Of a stretch of 64,000 nt of DNA, positions 1-64,000 are shown piece by piece. A model generated the notes under the pieces. It had not been told where the DNA came from. It did no database searches and was given only the letters and a program-made list of their open reading frames with translations. Source of the stretch: Moniliella sp. 'wahieum' (lineage: Eukaryota); the NCBI GenBank assembly GCA_003971905.1, contig RSEE01000110.1, positions 62,001 to 126,000 on the forward strand, in the 5' to 3' direction. A program made the translations under genes and the position numbers. How positions within the stretch are numbered: the stretch's first letter is position 1; each line of letters starts with the position of its first letter.

Positions 1-1449
1 AGTACATCAAGATCCCAACATGCGGCAAGAAGATGTGGCGAGAAGGGAACCCAAGTCACCGCCCTTGGCTGGGACAACCCTGGACCACCGAAGTAGAGGG
101 TTCAGGACAAGAGTAGCCGCACCCATTCTGGATCCACATAGCCAAAGACGCAATTGCGTCTCATCTGGCCCAGAGCCGACTCAAGTTGGGACTCACCTCA
201 GATCGCTTGGTGTGGTGGACAGCAAACCGCCAAGTCGGGCTTGCGAGAGCAGACAACGGGCATCCGGCCAAGCGAGCGCACCCCTGCGCTCAGAACAAGG
301 CACTGCCCCTGTCCCAAATTGGCCTTCACGGCCGCAGCAGGACATCGGTGTGGTGCTCGCTCCCCCATGCGCAGATGTTTTATTGCGCCGGACCAAAAAG
401 GGCGACCAACCCTAATACCATTTTGAAACGAATCTTTGACGCGCAATGTTTCTATTTGTCAACTCAGCTACTCGTCCGGCCGCGTGCTCTTAGCACGCTT
501 ACGGAAGCGCGCGAGTATAAAACGCGACGCGAGAATGATGGTTCCCCCGATACGCAACTGATTGCACAGGCAGGAATAACAACAATGATATGCCAAACAG
601 GTTACATCCTGGGGAGCGATTAAGTCGCGTTTCAAGTTGGACTGTCAGCGTTCAGCGTCAATAGAAACCCTGGTCGCGATGGCTCCATATCACCACTGTT
701 GCTCTCCAAAAAGTAGACAGGCTCTGTGCGTGTTCTTTGATACGGTTTCCAGATAGTTGAGTGACCAGTAGCAGGTGTGCTTTCGATGCCAACAGGAACC
801 AAGATAACTTCGCCGGCAAAAGACACGACAGGTCCATCGGATGGAGCATTAAAACCAGAGGATCCTGATCTCCTGTGACGATTCTCCGCTGGTTCCTTAT
901 TAAGCGGGGTTGGCGCTATCAACTATCTGAAGAGGAGTAAGCGTTACCTGAACTGTAACCCCAGCTTTTGCAGTGAAGTGTAACCGATGTTAGCCGTAAA
1001 TTCGTAAACGTGTAAAAGAATGAAGGAGGCAAGGGAGAGGTAAAAGGGTGGGTAAAGTAGTGCTGACCACTGAGAGTAGGAGAGAGGTTGGTGGCAGTGT
1101 TGGTAAGCAACAGCTAACCACACACAGCGAGCAAGCCTTAGCTGTCAAGCTGGTCGATCGATCAGGCCGCCTTAGGATAGGTATATGCATGCAGGATGTA
1201 GGGGCTTAGCGCTTATTCCAGAGAGGTAAAGACAGCAGTACGCAGCACATTGTTTGCTTTCAACAGCGCCACACAAAGTCGGACACAGCAAAATGAGAAG
1301 CGGATGAAGGGGTCAGCCAGACTGGGCGTAACAGAAGTTAGGAAGGTGCGGGCGGTTAAACCCGGAGCGATAGCTCCTGGCCATTCGCGGAAGGTGTCCG
1401 CAGTAATGGATAAATTGTCCAGAGGCAGTGGCACATGTGTTTGGATGGC

Positions 1450-3957
1450 ATGAGACTAATACGACATGAGGAGCCCCGGGTCGTGCGTGATAACCGGATC
1501 GTTCCGAAATAAAAAGGCCAGAGCGATTGCGACCCCCTCAAAGGCCACCGCAGCAGCTCATCCATCACAATACTCTTAATGGGCCCACAGCCACTCGCGT
1601 GCCCGTGTGCCCCAGTCCCAGTGCAACACATAGGGCTGGTTAGCTTCCTTGCCCAGTCCTTGCAAGCCCCATCAGTGTCCTGCAGGATGTATTTTCGTAG
1701 GAAGGTTTCATCCGTGCCTTCTCCTTCTTCGTCACATACGGCTATAGACACTCGGGGTTAGCCACCTTGACGCATGGTCGCTTGTTGAAAAGGAGTACGT
1801 ACATGTTCTTTAAGCCATTGCAGCTCACGACTAAGGGGGTGCATGCAACGGTGGCACTAGTCGATGTGAGAATGCTGGAGGAGGAAAGAAATTGGTTGGA
1901 CAGTGCATGGTGCTCAGCCACTTGGCCCCCTCCGGAGACGGACCCTCAACAGAAAAGTCGGTGCCCAACATGTTGGCTCCGAAGAAGCGTCCACCCTCAC
2001 AGCAGGCAGAGGAGGTCAGTGACGCGAATTTCGTCCGGACGTGACGCATGCTTCCAATCAAGCAACGCCATCTGCATCGATCCAACACATTGGGTTGTTA
2101 GCCGATGCTTACGGTGCCACAGGGGGAGATCGACCGAAGAATTTGGACTGGCCAATGACGCGGTCCTTTCGGTCCTGGGTCACTTGCACGTGCCGGTGAG
2201 GAACCAAGACAGGGAGGAGGGCTCGGCCATCGTCAATGAGGAGATCAGATTTGTCCTCTCTGACCCTCTCCAATTCCAATAGCAGGGGTCCTCCCTTTCA
2301 GGATGCAGTGGGGGGCCGATATCAATGACCCATGAAGGGCTCGGGACTGCGGAAGGAGTGGGGATCTAAAATGGAGAGATAGTTTTTGATCAGCACTAGA
2401 CGCAGCTGGCACTGGTGGGGCTCTGTGTCCAAAGCCAAAAGAAAGGTCCAGGAATGGATGAGGGCCAGGCAATAAAACACAACAGAGGTAAAACATGCCC
2501 AAGTTGTTCAAGTCTGTTGTCGGTGCACTCTGCAACAAAAATGAGCGACCGTGAGGGGTGGCCGGACCTTGAACGGTAAAATACGACCGGCACATCTTGA
2601 CTGTAGATGAGGCAGACATGAGCTGATCAAAGCTGAAAAGGGGGGGGGTACCGGTAGCACGATCGAATACTCCCAGCCCGCATGGCTGTGCCAAAGGTAG
2701 GCCCACTGTCGATCAATGCTGAGGTGGGAATGAAGTGAAAGCGGACTTATATTAGCCTCATTATCGACGAGTTTCAGCGCCACTTCAGTCCTCTCTTGGG
2801 TCAGGAAATTGAATGTGGTGAGTTCAGCCACGAGGTCTTCTTCATTTCGGCGACTCCTGAAGTGAAGGGCCCCCCGTCGATTGCCCACACGGTCAGATAC
2901 ATCTTGTGTACACACACTTCTCATTATATAGGATTTTGGGATTCACGCACAAGATTAACAAGTAAGGGTATTGAACGACAGCCGCGTAATGAAAGAAGTG
3001 CAGCCCTTCATAGGCTTTGTCCCATTTCTGTCTTTCAAGGGCGCTCAACCCCCCATAGACGCATTCCCTTGCTCGATACACCACCACCCGATGCCCGAGG
3101 TTATGATGAAAGTCATCGGGAAACGGAGGCATCCTGGTCCTGGGAGCAATTCTGACGATCCACCGGAGCAACAGCCAACCCGTAGGTAGTACCATCGCTC
3201 CATCAAAGACTTCTCCTTCGGGCGTCGGGAAGGACCAGAGAACCGGTGAGGGTGAGCATACAAAAAATCTTTGAAGACAACCATATTCCCCCTTCCTGAA
3301 ATCGGGGATCGTCAAATTCTTGAATCCGGCGCCGATGCATAACTGTTTTTGCCGGGGCAAACGTGGGCATTGGCAACCGGGCCAAGGCACACAGGCCAGC
3401 CGACGCATCGCACTGGACCTGAGGGAGAACCGTGGAAAGACGCGGACCTGGAGATGGATGGGGTTTCTTTGCCGATCGCGTCGTCGCAAAAAGAATGGAT
3501 GCCTAGCCGTCCGCAGGGGAGAAGAGGACTGCTTGGGGAGTAGAGAGGTGCCCGTCATGGTCCACCCAAACTCTTCCTCTAGCAGCTCACAGGAAACGAG
3601 TAGTCCCTGCCACGTGCGCGGCGCGACCTCGAAAGCAGCATAGTAGGCGGCCTGAGGGAGAGTGGTGGACAAGGATGGAAGACGGAGAGAGAGACGAAAC
3701 GCGGCATGATGCCACAAATTGTCGTCCTGCAAAGTCGCATGGAAGCCTGGGAAGAGAAAGGAGAGTTAGTGGATCCGACACTGAGTGGATTTATACATGC
3801 CGTCTCCAATAGCATGAGAGTAGGGCGGTGCTTGGGGATGCAGGAGGGAGCTGTTGCATACCATGGCAAGTCCACGACAGGTGGATGAGGTCACGAGGGG
3901 CGATGTGGCCGCAGACTGCGAGTCCAGAATGATGTCAAAGGGAAGGCGGTCGAGCAT
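1450..3957 (-). CDS. F-box domain protein, paralog A (multi-exon, frameshifted; 3' end approximate)
   Basis: ATG at 3957 reads MLDRLPFDIILD...IAPRDLIHLSWTCHG, then a GTATGC..CTAAC..CAG intron, then FHATLQDDNLWHHAAF. This is an F-box motif. Downstream ORF fragments (2893-3732, 2245-2924, 1356-2088) are colinear with paralogs B and C. Confidence 0.7.
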
Positions 3958-6510
3958 CGAAGTTGATGAGGCGGTATAACGGAGAGGATCAGAGGTGGGT
4001 TTGCAGGTATTGGGGGGATTCCAAAAATGCATCGAGTATCCTGCGACCTGCCTGAATATAGCGATTGCCGCACATACACAGCGGGTTTCAACTCATCGGG
4101 ATTCTAGGAGAGTTTCCGCATCTCTGTGGTAATACTATGATTACTTCATTAATCAGCTATCCCTCAACCTGTAAATGAATAGAGTAGAGAGAGAACCAAG
4201 AACACACCACCACACATCTAGAAGGGTTTTCCGCCCTTTTTACGGATGTAGAGCCCCGCGTTTCACAGAGCCTTCTCATCGATCGAAACAGATGCCAATT
4301 GGGCCACTTAGTGTAGTATACTCTCTGGCAAGAGAGAGCCGACGGAGAGAAAATGTTTCCAAAGGTGGCTACGGCCATCCGTCGCAGCGGACTTGGCCGC
4401 AACGGATCCCCAAACACCACGATGCTTCGTACCCATATTGTGCCCATCCAGCCGAACATTATCGTATGCGCTGAACGTGCTGAACCTTGTACACCATCTG
4501 CGCACCTCTACGCAGCCGAGTTGATATAGTGTGAGCGCGGTGAGTGTGCTTCGTCGAGTTTATTTTCAAAACGTATATACGGGGAGTACAAGTTTTATAA
4601 CCCCTGGATTTATGTTTGCTACTAGGGTAGTGATAGGGTTCACCTGCAATGGATCGGTGAAGAGGCTCGCTGGTTCGGGGGATTTGCCCCTTGGCGGGCT
4701 GCGCCACCCCTTTGTCTGTTCCGACTTGCTTGCTTGGCTCTGTCTTCTTCCCTTCAGCTTGCTTGAAGGACTTTGGTGAATCCGAGCGGCGCTATAGGGA
4801 CGAAGAGGATTTTGGGGGAAGCGGAGGAGCGGGTACACGTATGGCAAGGCTGTGTACGCACCAGCTTAGGGCGTAGTAACGTCTCTGACGCCTGCGGTGC
4901 TTATTGGGGACGGGTGGAGTAGTAGGCAGTGAAAAAAACACTGCCATCAGTGACAGAGGGCTGAGGCTGAACAGGGCAGCTGTCGACGTGGCTGGAAAGG
5001 AACCCGTGCGACAAGCTGATACGGGCTGAAGGAAGGCTCGCACGACTGGGGGAGAAAGCTGGGAGACGGGTTGGAAGACGAGGAGGCAGCTAAGTGGAGA
5101 CGAGGTTGCCTAGTATACTGAATAATTGGGCGTCAACTGGCAGGTGTTGTGGAGGAAGGAAGGAAGGGACATAATTGGAGGTGGGGGGGAGGAAAGATCA
5201 CCATCAACTAATAGGCGACAGGCTAGATCAAAAGGGAAAACGGACAAAAAGGGGTGTGAAAGAAGGAAGACGTGTCAAAAGGGGGTTGGTTGCCGCAGGC
5301 GCAACGGAGAAGGAAAGTAAGTGGTGAAGGGGGGACAGTCGTCGCAAAGATACCGGAAACTTGGTGGCCTCATTTAGGCCAACCGACTGACTTTGACTTG
5401 AGCGGGGGGCGACTATTGTCGCTCGGACGCATGGCCACTCGGGCCAGAATACATGGTTTAACCAACCATCATCAAACTTGGTTGTATGATCATCTGCATC
5501 ATATATCGATCTGTTAGGGGCGCTCCGGTTATCTCCGGACGCTGAGCCCGCATGTCCTAGACATCTCAGCCCAACATGCGTCAGACCGGTTAGACTAGCG
5601 AGAGAGAGATCGACACCTTATCCTTGCTGCGGATATCATCCGCGGCCCGCCTTGGCCGCATGGGCTTATCGGTACGATGCTTTGTGCCTACTGCGTCCAG
5701 TCTTGTCAGAACCCTTCCTGCTGCGCCCGACTGCGCCGCGTCAGCACCTTGGGAAGCAAGGGCTGTGCATAGTTTTTTACCTTTCTGGGAAGTGCCCCGC
5801 ATTCTGTTTATACTGTCATGACGCACTTGAGGCCTGGTTCCTCTGCTTGATATAAGCAGCCATGTCTAAGGCTTGCTAGTGTGGTCCTTGTCGACCATTC
5901 TGTCTATTACCGTTGGTCTCCCCGACACAGTTCCTCTCTCGCCCTTCCACCTTCTACCACTCTTACGCTTACCAATTTACGAGGACCCCCCCCATGACAC
6001 GATCCGGCAACGCGTTGCTTCCCACTCTGATTTTTCTTCTACACTTCCTATCGACGACACGCGCCTCCTGTACATTTCGCAAACCGGTGGGTGAGACTCA
6101 TGTGACTGTGCGCCGTTGGATGGTAAAATATTTCTGGGTTCCTAGTACAGTCTGGTACAATTTCCTAGATACTAGATCGTTGAGAGTGTTGTGGCCAATA
6201 TGTGAGCCGCACTTTTGATGTCACCTATAACAGAGTATCGGAGCTTTGTGAGAAAAACTGGGAGGGAATGAATACTCGGATAATGCGTCGAACGTGTCAC
6301 AGTCGGGGCCAAGGCGACCAGAATTGAGACTAGGTCAAGTAATGTATCACAACCGATTCGTGGGGAAGGTGCAACAACAGAGGACACCATGCGAAGTGGA
6401 AGAAAACGCGAAAAGCGAGACACTCGGGACAAAGAAGTTGAAAATGGAATTAGCGAGCTCTATCAGGCGCCCCAACTGCTAATGACGATGAAAGTTGTTG
6501 GCATCCCCGG

Positions 6511-9083
6511 TCACGAGGTGTTTCGAAAACATAATGATGGAGAAGGGCCAAATTGGTATATCTGATGGTTAGCGTTCCTCCTTGGAGGAAGGCCCCTTCG
6601 CGATGAAGGCGCAGAGTATTGTCGCTCAGGTGTCAGCATGCTACTGGCATGCCGACTATACCCCCTTATTATCTTTCCGGGCGATTGCGACCCCAAAAAC
6701 AAAGGCCACCGCATCACCTTCAGCAACTCAATGGGTCGCCAGCCAAGCGCGTGCCCGCGTGCCCCAGTCCCAGTGCAACACATAGGGCAGGTTGGCTTCT
6801 TTGCCTTGTTCGTCGCTAAAAGCCCATAAGTGTCCTGCACAGCGTGTTGTCGGAGAATAGTGCTCAATCGTGCCTTCTCCGACATCGTCGCACACTATAC
6901 ACCCGGAAGTTAAAACCACATTTGCACTGGCTCTGTTGGAAATGAGTACGTACACTTAATCGCAGATTCCAACTCAGTACTAAAGGAGTTGCATGCAACA
7001 GTGGCACTGGTCGATGTGAGCAGACTGGACGAGGGCAAGAATTGGTTTGGACAGTGCACGGTGCTCAGCCACTGGGTCCCATCTGCACACGGACCCGCAA
7101 GAGAAAAGTTGGTGCCCAATACAACTGGCTCCGACTCCGACGCTCCCACCCTCATCATCACAGGCAGGGGGAGGTCGATGACACGAATCTCATCGGGCCG
7201 CGACGCATGCTTCCAATCGACCAATACCATCCGCATCGATCCAACAATTTGGGCTGTAGGCCGAGGATCATTCTGCTGAGCAGATGGACCATTGAACGAT
7301 TTGTACTGGCCGATAATGCGGTCATTTCGACCCTGAGTCAGTTGCACGTGCCAGTTGGGGACGAAGACAGGGAAAAGGGCCCGGCCGTCGTCAATACGGA
7401 GATCGCCTTTGGTCTGTCCGGTATACCTCTGATGCCTAAAGAGCGGGTGCTCATGAAAATAGTACTGCGTGGGGTCGATATCAATGACCGCCATCCAAGA
7501 CTCAGGAGAGTTTCGAGAGTGCGGGGCTAAGATGGATTGAAAATTCTTGACCAGCACAAGACGCATCAGATCCGTCGTGCGTTGGGGTAGTAGCCGAAAG
7601 ACCAGGTATCCGATTGGGAAAGACAGTAAACCACCGCAGAAATTCAAACCTCTCCAAATCTGGAAACGTAGGCGGGGTCTGCAGGAATGAGCAACTATAC
7701 GGGGTAGCCGGACCATGGAGCGCAAAGTAAGACCGGCGCATGTTGACCCCAGCTTGGGCCGACATGAGCTGGGCAATGTTGACGATGCAGGTGCCAGTCG
7801 CACGTTCGAACACGGCCCACGTATACCCATCCCAAACGTAGGCCCAGTTCCGATCGATGACGATGTGGCGGGGATTCGGGAAATCCACAGAATGAATACC
7901 TCCTATATGGCCGAGGGTCACTGCCTACTTCCCTCCCTCCTCTCTTGGGTGAGAAGATTGCAAGTGGCAAGTTCAGCCCGGCCGTCGGCTCGTGGGAAGC
8001 TCCTGTTGAGATTCACCCCGATCACCCACACAGGTCAGGTACAAATCGTGCGCACGATTCTCATTTTAGGATGAGGATTCACTCACAAGGTAAACAAGTA
8101 AGGAAATTGAACGGCAGCCGCGAAATGTTCTTTGACGTACCATACGTCATAGGCTTTGTTCCATTCGTGGCATTCATAATGGGCTTCAAAGTCTCCAGGG
8201 GGGAGCGCCCTGCTCGATACACCGCCACTTGATGGTGTCGGTACTGGAGGGCCTCATCACGCGGTAATGTCGGGTCAGGGGGAATTCGACGAGCCACCGA
8301 AGCAACACCCACCCTCGGGCAGTACCATCGCACCACCAAAGATTCCTATTTCCGGCTTCGGAAAGGACCAGCGGATTGGATAGGGCGAGCATAAACACAA
8401 GTCTTCCATGACTACCATATTCCTCCACACCTTAAATCGGGGATCGTCAAATTCTTTAATCGGGTGCCGATGTTGCATAACCGTTATTGCTGGGGCGAAC
8501 GTGGGCATGGGCAACTGGGCCCCGCACACAAGCTAACCGACACACCGCACGGGCCCGAGGGAGAACCGTGGAAGCGTGGGGTTGGAGATGGATCGGGTTC
8601 TGTTTGAAGAGCGTGCAGCAGCATGGATGAATGCCTAGTCCGGGGAGGGATAGACTGCGTGGCGAGTAGAGAGGTGCCGGTCATGGCCACCCAAACTCTT
8701 CCTCCAGCTGTCACAGGCAACCAGCAGTCCCTGCCACGTGCGCGGCGCGACCTCGAAACCAGCATACCGTGTGGCCTCAGGGAGAGGGGTGGCCAAGGAT
8801 GGAAGACGGAGAAGAAGAAAACGCGGCTGATGCCACAAATTGTCGTCCTGCAAAGTCGCATGGAGGCCTGGGAAGAGCACGGAAGAGTTAGCGGATCCGA
8901 CACGAGGCCGTGTGGATTTTACACAGATGTCGTTTCCTAGCACCGGGGCGATGCTGGGGGATGCAGGGGCAGTTGAGCTGTGCGCACCATGGCAAGTCCA
9001 CGACAGGTGGATGAGGTCCGAGGGGCGATGTGGCCGCTGGTGGCGACATGCAGAAGAATCTCAAAGGGAAGACGGTTGAGCAT
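6511..9083 (-). CDS. F-box domain protein, paralog B (multi-exon, frameshifted)
   Basis: ATG at 9083 reads MLNRLPFEILLHVATSGHIAPR..LIHLSWTCHG, then an intron, then LHATLQDDNLWH. The body (8690-7350) is near-identical to 22690-24030 on the opposite strand. Confidence 0.7.
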
Positions 9084-9635
9084 GGATGTTGATGGTGGGA
9101 ATGAGGACGATTGTAGGTGTTGCAGGGACTATCGATTACTAAATGAATTTACTAAGGAGGATCTATAAAAAAGAGAACATACTGAGGCGCAACACCCAAG
9201 AAGGAAAAAGAAAGGGAGAGAGAAGAGAGCTACAGTATTAAAAAGCACTATAAGAGCAGGCTCTCTCCCCTTTCGTCTGTTGATATTATCTCCCTTGACT
9301 CCTGATCTCCTCCCTTCGTCCTTTTGTCAGTTGCTACCGCTGAGGAGCTTGAGGCTGTCGGCGTTCTCCTCATCTCCCCATTGGATGCCTAATAGTCCGG
9401 CTCTGCGCTGTACCGACTATAGTATTGTACGCGCGTAGATATACAGCCGGCATTGTTATACTTTCAAAGATGTCTCGACAGCGGTCGCTCTTTCTGCTCA
9501 AGTTCCCACCCCGGGCGGAAGGGGCGGAATTGTCCTCCCCCGCTCGTCGCGGGTCGAATAGGGAGATGGCGGTGGTGCTAAACCGCCATCGGCCATCCTC
9601 CCTCATCGACTCATCGCGCACGATGGGCGAAGGCA

Positions 9636-12176
9636 ATGGCGTCCCCGCCGCCGCCGCATCCCAACACCCCGCGCCCCAGGCCAGCCACCGCCTTCTTCCC
9701 AGGCCCCATCCCAGCCCAGCCCAACCAAGCGCGGCCAGACATGAGCGAAGACGAGGCGAACAGCGCCATCATCTCTACCTCCGCCGCAAGGGCTTTGACA
9801 AGGTCATTTCCGCCTTCTCCTCCGAGCTGAACCAGAGGGCAGGACGCGCGTCTGCACCTGTGCCGTCCCCTGCCCTGTTCCTGCGCCTGCCCCGTGCCCC
9901 CCCCACCCTCGCCAGCAACAACGCCCCGCGTGCTCCCGCGTCGCAGGCCGGCCCCCCCTCCAGCATCCTCACCCCGGCCGAGAAGCGGGCAGCGGATGCT
10001 CTGGCGCGCGACCCAACCGATTCCGCCCGTGGGTTTTCTGAGCTGCTGCGGTGGGTGCAAGGTAGCCTGGACGTGTACCAGCCCGAGCTGCGACCGGTCT
10101 TGGTCCCTGTGTTTGCGCATGCCTACATCGACCTCGTCCGTCGCGCTCAACCCGATGCCGCGCGCTCCTTTTACGACCGGCATGCTGCATCGCTGATCGC
10201 AACCGGCGGGGCGGCTAGCGCGTTGCTCCCTCCCCTGCGGGCAGCTACGCTGCCCCAGCATCCTTCCGCCTGACGCCACGCCCTCCTCGACAAGCACCGC
10301 GTCCAGTGGCCAGATGGCGCTGCAGTTCCAAGCCGAACGTTATGTGCTCAAGTTGACCCGCAGCACATTTCGCTCCTCTTGTCCTGGCTGACCGATGGCA
10401 TGGGTCCAATTGCCGCGTCAATGCAGCCTGCCACCTGGACCTCGGACCCAGCCCAAGCTGAACTCGCCCCCGACGCACAGCAGCGTGCTCGTGCGCAAGT
10501 GCTGCGCACACTCAATGACCGTACGCGGATCGAGTTACTCGACCAGGAACCGTGGGAGGTATCGCCGTCGCAGCTGCTCGAAGGAACGGGGCTGATGGGC
10601 TTCCCAGTGCCGGCCGCGAGCTTGGGCAAGGCGCCACTTGCTTCGACCGAGCGCGACGTGGTGAAGGACGTGAATGCGCGACCGCGTTTGAAATTGCATC
10701 CGCTGGTGCCTCTGCCCGACCGACTCAAGGAAGAAGTCCAAAAAGAACTGTTGATCTCTGATTGGATGGCCAAGGAACAACAAGCTTCCCTCCCAACCGA
10801 CGAGACCACCACAGAAGAAAAGAAAGAACCAGTGCCACCCCTCGAACCGAGCGAGGTATCCCTCAACACGGCCCCCGCTACGAGTCAGGGGCTGGAAGGC
10901 GCGAGTGTGGCGGACCTGCTGCCGCTGCCCACTGGGTACAGAGTAGCAGATGTGAACCGCGAAGTGGCCAAGGTGTTGGATGCACGGAAAGCATTGCGGT
11001 TCACCCCCGCACAACCAGAGTTAGAGGAAGGTCCAAAGGGAAGTGTGGCGCCCGAGCGTGTGCGCCTACACTTATTTTGACGGCGGACGACGGTCTGACG
11101 TGCTCAACGTTTTCCTGCGCGACGCTACGCTTATGGCGGCGGGGTTTGAGGAGAGTTACGTGCAACTGTGGTCGCTCAAGGGGGAAGCGTTGCGCCCGTT
11201 GCAGTCCGACTTTGAGTTAAGCCAAGTACGAGACAGCAAGTCGTTGCGTGCTCACCGTGCGCCGGGACGGGCAACGCGCAAGTTGATTGGCCATTCTGGA
11301 CCCGTGTACAGTGTGGACTTTGATCCCCTGTCGGGCTCGGCCAGTGCACCCCACTACCTCCTCTCTGGCTCGGCCGACGGTACAGCCCGATTGTGGAACC
11401 TAGACACGTACTCGGCCACAGTAGTGTACCGCGGGCACGAGTTACCCGTGTGGCAGGCCAAGTGGGGCCCGTTGGGCATGTACTTTGCTACTGCTTCGGC
11501 CGACCGGACAGCGCGGCTGTGGTCGACGGAACGGATCAACCCATTGCGCATCTACGCTGGTCATGGGAGCGATGTGGACTGTCTCGACTTTCATCCCAAC
11601 TCGTTGTACTTGGCAAGGATCGTCAGACCGGACCTGTCGACTGTGGGATGTGCAGGGGTACGGGGGTGCGGCTATTTGTAGGCCACACAAGCGGCGTAGC
11701 GTGCGTTAAGATCTCGCCTGACGGCCGGTTCTTGGCCTCGGCTGGCTGGGGCGACGGGTTCTGGCGAGCGGCAGGTGGCGACGCCGTGGCCGGGGAAGAT
11801 ACGGCCATCTCAATTTGGGATTTGGGGTCGGGACGGAGGATCAAGACCATGTGGGGCCATACGGCAAGTGTACATGCGATGGACTTTAGTCGCGATGGCG
11901 CGGTCCTCGTTTCAGCCGCTGGGGATGGGACGGTACGGTGTTGGGACGTGTTGTCGGCTGGAGGGAAACGGAGCACAGCGGCAGAGGAAGGAGGACGTCC
12001 GGGAGCGCTGGCGGAAGCGCTTGGCGCAAGCGAAAGTGCCCGCCAAGATGTGGGTCAAGACTTCGTCGGCCGACTGTGTTGCCACCTGGTTCACCAAGCA
12101 AACTGCCATGGTCGATGTGAGGTTTACTCCAAGGAACCTCTGTCTCGTGGCCGGGTACCATGATCCGGCGTTGTGA
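9636..12176 (+). CDS. TAF5: TFIID/SAGA subunit TAF5 (LisH, NTD2, WD40 repeats)
   Basis: LisH-like YLRRKGF; NTD2 segment WVQGSLDVYQPELRPVLVPVFAHAYIDLV; WD40 repeats LIGHSGPVYSVDF, YFATASADRTARLWSTERINPLRIYAGH, SIWDLGSGRRIKTMWGH; terminal FTPRNLCLVAG. Several single-base frameshifts. Confidence 0.93.
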
Positions 12177-12239
12177 ACGCATCCTATTAATGAGGTTGGA
12201 CCGGTGGCCTTGGGCTCCATAGATATAGATCCGATATAG

Positions 12240-12966
12240 CTAGTCATACATCACGCTTCGCATGTCACATCCCACCGAGCGCAGCGGCGAGCTGTGCCAG
12301 CTCATCCTCCTGGGCGTAGCCGAGCTGGGGGAGGCCCGGAGCGGCTGCGATGCCGGCCCAGATGCAGATGCAGGTGTAGGTGCAGGCGAGGAGAGAAGGG
12401 CAAACAAACTATCGTCAGACGGCTGGTGTCTTGGGTCGTGGGAGTTGCTTGGGTCGCTCAGTTGGCTTGGATCACTCAGCTGGTTGAGGTCACTTGACTC
12501 GGACTCTGTTGGAGGCGGAAGGATCGGCTGGACGGGCAGAGCCGGCTGATGGGGAGGCGAAGTGAGTTTGGGTTGAGGCACCAGTACAGATTCGGGCTGC
12601 CAACCTGGGGCAGCATGGAGGAGGAACGTGCGGCGACGCAGAGCCTTCTGTTCGGCGTGCTGGGCCACCGTTTGTTGAGCGCGTTTGAGAAGTTCATGAA
12701 TCTGGGCATTCCGCGCACGTGGCCCCACTTCCGGATGGAGTAGCGCAGCGGTAAGAGGGGCGGGGCGGGCGGCGGGCGTGGGGTTGGGGGGAGGGACGGG
12801 CAAGGACAAAGGACTCGAGCGAAAAGTCGTAGACAAAGTACTCGGAGACGGACGCAGGCAGCGCATGTAGTTCTCCTGCTGGAAGAGCGGGGTATGGAGG
12901 CGCACGCAACGCAGGCGACTGGACGAGAGGGACAGCCGAGGCAAGCGAGTAGAGACCCTGGGCCAT
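12240..12966 (-). CDS. Hypothetical protein (resembles a conserved basidiomycete family, from memory)
   Basis: ATG at 12966 reads MAQGLYSL...YPALPAGELHALPASVSEYFVYDFSLESFVL. After a frameshift it continues RARNAQIHELL...AAPGWQPESVLVP and an S/P-rich tail. Confidence 0.55.
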
Positions 12967-13095
12967 CACTGGGTAGAGGTGGAGGTGGTGGAACAGTGAT
13001 TAGATCAGTTGATCCGTCTGCTTTCGTTGAAAGGAGGAAGACATGGGGGAGATCTTATCTGGCAGTGTAGTAGGAACCATGTACCAGTACATATC

Positions 13096-13180
13096 GCCTC
13101 GCTATTTCAATCGGTAGAATTTGAGACTCTTATTTCAGAGGTCCATCTCACGGTTGTGGGTTCGAGTCCCACGTGGGGCG
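13096..13180 (+). tRNA. tRNA-Lys(CTT) with 12-nt intron (13133-13144)
   Basis: Acceptor stem GCCTCGC/GTGGGGC; anticodon stem TGAGA/TCTCA with loop CTCTTA^A; T arm GTGGG-TTCGAGT-CCCAC; followed by a TTTTTT Pol III terminator. Confidence 0.93.
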
Positions 13181-13324
13181 CATTTTTTGCCCCACCCGAT
13201 CCAGCCATCTTCCATCCCCCATCCCCATTCCCTCTTCGCACACCTACGGTCCTACTCTGCTCGTCCTGTACTTCCTTCGCAATTGGTATTTGTTTTGCCT
13301 TGCACGGGTAGTCGAGACGCCAAG

Positions 13325-16300
13325 CTACGCCACGGCGACCTCCAACCGATTGCGACTCACTGCCACCACGCGCGTATGCAGCCCGCCATCATCCACCACC
13401 ACCGCTCTCTTCTCCGGCACAGCTGGGGGTCCAGCAGAGGCAGTCAGGTCACTGGCACCATCGGCTTGCGACCCCTCCTCCTCTGCCGCAACAGGCGCCA
13501 CTTCCTCTACCGCCGCCACAAAGGCATAGCTGCCCCGGGCAAGGAAAGCAAGCGACTGGCTTACCTCGGTACTTGCTCCAGCAGGCAAGGGCCACGGCAA
13601 GACCCGCGCAGTGAGCGATCCGGCGGCGGGGAGCAGGTGACGCAAGACCGGGTCGGTGGGGTGAGTGGACGTGTCAATTTGGGGCGCACCAGGGGGAAGA
13701 GGGGCACCGTTAGGGTCCAACGCGGCTGCTGGCAGGGGGGGGTAAGGCGATAAAGCAGCTTGACCGGGCGCGGGAGTGCGTTGGTGATACGGGCGGTGAT
13801 GGGGGTGAACTCCCCCGCTTTGGCGTAGGGGAGGAAAGGACGATGCTCAATGGCAACGCGCGCGAAGTAGGTCGATTTGTGCGTCGCTCCAGTCCTGCAC
13901 TTCCCGCAGCAAAAGCGTTCCTTCGTGGGGGCCATGGGCAAAACTTTCCCCGCCCCCCTGGGCCGGTGGCAAGTGCCAGAAACACCGCAGCCCCGCATAG
14001 AGCAAATGGGTGTACCAGAACTTACGCCGCATCAGGCGGTCTTCCGTTGGTGTCATCCCTCCCCGGGTCACAGTGAATTGCCGCTCAGACAGAGAGGGAA
14101 TCGGAGCCTGTTCCACCTCCGGTAGCAGGGCCAGACGCGGGAAGGGTAACACGAGACGACACCGCTGCCCCGGGGGCACAAGGCGCTGGAACGTGACCCC
14201 CTCCGTGGTAGGTGGATGCACCTCCACCGTACCGTCTTCGGTGACTGTAGCAGAAGCAGGGGCATACGCCAAGCCCACCGTCAAGTCTCGAACGGGATGC
14301 ACGTTCTTTACATCCAAGCTCATCAGTGCCATATCGTCCCCATCGGCCTCGTCTGCCGCCTGCACCAGCGCTGGCCCATTGCCTCGTTCTCCTCCGCATC
14401 AAAGGGGTTAAGAGATCCGTTGGCAGCCATAAGCCCGGTCAGATCGTTACCATCAATGGTCGCAGCGCCCAGGCGAGCGGCTGGATCACCCGAACCACCT
14501 CGACGGGGAACGACAGGCGCAGCTGGCGCGTAAAAGGTATCGCCATCCGCAGGGAGGTAGCCATATTCAATCGAGATGGTAGCCGCCATCACGCTGCGCG
14601 ACCAAACACGTTCACCACAACACTGCGTGCCTCATTGGGCGGGATGGTGATGGCAGTGTCACTACCCTCGCGCTGAAGAACAGGACGAGCAATGAGGCGG
14701 TATTCCAGCGCATGCGTGGAAGCCGGGGTCAAACCACCCTCTGCGAGCGTGCTGCGCGCCAAGGATGACAAGTTGTCTTCCAATCCCAGGGAGATGTAGT
14801 TGACGTCAAGCCGGGGTGCGTGCGGAGGTACAACATTGCGTAAGTGCAGACGTACAGCACGGGTTTCACCCTCATACAAGACCAGCCTTCCGTCAGGAAG
14901 AGACATGCTCTCGAGCTCCAGCAGCGGCTGGGGTAACACGACACGCACGCTCGTGTGCGTGTCGAACCCCTCCGATGGCCGCGGGGGTACGCGGGTGAAG
15001 CGTGAGGCCAAGCCAGTAAACTTGGTCCGCAGGCGACGATCATGAAGGTCGGCTTCGGCGTTGGTCCAGGCCAGTTCGGTAGTCGCGTCGAGTGGAGTTA
15101 GTCGTACCTCCTCAGGTCCACAGCCTTGCAGGGTGACCCGTACCCCGACTAGGTAAAGGGTACCAGTCTCCCTGGGAATGCCAGTCAGACGAAGACGCAA
15201 AAACGATTTGGCGGGCACGGTAGCTGTGTTGGGTGTTGGGTCAAAGCGGACACCAGTGACGAGCAAACGCAGGTCTGTCAGCGGCAGCGGAACATCCAAA
15301 GGGTTGTACAAAACCACCGATGTGGTCACCTCATCGTCGCTTACGACCAGCATGGAGCTGGGCTTCTTACTTGCCCGTGCATCGAGAGCCCGAGAGCGTT
15401 CAGTCACCTTCTTGGTCTCGCTCGGAGTCAGCAGGTCCATGCGACATACGAGCTGGCGCGGGCCCCAGTATTGCACTACGGTCTTGCCGTTTCGCTTGCC
15501 GGTTTCGTTGTCATCAGCCGAAACAAACACATCCCGCTCGTTCGCACCAACTGGTCTAGCCCGGCAACGAGCTGCGCTTGTTCGAGCTTAGGCAAAAGGG
15601 GGGCGAAGTCGCGCAATAAGACCGAGGCAAAGACAGCCATCGCAATGGGGTCGCCCACCGTTTCGGCAATGGCAAGTGCATCTTTCACAACCAACGCCTG
15701 GACCTCGTCCCAGCCAAAGGCTTCGGCGTGCATTTCCAACAATGCATCGTTCAAACCTTCCTCCTCTCCGTCGAGGGGACGATATCGCTCGCGGGCCCAA
15801 AGCTGACGTGCCGCCTCGGGCCGTAAGGTACCCAGGGAGGTCAGACGGCGCACATCGCGAGTACGCGCCAACGCATGGTCGTCAGGCACGTGAACCAACA
15901 TCTCATCCAGCTGGATCCCATATGTATCGCATATCTGGGCGGCAAGAACAAGAAGGGCATCGTAGTCCGCCTTGCCCCGGCGCGGTGAGTAGATCACATG
16001 CAAGCCAGGCGCCACCTCACCTAGACGAATGCGCAGGATATCCACCCCCGTGAGCGGCAGCGTGAAGCCAATCCATCACGCTGGCCAGAAGACGGCGCAA
16101 GAGGTACGTTTCTCTTCGCACGAAACCAATCCAGCCAAACAGGCTCGCCATTGAGGAAAGCACATCAACTTGGTCCGCGCCTTGAGAGCTGGTACAGAAA
16201 GCGTCAGCGCTTGGCTCGCAGCCGCCGCTACCTCGTCCCGCCGCACACCAGCATCGAGGGACCATTGAATGAGACTGGCCTCATCTGGAGGCCGTCGCCT

Positions 16301-18252
16301 CGAAGAAGAAGAGGGGTGCCTCCATAGAGAAGCTGGTCAAAGCACTCGCCGTTCCATCCACGGCAGCTCCAGATTGCCAAAAGGAACCGTGAGTACTGGA
16401 CACAGGCAGTGGCATGGATGAGTGGGTGGGTAAAATCGGGGAGAATTAGAAGAAACAGCTTTGGCTGGCGCTAGAAGGACAGACAGCGGAGAAAGGCATT
16501 TGGCATAGATGCTGATGGCCACCGTGTAGGCCTTGGCAATGCTTTCCCATGGCAAACCTTCATATGGCAAGTCGGCCGTACCATCCTTCTCCTTTCGCGC
16601 TTGGCTTGCTCTTTGTCCTTGTCCTTGCCGACAGCGACGGTAAGCGGGGTAGCCTGGAAGTTAAGGTGAGCAAGACGCATTCAAGACAGGAAGAAAATAT
16701 AGGCTACTTACCCTTTCCTCCACACCCTTGCCCAAGCGGGCCATCAGGGTGCGTGTCACAGCCCAGCCTTCGAGGGCTGAAGCAAACCAGACTGCATCAC
16801 GGCCACCAGCTAAGGAACGTTCTTTCCCCATCCACTTCATAGCCAAGTCGTAGTGCGCCATGGCGTTCCACAAGTCGCCTGAGAGGAGATACACGTCGGC
16901 CATGACCTTGGTATGACGTCCTTCTCCCTGCGGACCGGAACTGCCGGTAGTGGTTTTACGCCAGGCCGAGCTGATGCGCTTGGGCGCAATGCTCGGGGGA
17001 CGGGAAAGGTTAGTCGAGGAGCTGGAGAGAGAGACGGACCGGGCAAACTGAAGCGACTCCGGCTGTTGGCCACCACCCATGGCCTTGATGGGGGTGCCGG
17101 ACGATGGCTCGGGTTTTCCGGAAAAAGAGAAAAGGGACGAAGCGCGGTCCCACGTCCCACTTCCACCCGAATTGCGTGAATCAGGTGCAACGCCAAACAC
17201 AGATTCCCCCACTTCTTCGGGCGTCTGGGGTGGTGAGGCAGTTGGGTGCTGGGAAGTAGTCAGCAGCGACGACAGTCCACCATCGAGCGTGTCGCGTGGC
17301 GTTTCGAGCGGGACACCCTTGAGTGTGCCCACCATCTCCTCTAGCTGATCTAGCAGGGCCGAGATGACATCGGCCAATGCAGTCTTGACGTGGTGACGAA
17401 CGTCCTTACCGTCGGCACGGTGGGCAGGGATGACGAGCAGTTCGTCCTGGGCACGCTTGTCGTCGCCATCTTCTCCGCCGCCTTCGCTCGCCATGCCGCT
17501 CTCGGCCATGCCAGCACCCAAGAGCTGGGCATGGAGAGCCTGCAATTTAGCTCGCTCGGCAGTGGAATTGGGGTCATAGTCGCCTTGCTGGTTTTCGTCT
17601 GGCTGCGCCAGGCACCGGTGGTGGTGGAGGCTTTCCATGGATTCTCGGTGTCGCTGTTGTCGTCATCACCCGCCATGGCCATTGGCCTCGCCCTCCCCGA
17701 TCCATCCGCGCCCTCGACGGCACCCAAGTCGCCTGCGGGGTCGGAGGGCGCAGCGACGGGCTGGGCGGCATCGAAGGCGAGGACACGATGCATCAGAGCT
17801 CCGGGATGGGCGCGCTTGAGCTCTTCGACGGCGCCCGCAAGCGATCCAGCGGAGTTGTCCTCGTCAGCGGGGTTTTTGTGTTGGTCATCGGCCAGGGGCG
17901 TTGTTTGGTTTGTTGTGTGTGTAGCGGGGGCGAGGCCACGACGGCGAGCACAGTGCGGGAGAGGGCAAAGGGGGCGAGGAAGGCATGGGCGGGGTCGTAG
18001 GAGGTGACAAAGCTGATGTGCACCTCTCCCTTGCGCGCCAGCGCACTGCCAGGGGCGACGCTGGCGCGTGGGCGCGCACTCCGTGGCAGGTCCGCCAGAC
18101 GCAGCGTGCCGAAGCGACGCACGAGCGAGGCCCAGTGCTCAAACTGCCGGTCCGCAGCCCCGCCGCGCCCACCGGTGTCAGCAGCACCCGCAGCTTGGCC
18201 GGCGCCGAAACGACACATCCCCCGTCAGATCGCTGAGCGGCGGCGCGTCCAT
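13325..18252 (-). CDS. TRS120: TRAPP II complex subunit Trs120 / TRAPPC9
   Basis: N-terminal LRVLLTPVG..FEHWASLVRRFGTLRLADLP..GEVHISFVTSYDP; GRHTKVMADVYLLSGDLWNAMAHY..DAVWFASALEG; Ig-like C-terminal LYNPLDVPLPLTDLRL and RLVLPFPRL..RRKFWY. One intron near 16660-16710; multiple frameshifts. Confidence 0.9.
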
Positions 18253-18780
18253 CGTCCAGTCAGTCCCGTCCGCGGCGATGGGGTTGGCGCGCGCGCTGGT
18301 GGGGCTGGCCTGGTGGGCCTGGACACCAACGTGGAGCATCCAGCCACCGCCCCGCATTCTTATGTAATCACCCTCACCCCTACTCGGCGTGCTTAGAATA
18401 CCCACACTTCTTCCTCGCGCAATTGCACTACGACGGAAGGAATAACAATGAGTCATGTTTGTCGAAAAGGTCGTGCCCTATCCAGCAACAGGGACATACT
18501 CTACACCCACCGTCAATGAAAGCCCGTGTCGTACCTCTAATACAAGCACATGCCAAAGTTGATGGTGGCAAAAAGCAAAACACTTATTGTTGGGGGGGCA
18601 TTTTGTCAACAGGCGCTTTTTATACGATGCCGATGGTGATGAAAAAGAAACGATGGGGTGAGAAGCATGTTGCTTATCCAAAGGAGATATGCGAGAGTGG
18701 TCGCAGGCAATGAGTGAACGTGTATAGAGGGAGAGACAAGAGAGTGAAAAAGGTGAGAGAATTGAGCCTGAGCAAAACGA

Positions 18781-20544
18781 TCACAACTTGGCGGCCGTCG
18801 GAGTCGAGTTATTGCCAGTAAGAATGTCCTGGCTCAAAGCGAGGAGCAAGTGTTTCGTCTCATCCATCCACTCCTGCGCGTGGCGCGGTTCATACACTGG
18901 GAATGGTAAGTTGAAGCTCAAGTTGGCCGCGAATGGTCCAGACGTGCAAGAGAGAGTGACCGATGTCAACGGATGTTAACACCCAGGTCAGTCGTCGTCA
19001 TCCGCACCGCACCATCTTCCAACGCAGTGGGGAGGGGTGCAGCTTTGCCCTATCCAGTGGCCCTGGGGAGGAGACATAGATTGCGCCTGACCCATAGGCC
19101 GGCGGTCGGGCCGGGTGAAGGGGACCAGCGTGTCTTCGTACATTTTCTGTGCCAGCTTCAACCCCCAAAGCGGAACGGGGCGGTGGGGGCCAAGTCGGCC
19201 CATTGGCGCTTGTACACGCACGGGCCAATTGCAGCACATCGGTTCCATGGTTGGGAGCATGGAGAATCTGGACCGAGTTACCAAAGAAGGGCAAGGCAGC
19301 TTCGGGGGTCGGTGATACGGTGCTCAGACAGCAGCGGCGTCGATTGACGACATTCAGGAATACGTGGCGCCGCTCTTCCTCCGAAGGTGGGGAGAACTTC
19401 TTGAGAGTATGCATCGCACATGCAATGATGAACGGTGTGACGCTCAGCCCCGCTTTCTTGGCGGCCTGGATTATATTCTTGGTTTCAGGCTGAGCTAGAC
19501 GGATATTGGCTTTCTTGCTCGAACCGCTCGATACGGCGGCCCAATTGGGGACCGTGGCGTAGGGGAGGTTGAAATGGGGCTTATCCACCTTGGCCATGTG
19601 AGCCGTAATATCGGCGTTGGCATCAGCCACCTGATCCGAGGTGAAGGCGCCCATATCGTCGTGCACTGCTTGCTCCGTAGGGATGGGGAGACGCCGCACT
19701 TCCTGCCCCCATTGGCGGCTTGGCAGCTTGTTTGAAGTGCATCCGAAAGTGCATGCTGGAACGCTCTAAACACGGTGCATATACCCTGGATATCGTAGGC
19801 AGCATGGCGGCAGTGCATCCCAACTGAGAAACCACCGTCCTCTTTGGGAGCAATAGTGAAATGCGCCGAGTACTTGTGACTGTACCGCTCACTCAGTCCA
19901 CATCAAGCACCTCTTGAACCGCTTCGGTCCCACCGCTGGGGAGGTAGACAAAGGTATCCTTTAGCCATTCCGTTGGTTCGTCGATGGTACGCTGTAATCT
20001 GGGTAGAACCAAATACATCCTCATAATTGCCCTGTAGGCAAACGTGTCAGTTACTGTATGATTTGCGGATTTGGTGTGGTCAAGCGGCGAAAAGGTTATG
20101 GAAGGACAGTAGGAAGGACATACATGTTTCTCTACGCCGATGATGGGATGACGGAAAAGAGTGTCCGTCCAAGCCTCTTCCAGCGTTTTGGGCGAAACAG
20201 ACTGATTGACGGTAATGTCGAAGCGGATGCCGAAGTCTAGACAGCCATCCTCCACTTCACTTTGCATGAACTGGGTCGTTTCCGCTGGAGACGGGGAGGC
20301 GCAACCAACCTCCCACGGTAGGATCGGCAACCCAAATGGGATGAGGGTCGGAGCTGTTGACAGGGGCTTGCTTCATCACCAGAGGCGTGGGCGGGGGCTG
20401 CACCGAACAATTCTCCGTGGGGCGACAGGACGACGACCGGCACTGGAAGTGGACACCATCCGCACCAACGACTGCGCCAGCGGGGCAACAGGCATGGTAG
20501 GAAGCGTACGGAGTCCCATCGAGTACCACGAGAGCGAGAGCCAT
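18781..20544 (-). CDS. CoA-dependent (HxxxD) acyltransferase, Tri3/alcohol-acetyltransferase-like, with PTS1
   Basis: LEEAWTDTLFRHPIIG; catalytic-type HAAYDIQG; AAKKAGLSVTPFIIAC; NVVNRRR..FFGNSV; C-terminus TPTAAKL*. Start codon uncertain. Confidence 0.7.
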
Positions 20545-20685
20545 GGTTGGAAGACGGATAAGAGGTAAGGAAAAAGATACAAGCTGGGGGTGGAGGAGAG
20601 GACAAGGCAAAATATATATGTGTGTAGTGCTGCATACAGTAGGACGCGCACCGATATCATTTTCCCTGTCCACACAGGTGGGTGA

Positions 20686-20702
20686 TGATCGATGACGCGT
20701 GA
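20686..20702. repeat. Mixed-core TNA-palindrome heptamer chain TGA-TCGA-TGA-CGCG-TGA
   Basis: Read directly; lies about 140 bp upstream of the acyltransferase start. Confidence 0.8.
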
Positions 20703-21498
20703 CGAGATGATGACCCACGCCAGCGCGGCGAGTAGAATTCGGTTTGGTGACCTGTTCAGCAATCCGATTGTGCAGGGCGGAGCGCGCGGGGTTTGGGTGA
20801 GTGCGGCGGACAGCGGGGGCGTTGAAGGCCAAGCAGGGTCGGTGAGCAGATGGGTCCAAAACCACATCAGGTGGTCATATCGATTGCTCACCGCTTCTGC
20901 CTTTTCCCCCCCGATGAAGCTGATGAAGGAGATATCAATGGATCGAGGGTGGATGCAGGCATTACCTAATCAACGCCCCGACCCGGCCCGATAAATCAAA
21001 CTGTATAAGCTGCTGCCGTTTCAATTTCTATCTTGCTTAGGGCCGCCCAAAACGCCACAAACTGCCCTGCTGCCACCTTCCCTCATCCTCCTTCCTCCGC
21101 CTCCAGGAGGCGTAAGCACCTCTTTGAAGCTCGCAGTTGATGTCAACCACTCGCTATTGCTAGAATGCCCGCTGTTGGCGGTACCATAAACGCTGCTGAT
21201 GCGCTGTGGTGCAGACTTCTGACTAGCTGTTCGAATTACTCTTCACCTCAACACCCTCAGTGACCTGCCACAATCTGCCACATCCTATCCGATAGATCAC
21301 ATCTAATACCGGGGCTCGCAATCTCTCCACTTGAGCGCTGAGCGATGGTCGAGATGATCAAATCGATCATAGCCCTCTGAGGCCCAACCGTTCAGAGCAA
21401 CTCATCCAACAGACCCACACTATCAGTATATGCACGGACCTTCCTATGTGGAATTGCTTTAGTACTCTGCAACAGCTTCAAAACATTGATTAGTATCG

Positions 21499-22295
21499 GA
21501 AGAAGACAAGAGTCAAGCAGGTCGGAACAGACAACGGGGTGGCGCAGCCCGCGCAAGGGCGAATCCCACGAATCAGCGAGCCTCACCGATCCATTGGAGA
21601 GAGTGCAGGTGATCCCTATAGCACTACCTCTAGCAAACATAAATCAATCAGGGGTTTATCCGGTTATACAAAACTCGTGGCCCTGGTGTATACGTTTTGA
21701 AATAAGACTCGACGAAGCACACTCACGCGCTCACACTATATATTAACTCGGCTGCGTAGAGGGTGCGCAGATGGTTAAGTACAAGGTTCAGCGCATATAT
21801 GATGTTCGGCAGGATGGGCACAATGTGGATACGAAGCATCGTTGGTCTTTGGGGATTGTTGCGGCCAAGTCCGGCTGCGACGGATGGCCGTAGCCACCTT
21901 TGGAACATTTTCTCTCCGTCGGCTCTCTCTTGCCAGAGAGTATACTACACTAAAGTGGCCCAATTGTCATGTTCGATCGATGAAGGCTCTGCGAAACGCG
22001 GGGCTCTATATCCGCAAAAAGGGCGGAAAACCCTTCTAGGGTGTTGGTGGGTGTGGTTCTTCGGCCTACTCTCTATCATTTACAGGTTGAGGGATATAGC
22101 TGATTAATGAAGTAATCTAGTAGTATGTACCACAGAGATGCGGAAACTCTCCTAGAATCCACGATGAGTTGAAATGTGTGTGCGGCAATCGCTATATAAT
22201 CAGGCAGGTCGCAGGCTACTCGATGCATTTTGGAATCCCCCCAATACCTGCAAACCACCTCTGATCCTCTCCGTTATACCGCCTCATCAACTTCG
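21499..22295 (+). repeat. ~0.8 kb segment duplicated (inverted) from 3960-4750, upstream of F-box paralogs C and A
   Basis: For example GAAGACAAGAGTCAAGCAGGTCGGAACAGAC at 21502 matches the reverse complement of about 4710-4750. TTTTCTCTCCGTCGGCTCTCTCTTGCCAGAGAGTATACTACACTAAGTGG is shared by both copies. Confidence 0.9.
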
Positions 22296-24930
22296 ATGCT
22301 CGACCGCCTTCCCTTTGACATCATTCTGGACATCGCAGTCTGCGGCCACATCGCCCCTCGTGACCTCATCCACCTGTCGTGGACTTGCCATGGTATGCAC
22401 AGCTCCCTCCTGCATCCCCAAGCACCGCCCTACTCTCATGCTATTGGAGACGGCATGTATAAATCCACTCAGTGTCGGATCCACTAACTCTCCTTTCTCT
22501 TCCCAGGCTTCCATGCGACTTTGCAGGACGACAATTTGTGGCATCATGCCGCGTTTCGTCTTCTCCGTCTTCCATCCTTGTCCACCACTCTCCCTCAGGC
22601 CGCCTACTATGCTGGTTTCGAGGTCGCGCCGCGCACGTGGCAGGGACTACTCGTTTCCTGTGAGCTGCTAGAGGAAGAGTTTGGGTGGACCATGACCGGC
22701 ACCTCTCTACTCGCCACGCAGTCTATCCCTCCCCGGACTAGGCATTCGTCCATGCTGCTGCACGCTCTTCAAACAGAACCCGATCCATCTCCAACCCCAC
22801 GTCTTACCACGGTCCTCCCTCGCCCGGTGCGGTGTATCGGTTAGCTTGTGTGCGCGGGCCCAGTTGCCCATGCCCACGTTCGCCCCAGCAATAACGGTTA
22901 TGCAACATCGGCACCCGATTAAAGAATTTGACGATCCCCGATTTAAGGTGTGGAGGAATATGGTAGTCATGAAAGACTTGTGTTTATGCTCGCCCCATCC
23001 AATCCTCTGGTCCTTTCCGAAGCCGGAAATAGGAATCTTTGGTGGTGCGATGGTACTGCCCGAGGGGTGGGTGTTGCTTCGTTGGCTCGTCGGAATTCCC
23101 CCTGACCCGACAATCCCGCGTGATGAGGCCCTCCAGTACCGACACCATCAAGTGGCGGTGTATCGAGCAAGGGCACTCCCCCCTGGAGACTTTGAAGCCC
23201 ATTATGAATGCCACGAATGGAACAAAGCCTATGACGTATGGTACGTCAAAGAACATTTCGCGGCTGCCGTTCAATTTCCTTACTTGTTTACCTTGTGAGT
23301 GAATCCTCATCCTAAAATGAGAATCGTGCGCACGATTTGTACCTGACCTGTGTGGGTGATCGGGGTGAATCTCAACAGGAGCTTCCCACGAGCCGACGGC
23401 CGGGCTGAACTTGCCACTTGCAATCTTCTCACCCAAGAGAGGAGGGAGGAAGTGGCAGTGACCCTCGGCCATATAGGAGGTATTCATTCTGTGGATTTCC
23501 CGAATCCCCGCCACATCGTCATCGATCGGAACTGGGCCTACGTTTGGGATGGGTATACGTGGGCCGTGTTCGAACGTGCGACTGGCACCTGCATCGTCAA
23601 CATTGCCCAGCTCATGTCGGCCCAAGCTGGGGTCAACATGCGCCGGTCTTACTTTGCGCTCCATGGTCCGGCTACCCCGTATAGTTGCTCATTCCTGCAG
23701 ACCCCGCCTACGTTTCCAGATTTGGAGAGGTTTGAATTTCTGCGGTGGTTTACTGTCTTTCCCAAATCGGATACCTGGGTCTTTCGGCTACTACCCCAAC
23801 GCACGACGGATCTGATGCGTCTTGTGCTGGTCAAGAATTTTCAATCCATCTTAGCCCCGCACTCTCGAAACTCTCCTGAGTCTTGGATGGCGGTCATTGA
23901 TATCGACCCCACGCAGTACTATTTTCATGAGCACCCGCTCTTTAGGCATCAGAGGTATACCGGACAGACCAAAGGCGATCTCCGTATTGACGACGGCCGG
24001 GCCCTTTTCCCTGTCTTCGTCCCCAACTGGCACGTACAACCGACCCAGTGTCGATGCGGCCATCACCTATGCCCGCAGAATGATGTACAACCGACCCAGT
24101 GTCGGTCCGGCCATCACATTATTGGCCATTACGAATCGTTCAATGAGCCGTTATGCCCGCAGAATGATCCTCGACCTACAGCCCAAATTGTTGGATTGAT
24201 GAGGATGGTATTGGTCGATTGGAAGCATGCGTGGCGGCCGATGAGATTCGTGTCATCGACCTCCCCTGCCTGTGATGAGGGTGGATTTGTCGGAGTTGAG
24301 CCAGTTGTATGGGCACCAACTTTTTCTTGCAGGTCCGTGTGCGGATGGGACCCAGTGGCTGAGCACTGTGCACTGTCCAAACCAATTCTTGCCCTCCTCC
24401 AGTGCTCACATCGACCAGTGCCACTGTGCATGCGACTCCTTTAGGTCTGCGTTGGAATCTGCTATATATCAGTGTACGTTCTCCTTCCCAACAGACCCAG
24501 TGCAATGTGGTTTTAACTTCCGCGGGTATATATAGTGTGCGACGATTTCGGAGAAGGACGGCTGAGGAATTATCCTCGAAGAACACGCCGTGCATCAGCA
24601 CACTTCTGGGCTTATTCGCGACGAACAAGGTAAAGAAGCCAACCTGCCTTATGTATTGCGGAATGGGGCACGCGGGCAGTGCGTGGCTGCTGACCATTGA
24701 GTTGCTGTGAAGGTGATGCGGTGGGATTTTGTTTTGGGTCGCAGTCGCCCGGAAATATAAGGGGGTGTTTTGTCCCACGCCTGCATGTTGACACCTGAGC
24801 GACAATACCTCTGCGCCTTCATCCAGATAGCGGCGAAGGGGCCCTCTTCAAAGGAGGAAACGCTATCCATCAGAGATATACCCATTTGGCCCTTATCCGT
24901 CATTCCGTTTCGAAACACCTCCTCTTGACC
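22296..24930 (+). CDS. F-box domain protein, paralog C (mosaic; 3' part degenerate)
   Basis: MLDRLPFDIILDIAVCGHIAPRDLIHLSWTCHG, intron 22393-22506 (GTATGC..CTAAC..CAG), then FHATLQDDNLWHHAAF. A 364-aa open block spans 23350-24444. Confidence 0.72.
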
Positions 24931-25452
24931 GGCGGGGACGCCAGTCGATGGTGGATGTTCTAATCGATGCCAGTCCACTGCTACTTCATTTTGCACTCCC
25001 CTCCCTCTCGCTCCCTCCCTTCCTCTCTCAATCGCCTCTCTTCACAATACACACCAACATGTGTCATACACTTCTCTCCAACCCTCAGGATCTTTATCGA
25101 GTTTGTCCCCCCCGGGATCGAAGTCCACCAACTGAGGTCACCAGGCCCACTGGATATTTTCCGATCTAGTATAGGTTCGCCTCCACAAGAACAACTTCTC
25201 TCCGTCTGCCTCATACCCCACGCGCCTGTTGGCTGCTATTAGTAGGCTCTGGTTCTCCTGTTGGATCTTGCGAACAATGGACAAAGCAGGACACAATTCG
25301 GCTCATTACTATCGATTCAACTTGTTGAGCCTAGCCTAGTAGTCTCCTTATTTCCCCAAAGGGGTAACCCAAAGGGGAAAGGGGATCCGCCATTTTACTG
25401 GTCAGGCGAAATTGCGCTTTCGGAGTGATGACGCTGACGGGGGGGGGGGTTA

Positions 25453-27150
25453 CTAAAGCTTAGCCTTGGGAGCCTGCTCTGCCTTGAGCTGATCACGGAG
25501 GATGCGATGCAGAATCTTGCCCGAAGGGGACTTGGGGATAGCATCGATGATGCGCACGCCTCCCCGAAGGCGCTTGTAGTACACCACCTTGCCATCCACG
25601 TATGCGCGTACATCCTCCGGTACGCTCTTGTCCCCCTGGAACTCAGGCTTGACCACAATGTACGCCAATGGGTACTCGTCCGACTTTTCCTCCACGTACA
25701 ACGGCACCACCGCTGCATCTGCGACCTTGGGATGAGTGAGCAGGATCGCCTCCAGCTCCGACGGGGCGACTTGCCTCCCGCCTACTTTGAGCACTTGTTT
25801 TAGCCGCTCCTCGATTGTCAGCCGACCTTGGCGGAAGGAACCTAGGTCGCTGTGCGGTACCACCCTTCGGCAGCGAACGATTCGGCATTGGCCTGGTCAT
25901 TGTTGAGGTACCCTCGGAAGATCGTGGGTCCTCGCAACCATACTTCGCCCGATAACGTCGCACCGTTCGCACCTTCTCCCTCGGTCAGCCCCACATCTTT
26001 TCCGTCCTCACTTACCAGGCGCACTTCCAGCCCAGGGATCAAACGGTTGGCTACCTCGGTTCCCATGAGCTGCACTAACTTTGGGGTCATCCATGCAGAC
26101 CAAGGGGCTGGCTTCGGTCAACCCGTAGCCATTGGCAATTTTGAGATGCGGAAAGCGCGTTTCGACCTCGGACACGAGAGGCGATGAGAGTGGCGCGGCA
26201 CCCGATTGCACCGCAACTAGGGACCGAAGGTCGTACTTCTCCACCTCGGGACTCTTGGCCATGAGAAGAAGGATGGGAGGAGCAACCGAAGTCCACTCAA
26301 CCTTGAACTGTTGAATTGCCGAACAAAACTTGGCCAGCGAAAACGAATCGAGCACGACACACGGGGCACCAATGTAAAAGGTGTGGTGCACATGGAATGT
26401 GAGGCAAAACACATGTTGCATCGGAAGAACCGCCATGGTCATTGTCCCAGCCGAGAGGAAGAGCTTGGTGATCTCCGTCATGTAAACGCAGCACGCCGTC
26501 ATATTGGTATGGCTCAGGATTGCGCCCTTGGACCGGCCTGTCGTTCCCGACGAATATGCGATGAAGGCTGGTGTGTTTTCCGGATCGCGAATGGGAATGG
26601 GTGCAAGCTCCTCTTGACCCAACAGGGTGCGTAGATCCTTTTCACCTCCTACCCCCTGAGCCAATACATCATCGTCTGACAGGAGCCAGACTGTGCCCGG
26701 AGTGTCGGCGCGTGGGTGGCGGACCTTCTCTAGGGCTGTACGCACAGATACGACCGATGCCTCCTGTGGCTGAACGAAGACGTACTTGACGGCAGCGTCG
26801 GCGAAGGGGTGGGCAAGCTCGTCGGCGGTATACGCTGCATTGAGCGGCACCACCACCACACCTGCGGCGAGGCAGGCGTGCACAACCACAGGGTACAACG
26901 TCGAGTTACCTGCAACAAGCGCGACACTATCCCCGGGCACCAGATTCAGCTTGTGCACCAATGCATGAGCGAGGCGGGAAGAGGTGTGGATTACGTCGCC
27001 GCGCGTGAGCACCTTGCCATCCGAGGCGCGGATAAAAGCAGGGGCCGAGTCTGGGGCGCCGTTGGGGTTGCTGTGCAGCGTGGCCGCCAGATTGCCTCGC
27101 GGCAGCACCGGGGTAGGGAAGAAGCTGGATCGCAGGGTCTGAGGTGGCAT
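25453..27150 (-). CDS. Acyl-CoA synthetase, 4-coumarate-CoA ligase/luciferase-like, with PTS1
   Basis: AMP-binding motifs AYSSGTTGRSKG, NGYGLTEASP, GEVWLRGPTIFRGYLNN, QVAPSELEAILLTHPKVADAAV and IPKSPSGKIL; ends KAKL*. Confidence 0.92.
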
Positions 27151-27560
27151 GGCCGTGGGGCTGTGGTGGTGGTGGGACAGGATGGATGTGGAGACACGAG
27201 GGGGGCAGCCAGCCAGCTGGAGAGGAGCTCTCTCTTTATCTACTGGGCGCCGCGGTGGACCAGCCGTGGGTTGTGCACTTTTTCATGCGCCCCCGCCGGC
27301 CTCCGCCCGTCAGCCAGCCATCGGGATTAGTGTGAATAATCAGAATCAAAATAACCCCAGCATCTGCCCGCAGGCATCTGGCAAGTATCCCCGGGGCATC
27401 GGCGCCACCGGAGGCAAGTGACTCGTGACATGCGAGTCCCCCGCCCCCATCTCAGTTCTTTCACGCGTACCTCGCGTACCCCCGGCCCCACATCCTGTGG
27501 GCCAGCTTGTGCACGCGTACCCAAGCTTTGCGACACCGGAGGTGCCTGAGCGAGGTCATT

Positions 27561-27587
27561 TGATGCATGATGCATGATGCATGATGC
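27561..27587. repeat. (TGATGCA)n heptamer array
   Basis: TGATGCATGATGCATGATGCATGATGC, about 400 bp upstream of the acyl-CoA ligase. Confidence 0.9.
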
Positions 27588-27831
27588 TCGGTCTACGTTT
27601 CATGCCACGTGTCACACAAATAAATTGTACACAAATACCAAAAAAGCGCATATATATAGTTGTGTTCCTGCGCTGACGCAGACCTCCTGGCAGTTCTCAT
27701 CGTAAGTGACTATGAGTGACGGCGCGAACCTACTAGACAACCTCTCTCTCCTCCCACTCTCTCCCTATATCAACACAACAATTGGTGTGTTGTGCTCCTG
27801 AAGACGTTGATTGATTGATAGGAGTGACATG

Positions 27832-28320
27832 CTACTTCCTCTGCAGCGCTTCCTTGGATACGAGCGCCGACTCCTCTCTCATGGACGACACGATGTTAAT
27901 ACGTAAGCCCTTGTCATATTGTCAAAGTCTTCAGTTTGGGCCTTGTTGCCCCAACTCGCCCTCAAATACACGGACATATCATATCGTCCTTCGAATGGCT
28001 GTCGGGTGTGAGCAGACTGCTGAAGAAAGCCGTCGTCAATATTCAATACTGACCAGCTGGTACTCTGTGCACGAGAGGACACCATGGGTACTTCCATATT
28101 ATGCATCGAGATGTCTTCCAGCTTATTCTTATCCGTGAAAATGTCAAGGACGACCACAAGTGCACCTCGGTGTGTCCGTGTTTCCCCGTCTTGCATCGAC
28201 ATATCCACAATTTTGCAGGGACAGCCTTTGGCCACCGCATCCCCGCTATTGTGGAGTGCTGAGTATTACATCGCGGGAACGTCCGCGACATGCCGGCATT
28301 GGCTAACTCCAACTCGACAT
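27832..28320 (-). pseudogene. Degenerate, apparently intronless eIF5A copy
   Basis: Fragments in shifting frames: ANAGMSRTFP, KGCPCKIVDMS, KTGKHGHTEVHL (hypusine-loop motif), LDIFT..KLEDIS.HNMEVP, TEYQLV, NIDDGFL, FEGELG, IVSSMREESALVSKEA. Many substitutions at normally invariant sites. Confidence 0.8.
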
Positions 28321-28571
28321 TGCACGTTTAGGTTAGCATTGAAAATTGTGGGAGGGACGAGATAAAGGCGGCCGCTCAAACGATGAACCATCAGATCGAG
28401 CCAGTGACGAAGGTGTGTTACGGTATGGAATCGTGTATAGCATTGGAAACGGTAGAGCTGCATCCAGCATCTTCAACCGTCCTGTCTTCTTCCGTGCGAT
28501 GCCGGGCAGGTAAATAGCAATCCGCGAACACGTAGGTTTCTTGAGTCACATAATTGGCCCACTTGAGTGCT

Positions 28572-28614
28572 TGAGATCTCAGAGATCTGAGTTCCTCTGA
28601 GATCTGAGATCTGA
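28572..28614. repeat. (TGAGATC)n heptamer array
   Basis: TGAGATCTCAGAGATCTGAG...TGAGATCTGAGATCTGA. Confidence 0.8.
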
Positions 28615-29159
28615 AGAGCTGAGAGCCAACAATGGGTTCTATAATACCAAAACGGTGCGCTCGATCATGAAACACACTTGGATTTAGGGAGGGGGACTGT
28701 GGCCGGGGTGACGACGAGATCGGAGAGTCCCACGGCGCCCGTGTCTGCGTTAACCGTGTCGAAGAAGCGCAGGAGTCCAGATGGAGGGCGAGCAAGGCAA
28801 CCGTGTCAAAGGAACATGCAGCGTATGCCCGACGCGGACTTGACGAGACATGTGCCGGAGCTTGCCTGCTGTACAGCAATTGGTGGCCTTTGGTTATTGG
28901 CCGGCCGGCAGGCGCTTTGCAGCGGTGCGAGGGGCGGAATTGACGGCAGGTACTTCCGCCGCCGGAGGCGATGAGGTGATGGCATGGCGCGAGTCTGTCC
29001 TTTGCAGCGTGTCGCACCGCAGCTGTCTGAGAATGTGGGGAGCCGAGTGTAACGTTGATGCGATTGATATGACTGTCCAGCGTATTTAATTGGCCAACCT
29101 GCGCAGCCGCCGCTTCTCTCGTTGTCTACCACCTGCTTCTCTGCTTCCCCCTTCCGGTC

Positions 29160-30228
29160 ATGTCTGCCCCTGCTCCCACCCGCGCCCCCTCCGGCACCCA
29201 CACCAGCGTGCTCGCCCCGAGCCCCCGTCGAGCCTGAGCTTCGTCCCAGCTCCAGCGGCACCCTTGTCGTGTACCCCCCTGAGCCCCAGTTTGCCGACCG
29301 GATCGCCACGTTCCAGCAGGCGGCCCGCGCAGGCGGCCTGGCCGTGTCGGACCAGGTCGATAGCAAGACGACGGCCATCGTCTGGGTTGATCCCCATCCT
29401 ACCCACCTTCACATCCTCCAGTCCCTTCTGGAGAACAACCCTCAGATCCAGTGGATCCAGATGCCCATGGCCGGAGTCAATGCGTATGCCCACCTGATCA
29501 CCTCGGATTTGGGAAAAAAGAAGCTCTGGACGTCGGCCAAGGGTGCATTTGCTCAACCGGTGGCAGAGCATGCGCTGGCGCTAGCGTTGGCTACCCTGCG
29601 CGTCTTCCCTTCGCGCGTCAAGGCGACCAAGTGGGGTTCCCAGGCTGGCTCTTCCCTCTTTGGTGCCCGGGTGCTTCTCATCGGCGCAGGCGGGATCGCC
29701 CTTTCGCTTTTGGCACTTCTGGAACCGTTCCAAGTGCAACCTACGGTTCTGCGGAGACAAAAGACGCCTCTGGCGAGCCACCCAAAGGTGCACGTGGACT
29801 CCTTCACCGCTCTCGACACGTATCTCACCGAGGCAGACGTGGTCTTCATTGCTGCCGCGGCAACTGCTGAAACAGACAAGATTATTGGCAAACGTGCCCT
29901 CAGTCTGCTTCCCAAGCATGCCGTCGTTGTCAACGTCGCCCGCGGTACGCTGGTGGACACGGAGGCTCTGCTCTCGGCTCTGGAGGCTGGCGAGATCGCC
30001 GGCGCGGGGCTGGACGTGACGGACCCGGAGCCGCTGCCTGACAACCACCCGCTCTGGGCGTACGGGAGCAAAGAAGACTCCAACCTTCTCATCACCCCGC
30101 ACACCGCTGACACGTTGGAGATGGTTGTGCCTCTTCTGCAGCAGCGCATCCAGGCCAATGCCGAAGCTACTGTTCGGGTGGGTGACGGCACTTTCGTCGG
30201 CCGGATTTCTACTGAGACTGGTTACTAG
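29160..30228 (+). CDS. D-isomer-specific 2-hydroxyacid dehydrogenase (NAD-binding)
   Basis: WIQMPMAGVN; TSAKGAFAQPVAEHAL; Rossmann LIGAGGIA; VNVARGTLVDTEAL; GAGLDVTDPEPLPDNHPLW; LITPHTAD. Start approximate. Confidence 0.93.
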
Positions 30229-30513
30229 ACTGGGTTTTGCCTTCTCGCCCTCTCTATTTCTTCTCGACCTATCTATACTTTCAAGGGGCGATATTGTGGA
30301 AGCTGATGCAGAGAAAGCACTAGCGGCTGCCACCAAACCGTATATAGTCGGCACAGTCGTTGCGCATCGGGTTGCACCACTCCCCGAAAGCAATATAAGC
30401 AACAGACTCAAGTTGGGACAATGGGTTGCATTTGGCAAATAAGTAACAAACGTACAAGGAATTGGGGGGAAAGCTGGGTTGTAGGGAAGAAGAAAAGACG
30501 TGCTCGACCTTTA

Positions 30514-31198
30514 CTAATTCGACTCGTCGAGATATACCTGGTATGGGTGCAACATGATAAAGATAGGCGGAGCTACCCTAGCATAAGGGAAGCTGGCACG
30601 CTCGCCGCGACCTGGCCCCACACCCAAATGCTTGTGGAGCATTGCGCACACCCAACGTCCCAGGTCCAAGTAGTTCCAGCGCTGGGCAGGAATGTCATCA
30701 GCAAGGGGTAACATTTCTGAGGACAATGGTTGACTCGACCGAGCTCAATCCTTGGCCTAGGGCACGCGCAAACGAGTCGAACAGGCGAAAAGGAAGAAAT
30801 TTGACGTACCAGAAAAGTATACCATGCAGAGGATACAACACCGATGCATAAGATGTCCACGAACGCTGTGCCATGGCCCTGGGAAATGAGCGCAGCCCCA
30901 ATCAGGAGGAGACCCAAGGCCACAAAATCCATGGCTTCGACGCCGATACATCCGGCCCGGGGTACCAAAGCGAGGAGAATAAGCACTCTACCTAGCACAA
31001 GGTACAACAACACTGTTTGTCCCTGAGTATGTGGAGAAGCAAAAAACTGTGTCCAGCCCGAGAAGATGGCTGTGGTCATGCACACTTCCTGGCAAACGCA
31101 AAAGACGCTGCCCAACACCACACCGAGTGGAAATCGAGGGGCCGGCTTAAACAAGTCAGAAAGACTTGGACGGCAGGGAGGTTGGCCATAAGGACATT
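30514..31198 (-). CDS. Hypothetical membrane protein
   Basis: ORF 30573-31154 has about four hydrophobic segments (e.g. VLLYLVLGRVLILLALV, FVALGLLLIGAALI). Family not recognised. Confidence 0.35.
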
Positions 31199-31456
31199 CG
31201 AGAGGCGATGGTGCGTGGTGGTGGCACTAACAAAGCAGCGCAGAAACGCAGCAATACCACTCGGACTAGTTGACGGTTTAGGGGCTTAGCAAGCGTTGTA
31301 AGAGTGGCTGCCTGACGTCACTCATGCACCATGGCTGTGTTACATGTCACATGTCACACAGGGCCTGCTAGGGCGGTGCCAAGGCTAGGGTTATGCAGCA
31401 GGCACCACATCAGTACCGCTCCTCCGGACTCCGTTTACTCAACCAACGTCGCTCAC

Positions 31457-31544
31457 GGATCCTTAGCTCAGTGGCAGAGTGTTACTTTCCGGTTATTCCC
31501 GAGAGTTATGGTAATGGTCGTCGGTTCGACCCCGGCAGGATTCG
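31457..31544 (+). tRNA. tRNA-Arg(CCG) with 16-nt intron (31493-31508)
   Basis: Acceptor stem GGATCCT/AGGATTC; D arm GCTC..GAGT; anticodon stem TTACT/GGTAA with loop TTCCGG^T; T arm GTCGG-TTCGACC-CCGGC; followed by T-runs. Confidence 0.9.
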
Positions 31545-33444
31545 CTTTTTCTTTTTTGTTCACCACATTCGCTCTTCCTTTTATTTGTGACCTCAGTCTT
31601 GTTTCTCCATGCCGCGGCGTTCTCTTCCATCAGGGCACTATTCCTTGTTGCACTGCAGTTCGCCTCTGGTCGCTTGTCTTATGTCCAGAGTATCGATCCT
31701 ATCGTAGCGTTTCTTCCCCCATCCGCTCTTTGCACAATTATTGGTGGCCGTCGCGTTTTGTAGACAAGGTCTCTTCGACACGGTTATTACTTGGTATGTT
31801 TTCTCTTTCTTATCCTTTCCGCCTATTGGACAGAGCAACAAAAAGAAGACTCGAGGTCCCGCTTGACCTGATACTGACTACTTCCTACATTTGCATACTA
31901 CACACAGTCGGTCAACCTCGGGTGGGGAACCAAGCCTGGTCCCGATTGTGTTGACTCTCTCTTTGGGCCGAGCCAGTTCAGCCATGTGACCAAAGACAAT
32001 CATTAGATCCCGCATGTGGTGCCCTACTATTATGCCTTTGGCTTGCGTCACCGCGCAAAAGAGAGAGGGAAAGATGGATCAAAACTCCGCCAACTCGACC
32101 GGCGTACTAACGTTTTCCCAACTTCTTATCTCTCTCCAACCACCCCCTATCCCAGCCTCCCCATGCACGGTTTCCTCCTCACATGCGCTGGAACGTTCAC
32201 CCTGATATACTACGCTGGGAGGAGAACCGGGAGAGGCAAACCAGGGGGGATAAACAACCGGCTGTGGAAAGCACTTTTTCTGACCAAAAACCTACACACC
32301 ACCGCATCCTTCTCGTAACATTCTCACATTTGTGTCAGTACTTAGTACTCCAGTACTCCGTCGCTAATAGTCACTAGTACTATAGTCAGCTAGCCCTAGC
32401 CATTAATTACCGGTCACCGGTGCCGCATGTGTGGGACGGCGGCGAGACAGGCGTTTGCGGGCGGGCCGATAATACCGCACACTACGATATAGACGATTTC
32501 CTCGTTCTCGTTGGCCGACCCACACTTATCAAATATGGAGGGATCCACAAGTGTCTACTGTGTGGCAACTAATTAAGATATGCATATGTATTGTCCTTAC
32601 ATAGGTTTCTCTTTCGTCATGAAAGTGTGGTAGCGCTAACAAAAAGCTGATAGACTGAGAAGGGTACATAATATAAGGAAAGAGAGAAGAGAGGTGTATA
32701 TACTACTATAGCTATGCTGTAAAACCTCATTAAGGGGCTAATGGGCGAGCTCATGTGCTCATTCCCATAAGACCTACTCATAGCAGTGTTCTCACTGGGC
32801 ACACCGGCTACTTGACGACGCACGGGTACTCTGCCAACAAGGAAGAGGAGAAGCAAACAGAGATTGGAAGATGAGGAGGGAAGAATGGCTCACCGAAGAA
32901 TATCACGGCTGTGAAGACTCTCACTGAAGAGTCTCATTGGAGACGTTCAGAGCTCACATTCTATCACGCTAATTCGTATCCATTCGCATTCCATTCAATT
33001 TTGGGCGTAATCGAATGCGAGGAAGCCAGGCGGTCCTGTCCGGCTGTCGACTCTACTGCGGCCTCTTGAGTGGGCGCTGGGGGTACGTGCAAGAAGGACA
33101 CGCCTTAATAATGAGCGAGAGCCAGTTGGTAGGCACAGTATTTCTTCGTCCTGATGGTTAAGCTCACTGCAAGTATTATGAATTGATTATAGTAATGAGG
33201 AGAGAGACGACGGCGATGAACATGATGAACGTGATGAACGGCGCAGAAAAATTGGATTGCAATGCCAGGTGTGGCTGTGAAGCTGTGAAGGATAGAAATT
33301 GTTTTTGGCCGAGAGTGAAAAATGCGTACTGCATAGGAGGCGCAGCGAATGTGAGGGGAGGGGAAACGAAGAAATGGAGAAACAGAGAAGTGTAAGAACC
33401 GGAAACGGTGCTAGCACCGGCACAGAACCGACGAGTAGGTGAGA

Positions 33445-34085
33445 TTAGTTGCCAAAGTGCAGCTTGTACGTCCGGTCTTCACCCAATTTCGTGCCCAAGC
33501 TCTGGTGGGCATTGTCGATGGGAGCCAAGGTGTAGTAACCGAGGTCGTTGGTGGGCACCTCGCCACCAATAAAGTAGAGCTGGTAGTCGTACTGGTATTC
33601 GTGAGCGCAATGAGGTCCGGTGCAGTGGGGGACCAGACGCAGTTCCCAGATCTGCGGGCGAATGGTAGCGTCGTCTGCATGGACACAGGGCGCAGCCGAA
33701 AAGTGGGATAGGTTGTTGGTGTTGAGCGCATGGGCGGTGACACAGCGCTCAGGGTAGGCCGGGGGGTGAGCTGACCAAAGATGACAGTCTCGCCATCGTT
33801 GTTGCTTGTCCCATTTTCCGAGCCCCAGGTGCCGAGGGTGTGGGCGCCCACACCATAGAAGGTAAAGCCTTCCTTGGGGGACGAGAGGTCCAGGACCTTG
33901 TACCCAGCCTTGTCGCGCGTCGAGCCAAAGGCAACCGTCTTGTTGAAGCCCTTGTCGTTGTAGAGCTCGAGGGACGGGGCATTGTAGCCAGATCCCCGAA
34001 CGACCTCGGAGCGGGGAGCCAGGGGAGCAGCGTACGCCGTGCTTGCCACGAGGGCGAGGAGAGCGGAGAAGGGCGTGAACAGCAT
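33445..34085 (-). CDS. Small secreted protein (~210 aa), effector-like
   Basis: Signal peptide MLFTPFSALLALVASTAYA, then APLAPR. One frameshift in a C-run near 33765 joins it to AYPERCVTAHAL..AAPCVH..QIWELRL. Four Cys; codon usage looks strongly coding. Confidence 0.75.
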
Positions 34086-34282
34086 CTTGGGGGAAAGAGA
34101 AATAGGGAGGAGAGTGTGGATGGTTGTGGATGTGGATGGGGTGGTGGCGTGGTGTAGATCCGACACGCAGGCGCGGTCGATTAAATAGCAAGCCTCATCA
34201 GTGCATCAGTGCATCAGCCCACAAAGATCATATGCGAAAATGCAATGCTGGCAGCCACATCCACATCACACGTACTATGCGA

Positions 34283-34950
34283 TTAACGTTTAACTTAAAC
34301 GTTTAACGATCATCGATCATTATTAACGTGGCGCATTATGCATTACGCGCATTACGCCTCTTCTTGGCTAGATGGCCAAGATGTTGGGTCACCGGTCACC
34401 GGTCATGCGGGTCATGGAACAGGACACTTTCTGACGAGGAATTTACATGGTTATACCAAGAGTGACGAGTGACGCGTGACGGTGAGCAAACTAAGCATAT
34501 GAAGAGCACAGCGGTGTGGTGGGGACGGAGCACCCCAACTGCCCAGGAGGAGGCAAGGGAGAGGTGCTATGCCACGAACTGGTCTAGTGCCCCTGGGCCG
34601 CGCCAGCAGCCTAGAGACGACACACTGTCGTCGTCTGGATCACCATCACGCGAACGCTGTTGCCTCGGAGACCCGACAACCGGTGCGAGCCAGGATGTTG
34701 ATGTGTGACGTCAGTGCGTGTCTAACTAGCGTGACTAGTGACTTGTAATTCGGGAGGCCTGCTGAGGCGCTGAGCGCGCTGGGGCATATAGAAATGCGGG
34801 CGGCCGAATAAAAGGGCCGGTGCATCCCATTGATCGACATGATCGATGATCGATGATCGAGGGAGACGCCACAACGAGTAGAACTCTCTCGCTCTCCGAG
34901 ACACGCCAAGCCAAAATGAGGGTCACCGGTCGCCGATCATCGATCATCCG
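34283..34950. repeat. Dense cluster of TNA-palindrome heptamer arrays
   Basis: TTA-ACGT-TTA 34283; TCA-TCGA-TCA 34310; TTA-TGCA-TTA-CGCG 34336; (TCACCGG)2TCA 34389; TGA-CGAG-TGA-CGCG-TGA 34463; TGA-CTAG-TGA 34732; (TGATCGA)3 34840. Confidence 0.85.
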
Positions 34951-37374
34951 TAATCGAGTAATCCATGCCCACACCTCGAGGCCACCACAGAACTAGCACT
35001 TCTGTAGCGGTTATTCGACGTATAGGACAACTATAGGGATGGAGTGCGATAGGCCGGGCCCTGCTGTCTCGTGGTTTCAATATGTCGAAGTGTGCCAGGT
35101 GTGGGGTTGCAGACTCGTGAACAGTAGGCGGCGAGCATTCATACAAGAGGTGTGCGCAAGAAAACTAGTATAACACAGTCAACATCTGCGCTAACAGGTA
35201 CACACGCCCCGACGAGAAGGGTGCCTATTCCCGAACCTGACGACGGCGTAGCCTACAGAGCATCCTCGGAGAGTCTATAATAGCCGATTTCAGGATACTA
35301 TACCGCGTGTTTTACTATAGCTTTTCGTTTTTTTTTTCATCGGTTCAGAAGTCTCACGCATGTATAGTACAGTCCGCCACCACATGGCCACCATCCCATA
35401 TGGAATGGGTGCATTGATCGCCGAAGAGTAGCTGTTACATCTTACGCGTTACGCATCATGAGCATCACATGTATCATGCTGTATGTGCCTTAATCGAGAC
35501 GGATTTATTCGGAAGGTTGGGATGATGGAACGGGCGGGGGCAACCCAAGCCTCAATTTAAGCTTGTTTGCTTTGGTTCTTTTTCTGTCCGAATATAGGCC
35601 TGTGTGGGATGTGAGATGACGTCGATGATGGTCAATGTGAAGTGTAAGGCCATCCCGTTCAAATGACGTCAATTGAGCGCCGGGAGTCCGAAGAAGAGCC
35701 TGTCACATGTAATAGCCGATCAGATTCTGTGCGCTTGTGTTGTCATGGGCGAAGGAGGGACGGCAAACCCAGCTGTTCCCAACACACGCCCTCCTTCTGC
35801 CTTCCTTGCCCCACACCTGGCCCGCTTCCGGACTTCTTCCTCGTTTCCACCCCAACCACACGAACTCACTCCCAACCACAAGCCAGTCAGATCATATGGG
35901 GAGCTCGTGCCATGTCCGATGGCCGAGGCGGCCACCGAGAGCCTACTACGTATCGTTAACTACGCGGTCGAGCCTTTTTCCCTCCATTTACCGTTCCTTT
36001 TGACCCCTTACTAGTTACTGCATTCCCGTTTTGAGCTTCATAATTACGGCTTATATCTCTCCCAGCAAATCTGTTGGACAGCAGAGAGCGTCGAATGCGA
36101 TGGTGGGACATGAAAGACAGTTAAGAGGGGGACTATAGGCCCAGTAGAGAAAGAAAGAAGAGAGGGATGAGCATGGAGCCGGCAACTAGACTATCGTCTG
36201 GGGCTCTATTGAGAGCATGATCGAATCCGGACACAGCACACTGTCAATAACTCGGAGGATAAGACCAAGTCAGCATGGCTTTTAGAGGCGATTGTGGCCC
36301 TCGGACCCCCCAGTCAACACTTCATATCATTTTCTATGGGGGGATTGTGCCATTACTCTTATATTAAAACAGTCTCCCTGGTGGCGATCGTTCCTCAACC
36401 CCTTACCATGTCTCACTTTCACTTTCTCTCTCTATGATTGCCCCATGTTTCTTTGTTAGGCTTTCATGTGTTCCCGAGGCCGTGAGTTTTCCCTCCAAGG
36501 ACCGTATTCGTCAATTGAAAAGAAAACTTCTGCTCTTATGATTGCTCTACTTATTGATATCGCTCCCCACGCCTTGCAGTCTATACCTTCCACAGTCTTC
36601 CCCGTTCTGGCTCGAATTCCTCATAATGCATGATCCACAGAGATTCCAGTCAGCTCCAGGCTTACTCCAGGCCCACTCCAGGTAGTATCGTCCTTGTCTC
36701 CTTGTCCTCCCGTACCTTATCAGCCCCGGACGGCTTCAGACACCTATGTAATTATTACTGCTCAAGCCGGTGCCTGCTCATAGCCTGAGCGCTCAGCCTT
36801 GCCCTACTACAAAAGCATCCGCACCTCTGCTATAAGCCCAAAAACATTTTCTTGTTCCTATCCTTTAACAGTTCCACCTCCAAGCCCAAGTACGAAACTA
36901 CCAGTGTGAGTCGACGCTTCCGACCTCCTGGGGATTGAACCCCTTAAACGTTAACCCCCGCGGGCGACGGGCCCCCACAGGCCGAGGTCCGCCCTTGACA
37001 CGTCCATGGTCAAGGGGTGGACGAAGTCTCCTAGACCACATGCTTTCTTCGTCTCGGCGACGGATTTGTCTCAATGCCCCCACATGAAAGAAAATCGTCA
37101 TATAAGTTTGGCTGATCTCTCTCTGACATTTCCAAAATTTCCTCGCCTCGAGCGTCTCGCACTTTCCGTGTTATTCTGCTTCGCACACATGTCCTCTGTT
37201 CTTGCTTCTTCCTCACGAACAATTGTTACATTTCTTGACCAAAAGTTGTGACTGTTGTGTGGTCTCTCTCGCCTTTCCCCGACTAGGACAAAAAGTCTGT
37301 TCGACCCTCGGCCTTCCGTGACGTCACGCGCGTCACAGAGCAGCCTCCCAATTATTTATTCGGCTACCTCTGGA

Positions 37375-37402
37375 TGATGCATGATGCATGATGCATGATG
37401 CC
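37375..37402. repeat. (TGATGCA)n heptamer array
   Basis: TGATGCA x3 plus TGATGCC, about 220 bp upstream of the DUF1769 gene. Confidence 0.9.
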
Positions 37403-37623
37403 GGAAAGATGAAATGTTTCACCTTCAGCGCACGAACCAGTTTCCTTACTCGCACAAATGACAAATTCGTGCGAAGCATCTTCGGCCGTTCCGATCGGCA
37501 GTAGTTGGCCCTTGATACCACCGCGCGCAGACACCTCCTCATCCCAGTAGCCCCCCCGCTACTTTCCCCCGCCATCTCCACCTCGATAGGCGGTTGGCGC
37601 GTTGTGCCCAGTCCTTCTCTTCC

Positions 37624-38680
37624 ATGCCGCCTCGCCTCCGTGTGCTCGCCGGCGGCACACGCGACACCCTCGCGCCGGTCCACGTCAACGACGATGCACA
37701 CCGCTAGCCATCAAGACTGACTCTTTTGATGGTCTGTTGACAGTGCGCATTAAGAACTTCCCCGATCCCGATCGTCCCGAGGCTAGCGACGCACCTTACT
37801 TCCATCACGACTATGGCCAGCAAGTCACCTGGAGTATTCAGTTCCAAGGCCGCTTCCTGGCCCCTGTTTCCGCTGATGATTTACTGTGGGGGAATGAATT
37901 TGATGAACCGGTTCGGGTACGTCGCTGTCTCTACCTTCCATGGGACTCATGGCATTACTGACTTGCACTGTGTTCCATATGTACAGGACAGTCTGCCTTA
38001 CGGAACTAGCCTAGCACTTCAGGTGATGATGAAATTCATCGACCCTAACCTGACCCAAGATTTGTATGCGGACCAGCCCTGGGCACTGTCGCCTCTGGTA
38101 GCCACGATGCCGAGGATGCGTAGAACAAGGTAACTGCTCAAGAGACGTGGCCTGCTTTCCCTGCGCCCCCACCTTTGGGGGAGGGGTACATTCAAGATGA
38201 TGTTTCACCTCTGCTGCCTGAGGGGGAGGAAGAGCTAAAGGTCCAACTTTCCTCTGGTCTTCTACCCCCGCTTCAGACAAAGGGAAAACGTCCACTAAGG
38301 CGTGGTCCCAAGCCCCTGCCTCAGCCAAAGCGCGTTGTTTCTTACTTTTCCTCTGCGAAACATCGGACAAGTGTGCAATTTGGGCCAGACGACCTCGTAA
38401 CTGCCGACTTTGCACATGGTATGGTCGATTTCGGCTCGCTCACACTTCAATTGCCCACCTTTGGATTGGCGCTTCGTGGGCGCTAGCATTGACATCCGCA
38501 AGTATTGGAATGGACGGCGGTCTATTTTGTCGCCCGTGACCGTCGCAAGAAAGGAGAAGAGGGGGTGTTCTTTTTGGTTCAGTACGTTTTGTTAGGCCGG
38601 ACTCTGGGCATAGTATGTACCCTTACCTGACGTTGATCTTCTGACCTTTTCTTTCTAGGTTCTCGTTGGCGGATGAATAG
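37624..38680 (+). CDS. DUF1769 family protein
   Basis: MPPRLRVLAG..FDGLLTVRIKNF..TWSIQFQGRF..DDLLWGNEFDEPVR, intron, DSLPYGTSLAL..FIDPNLTQDLYADQPWALSPL..DIRKYWNG. Final intron about 38582-38658. Confidence 0.82.
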
Positions 38681-39149
38681 AACCCACGCGTGAGATCTGA
38701 GAACACACAGGTTTCTATACTGTTTTTCCCCCCCTTGGTGGAATTCCACAAGGATGATCCATGAATGGGGGCACTTTGATTGAACTCGTAGTGTAGATGT
38801 TTGCTATTTATGTCTTCGCCCTTAGTATTTGTTGAGCACATACATCTATTCTCGACGGATACAGGGTGTCAAATATCGACGAGGGTAGTAGGATACCCGT
38901 GTCAAACATCCAGCTATATAGTACCTTTGCAATATATTGGAGCACGGCCCTCAATCTCTACAGACTGATGATCATCTATGACCCTTGCACGGGAGAATAA
39001 TCAAGCCATCAGTTACACTATTTGGAATCGTAGAGCACGGGCTTGCCGACAACAAGAAAAGAGAGGGGGTTTCACCAAAGTGATGTAAAAGAAAAGTAGT
39101 GTTGGTTGGTTCAAAGGCGGGTTCAGGTCCCTGACCTTCACGTATATGT

Positions 39150-41703
39150 TTACGCGACCGGGAGGGAAAGACGAATGTCCCGGGAGCTTGCACCAATAAG
39201 GAGGTTGGTCGTTCCATGGGGAACAACCCACTTATGGTGCTTGGCGCTCCAGACAGACAGGTCGTATGTGTTAAGCGTCCAAGTCACCGTCTTGGTCTCG
39301 CCCTTCGCCAGAGCAAAGCGGTCAAACTTGCGCAACACCTTGGGCGGCTCTCCGCTCGAGGGTGGGAAGGAAAGGTACGCCTGCGGCACCTCAAACCCAT
39401 CAAGGGTACCATTGTTGGTAATGTCAAAGCTAAAGGAAAACACGTCATCAAACAGCTCCGGAGGGTACGCGTGCGAGCACAAGGAGGAATTGAACAGCTG
39501 CTTTCCGGGGAGGAAGGCGCCCGTGGAGTTAGCGTAGTCAAACGTGGTGTAAGACAGACCGTGTCCGAAGGGGTAACGAGGCGTAGGCGCTCCCGGCGAG
39601 TCGAACCAGCGGTAGTCGACATGCAAGCCCTCCCAGTACTTGATCTCGGTGCGTTGCATTCGTCGTGTATACCACATCCGCGCTGTAATCTTCGCGTTTC
39701 TTGGCAATAGTGAAAGGCAGACGGCCACTGGGGTTGACGCGGCCGTATAGAACATCAGCCACTGCGTTCCCGGCCTCACTACCAGCCATGCCGGCCCACA
39801 GCACCGCGGTCACGTTGGGGTGCTCGATCCACTCTTCAACCTCCACCTGTGCTCCCGAGTGGATGACAACAATGGTGTTGTTCACAGCAGCCACATTCTT
39901 GACCATCTTGTTGCCGTCGTTCCAAGCAGTAAGGTTGTTCCGGTCGCCCGCGTTTCCGTCGACAGTGAAGGCTTCCCCCGAGTCACTGAAGATAAACACA
40001 ACCCCCCTGGGCCGGAGCAGCGATCGTTTGAGCTTGCACGTAGTCGGTGTCATTGAATGTCCAGGCCAAACCTGCGGTCTTGGTACACTTGTCTGGAAAC
40101 CGTGTGTGCAACATTAAAGCATTGTTAGTATTTTTCGTCCTTCATATACGCAACATGGCAATAAATGAGAACTTAGGAGGCACGAAACGTACTGGGCAAT
40201 GGCCTCATACGGCGAGACGAGGTAGGCATAAGTTCCCGTGCCACTCCCCCAACCTGTTCCGATGACTCCGTCAACGCCCGTGTTGACAAGGAAGTAGTTA
40301 AGCCCGTTATGGGCTGGCGCAGCATCAGATCCAATGAGAGCCAACTTCTTAGGTTTGTTGAGGGGGAGCCCACCCGTGTTCTTGAGCAACACCGTGCCTG
40401 CGGCAGCGACCTCCCGGGCCACGCTGGAATGGTTTTGAGACATGGCGTTGACCGCCTGCTGGTCCGTCGCATTGGCTGGTTCAATGGCTGAGAAGTTGGG
40501 GATAGGGTAAATCATCTGACCGAGCATGTACCAGGGTGTCAAAATACGTGATGCCATATCATCCACCCGTTCGATGGGCACCGATCCATTCTTGATTTCA
40601 ACCAGAAGATTCTTGCCCCAATACGAGGTGAGATTCCCATTAGGCCCCGGAACAACAGGAAGCGGGTTGAAGTCCCCTGCGGCACTGAAACCGTAGGGGG
40701 CCGAGTCGATTTCACCTGGCATGGACATGTCGAGCCCTGCATTAGCCGACTTGGCGCCTGAGTGGTGGGCTCCCCAATCCGACATCACATAGCCATTAAA
40801 TTCCATCTCGTGCTTGAGGATCGTGTTGAGGGTTTCATCGTTCTCGCACGCATATGTACCGTTGACTTCGTTGTAACTGCACATGACTGAGGCCACATCA
40901 GCCTGCACACTGCGGAGGAAAGGATGGAGGTAGATCTCTCTCAGCGGACGCTCTTCAGCCACCGCCCTGAGTCACAATATGTATATCAGTATACGTGCGG
41001 CCAATGAGAGCAGTAGAGGTCCCACGGAACGGCGTATGAGAAACGTACGAGTAGTTGTTGCGAGCATGTTCTTGATCATTGAGGATATAGTGCTTGGCAC
41101 AGGCCTGGACGCCCGTTGACTGAACACCTTGGATGGTATGGTAGGCAGCTTCACCACAGAGGTAAGCGTCTGCACCGCACATTTCCCAGCTTCGTCCCAT
41201 CTCTGGAGCACGTAGCATGTTCATGCCGGGGCCCAGTTGGACATTGGCCCCTTTGGCACGGAACTCCTCGCCCATACCAACGCCGCGGGCACGGGTGAGA
41301 TTCGAGCTGAATGTGGCAGCAGTGGTGATGCCTGTGGGCCAAACTGTAACCAAGTCGGCTCCACGTACACCCAGAGGTCCGTCCTGTAGACACAAGCCCT
41401 TAAACCCGATCTTTTCGAGAGGCCAAATGTTGCCAACGCACTGGCCAGCCAACCACCCGGTGCCTGTCACAAGCCAAACCTTTTCTTCGTCGGTGAGCTT
41501 GGCCACGGCCTGCTTGGCCTTCGCGATCGCCTCGACCCAACGGCCGGTACCATTGGTCTGCAGTGCGGGCGTTGGAACGGTTGAACGGGGGAGATTGAAC
41601 GTTTCAACGCCAGTCCAGCCAAGAACCGGTCGGGTTCAGGGTAAGGATAGGCTTGAACGAGATGGACGGCTGCAAGAGCCAGTAATAGAACTTGGCGTAG
41701 CAT
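39150..41703 (-). CDS. Secreted GH3 beta-glucosidase
   Basis: Signal peptide MLRQVLLLALAAVHLVQA; LCLQDGPLGVR; ACAKHYILNDQE; SVMCSYN; nucleophile motif GYVMSDWGA; GRVNPSGRLPFT; YPFGHGLSYTTF; Fn3-like EVPQAYL..PKVLRKF. Confidence 0.95.
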
Positions 41704-41924
41704 CGGCAGGAAAACCCCAGTACCGATATTGGTAACAATGAGAGAAGGTGGTGCGGTTGATGTCGGGTACAACTTTAGATGGATAGCGATGGAAATGAAG
41801 AGATGTTTATACTTAAGTATGCAGATCCCCCGGTGCCGGTCCAAAGGAGAACAATCTCCTCACAGTATGGGGGCTTGCATGCTTCTGAGACCAGTGTGTG
41901 TTGGGCCCCGCGGGCTCGCATGCT

Positions 41925-42964
41925 CATGTCACACATGTCACATGTCACATGTACGAAATGGCTAGGACTAGGGGACTTCATAGAGGCATAGGGTTAATTT
42001 GTAGGTCCTACTATATTAATGGTGGGTGGTATTCTAGGTTTTTGCAAGTGGACGTCCTCTTCGTGCCCCGCACGTCACATGTCCCCTGTCCATGTCAGCG
42101 ATCATCGATCATCATGCATCATGTCATGAATGAGATGGAGAGAACTTGGTGGGACGATAGATAGTACAAGAATAACCGGTAACTAGTAACTGGTAAGGCC
42201 GGTAATCCCCATGGAGAGACGAGCATGTGGGGTGCCGGTGATCGATGACCTGATATATCAAGCTTCAAGCTGAAACTTCACTTGAAGCATTAGGTGCCCC
42301 GCAATGACAACGGCAGAATCTACTCGGAACGGAATGATTAATGAAGCGCCCTGCGATGGAAACACATCAACAGATGGACGGATTGTATAAAATCAGAAGA
42401 TCTTTTCTGTGATACGCTGATGATGTGTGTGATATCTACTGTCATCGTCTGCCTCAGGCCGGCTAGTGACTTCGCTCCTATTTCTATTTCATTCGTCCCG
42501 AGCGTCTCGCCCCTTCCCTAGTCCCTGTTCTTCAGCTTCGCACCGTGTCCTTTGCTCTTGCTTCCTCCCCACGAACGATTGCTGACATGCATCCCTTGAC
42601 CGGTGACCTCTAGTTCCGACTCTGGCTGACCTCTCCCTCGCCCTAGCCCCGACTGTGACATCTACCCTTTTGTTTTTCTTGGCACTGAGGGCCTCGGTGG
42701 TCCGATTCAGTTTCTTCTCTCACATCTTTTCCTGTGCGCGGATCGTTGCCTTACGCGTTACGCGTTACGCGTTACGGGACTCAATGTCGCATGATATACA
42801 TGACGCATGCATGATTGTTATGGCCCGCGAACTTTACGTGACATGTGACAAGACAGCAGCTCCTCTCTGTTTTTAACACTTTTGAGTCGGAATGGGATCT
42901 CTAGTTGCTAGTTGACGCTGAAGCGCTAAAGCTTTTTGAAGCTTGAAGCTTGAAGCTTGAAGCC
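41925..42964. repeat. Dense cluster of TNA-palindrome heptamer arrays upstream of GH3
   Basis: (TCACATG)n 41938; TAA-CCGG-TAA-CTAG-TAA-CTGG-TAA-GGCC 42173; TGA-TCGA-TGA 42239; TGA-TATA-TCA-AGCT-TCA-AGCT 42251; (TTACGCG)3 42751; (TGAAGCT)3 42937. Confidence 0.9.
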
Positions 42965-43685
42965 CTTACGAATGAAACCCCCCACAAAAAGGGCTCAGAG
43001 TGCCTGAGAAGGAACGGGTGTGCCGGCCGAATGGCGAGATGCCGGCAAGCAGCAAACACGATTTTGTTGCAGCTTTGACCATAATGCACATAACTGAAAA
43101 AATGGGGGTTAGGACGACGCACTAGACTGGGCGATCAATGGGTAAGCGCGATAAATTGGTCACACCAGTGAGAGCCCAGAACCGCCGTTGTCGGTGAATG
43201 TTTTTAACTGAGAAGTTGCTACGCCACCAAGCTGTCATCGGCCTCGCCACTACCATATGATGTGAGCCCTCAGCTGAGCACTGAACGTCGTATTGGACTC
43301 AGGAGCTTCTGCGACTGAATCGTCCAGAAGTCTGGTGCGAGCTTGGAAGGAATGAAAACTGACTCACGTGACTCAGTGTCCGCGCGGTGTCCTAGGACGG
43401 ATGTCAACACAAAACTAAAAAGGACGATTGCACTGTGCAGAGTGGGTACAGTCAGAGATAGCTTCTCGTAAGCTACTGACGCTAGTTCGACCTTCAATGC
43501 AACAGGGAGAAGAGGAAGGAGGGGAACGAGGGCGCGACGGTAACCAACCCGGAGCAGGCTAGTCGCGGAACTCTAGCGATGTTGAGAACCATCGGGTCGC
43601 TCGTGCTTTGGCTAATGTCCCTTCAGTTCCTCCTCACAGGCGTGGGAGTTCCGTTTTTCTCTCTCCTGTTTTTCCAAGGGTTCCG

Positions 43686-43924
43686 CAGCTTAGCGCTAAG
43701 CTTAGCGCTTATTCCCGGCCTCAGGCACAGGCCTCAGCACTCCAGGTCTTAGACGACAGACTGAGTACTTCAAGCTTCAAGCTCTTCAAGCTTCAATTAA
43801 GCCATCACACCAACAAGTGGTGCCACATGCCGCCATACTCCAACAAAATAACCGCTAAAAAGCGCTAACCGGTAACCGGTAACCCGATGTAATCCGATGT
43901 AACCCGATGTCACATGTCAGATCA
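43686..43924. repeat. TNA-palindrome arrays plus a 10-bp repeat (TAACCCGATG)x3
   Basis: TTAGCGCTAAGCTTAGCGCTTA; TCAAGCTTCAAGC; TAA-CCGG-TAA-CCGG-TAA 43866 running into TAACCCGATG-TAATCCGATG-TAACCCGATG-TCA-CATG-TCA-GATC. Confidence 0.8.
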
Positions 43925-44879
43925 CCCTCGACAGGCTTTTAGGCCTTAGGAAGGCCACTCTCTTGGGTGCGTCCCTGATACTTGGCGTTCTTGTCGCATT
44001 CTGCTTGTTCCAGCAGCCGAAGCAGCTCCTTCTCTCGGCGTTCCAAAGGCGTCGCGGTGCTCTCCTGCACCACCTGCGGTACGCGCTCTGCGCCTCCTAC
44101 GATCCTGTGTCGCGCAGCAAGTGGTCCACCTCCAAGCTCCATTCCTGATCCTCCGATTGCTCCGGGCCCCATCACGCGGTAGTCGGTGCGCAGCGCCTTC
44201 CCCGCGCGCCTCGACCCATCCTCTTCCTCCACAGCAGGTTCCTTGAGGGCGTGGGTGTAGGGGATGGAGCGCACGAGATGGATAATCGATAATGGGCTCC
44301 CGTACTGCCTCGTGCAACCCGATAAACTTGGCCTGGGTGTGGGCGCAAGCCATGATGTGCTCCAGCGAGGACAAGACGTCTCACTTACACATGCTGCGCG
44401 TGGAGCGGCACAGCGTGCGGAGCTGGAGACAGACCTGAGTCTGCTTGTCAGAGAGCCGGAGAGGCACGGGGCGGATGGAATGGCGGAGAGCCAATGTGGC
44501 TCACAGTTTTTATAAACTGAAGTCCTGCAAAAGCTACTTCAGACCTCTGATTGATCTCAGTACTAGTAAGGCAGCACACAGGCAGACCATAAATTCTTTT
44601 GAAAAACACTTTTGATGGAGAGAAAAAGCAACTGAATAACTAAAAGTGTCCAAACAGAAAAGGGGGAGATGCATGAAAGAGGAGAGGGTGTATAGTGGAA
44701 CGAGAGAAAGGTCAGACGCCCATGGCAAATGGCGTCCACGATGATAAATGTCGTGTCGCCCGGGTTTCCATAACTGGGCGTGAAGAGAGAGCAGACGTAT
44801 ATAGGCAGGGATCGTGAATGCGGTATTTGAGCGTGACTGATAAAGGGTAAAAACTGCCATGAAGGCAGATATAAAGGGA

Positions 44880-47038
<2,159 letters not shown>

Positions 47039-48665
47039 CTTTAGATCGGTAAACGGTGGGAGGTGTGGAGGTTGGAAGAAGGCAGGGAGACAACACTTTT
47101 GTTCCCTCTCTGACCCGCGGCAGGCTATATGTCCCTTGCCTGTTCGCAGCGCGAGCGCGAGCTGCCTTGCGCGCGGAGAGGCAGCATCCGGCCAGTGTCG
47201 TCCTGTCAGCCCACAAGACATTTCCTCTGCCTTGTGCCTGGTCACTCCCACAGACATGTATAGCGAGAGGGCAGTGTTTTGTGAGGCATCTTACCCTGGG
47301 AAAGAGTGCAGACATGGCCCTCTGCTGGGGGATCGGCATTTTTGGATCGTCGTGCAAGTGATTTCAGTGAGGTTTGTCTTTAACGTCAAGCAAAAGGTTC
47401 AACGTCACGCGTCACTAGCTCGCGTCAAGCGTCCCTAGTCCACTATACGGGTTAGCAACGCCGCCTCCATATAGGCCCTAGGTATGAATTCGTGCGAATG
47501 TGCGCCGTGGGATCTGAGAGCCAACGTAGCTAACTCACGGGGATTGATAGTGAGAAGTAATAAGTACGTTGACGCAGTTGATGCTGGCGGCGCGCAGTGT
47601 ATCATGCATTTCTGTTGTTCGCGCTGAAGACGCCAAACCACATAATGATGGTAAATGACGGCACGGACAGGCATGATGTGGCCACAAAAATGATATGGTG
47701 GACGCGTGGACACCGGGTAACGTGCTGTGTAGTGCACTAGTCTCTCGGTGGTCAATTCCGTATACGCGCACCGCGCACCAAGGAGGGGTCGATGGATCTG
47801 CATGAACGAGGACAATCCGCAAAACATTGCGTGGTCAACGTTCAAAACGTTCAACCGGCAGCGGTGTCCACACTCTCAGAACAGATAGAGCGAGAATATG
47901 ACAAGTTGTGCATACTGGACGCCGCGGGCTCGCACGCCTATAGTCAAGAGGACGAAACGTGGTGACGAGCCGGGCTGTCTACTAAACGGGTGAGACCTAT
48001 CAGATATCATGGTAAATGTCTCAAGATTTCTTCGGGGTCTACTTTAATATTCTCCCCAGAACAAACAAAAAGCGTATATTAGAGGGGGGTGAACCGATCA
48101 AGCTAAGTGCCAACGGTTAATGCACTGGTTCGATATTGTCTGCACATATCTACTATCGAATATTGACCTCAATGACCTTCTCTGGCTCAGATAGTTTGTG
48201 TATCCCGGTTGCTAGTATGCCTATCAGTTTAGGTGGTGGTCATCAGGCTGGATAGAGTGGCCCCTGTCCGTGGGAAGGTCTAGCCGATCCGAATGTTGAG
48301 TAGTGACAGTTTTCTACATGTGAAGGTCACAATGTGTCGGTAGACCGACGAGGTGTGTGCAGCACAATGCCGGGGAAAGCAAGTGACAGCCATCAAAACG
48401 TCACCTGTAATTCAGACGTTCAAAAATGCTCAACAAGAGCGTGGCACATTCTGCAGTTTGCAGTTCTTGCGCGCAACGGAAGGCCGGTTTGCCAGCGTAT
48501 GACAGACATGAGAAACATGTGACAGTGGTTGCGGGGGGCCACAATGCGTCAGGCAACCACGGTCAACTGAAGCGAGTCACTCCGTGCTCCGCAAGAAAGA
48601 GCAATCGTCCTTGTCACTGCGACGTATGTGCCCCGGGACGCAGAGAAGCGATTGAGAAAGAGAAG

Positions 48666-50451
48666 CTAAATGCGGGGGCTAGCTCGGTCTGGGGTTTCTT
48701 TGTAAGGTGGCTTCTTTTGCCTTTTTATCTGGAGCGGATGCTTGAGCGGAAGCCGTAGCAGAGTTGGGGACAGAGGTTGAACCAGACCCTTTCGGGGGCG
48801 GGGGGGGGGGGGACGTTTGAGGATCGATATCTTACCCGCTGGGGGGAGTTCGAAGGGGTGTGGATGGCCAGAGGGAGACTTTTCTTTCCTCCCTTGGGAG
48901 GGGGAGGGGGAGTGGGAGGGTTCGCATTCTCCTTCTCGCCTCTTTGGTCTTCTTCCTTGGGCTTCTCCATGGGTTTTCTCCTTGAGCTTCTCTTTAGCTT
49001 TTCCTTTCTTTTTCCTTGGGGTTTCCTTGGGTTTTCCCTTGATGTATCCTTCTCTTCCTTTGTCCTTTTTCACCTCGCTATCCTTCTCTTTCTTTTCTTG
49101 TCTTGGCATCCTCAGGCTTGGCCTTGCTCTGATCCAGCTTCTCTTTACCCTTATCCCGACCCTTCTGCGTTTTCTCCGCTGCATCCTCAGATGCTCCAAA
49201 GCGGCGTAGAGCGGGCCATGGCTCTTGGGCAAGGCGGGCTTCTTGTGCCTTTGCCTCGGTAGATGCCAGTAAGGACGCGGCAGCTGCGCATCTGAAAGGG
49301 AAGCGGCCTTCGTCTCTTCTTCGGCTGTGGCTTCTCCTCCTTTTCCTTCAAGAGGTCAAGGAAAGCAATGTACTTCCGGATCATGCTCAATCGTTCCCAC
49401 CCTCTGGGCCTCCATACGTTTTCTCCGTTCCCCTTGGGCTCTGGCACTTTCTGATGAGGGGCAGACTCGATCTGGGTAACACTGGTCGTGTTCCTGGTGC
49501 TGTCCCTAAACGTGTGGCCTTGGAATGCACCCACAAACGCACCCAGCGCTTCATCCGAGACGAAACTGATGTAGGCTCGAGAGGGGATGGTGGGCTTGGC
49601 GCTTCCCCTGTGATAAGTATTATTAGCTGCCTGCCTGTGAGGCGGAGACAGAAGAGAATGGCGGGGACGTACGTAGCACGTTGCTTGCCTTGCACATAAC
49701 TGATCCACTTGGCCGTAACATTCAAAAAGTCGATGTCAGAGTAGGGCTGTGCGGCGGCCTCCCTCGCTGCAAGAAGAGAGGGCTCAATCGGTTTACGTTG
49801 AGGCTTGGGAGGCGCTGAATTCGCCTCTTCGACGGAAGGAGGGCTAGCCTTAGTATCATTGGTACGGGAAGAGAGGGGAAACTGCAGGCACATCAGTTGC
49901 CTCGACAACGTCTCCTGCAAGTACCTTCTTGGCCGCATCTACTTGGGCAGCGGTACGCACCCAGGGTAGGATGCTCGCCCAGAAAACTTTCTCGGGCAAT
50001 GCTGCCGGCAAATGTCGCACGACAACCTTGAGACGGGGCTTACGCTCATGCTTGGTAGCTGGACCCCCGTCCTCCTTCTTTTTCCTCGTCCGCTGTTTCT
50101 TCTTGGGTTTGGCTTTGTCCTCCTCCGCCTCGACCTCCTTCTCTGAAGGCTTCAGTTCGGATGAGGTAGCCCCCTTCTGGCCCTCAGGCGCATCTTTGGA
50201 CGTCTTCTTGGCCTTCTTGATTTCCTCTCTCTTAAGACGCAACTTCTCCTTCTTAGCCGCGGCCTTGGCTCCTTCCGGGCCTGTTCCTGGGGGTCCAGCG
50301 GCGCCGAGGGTGGCTCGGTAGGTTTCTTAGGATCCTTCGGAGGAGGGTTGACCTTGGTAACCTGTTTACCCTTACCTTTTCCCTTATCGGTGCTCGCCGA
50401 CGGTGTGGACGAAGCCGGGGCGTGGCTGGACGAGGTCGGGGACGACGACAT
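48666..50451 (-). CDS. UPF3: Nonsense-mediated decay factor Upf3 (Smg-4/UPF3 RRM-like domain; 3' end approximate)
   Basis: RLKVVVRHLPAALPEKVFW; WISYVQGK, intron, KPTIPSRAYISF..FVGAFQGHTFRD..IESAPHQKVP; YIAFL; K/E-rich tail. Confidence 0.85.
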
Positions 50452-50671
50452 GCTTACCAGTGCATGGAGGTGGTGGGCCGCCGAGTTGCCGCCGCTACGC
50501 CCTGAGCACCTGAGCAGCCTGAGCGTCCTGAACGTGTTGAACGTTCAAGTTGAACCCTGCACCGCTCACGATAATTTCAAAAGCAACCCAGTGTGAGCTT
50601 ACGTACACCACGCTCCCTTCTTTCTTCCTCTGGGCCTCCTACGGCAAGCCCAGCCTACCACTGCCATCGTC

Positions 50672-51138
50672 ATGTTGGGACTGTCTGGACTGCGGATGCT
50701 CAACCGCACCACTGGTGCCATTGCTGGTGCCGCACTCGGAGTGCTGGCCCCCGCGCCCGTATTGGGAGCGCTGCGGCCTTCCATGCCAGCACTCGGCGGC
50801 CTACTGTGGAAGCGCCGTGGCCGTCTCGGACCCGAGCAAAAGCGCAGGCAACGCCAACGCCTGGCCAATGTCGACAAGGTCATTGCCACTCTCGCTGATA
50901 GCGGGGTACAACTGCGTGCACTGCAGCGCTATCACGCTTCTTTCCCCACTGTGGACGAAATGCCCGCCAAGGACAAGTACACCCACTACTCGCGCAATGC
51001 CCGGGGCTACCGTAAGCCCCTGAACCATGTATGCAACCTCGCGTGTTCTTCCGGACCTTATGCTGACACTCCATTTCTCTCCCCTAGTTCGCCAAGTGGA
51101 CCAAGGTGGACCGCCGTGTCAACCCAATCGGTTTCTAA
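50672..51138 (+). CDS. MRPL31: Mitochondrial ribosomal protein mL60/MrpL31
   Basis: Presequence, then GGLLWK..KRRQRQRLANVDKVI..PTVDEMPAKDKYT..RGYRK, intron 51029-51087, FAKWTKVDRRVNPIGF*. Confidence 0.88.
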
Positions 51139-51820
51139 GTGTATATCGTTCATGCATCTCGCGTCTGTTGCCCTCTTGGAGGATGCGTGATTACAGGTGC
51201 GGAGCAGAGGCCCGAAGGATGCGATCGTAAGCGTCCAGTCCCTCATGGCCGGGAAATATAGGCATCGTCTCAAGCAGAGTGAAAAACAACAGGGAAGTGA
51301 ATGGCACTTTCAAAGCTCTCCGCGGTCGCGAAATGAGGTCAGTTCATGAGACGCAGGACGAGGTTTGGGTGTATCGCCAGTGTGGCATCTACAACAGAGT
51401 GATAAGCGAGGTAAATCCCCCGGTTCCAACAGGAGGGCGAAAGCGGCAATGCCAAGCAGGATCCGGACGTCCATGGGTTCTTTTCTTCCTTGGTAGGGGG
51501 GCGGGTGATTCGACGTAGGCGCAATTCAGCAGGCGTTGGAGACGAGGTTGGTACTGCTGCCCCCACATGCGGGGCGGAATGGAGAGTTCTCATACTCTTC
51601 CCGAGGGGGCGTGTGCGAAGCATTGTTGTGATTGAAGCGAGTAACTGGAGATGTTGCTGCGGCCGGTGGGAGAAGAGCGCTTGGCAGATACGAGACAAAT
51701 GGGGTTTCAATATTTCCTGGAGCACCATGTGTTTCTACTAATGGGACTGGGGATTCGAACTAACTAGCCTACATGGATATGTGCTCGGCCTGCAGCGCGC
51801 TTTCCATCTCAAAAGAAAGA

Positions 51821-52974
51821 CTAAGGCAAGATATCGTTGTCGAGGATGTGGATGGGAATAATGCAGTACAAATGGATTTCACTCGGTCTTTTCTTGCTTG
51901 GGCTTCCGCTCGTCTTTGCTCTCGCTCGAGCGACGCTTCTTGGATTTCTCCTTATCCTTGGAAGAAGAGGAATGGTGCTTCTTCTCTTTGGTTTCATCAC
52001 CTTGTCCTTGGATGAGTGCTTCGATGAGGAGTGGCGACGCTTCTTGTCCTTATCCTTAGACGAACGGTGCTTGTCCTTACTTTTATCCGCCTCTTCTGGT
52101 GTCACCTGCTCTTGCTTGATTGCGGCTTAATGTCCACCTCAGGGACGGACGGATCGTTGGACTCAAACTGGCCACCAGCCGGAGTGGAAATCGCCCCATC
52201 ATCCATAGTCACATCTTCATGTTGGCCTCTTGTGCCGCAACCTCCAGCTGCTCCTCGGTCCCGTCCACAGGTTGGGTACCGACGGCAGCGACAAACTGGG
52301 CACGCAAATCGCGTTGCTGCTGGCCGGAAGGAAATGACGCAATTCCTCCTGTGCCTCGGGGCCAATCAACAGCCTGAGTCTTCCCCCATGCCTTGGTCAA
52401 CTCTTTGCTTCCCACCCCAGCACCGGCCGGGTTAAAAAAGCCATTGAGCTTATGCGATGGTTGGACATGCGGAGTCTTGCGTGCCTCCAGCGCACGCTCA
52501 ACCTTCTTTGCCTCTTCTTGGAGATTTTAATGGGTAACACGCCTCAGCTGGGGGTGCCTGGGCGGCAGGTGGTGGCGCAAGAGCCACAGTAAAGTAATGG
52601 CTGGGACGGGGAACACGGGCCATAGCCCCACGCTGACCAGGGAGGAAAATGTCAAAGTTGGGCATCTCTGCACCGGGGGAGGTTGAGCCAGTCCCTCCTG
52701 CAGAGGAACAGGGACAATTTGGTAATCCACCTTCTCCCCCTTGGGTCCGGCGGAGAAGCGTGCTATGGTGGGAACCCGGCCCTTCTCCAAAGACGAGGTA
52801 AGTGGGAGCTTGAGCCCATCGAGCTCGCTCGCTTTCAGCCTCGCAGGCAGCTTGACCATCCACAGCGCCTTGTCTTTCGCCTGAAGCGCAGGCCCAAGGG
52901 TAGCCGCATCAAATTCGCCTCATCCTGAAAGTCAGCAAGGCGAAAGCCTGATGGCGGCGTGTAGTCTGGGACAT
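51821..52974 (-). CDS. RPA34: RNA polymerase I subunit RPA34.5-like (3' end approximate)
   Basis: DYTPPSGF..ALWMVKLPARLKASELDGLKLPL..FDIFLP; very K/S/H-rich tail typical of A34. Confidence 0.65.
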
Positions 52975-54561
52975 GGTGGTGGCTGGTGCTTCAGGCAAAC
53001 AAGGTGGGAAAAAAAAAGTTCAGAGTTCCCACTTCAAGCTTCATGAACATCAGTCGGTGCAAAAAGGCTGAACGTTTCAACTGATCTTCGAAGTGTTCAC
53101 TACTGGGGGCACAGCAGGCCACAGCGCAAGCGCGGTGTTGTCGTACAGAGACCCTACCACTACCACTTCTTTCGCTACTCGGAGGCCTGCTCCCTCTATG
53201 GGCGGAGGCACTTTTCTGAGAGTTACATGTATCTCAATCGCATTTATGTCCTTGGGGTGGCAGACACACCAGCCACGACAAGCCCCCCCACGCCGCTGCG
53301 CCGTATGATCAAGAAGAGGAGCATCTCCATGTCACAGTCCGGAAGCCTCCCTCCGCCCTGAGCCTCCCCGAGTCTAACAGGAATTCTTCTCACACCTCCT
53401 TGCGCACGGACGATACCCCTGTAACTGGAGTATCGTCTCTCCCCTCTTCTCCCTCACCACCGGCTCCGTCGTCACACACCATACCAAGACTATGCTATAT
53501 GGACTCTTGTGCCTCACCTTCCTGTGATGTTGGTACTGCGTGTGGTCTCCACCGCTCGCGTCGATACATTGCCACTGTGCAACAGGCGCGATACCTGGCC
53601 CCTTCAAAATAACGGTAAGTCTCTTTCGCTTCTTGTGAAACGAATCATGTGATTTCCCTGGCCCCACCTGCTGCCTCACCCAGCACATTGTTCCTCATCT
53701 TAAAGGCGACGGAATGGCTCGGTCAATCGGTACGACGTAGGGATGGGAGCATCCTTGTTTCACCCTCTGTTTGCGGTGCTGGTACCCACCCTCCCCCACT
53801 CCTCTCCTTGTCGACATTGTACTCATGAGCTATACCTAGCCCGATTGGCCTTTTCGTATTGGACCCACAGGTGGGGTTTGGTGCCGTCTACCTCGGGTTC
53901 TTGCCTGGACGGCGTAATGCCATGTCCTGCGCTCCCCGCACCACCGAGAAGCACTTGAACGGCGGCTACGTGAGCTGGTCGACGGGCACATGTACTGCCC
54001 CCCGGACAAAGCAGGAAGAAGGAGGGGAAGCGTTATTGTGGGCGCTGAAATTGGCCCGGAGGGGATTAGAACACAAGTAAATCCCCTCGCTCATTACGCT
54101 CGTAATGATGAAGAAACAACGATACAAAAGCCGGTATAATACCGACAATGAGTCCCCAGGTCAACCTTTTGACATCCGTATCATAACGAAGAAGCAAAGT
54201 ATAATAGAAGTGTGATATTTGTGGCATGGCCGCATATCAGGCCTCAGGGCCTCAGGTACGAGAGAGCAGGTTGATGGAAAATGCGCAGTACAGAAAGAAA
54301 GAGTGGCGCGAACCAAGAGCGATGGCAGAGTCAAAAAGAGGACGTGGAAATCCATGATGTCGGCGGGAAGTCGTAGTGGATATACACGACAGTTGAGATC
54401 ACCAGGAGATCACCAGCACAATCAGAGACTTGGAGACTCTGCCTTCATTCCTATTTCAAAAGAGTCCATTCGTGGCAATTGTTACAGCTTGGGGCAACGG
54501 CCATGGGTACAAAAGGCGATATTCTCAGAAGGGGGATGTAGGATGGATACCAAGGAGGAGC

Positions 54562-56411
54562 TTAGCACGTGTGCAGGAGCCGATTTTTCGGCCAGCCGTA
54601 CAACTCCTGCGGCCAATTGGTCAGGTTGGGATTGTTGTACGGTTCAGGATGGGCATCAATGAAAGCTTTGGTGGGATGGTCAGGTGGGTCACACGAAATC
54701 CGGGTTTGTTGCGGAGGCTGGTAAAGTCGAACATAATCCACGCTCATGTACGCGGGGAAGGTGAGCTCGTCCCAATGGATCGTAGTGAATCCCGAGCTAA
54801 TACCTATTGGAGAATAGTTAGATGAAAGTCAAGGAAAACATCAGTCAAATGGTGGGAAGGGGAAAGAAGAGGGACGTACCTAGATTCATCACGATTGACA
54901 TGGGCTCTTGTGGGATCAGGCGTTGGGAGATATTGGCGGCCTCATTTGGGCCGATAGAAGCTGCTGTCGCGGTCCATGTGGGAGAGCCGTCCACGTACCA
55001 GGTGATAAACCCGTTCGTTCCATCTCCATTTAGATCAGGTTCGTATTCAATGGCGAACTCGACATATTCCGAAGCCGGGTCGTCGCGGTACGCTTTATCG
55101 GGCACCACAGCCACGCCAGAAACGGCTTCTTGCCAGACCCCACCCGTATAGGTGTTGAACGTAGTCTCACCATACAGCTTTGCTGACGCGTTGTTCCACC
55201 AATACGAGGCATCAAATGGCGCGGTTTGCACAGACTGAGATACCCTCCCTCCTGCCTGTTGGTTCTGTACTTCGGCCAGGTCGATTTCTGGGGCCGAGCG
55301 ACCCACACCCACGTTCGGCCCTGGATGGTCCTCGCCCGGGCATGTGCACGAACTCGCTCGTTGGCCTGGGAGGAAGGAGAGCTTGTGGTCGTACTGACCC
55401 GAGTATTGACCATGCGCATTGATCGCTGCTTCGGGCCCAGTTCCCTGCGGGTTGGTCTGATTGGGAAGGGTACCCCAGTCGCAGGCGTCATAGGAGTAGC
55501 TATTAGAGTATATGAGTCAGTGTGGGACCCAAACAAGTAAAGTGGATGGAAAAAGACATACGGCCACATGCCTTCGGTCGAACCCAAATAACCAGGGCGG
55601 CCCAAGTTCCCCATGGTCCAGAGACCGGGCCACCACCCCCTTTGTGACGAGGTGCCAGGGAGCTTGACAGCCATTACGAGGTATCCTCCCTGGAAGCAGA
55701 GTTTGTTCCAGCTCTGAAGCATGCCTGATTGAAAGTTGAGGTTGTGCGAATCCTTCTGGATCATAGTTAAGAGCAGTGCGCCATTGGTGGTGTTGACCTG
55801 TTCGGGCGAGTACCACTCATAGTCGACTGTGGCACCGTACCAGATATCCATAGCCTCCCAGAAGGGGTCTTCGCCCGGGTAGAAGGTGCGTCCCTCTTGA
55901 TTGAACTCGTCTGAGAAGACCAGAGAGTATTGGTTGTTGGTAGCGGGGGAGGTAAAGTGATACGCGTTCTGAGGAGTATCGGGGTCGATCAGCTGGGGCA
56001 AAGACGGGAGGGATGCGACCTGGCCGGTCGAGTTGAGATTGACATATTTGTGGGTATGATGAAGGAAATGCCGGAGAAGAGGATAGCCGGCAAAAAGCAT
56101 GAGGCAGCCGCCAATGACGCCAAAGAGGAAAAGGAGGTTGACGACTCCCCTCCAGTCGATTCCGTGCCACCCACGGTCCTTCTCGCCAGGGCGCATGGAA
56201 TGCAAGTCATCGTCTGGCTCAGCTTCGAAACCCCAGTTATTTCCCCAAGCGGGGGCGGCCATGGCACTGGTGTGGTAGGGGTGGCAATGGAGGGATCATA
56301 CTTGCGTGGTGGTGGGGTGGCGCGTTGGGGGCCGCGACGGGAGGATTGATGGGTGTCGATCGAGGAAAGCGCTGAGGCCGTGGCGGGGCGGTAGGCGTTT
56401 TGGTACGACAT
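54562..56411 (-). CDS. Beta-1,6-glucan synthesis-associated GH16 protein, Kre6/Skn1 family
   Basis: EAEPDDDLH; TM segment RGVVNLLFLFGVIGGCLMLFAGYP; LVFSDEFNQEGRTFYPGEDPFWEA; SGMLQSWNKLCFQGG; WPGLWTMGNLGRPGY; GRSAPEIDLAE; IPQEPMSIVMNLG; VDYVRLYQP. Confidence 0.95.
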
Positions 56412-57246
56412 GTTCGCCCAGGCTGCTGCACCAGCTGCTGCTGGTGGGGGGGGAGGGGGGGTGGGGGGGGAGGGGGCGGGAGGGAGAGGAAGCGGTGGCG
56501 CGAGAAACACGAAGGGCCAACCGAAGTCGATGCGGACGATTGGGATCTCGCTAGGCGCTATAGTGAAATCCCTAGCCACTAGTCGCTAGTTTTACTGAGC
56601 GTGCTGGCCAAGGCCTGGGGCGCGGGCTGGGCAGCCACTAGCACGCATGTCTGCGCTCTGTGCCCTCCTGTGCCCTAACCGGCTAACCCCCCCTCTCTCA
56701 GCCTGCAAGCGCACTGCGCATTGCTCTCGCGTCCCAGCACTAGCCTTCGGAGCAGAAGCGACGTTGAGCCTGCAGAATGCCTAAATGGCCTAAATAGAGG
56801 TTTGCCAGGGTCCAACGCCACGCCGTGCCTTTCCCCGCAATGGGCGACAATGGCGCGCTGCCCCCCTGTCTCTCGTCGCGACTAGCCGATCATCGATCAT
56901 CGATCACAAGGCGCACTGGAAGGACGGCCGGCGGTGGCAAGGACAGCCCCGCGGGGTGGAAGCACGGGCCCAGAGCCTCCCGGGGCAGCCGATAGCGCTG
57001 CATTTGGCGCAGCCTGGCGCAGCGCTGCCATCGACCCTCCACCCGCCGATACGTAGTAGACGCTGGGATGGGATCGATGCGCTTTTGTGTTCCGCCCCAC
57101 CTGCTGGCGCCTGCCGGTGCAGCATGGCAGCCCTGCCGGTGACTCCCCCCGCACCAGCCAACTCAGGCCGATGAGGCGCCCCGAGCACACATGGCAGACC
57201 AGGTAAAACCCTACTGGTCGTCGCATAGTGGAAAACAATCTTCATT

Positions 57247-57720
57247 TCAAGCTTCAGCGCTTCAGCGCTTCAGCGATCATCGATTCGGTCACCGGTCAGT
57301 CAGGTACTGTCACATGTCCACAGCACATCAGTGCATCGGCTATGCAGCCCTTGCGCAGCAATCGACAGTCCCCAGGCCTCAGGCGCCTCTGGCACCATCG
57401 CATTGCCACGCGTGTGATAGGGGATGCATAAAGAGACTGGCCTACTGGGCGTCTATGCTGCATGCGTGACAGTCGCATGTTCATAGCATGCACATGTGGG
57501 GAGATTTGTTTTGGTGATTCGGCGTTGTCCGACTTACCGGTTACCGGTTACCGGTTACCGCACAAAGTCAACATTCAATATTCAACGTTCAACAACTGCA
57601 CCACTAAACTTGGACGTTTGTAACGCTCACCTCACCGCCTCACCCTCGGCCAACTCTTCCGTAGCCCACGACGAGAGGAAAAGGTGCCAGAAGATGGTCG
57701 CCCCTCAGGCCTCAGGCCGA
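57247..57720. repeat. Cluster of TNA-palindrome heptamer arrays upstream of KRE6-like gene
   Basis: TCA-AGCT-TCA-GCGC 57247; TCA-CCGG-TCA 57289; (TTACCGG)3 57534; TCA-ACAT-TCA-ATAT-TCA-ACGT-TCA 57568; (TCAGGCC)2 57705. Also (TCATCGA)2TCA at 56890. Confidence 0.9.
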
Positions 57721-58075
57721 GGCTCAGCTGGGCGCTCACGTCTGGGTGTGGACGGTGCCCCAACATAAACATGTGGAGTGTATGCAGCTTCTTCCTAGAG
57801 AGGATAGAGGAGGAGGGGATTTACTATGGAGAAGAAAGAACGCAGTTTTACATCTCCATCTTCTCGTACTTACTCCAAGCTACACCGGAGTATGAGCACT
57901 GAGTAAGAGACCTCATTAGCGGCTCTTTCAGGAATCAGATCAATGTGATCACAGTGGCATTATGGCCTCTCCGCGCAAAACAGCGTAGCCGCCTATTGAA
58001 TCGCTCCATATATTATATACCCGAAAGATTGATTGACGTGGTGGGAAATCGAAATTGAGGCGGTGATAGGAGGCT

Positions 58076-59937
58076 CTAGAGTCGCGCTTCAGACCACTCA
58101 CTCTCGTCTTTGGACAGGGGGAAGAGCAAGGCCTCCTCCAGCCACTGACTCGCCATATCCGCGCAGAGATCCGGGTAGATTTGGGGCATCATATGCTGGG
58201 CCCCCTCAACGAGCACAGCCTCTCCACGGATAGGAAGGCACTGCAACAGAGTGGGCCAGTCTTTAAAGGGTGGATCACTTGGGTAGCGAGCCAGGTTAGC
58301 CTGAGTGAGTGCGGTACGCATCTTCTCTCCATTGGACCGTTGGAGTTTCAGGGACATGGCGGGTAAGTGGGACGCGTTGAGGGGAAAGCACGGACGCGAG
58401 TGAAAAAGGGAAAGGGCGTATCGTGTACAGGATAATCGGTACCACAAAGAACGTACAGTCGGCCCTGAGTGGGGGGATGAAACGCACCGAAGCGCCCACT
58501 GGTGTTAGCCAGATGGACATAGACACTGGGCCATCCTGCCGCGTAGACTTCGGCTTCGGCCATCTTGTTGTTGTTCAGGGCTACACCATCAGGGCGAAAG
58601 GAAAAGGCGAAGCGGAGATAAATAGCAATCGCCTCTTCCGTCCAATTCGGATAGGCGCGACGGATGGCGCTCTCTGCCATTTGCTGATTAGGAAACAGAT
58701 CACGTCGTTTACGCACCAAGTGGGCCAGCTTGGTGAGCCCTCGTTCTAAGCTCGTCCAAATGGGTAGGCCACGCGGTATCTCTTCCAATTCTTCGTTAAG
58801 AAGAGGTGGTATATCCCGCACAGCATAGAAAGGTGGCATATTGTAAACAGGATCGAACAAGATACCAGTGTGGAACAGATCTGGACGAACGTTTAGTGCC
58901 ATCCCCCCTAGTGCGCCACCCATACTGTGGCCGACAAAGATAGTGCGCGGACGAGGGCGATCAGACGCAAGGCGAGGCAGGACTTGGGGTGACCATTTAT
59001 CGGATGGGGGGAGGTAATGGTCCACAAACTGGATGTAGTCACGGCACAGATCCGGCCAAAAAACAACTGTTTTCAGGACAATAATCTTCTCTGTTAGTAC
59101 AGTAGTGACTGTTTCCGTACCATACAGCATTTTAGGTCAGAAAAATTCTGGACTTACGACCATGTGCGCTACCTTCACGATTCAGATCCGCCGCCTCACC
59201 CGATATGAGGTTGTCCATAGTCCAAATGTCGCGGATCTTCACCTTGTTGCCGTGCAGACGGTGAACCAACATGCGCAGAAAGGCTCGAATATCTGCATAA
59301 TGGAGATCAGAGTCTCTTCAGATGCGATGCCCCCTAAATTACCCATTATATAGAAAGAGATTAAAGGCCCACAAACGTACCTCTTTCACCATCCCTGCTC
59401 CATGAGCCAGAACTAGGGTCACATCCTCCCCTTCCTCATCGAGAGAAGCAGAAACGGGGAAGGAAGGGGAGATTCGTTCGACGACACCCCATAGTTGACG
59501 TTGCTTGTCACGAATACGTTCTTCTAGAATTCGCTTCTTCTCTTTTTCCCAAGGGGAGCTGGGTGCAGAGCCAAGCGCTCGATATGAGGTTGCAATGCCT
59601 TCCACCCTTCTGCTGATTCTTCTTTGCTCAGACCCGGGGGGAGAAAGGCTTGACCCTCGGGCAAGGTTGCCTCCCGTAGCAGGCGCGGCCATGCAGCAGG
59701 GAAGGTGTGCGAACGGCTGATCCAAGCCACGCCGTCGGGACCGTAGAACGCCACCCTTTCGCCCCGTAGGCCGTTTGGTAAACAATGAAAGGTGGCTCCA
59801 ACGCGTCACATACGTCAAAGGGGACTTGGAGACCTTCGTACGTCTCCCTGAGTTCGCAGGGGAAGGAGGGGTAGAACTACCTCACTCGGGTCGGCCAAGG
59901 CCATACGCAAGGCTTCTTTGTTGACGCGTAGTGTCAT
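58076..59937 (-). CDS. Alpha/beta hydrolase (Lpx1-like) with PTS1
   Basis: SHTFPAAWPR; TLVLAHGAGMVKE; nucleophile elbow FVGHSMGG; LFDPV; KRRDLFP; VEGAQHMMPQ; ends SEARL*. Start approximate. Confidence 0.82.
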
Positions 59938-61487
59938 ATATCCAAAGCAACTTGGAACCGTGGCGGGCTGATGTGAGATATGATAGGAATGGAAACTAGA
60001 TGCGCATGATGCTGGAAGACTCTCTTTATACTTATTAGGTGCCCCCCCTTCAGTCTCTCCTTAAGCCTATATCGGTGTTTCGTTGTTTGATTGGGTCTGT
60101 ATTTTCCTTTTTCCTCTGCACAGCCTAGGCCCTGGCAGCGACTGTGGCTGTGCTTGATGCAGGAGCGTCATGTTCCTCTGTAAGTGTTCCTGGCTGGCTT
60201 CACTAGACCACCACCACAACACTAGTGCGATTGTATCGTCTTCGAGGGCCACTGCTAGGACTCGAGAGGTTTCCCTGCATCATCACCTACACTGAATTCC
60301 GCATGAAAAAGCGAACTATAAAGCGCTAAAATCTGCTAAGGACATACTTAGAGGGGCACAGGGAGGATACTAAAGGGAAGATTATGTTCCAAGTTTTTTG
60401 CCCACCGGATATAGTTGCCCTCTGATTAATGATTGTACCGAGCATCCCAAACCGCGCATCTGTTCAAGCGGCGGGACAAAGGTCCTAATACGCCCTAGCT
60501 GTAAAGTGTGCGCTCTGCTTTCGTTCGCGCCGCAAGACGATGAGAATGCCAAAACGATTACCGACTGGTGAGCCAGCGCCTCAGCCCTCCGCACAGGAGG
60601 GCTCTCGTATGGGAGAGTGCACAGGCACCATGAGCGATGGACGCCCCAGCAGGAAGCGGTCCGATATTGCGTTAAATTAACGTTACCTGTATAGTATGAT
60701 TGCTTCGATAGTAACACTGATACACACTGATGCTGCCCGCGCTATTTTAGTCTCTCTGACGACACCCACCTGGGTACTGTGATATAAGATACTGTAGGTA
60801 CAACGATTAGATGCTCGGCATTACCTTAAAACTTGGCCCTAGCTGTCTATCATATCTCTGTCTTTCTCTTCGAGGGAGAACCATTTTGGGCTTTCCAGCG
60901 AAAACAAACAAGACCATTGAAGAAAGAAGGGGGCTTTGACTTGGAGGCATGGTATGCGGATGTAATACCCCATGGTATATGGATGTAATACCCGTAGTTA
61001 TCGTCAGCAGAGTCAAACGTGAATCGTCCACTCTACTCATGCAGCTCTGAGTTGTGATCCATTGGTTGCGCAGGTATAGCATTGTTTCTCCCACCAAGTT
61101 ATGACTTTGCCTTTCCCCGACTTCGCCCACAAAATCACATACAGAGCATTTCCGGTCCTATGGATGCCCGAATCTTGGGATAACGCTACCGTGAGCAATA
61201 TAGGACTTTTCCTGGAAGCAAACCTACTATTGATCCATGGTCGTCGTCGAGGTAAGATGGTTAACAGGAAGCGGATCGATGAGTATAACGAGAGGTGGGT
61301 AACGCAGGCCAGAACAAGATTCAATGACCTTGTCCCTCGTTACCAAGAGGGAAAGTGCTCGACGAACACAAGCAAGTAAATGCGGTAAATCATGGAGACC
61401 AGGAAGCATTGGATATAGGTCAATGCTTGATGGCCTTGGCTTGCCTACCCGTAAATCGTCGAGTGAGACGCATCGTTGCCGTCCAGG

Positions 61488-62370
61488 CTACACCAGCGTC
61501 TCATTCCGTACAGGCGAATGAGGAGGATCAAATTCTTGATGCTCCTGAGGGTGCCTCGGCTCTTCTTCCATGACGCGCCGTGGCCGCGGTGCTTGTCCCA
61601 GCTGAGAAAAAGAGGTAATCCCAACAATCGACTCGGTCCCATGGTCGGGGAGTGGGTTTAGTGCACTAGCACTGGTGAGGTAATTGATCTCCTGTAGACA
61701 TCTGGGTTGGATTAGCCCCAATTTCTAACAAGATGGGGTAAAACAAGGTATAAGAGGAGGACATACTGCTGCATAAAGTCCCTGCTTCGCGCTTTGGACT
61801 TAGGGTCTTTCTGGGCTAGCAGCACGCTGGAACCAGAGGGGGCGGCGCCGAGCGCCGAACCGGGACGAGACCCGCGTGACGAGAGCGGGCGAGAGGGAAG
61901 GATGTTGGCGATCTGAGCGTGAATAGGGTGAGGGGGGTTCCTCCTCCTCGTGAGGTTCGTCGGGATGGTCGTTAGAGTGTCCCTCGGAGGGGAGACAGGG
62001 GAAGCGGGGCCTGAATCTTGAGTGGCGCCCGCGGCCGCAACGAGGTAGCGTGCCCGTTCCTGGCGGAGCGCAAACTCGAGCATCTTAACACGGCGCATCA
62101 GATCGGTCTTGGCATTCTCCATACTCGCTCGCTCCCCTTCGAGCAGGGCAATGCGGGCTCGCATCTCAGCGCGTTCGATCTCCCATTCGTTGCGTTCGCG
62201 CTCGTATTGCCGCCATTCGGATTGGAGGTGGTGGAGCACCCCAGAGAAGGTTATTGGCTGGTGTCGCTAAGACCCATCAGGCCGGACCCGCTTCCCGTCC
62301 CGTTGTCTCCAATCCCCCCACTTCCACTTGCACTCCCGTTCCCGTACTCGTTGGCCATCGTTGTTACCAT
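61488..62370 (-). CDS. Striatin family (Far8/Pro11) N-terminal region; no WD40 domain seen
   Basis: TFSGVLHHLQSEWRQYERERNEWEIERAEMRARIALLEGER..DLMRRVKMLEFALRQER; KARSRDFMQQ, intron, CLQEINYLT. Confidence 0.85.
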
Positions 62371-62553
62371 CCAGGAGCTCCACTTGCTCGCCACGTCCAG
62401 AAATCGAAGCTAGAAAGGACCAGGGGGGCTGAGCTAAGCAAACGAAATGTTCACAAATGCAATTTACTCCACATTTTTATACCAGGCACCGCTTTACCAT
62501 CAGGCCAATAGTCCTTCAGAATAAAAGAACGAGTATAGTATGATGATGGCCAG

Positions 62554-63995
62554 TGAGTACTGAGTATACAATTTGGAGAGTGGGTGGGGAAGGCAACATG
62601 TAACGTAGATCACTAGTGACATGTGGCCCGACCTCTGCTCCTGGCGTTACGCGTTATAGCCCGCATACAGGTCAACGTTGAGTGTTATGGGGTGGAATAC
62701 GTTGTCGAGTGCTGAAAATCTTCGTGCGCAAAACTCAGAGGCTATGCCAACAACTTGTGGGTTAGAGGGATAATGGTAATTGCTCCAGAGGAGGCGGCTT
62801 ACTAGCTGGTGGAGAAAACGTCAAAAAAAGTCACAGGAGCAGAATGACTGTGTCAAGATTGACGATCGGATGACATGCATAACACGGATAATGGAACCGG
62901 GACCAGATAAGTTCGCGACGGTCCAATTCTTTTGTGGCAACGGAGGCGGAATGGACATCCTTATTCATTGATCGCCGAGACCATCGATCATCGACCAAGC
63001 TGTCCCTCAGTGAAAGTCACTAATTGATGAGACCTGCAATCCACTGGTGGTGGTAATGATCTAAGCCAACCAGTAACGCCTACAGAGGAACATCAAATTT
63101 CAAGCAGGGTGTCGCCACCAGGGGCTAAGCTGCGGAACAAGGAAAAAACAGCAGAGTGAAGACAACGGAACTCCTAGGCCCGAGGCCCGAGGAGGAACAG
63201 AAGGGATGTTGGCCGGAGCACGAGCCAGCCGGTGGCTCAACGCTAGTGAGTGACTATGACTAGTAACTAGGAACTTCGCTAGTGCGCGTGAGCCTCACGG
63301 GTAAGTCTGAGATATCTGAAGGTCTGAGAGGGTGACCGTGACGCGCTGATACCTGAGGCTCAGGCCCCTGAGGTCGGGCGTTGATTGGTTGATTCAACTG
63401 GGGAGTTTGAAGCTACTCAGCTTGAAGCTTGAAGCTCTTGGCAAATGGGTAGAAATCCACCCGCCTACCACCGGCCACCGATCGCCAAACGCAAATCACT
63501 TGCAGGCCCCAGCAACAAAGAAACAAATAGGGTTGGCCTGAACGAGTACATCATGCGGTGATCGGTGGGTGGCTCTGGATGCATCATGCATCATGCATCA
63601 TGCACATCATCGACATCATCTGCATCTGCATCATCCTGCATTGCATGATCGATCCATCGACGCGCGACGAGCGAAGCGCATGACGAGGACGAGTGACCGA
63701 TGACCGGCCAGTGACCGGAGTGACCGGTGACCGGTGACCGGCGACCATTGACCAGGTGGCACGCGCCACGATCCTCTTCTTGTTAGATAATCCAGTAGTA
63801 CTTCAACTTTTTCCCATGTCTCCCTTCTAGCCATGTCACTCTCCTCTACGTCTACTCGTACTCAGTACTCACTACCAACGAATCTTTTACCTACCTGAGT
63901 TATCAACTTGAGTACTCGTTGAGTACTCGGTGCTACTCGTCTTCCCTCGACTATACAGCGACGTTTTTCAGCTGTGATGCATGATGCATGATGCA
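62554..63995. repeat. Dense cluster of TNA-palindrome heptamer arrays upstream of striatin
   Basis: TGA-GTAC-TGA 62554; TCA-CTAG-TGA-CATG 62610; TTA-CGCG-TTA ~62647; TGA-CTAG-TAA ~63257; (TGAAGCT)2 ~63423; (TCATGCA)3 63584; (TGACCGG)3 63721; TCA-GTAC-TCA 63862; (TGATGCA)3 63975. Confidence 0.9.
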
Positions 63996-64000
63996 TGTGG

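Follow-up and report, generated by a model that had tools for sequence, protein, structure and literature searches.

In the window analysed here, a 64,000-nt stretch of the Moniliella sp. 'wahieum' genome (contig RSEE01000110.1, positions 62,001 to 126,000), a TNA triplet is repeatedly found duplicated around a 4-bp palindrome that copies and inverts the adjoining bases. These units are probably excision scars. The cut-and-paste DNA transposon responsible would duplicate 7 bp of target around a central TNA and leave both flanks as hairpins, to be opened mostly 2 nt from the tip. The sequence rule, the templating by flanks, the size classes of the gains and the 7-nt ceiling on the direct repeat can all be read directly in the window.

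An earlier note on this DNA had described period-7 arrays of TNA plus a palindromic tetramer, and their excess is real. Strict units (TNA, a 4-bp palindrome and the same TNA) occur 80 times in the 64-kb window, whereas 30 first-order Markov simulations averaged 2.2; the controls modelled the whole window rather than its intergenic DNA alone. The units group into 59 loci and use 15 of the 16 palindromic cores, so that the wide core use reported earlier holds while its count of 14 is revised (TTAA and AATT are present, TATA is absent). Under the same strict rule the 15 other flank-triplet classes gave 2–13 units each (2.4–6.0 expected), including 7 for GnC, 4 for CnG and 2 for AnT. Enrichment is not equal for all flanking triplets, and the statement that comparable G..C- or C..G-flanked units are lacking is upheld. 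The middle base of TNA was the same, directly copied base in 80 units (G 31, C 29, T 14, A 6) and the complementary base in 8. Among the sites listed earlier, those at 50538, 36786 and 42251 have the form TNA-palindrome-TN'A with a complementary middle base, and are perfect 10-bp palindromes rather than direct units.

The same rule governs the periodic sequences. At matching 2.5-unit length cut-offs, there are 15 perfect period-7 runs of at least 18 nt, compared with two runs of period 5, six of period 6, two of period 8 and none of periods 9–12, and the unit of every one of the 15 reads xyTNAy'x'. With the cut-off lowered to 14 nt there are 40 perfect period-7 runs; the unit is an odd palindrome in 25, of which 24 have a T-N-A centre (the sole exception is CACTGTG at 24363). 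By our own arithmetic the chance fraction is at most about 11%. Although the loci had been described as arrays, most are not: 43 of the 59 contain one step, 11 contain two and five contain three. Because 43 loci are single-step, the pattern is mainly a mutation signature and not an array grammar. The minimal 12-mer TNAwx-x'w'-TNAwx was matched 143 times on both strands (8.1 expected from 50 first-order Markov simulations), with 99 matches in the TnA class against 0.32 expected. The latter fall into 63 loci, many of which span just 12 nt, their flanks being out of register, and the palindrome was therefore created rather than merely amplified. Perfect loci (51 vs 0.2 expected) far outstrip loci one substitution away (33 vs 9.25 expected), which indicates that the scars are mostly young. 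Judged from the pattern alone, the events appear to have been insertions rather than deletions.

Table 1. Arrays, single scars and variant forms in the window
Feature	Position	Strand	Context
Densest cluster	41925..44295		spacer upstream of GH3 gene; 40–44 kb bin holds 23 of 80 units
Three-step array TGA-TGCA-TGA-TGCA-TGA-TGCA-TGA	27561..27584		upstream of AMP-binding enzyme gene
Three-step array (TGA + TGCA)	37375..37398		immediately upstream of Duc1-domain gene
Three-step array (TTA + CGCG)	42751..42774		
Three-step array (TGA + AGCT)	42937..42960		
Three-step array (TTA + CCGG)	57534..57557		upstream of KRE6/SKN1 gene
Two-step lattice, mixed cores TGA-TCGA-TGA-CGCG-TGA	20686..20702		one core from left flank GA, other from right flank CG
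Two-step lattice, mixed cores TAA-CCGG-TAA-CTAG-TAA	42173..42189		
Two-step lattice, mixed cores TCA-ATAT-TCA-ACGT-TCA	57575..57591		
Two-step array (TCA + CCGG)	34389..34405		
Two-step array (TGA + TCGA)	34840..34856		
Two-step array (TGA + CCGG)	63721..63737		within decayed run of related units, 63693–63758
Two-step array (TGA + TGCA)	63975..63991		window edge
Minimal single scar TGAGC-GC-TGAGC	21332..21343	+	5 nt direct + 2 nt inverted; both flanks out of register
Minimal single scar TGAGT-AC-TGAGT	62554..62565	+	
Minimal single scar TGAGA-TC-TGAGA	38691..38702	+	downstream of Duc1-domain gene
8-nt variant, repeated, TTCAGC-GC-TTCAGC-GC-TTCAGC	57251..57275		keeps one extra base 5' of TNA
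8-nt variant, repeated, CTGATG-CA-CTGATG-CA-CTGATG	34196..34217	-	
9-nt variant GATGAAC-GT-GATGAAC	33224..33239	+	two intact 7-bp copies + 2 inverted nt
9-nt variant AGTGACC-GG-AGTGACC	63710..63725	+	
Long inverted tract GTTGAAC + GTTCAA + GTTGAAC	50536..50555	+	6 nt are reverse complement of left copy's end; 0.0 expected
Long inverted tract, mirror form GTTAAAC + GTTTAA + GTTAAAC	34288..34307	-	overlaps 5+2 scar 34283–34294
GCTTAGC + GCTAA + GCTTAGC	43688..43706	+	7-bp repeat around 5–7 nt inverted tract; parse ambiguous
AGTGACG twice, the only TNA-centred 7+0 duplication without inverted bases	34461..34474		then 5+2 scar 34470–34481

The loci are unevenly distributed. The earlier description of the pattern as window-wide needs correcting: 78 of the 80 strict units lie in 20–64 kb and only two in the gene-dense first 20 kb, and 47 of the 59 loci lie in the 33% of the window uncovered by open frames of at least 120 codons. 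Loci cluster in spacers upstream of genes. In all, some 100 events fall within the 64 kb, so that in non-ORF DNA about one TNA site in 20 carries a visible scar. In this smut-related fungus, then, 7-base insertions at T-any-A sites pepper the DNA between genes, copying and mirroring adjacent bases, and piled-up scars form 7-base repeats. No TnA excess was found in 80 fungal KRE6 loci from metagenomes (626,708 bp), where 46 of 724 units of all triplet classes were TnA (6.4%, about 1/16); TnA units occur at 0.07 per kb in these other fungal contigs versus 1.25 in the Moniliella window. The TNA pattern is lineage-specific.

The core is dictated by its neighbours. In 36 of the 43 single-step loci it is templated by the two bases flanking TNA (right flank only in 15, left only in 13, both in eight, neither in seven), whereas the chance of a core matching one flank is 1/16. 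Gains exceeded chance at only three sizes: 7 nt (56 loci), 8 nt (10) and 9 nt (12), or 72%, 13% and 15%, and no loss of bases was seen. Written as direct plus inverted nucleotides, with the direct part exact, the 7-nt gains comprise 31 loci of 5+2, 14 of 6+1 and 11 of 7+0, while the forms 5+0 (3 vs 3.8 expected), 5+1 (2 vs 0.8), 5+3 (none) and 8+2 (none) were scored as at or below chance. The 2-nt inverted pair is nevertheless present in all 14 of the 6+1 matches and in 11 of the 12 7+0 matches, and an extra matching base occurs in 14 of the 56 loci of the 7-nt class, equal to the chance expectation of 25%. The direct repeat is 5, 6 or 7 nt long and never longer; it never reaches 8 nt with a 2-nt inverted tract, and the full 7+2 form has nine matches. 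At three loci, complete 7-bp repeats nnTNAnn surround exact inverted tracts of 5–6 nt, where 0.0 were expected. Reconstruction of 36 target sites shows T and A as the only invariant bases, with a weak preference for C at −3 and for G at +3.

From these features we infer a transposon, flank hairpins, their opening positions and a mismatched joint; the joint step and the opening probabilities are post-hoc fits. One unit would correspond to one insertion-and-excision cycle in which a target ab-TNA-wx is duplicated. When the element leaves, both flanks would be sealed as perfect hairpins, comparable to V(D)J, Transib, hAT and MULE reactions, and a host nuclease would open each of them mostly 2 nt from its tip, exactly at the TNA border. 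Such opening would leave each flank with a self-complementary 3' overhang of 4 nt, reading w x x' w' on the left and b' a' a b on the right, and each overhang would be ligated directly, without base loss, to the opposite flank's recessed 5' end. The mismatched joint could then give either TNA-wxx'w'-TNA or TNA-b'a'ab-TNA, a net gain of 7 nt made up of a copied TNA and a palindrome templated by one flank. Opening of the second hairpin 1 or 0 nt from its tip would give gains of 8 or 9 nt, and rare distal opening would give long inverted tracts. Each scar would double the TNA target, and later events could therefore extend it into heptamer arrays or mixed-core lattices.

Several quantities agree with this scheme. 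The balance between left and right templating (13 vs 15) is what a symmetric two-hairpin joint predicts; two hairpins opened independently at +2, +1 and 0 with probabilities of about 0.85, 0.07 and 0.08 reproduce the three size shares; and the cores differ in three of the 11 two-step loci, where excision predicts 1/4. Of the origins that had been proposed earlier, scars of cut-and-repair are thus favoured, except that the proposed 4-nt stagger gives way to a 7-bp duplication centred on TNA. The 4-nt palindrome is better explained by the opening of a flank hairpin, which would leave a self-complementary overhang, than by a 4-nt staggered cut.

Excision footprints would be expected to show a direct duplication of fixed maximum length on both sides of the joint and P nucleotides, inserted bases that reverse-complement the end of the flank; both are present. 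The genome would also be expected to contain a transposon family that matches the scars in target and duplication length, and none was found within the window. Beyond array artefacts, the window contains no terminal inverted repeats with a 3–9 bp duplication; no transposase domain was found in 20 of its ORFs or in a set of 86; and no CTCACTG-ended element has a 7- or 8-bp duplication there, two CTCACTG pairs sharing only a 3-bp flank that we take as chance. Further points weigh against excision: the scar density demands very high past activity, the uniformity (a single type at 72%, with no base loss) is unlike Ac/Ds in Candida, and TNATNA, the expected product if both overhangs were lost, shows no clear enrichment (42 vs 29.9).

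The missing element and the extreme uniformity, density and upstream clustering of the scars might instead reflect break repair that involves no transposon, in which TNA sites in open chromatin are cut by a transposase-like nuclease, either the host's own or a domesticated one, and the 7-nt unit is written as the hairpin-capped or staggered ends are repaired. This is unlikely, because a direct duplication of up to exactly 7 nt flanking an inverted tract is characteristic of staggered strand transfer with later removal of the insert, and we could find no nuclease-only geometry that would yield both a retained 7-bp duplication and flank-templated inverted bases. It also seems quite unlikely that the scars are written by a still-active agent other than an ordinary resident transposon, either a domesticated hairpin-forming transposase or a very mobile low-copy element. 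Such an agent would break promoter DNA at TNA repeatedly, and uniform repair (opening 2 nt from the tip, ligation of untrimmed ends) would turn it into a lineage-specific engine for tandem repeats and new palindromic sites in regulatory DNA.

Replication errors, whereby slippage or template switching at quasi-palindromes would make and expand heptamers, are a very unlikely origin. We folded four multi-copy arrays, which can form modest hairpins (−6.8 to −9.1 kcal/mol, z from −1.5 to −3.1), and two- and three-step loci (16 of 59) are commoner than independent events at the window-wide rate would make them. However, two folded sites of the single-step majority class (−1.8 and −2.0 kcal/mol) were no more stable than shuffles (z about 0), which also leaves the proposal that hairpins or cruciforms are the cause unsupported. 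Slippage does not require T-N-A strictly, hold the inverted pair at 2 nt or limit gains to 7, 8 or 9 nt, and the multi-step excess is explained by local hot regions such as the 23 units in 40–44 kb. Ordinary micro- or minisatellites were rejected in view of the 43 single births and the TNA centre of 24 of the 25 palindromic period-7 runs.

It had further been suggested that TNA half-sites 7 bp apart are read by a dimeric or oligomeric DNA-binding protein. Selection of the arrays as cis-regulatory sites for such a putative protein would suit the regular TNA spacing and the location mainly in spacers upstream of genes, but we regard it as highly improbable as an origin: most loci have only two TNAs, nearly all cores are used and are set by their neighbours, and the middle base is far more often direct than mirrored. 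Arrays of transcription-factor sites were likewise rejected, as the 36 reconstructed sites share no recognition sequence beyond T and A. Some arrays may have been co-opted later. The pattern is almost certainly not an assembly or sequencing artefact; near-identical paralogous segments do differ by 1-nt homopolymer indels, a hint of residual long-read errors, but random read errors cannot make flank-templated palindromes at TNA only and restrict them to non-coding DNA.

If excision is the correct reading, the window preserves past transposon excision with unusual density and clarity, as a fossil record of about 100 events, and the scars record how this fungus repairs hairpin-capped breaks, including the position of opening and ligation without trimming. 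They would also provide a concrete route for the de novo birth of tandem repeats and palindromes in promoters, and a testable explanation for the '10-bp repeats' of Ustilago maydis. The responsible transposon family would have a 7-bp nnTNAnn target; none was found described for smut-related fungi in the literature searched.

Among known systems, Tc1/mariner footprints are stereotyped small insertions flanked by the duplicated target, with constant inserted bases that come from the transposon ends, whereas the inserted bases here are variable and templated by the flank. Transib and RAG duplications are 5 bp long, whereas both intact copies here are 7 bp. A Transib/RAG-like agent was therefore rejected: the 5+2 form alone would be compatible with 5 bp, but the 7+2 and 7+6 forms show 7-bp copies. 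No RAG/Transib-like gene was found in the window. PIF/Harbinger elements duplicate TTA/TAA, and a 3-bp TWA duplication of this type was rejected as well, given that the middle base is frequently G or C and that the flanking dinucleotides are duplicated too. The Harbinger duplication is given as 3 bp in a paper that also covers basidiomycete transposons (PMC12730594).

The inverted bases resemble V(D)J P nucleotides in being exactly complementary to the flank end, and the even palindromes are centred on the cut. The main position at which Artemis:DNA-PKcs opens hairpins lies 2 nt 3' of the tip, so that 4-nt inverted-repeat 3' overhangs dominate (PMC2175297), and the dominant 2-nt tract here matches that main +2 opening. 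Coding joints usually lose bases (PMC2175297), unlike the joints described here, in which no loss was seen. More generally, the reactions of hAT, Transib, MULE and RAG leave hairpins on the flanks, which are opened by host enzymes and then sealed by end joining (PMC5499845). Ac/Ds, a hAT system studied in plants, budding yeast and Candida albicans, similarly keeps both copies of its duplication, with short palindromic insertions that have been explained by flank hairpins and end joining (PMC5873905, PMC5499845). Its duplication, however, is 8 bp and its footprints are heterogeneous (28 types in 128 excisions in C. albicans, with deletions; PMC5873905), whereas the scars here have a 7-bp duplication and belong to a single type in 72% of cases. 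In Ac/Ds footprints the complement of the bordering base forms the centre of the palindrome (PMC5873905), while the palindromes here are even (w x x' w') and centred exactly at the duplication edge, with no central complemented base. On both the canonical 8-bp duplication and the palindrome centre, the scars do not match a hAT agent.

Two basidiomycete transposon groups share both the phylum and the 7-bp duplication, namely hAT7 of the rusts (Pucciniales), which groups with the Ac/Tam3 lineage, and Kyakuja (KDZ) of Agaricomycotina mushrooms (PMC12730594). The window contains no hAT7 or Kyakuja copy that we could find, and we found no target consensus for either in that paper, whose main text does not contain the word stem 'Ustilag'. 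The numerous 10-bp repeats of U. maydis, 26 of which lie between effector genes of cluster 19A, have been suggested to be transposon footprints (PMC4081816, citing Laurie 2012 and Schirawski 2010). By description, they resemble the scars reported here as small spacer repeats in a smut genome that are read as footprints, and TNA + 4 + TNA is likewise 10 bp long.

The heptamer pattern described in the earlier note, in which a TNA triplet is followed by a 4-bp palindrome (the core), is real. Units composed of a TNA, a core and the same TNA again occur 80 times in the window versus 2.2 expected from 30 first-order Markov simulations of it, and the remaining 15 flank-triplet classes comprise 2-13 units each versus 2.4-6.0 expected (7, 4 and 2 units for GnC, CnG and AnT flanks). 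Between 27 and 64 kb, Tandem Repeats Finder reports numerous short arrays of period 7. With lengths matched at 2.5 units, 15 perfect period-7 runs reach 18 nt or more, compared with 2, 6 and 2 perfect runs of periods 5, 6 and 8 and none of periods 9-12. All 15 are built of units of the form xyTNAy'x', and of the 40 perfect runs of this period that reach 14 nt or more, 25 have an odd-palindromic unit, which is centred on T-N-A in 24 cases. Core diversity, put at 14 of 16 possible palindromes in the earlier note, proved to be 15 of 16, but the TATA core listed there is missing. Three sites that had been counted as direct units (50538, 36786 and 42251) have a complementary middle base and so are perfect 10-bp palindromes instead. 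Such TNA-palindrome-TN'A sequences number eight (2.8 expected); a 6-nt inverted tract accounts for the one at 50538, and the others may be due to chance. Nor are arrays the prevailing form, as 43 loci (runs of units) consist of a single step from one TNA to the next, 11 of two steps and 5 of three.

The 12-mer TNAwx-x'w'-TNAwx is matched 143 times on both strands (8.1 expected, 50 simulations), with 99 matches in the TnA class, for which only 0.32 are expected. Many of the 63 loci with this 12-mer span exactly 12 nt, both flanks being out of register, as in TGAGC-GC-TGAGC at 21332. The palindrome in these loci must therefore have been newly created where none existed before, which rules out that a palindromic heptamer already present was simply duplicated. 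In 15 of the 43 single-step loci only the dinucleotide to the right of the TNA templates the core, and in 13 only the one to its left; in 8 both do, and in 7 neither does. Direct copying of the middle base of TNA is seen in 80 cases and mirroring in 8.

We classified loci by the numbers of directly repeated and inverted nucleotides, with the direct part measured exactly and anchored on TNA. A gain of 7 nt is seen at 56 loci (5+2 at 31, 6+1 at 14 and 7+0 at 11), a gain of 8 nt at 10 (6+2 at 5, 7+1 at 2 and 8+0 at 3) and a gain of 9 nt at 12 (7+2 at 6, 8+1 at 3 and 9+0 at 3). In this count the 5+0, 5+1, 5+3 and 8+2 forms are at or below chance (3 versus 3.8, 2 versus 0.8, 0 and 0). The 2-nt inverted pair is present in all 14 of the 6+1 matches and in 11 of 12 7+0 matches, and an extra matching flank base occurs at 14 of the 56 7-nt-gain loci, which equals the chance expectation of 25%. 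The 6+1 and 7+0 forms are 5+2 events with a chance flank match, or repeated events. Only one TNA-centred 7+0 duplication lacks inverted bases, namely AGTGACG, present twice at 34461. The palindrome centre invariably lies exactly 2 nt beyond TNA, and the junction opposite the palindrome retains 0, 1 or 2 further bases, the direct repeat reaching at most 7 nt (ab-TNA-wx). At three loci (0.0 expected for each) the inverted tract is long. A 5-bp duplication plus two P nucleotides fails as a full description, because it cannot yield the 6+2, 7+2 and 7+6 forms.

We consider it fairly probable that the units are stacked excision scars of a cut-and-paste transposon with a 7-bp nnTNAnn target, left by V(D)J-like hairpin processing. 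On insertion, such an element would create a staggered 7-bp duplication with TNA at its centre, and at excision both flanks would be converted into perfect hairpins. These would be nicked mostly 2 nt from the tip, at the TNA border, giving 4-nt self-complementary 3' overhangs, wxx'w' and b'a'ab. Each overhang would meet the recessed 5' phosphate on the opposite flank, to which it would be ligated without trimming, and the presumed 4 x 4 mismatch would be resolved by replication or repair into one of two mirror products. Opening of the second hairpin at +1 or at its tip, followed by gap filling, would produce the gains of 8 and 9 nt. The 7-nt differences would be insertions, judging from the pattern alone.

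This symmetric two-hairpin scheme accounts for the presence of exactly one flank's dinucleotide, in both orientations, for the equal frequency of left and right templating (13 versus 15 observed) and for a net gain of 7 nt. If the hairpins open independently at +2, +1 and 0 with p of about 0.85, 0.07 and 0.08, the observed shares of 72%, 13% and 15% are reproduced, as a post-hoc fit. The core differs between steps in 3 of 11 two-step loci; the scheme expects a different core in one quarter of cases when a scar is hit again. The size classes lack the complementary 6- and 5-nt products, for which trimming would be required. Of two by-products that the scheme predicts, TNA-palindrome-palindrome-TNA, with both overhangs kept, occurs 0 times in the window versus 0.17 expected. 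TNATNA, with both overhangs lost, occurs 42 times versus 29.9, an unclear enrichment that counts against the scheme.

Also counting against a transposon is that neither an element nor a filled site was found within the 64-kb window. A terminal-inverted-repeat scan for duplications of 3, 5, 7, 8 and 9 bp gave only array artefacts at 7-9 bp; duplications of 3 bp yielded 60 candidates and those of 5 bp yielded 9, with 12-13 of 14 terminal matches. Pfam scans of 20 and 86 window ORFs revealed no transposase domain, and no CTCACTG, CACTG or CACTA ends with a 7-bp duplication occur in the window. A nuclease that writes the scars without any transposon would explain this absence, but it leaves unexplained why a 7-bp duplication is kept together with flank-templated inverted bases, and we regard it as unlikely. 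Slippage or template switching appears quite improbable, as the 43 single births, the lack of folding at two single sites (z ~0) and the strict TNA and 2-nt rules all contradict it; the surplus of multi-step loci over the window-wide rate is attributable to hot regions (23 units in 40-44 kb), so slippage is not needed. That the units are selected protein-binding arrays is very improbable given their diverse cores and flank templating and the 36 reconstructed targets, which fix only T and A, with weak C at -3 and G at +3; some arrays could nevertheless have been co-opted later. An assembly or sequencing artefact is very unlikely in view of the units' structure.

Almost all units (78 of 80) lie within 20-64 kb, and 47 of 59 loci are in the third of the window outside open frames of 120 codons or more, which serve as a rough proxy for coding DNA and include too much. 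The very high density of events also speaks against the transposon reading: there are ~100 in 64 kb, where the 21 kb of non-ORF DNA contain 1,224 TNA sites. Separately, about 13 5+2-type loci are centred on triplets other than TNA, with roughly 8 matches expected by chance.

Features of the window
Feature	Position	Description
Long inverted tract	50536-50555	GTTGAAC-GTTCAA-GTTGAAC; complete 7-bp copies
Long inverted tract	34288-34307	Mirror form of 50536-50555; complete 7-bp copies
Long inverted tract	43688-43706	GCTTAGC-GCTAA-GCTTAGC; complete 7-bp copies
Perfect 10-bp palindromes	36786-36795, 42251-42260	
Unit cluster, spacer	~34.2-35.0 kb	
Unit cluster, spacer	41.9-44.3 kb	Upstream of GH3
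Unit cluster, spacer	57.2-57.7 kb	Upstream of KRE6
Unit cluster, spacer	63.4-64.0 kb	
Near-cognate 5+2-type scars	61847-61858, 63179-63192, 44130-44141, 42903-42914, 63658-63669	At T-N-G (or complement C-N-A)
Three-copy paralogous segment	1575-4732, 6727-9094, 21514-24659 (inverted)	Flanks TAF5-TRAPPC9 genes
Open ORFs of this segment	23347-24444 (+), 6910-7830 (-)	Two copies
Imperfect G19	48794-48812	
G-rich tract	56443-56489	~47 nt; directly upstream of KRE6 ORF
CT-rich repeats	48944-49037	11-13 and 25 nt, overlapping; within or beside UPF3-like gene region
Tandem duplication	60948-60993	23 nt, 2.0 copies, 91% match; no relation to TNA rule

The window has 51-62% G+C and its ORFs encode typical fungal proteins, namely TAF5-like NTD2/WD40, TRAPPC9/Trs120, an AMP-binding enzyme, D-2-hydroxyacid dehydrogenase, Duc1, GH3, GMC oxidoreductase, UPF3, mitochondrial L31, KRE6/SKN1 and striatin. 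The best named relatives of the KRE6 ORF are from Ustilaginomycotina (Testicularia, Pseudozyma, Tilletiaria, Meira and Exobasidium; ~55-64% identity), so the host is a smut-related basidiomycete with no close named relative in that search. The ORF of the paralogous segment matched no Pfam family and no homologue at E <= 0.001, and looks like an orphan gene family. Copies 7327-8522 and 22856-24054 are 99-100% identical and interrupted solely by 1-nt indels, mostly in homopolymers, which may be residual long-read errors; in an alignment of 6700-9100 with 22250-24700, made to polarise indels, most indels were likewise 1 nt long and none was a 7-nt event of the TNA type. The CT-rich repeats are probably a low-complexity coding repeat.

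In 80 fungal metagenome contigs carrying KRE6 relatives (626,708 bp; identity at most 58%, none a close relative), TnA units number 46 among the 724 units of all triplet classes together (6.4%, roughly one in 16) versus 44% in the window, at 0.07 versus 1.25 per kb. The pattern is therefore not general to fungi. Perfect 12-nt loci (51 versus 0.2 expected) outnumber those one substitution away (33 versus 9.25 expected), which suggests that the scars are mostly young.

Excision footprints with P nucleotides are textbook knowledge; our full-text searches yielded no description of a genome-wide, near-uniform, TNA-anchored 7-nt scar that builds heptamer arrays. The hairpins at coding ends are opened by Artemis:DNA-PKcs at positions 1-4 nt 3' of the tip, primarily at +2, and the predominant products carry 4-nt inverted-repeat 3' overhangs (PMC2175297, excerpts). 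The flank hairpins of hAT, Transib, MULE and RAG reactions are opened by host enzymes and sealed by end joining, leaving footprints (PMC5499845, excerpts), and Pso2, a relative of Artemis, is implicated in yeasts (PMC5873905, excerpts). According to the same excerpts of PMC5873905, Ac/Ds in Candida leaves 28 footprint types in 128 events, with deletions, and odd-centred palindromes. The joints in the window are far more uniform, a further point against the proposed scheme, and since their palindromes are even, they do not match a canonical hAT reaction. Nor are the 7+2 and 7+6 forms compatible with a 5-bp duplication of the Transib type. Duplications of 7 bp have been described for the basidiomycete transposons hAT7 in Pucciniales and Kyakuja in Agaricomycotina (PMC12730594, excerpts). 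Compared by length alone, the unit of TNA, four core bases and TNA spans 10 bp, as do the Ustilago maydis repeats that, according to excerpts of PMC4081816, have been suggested to be transposon footprints and that represent a possible precedent.
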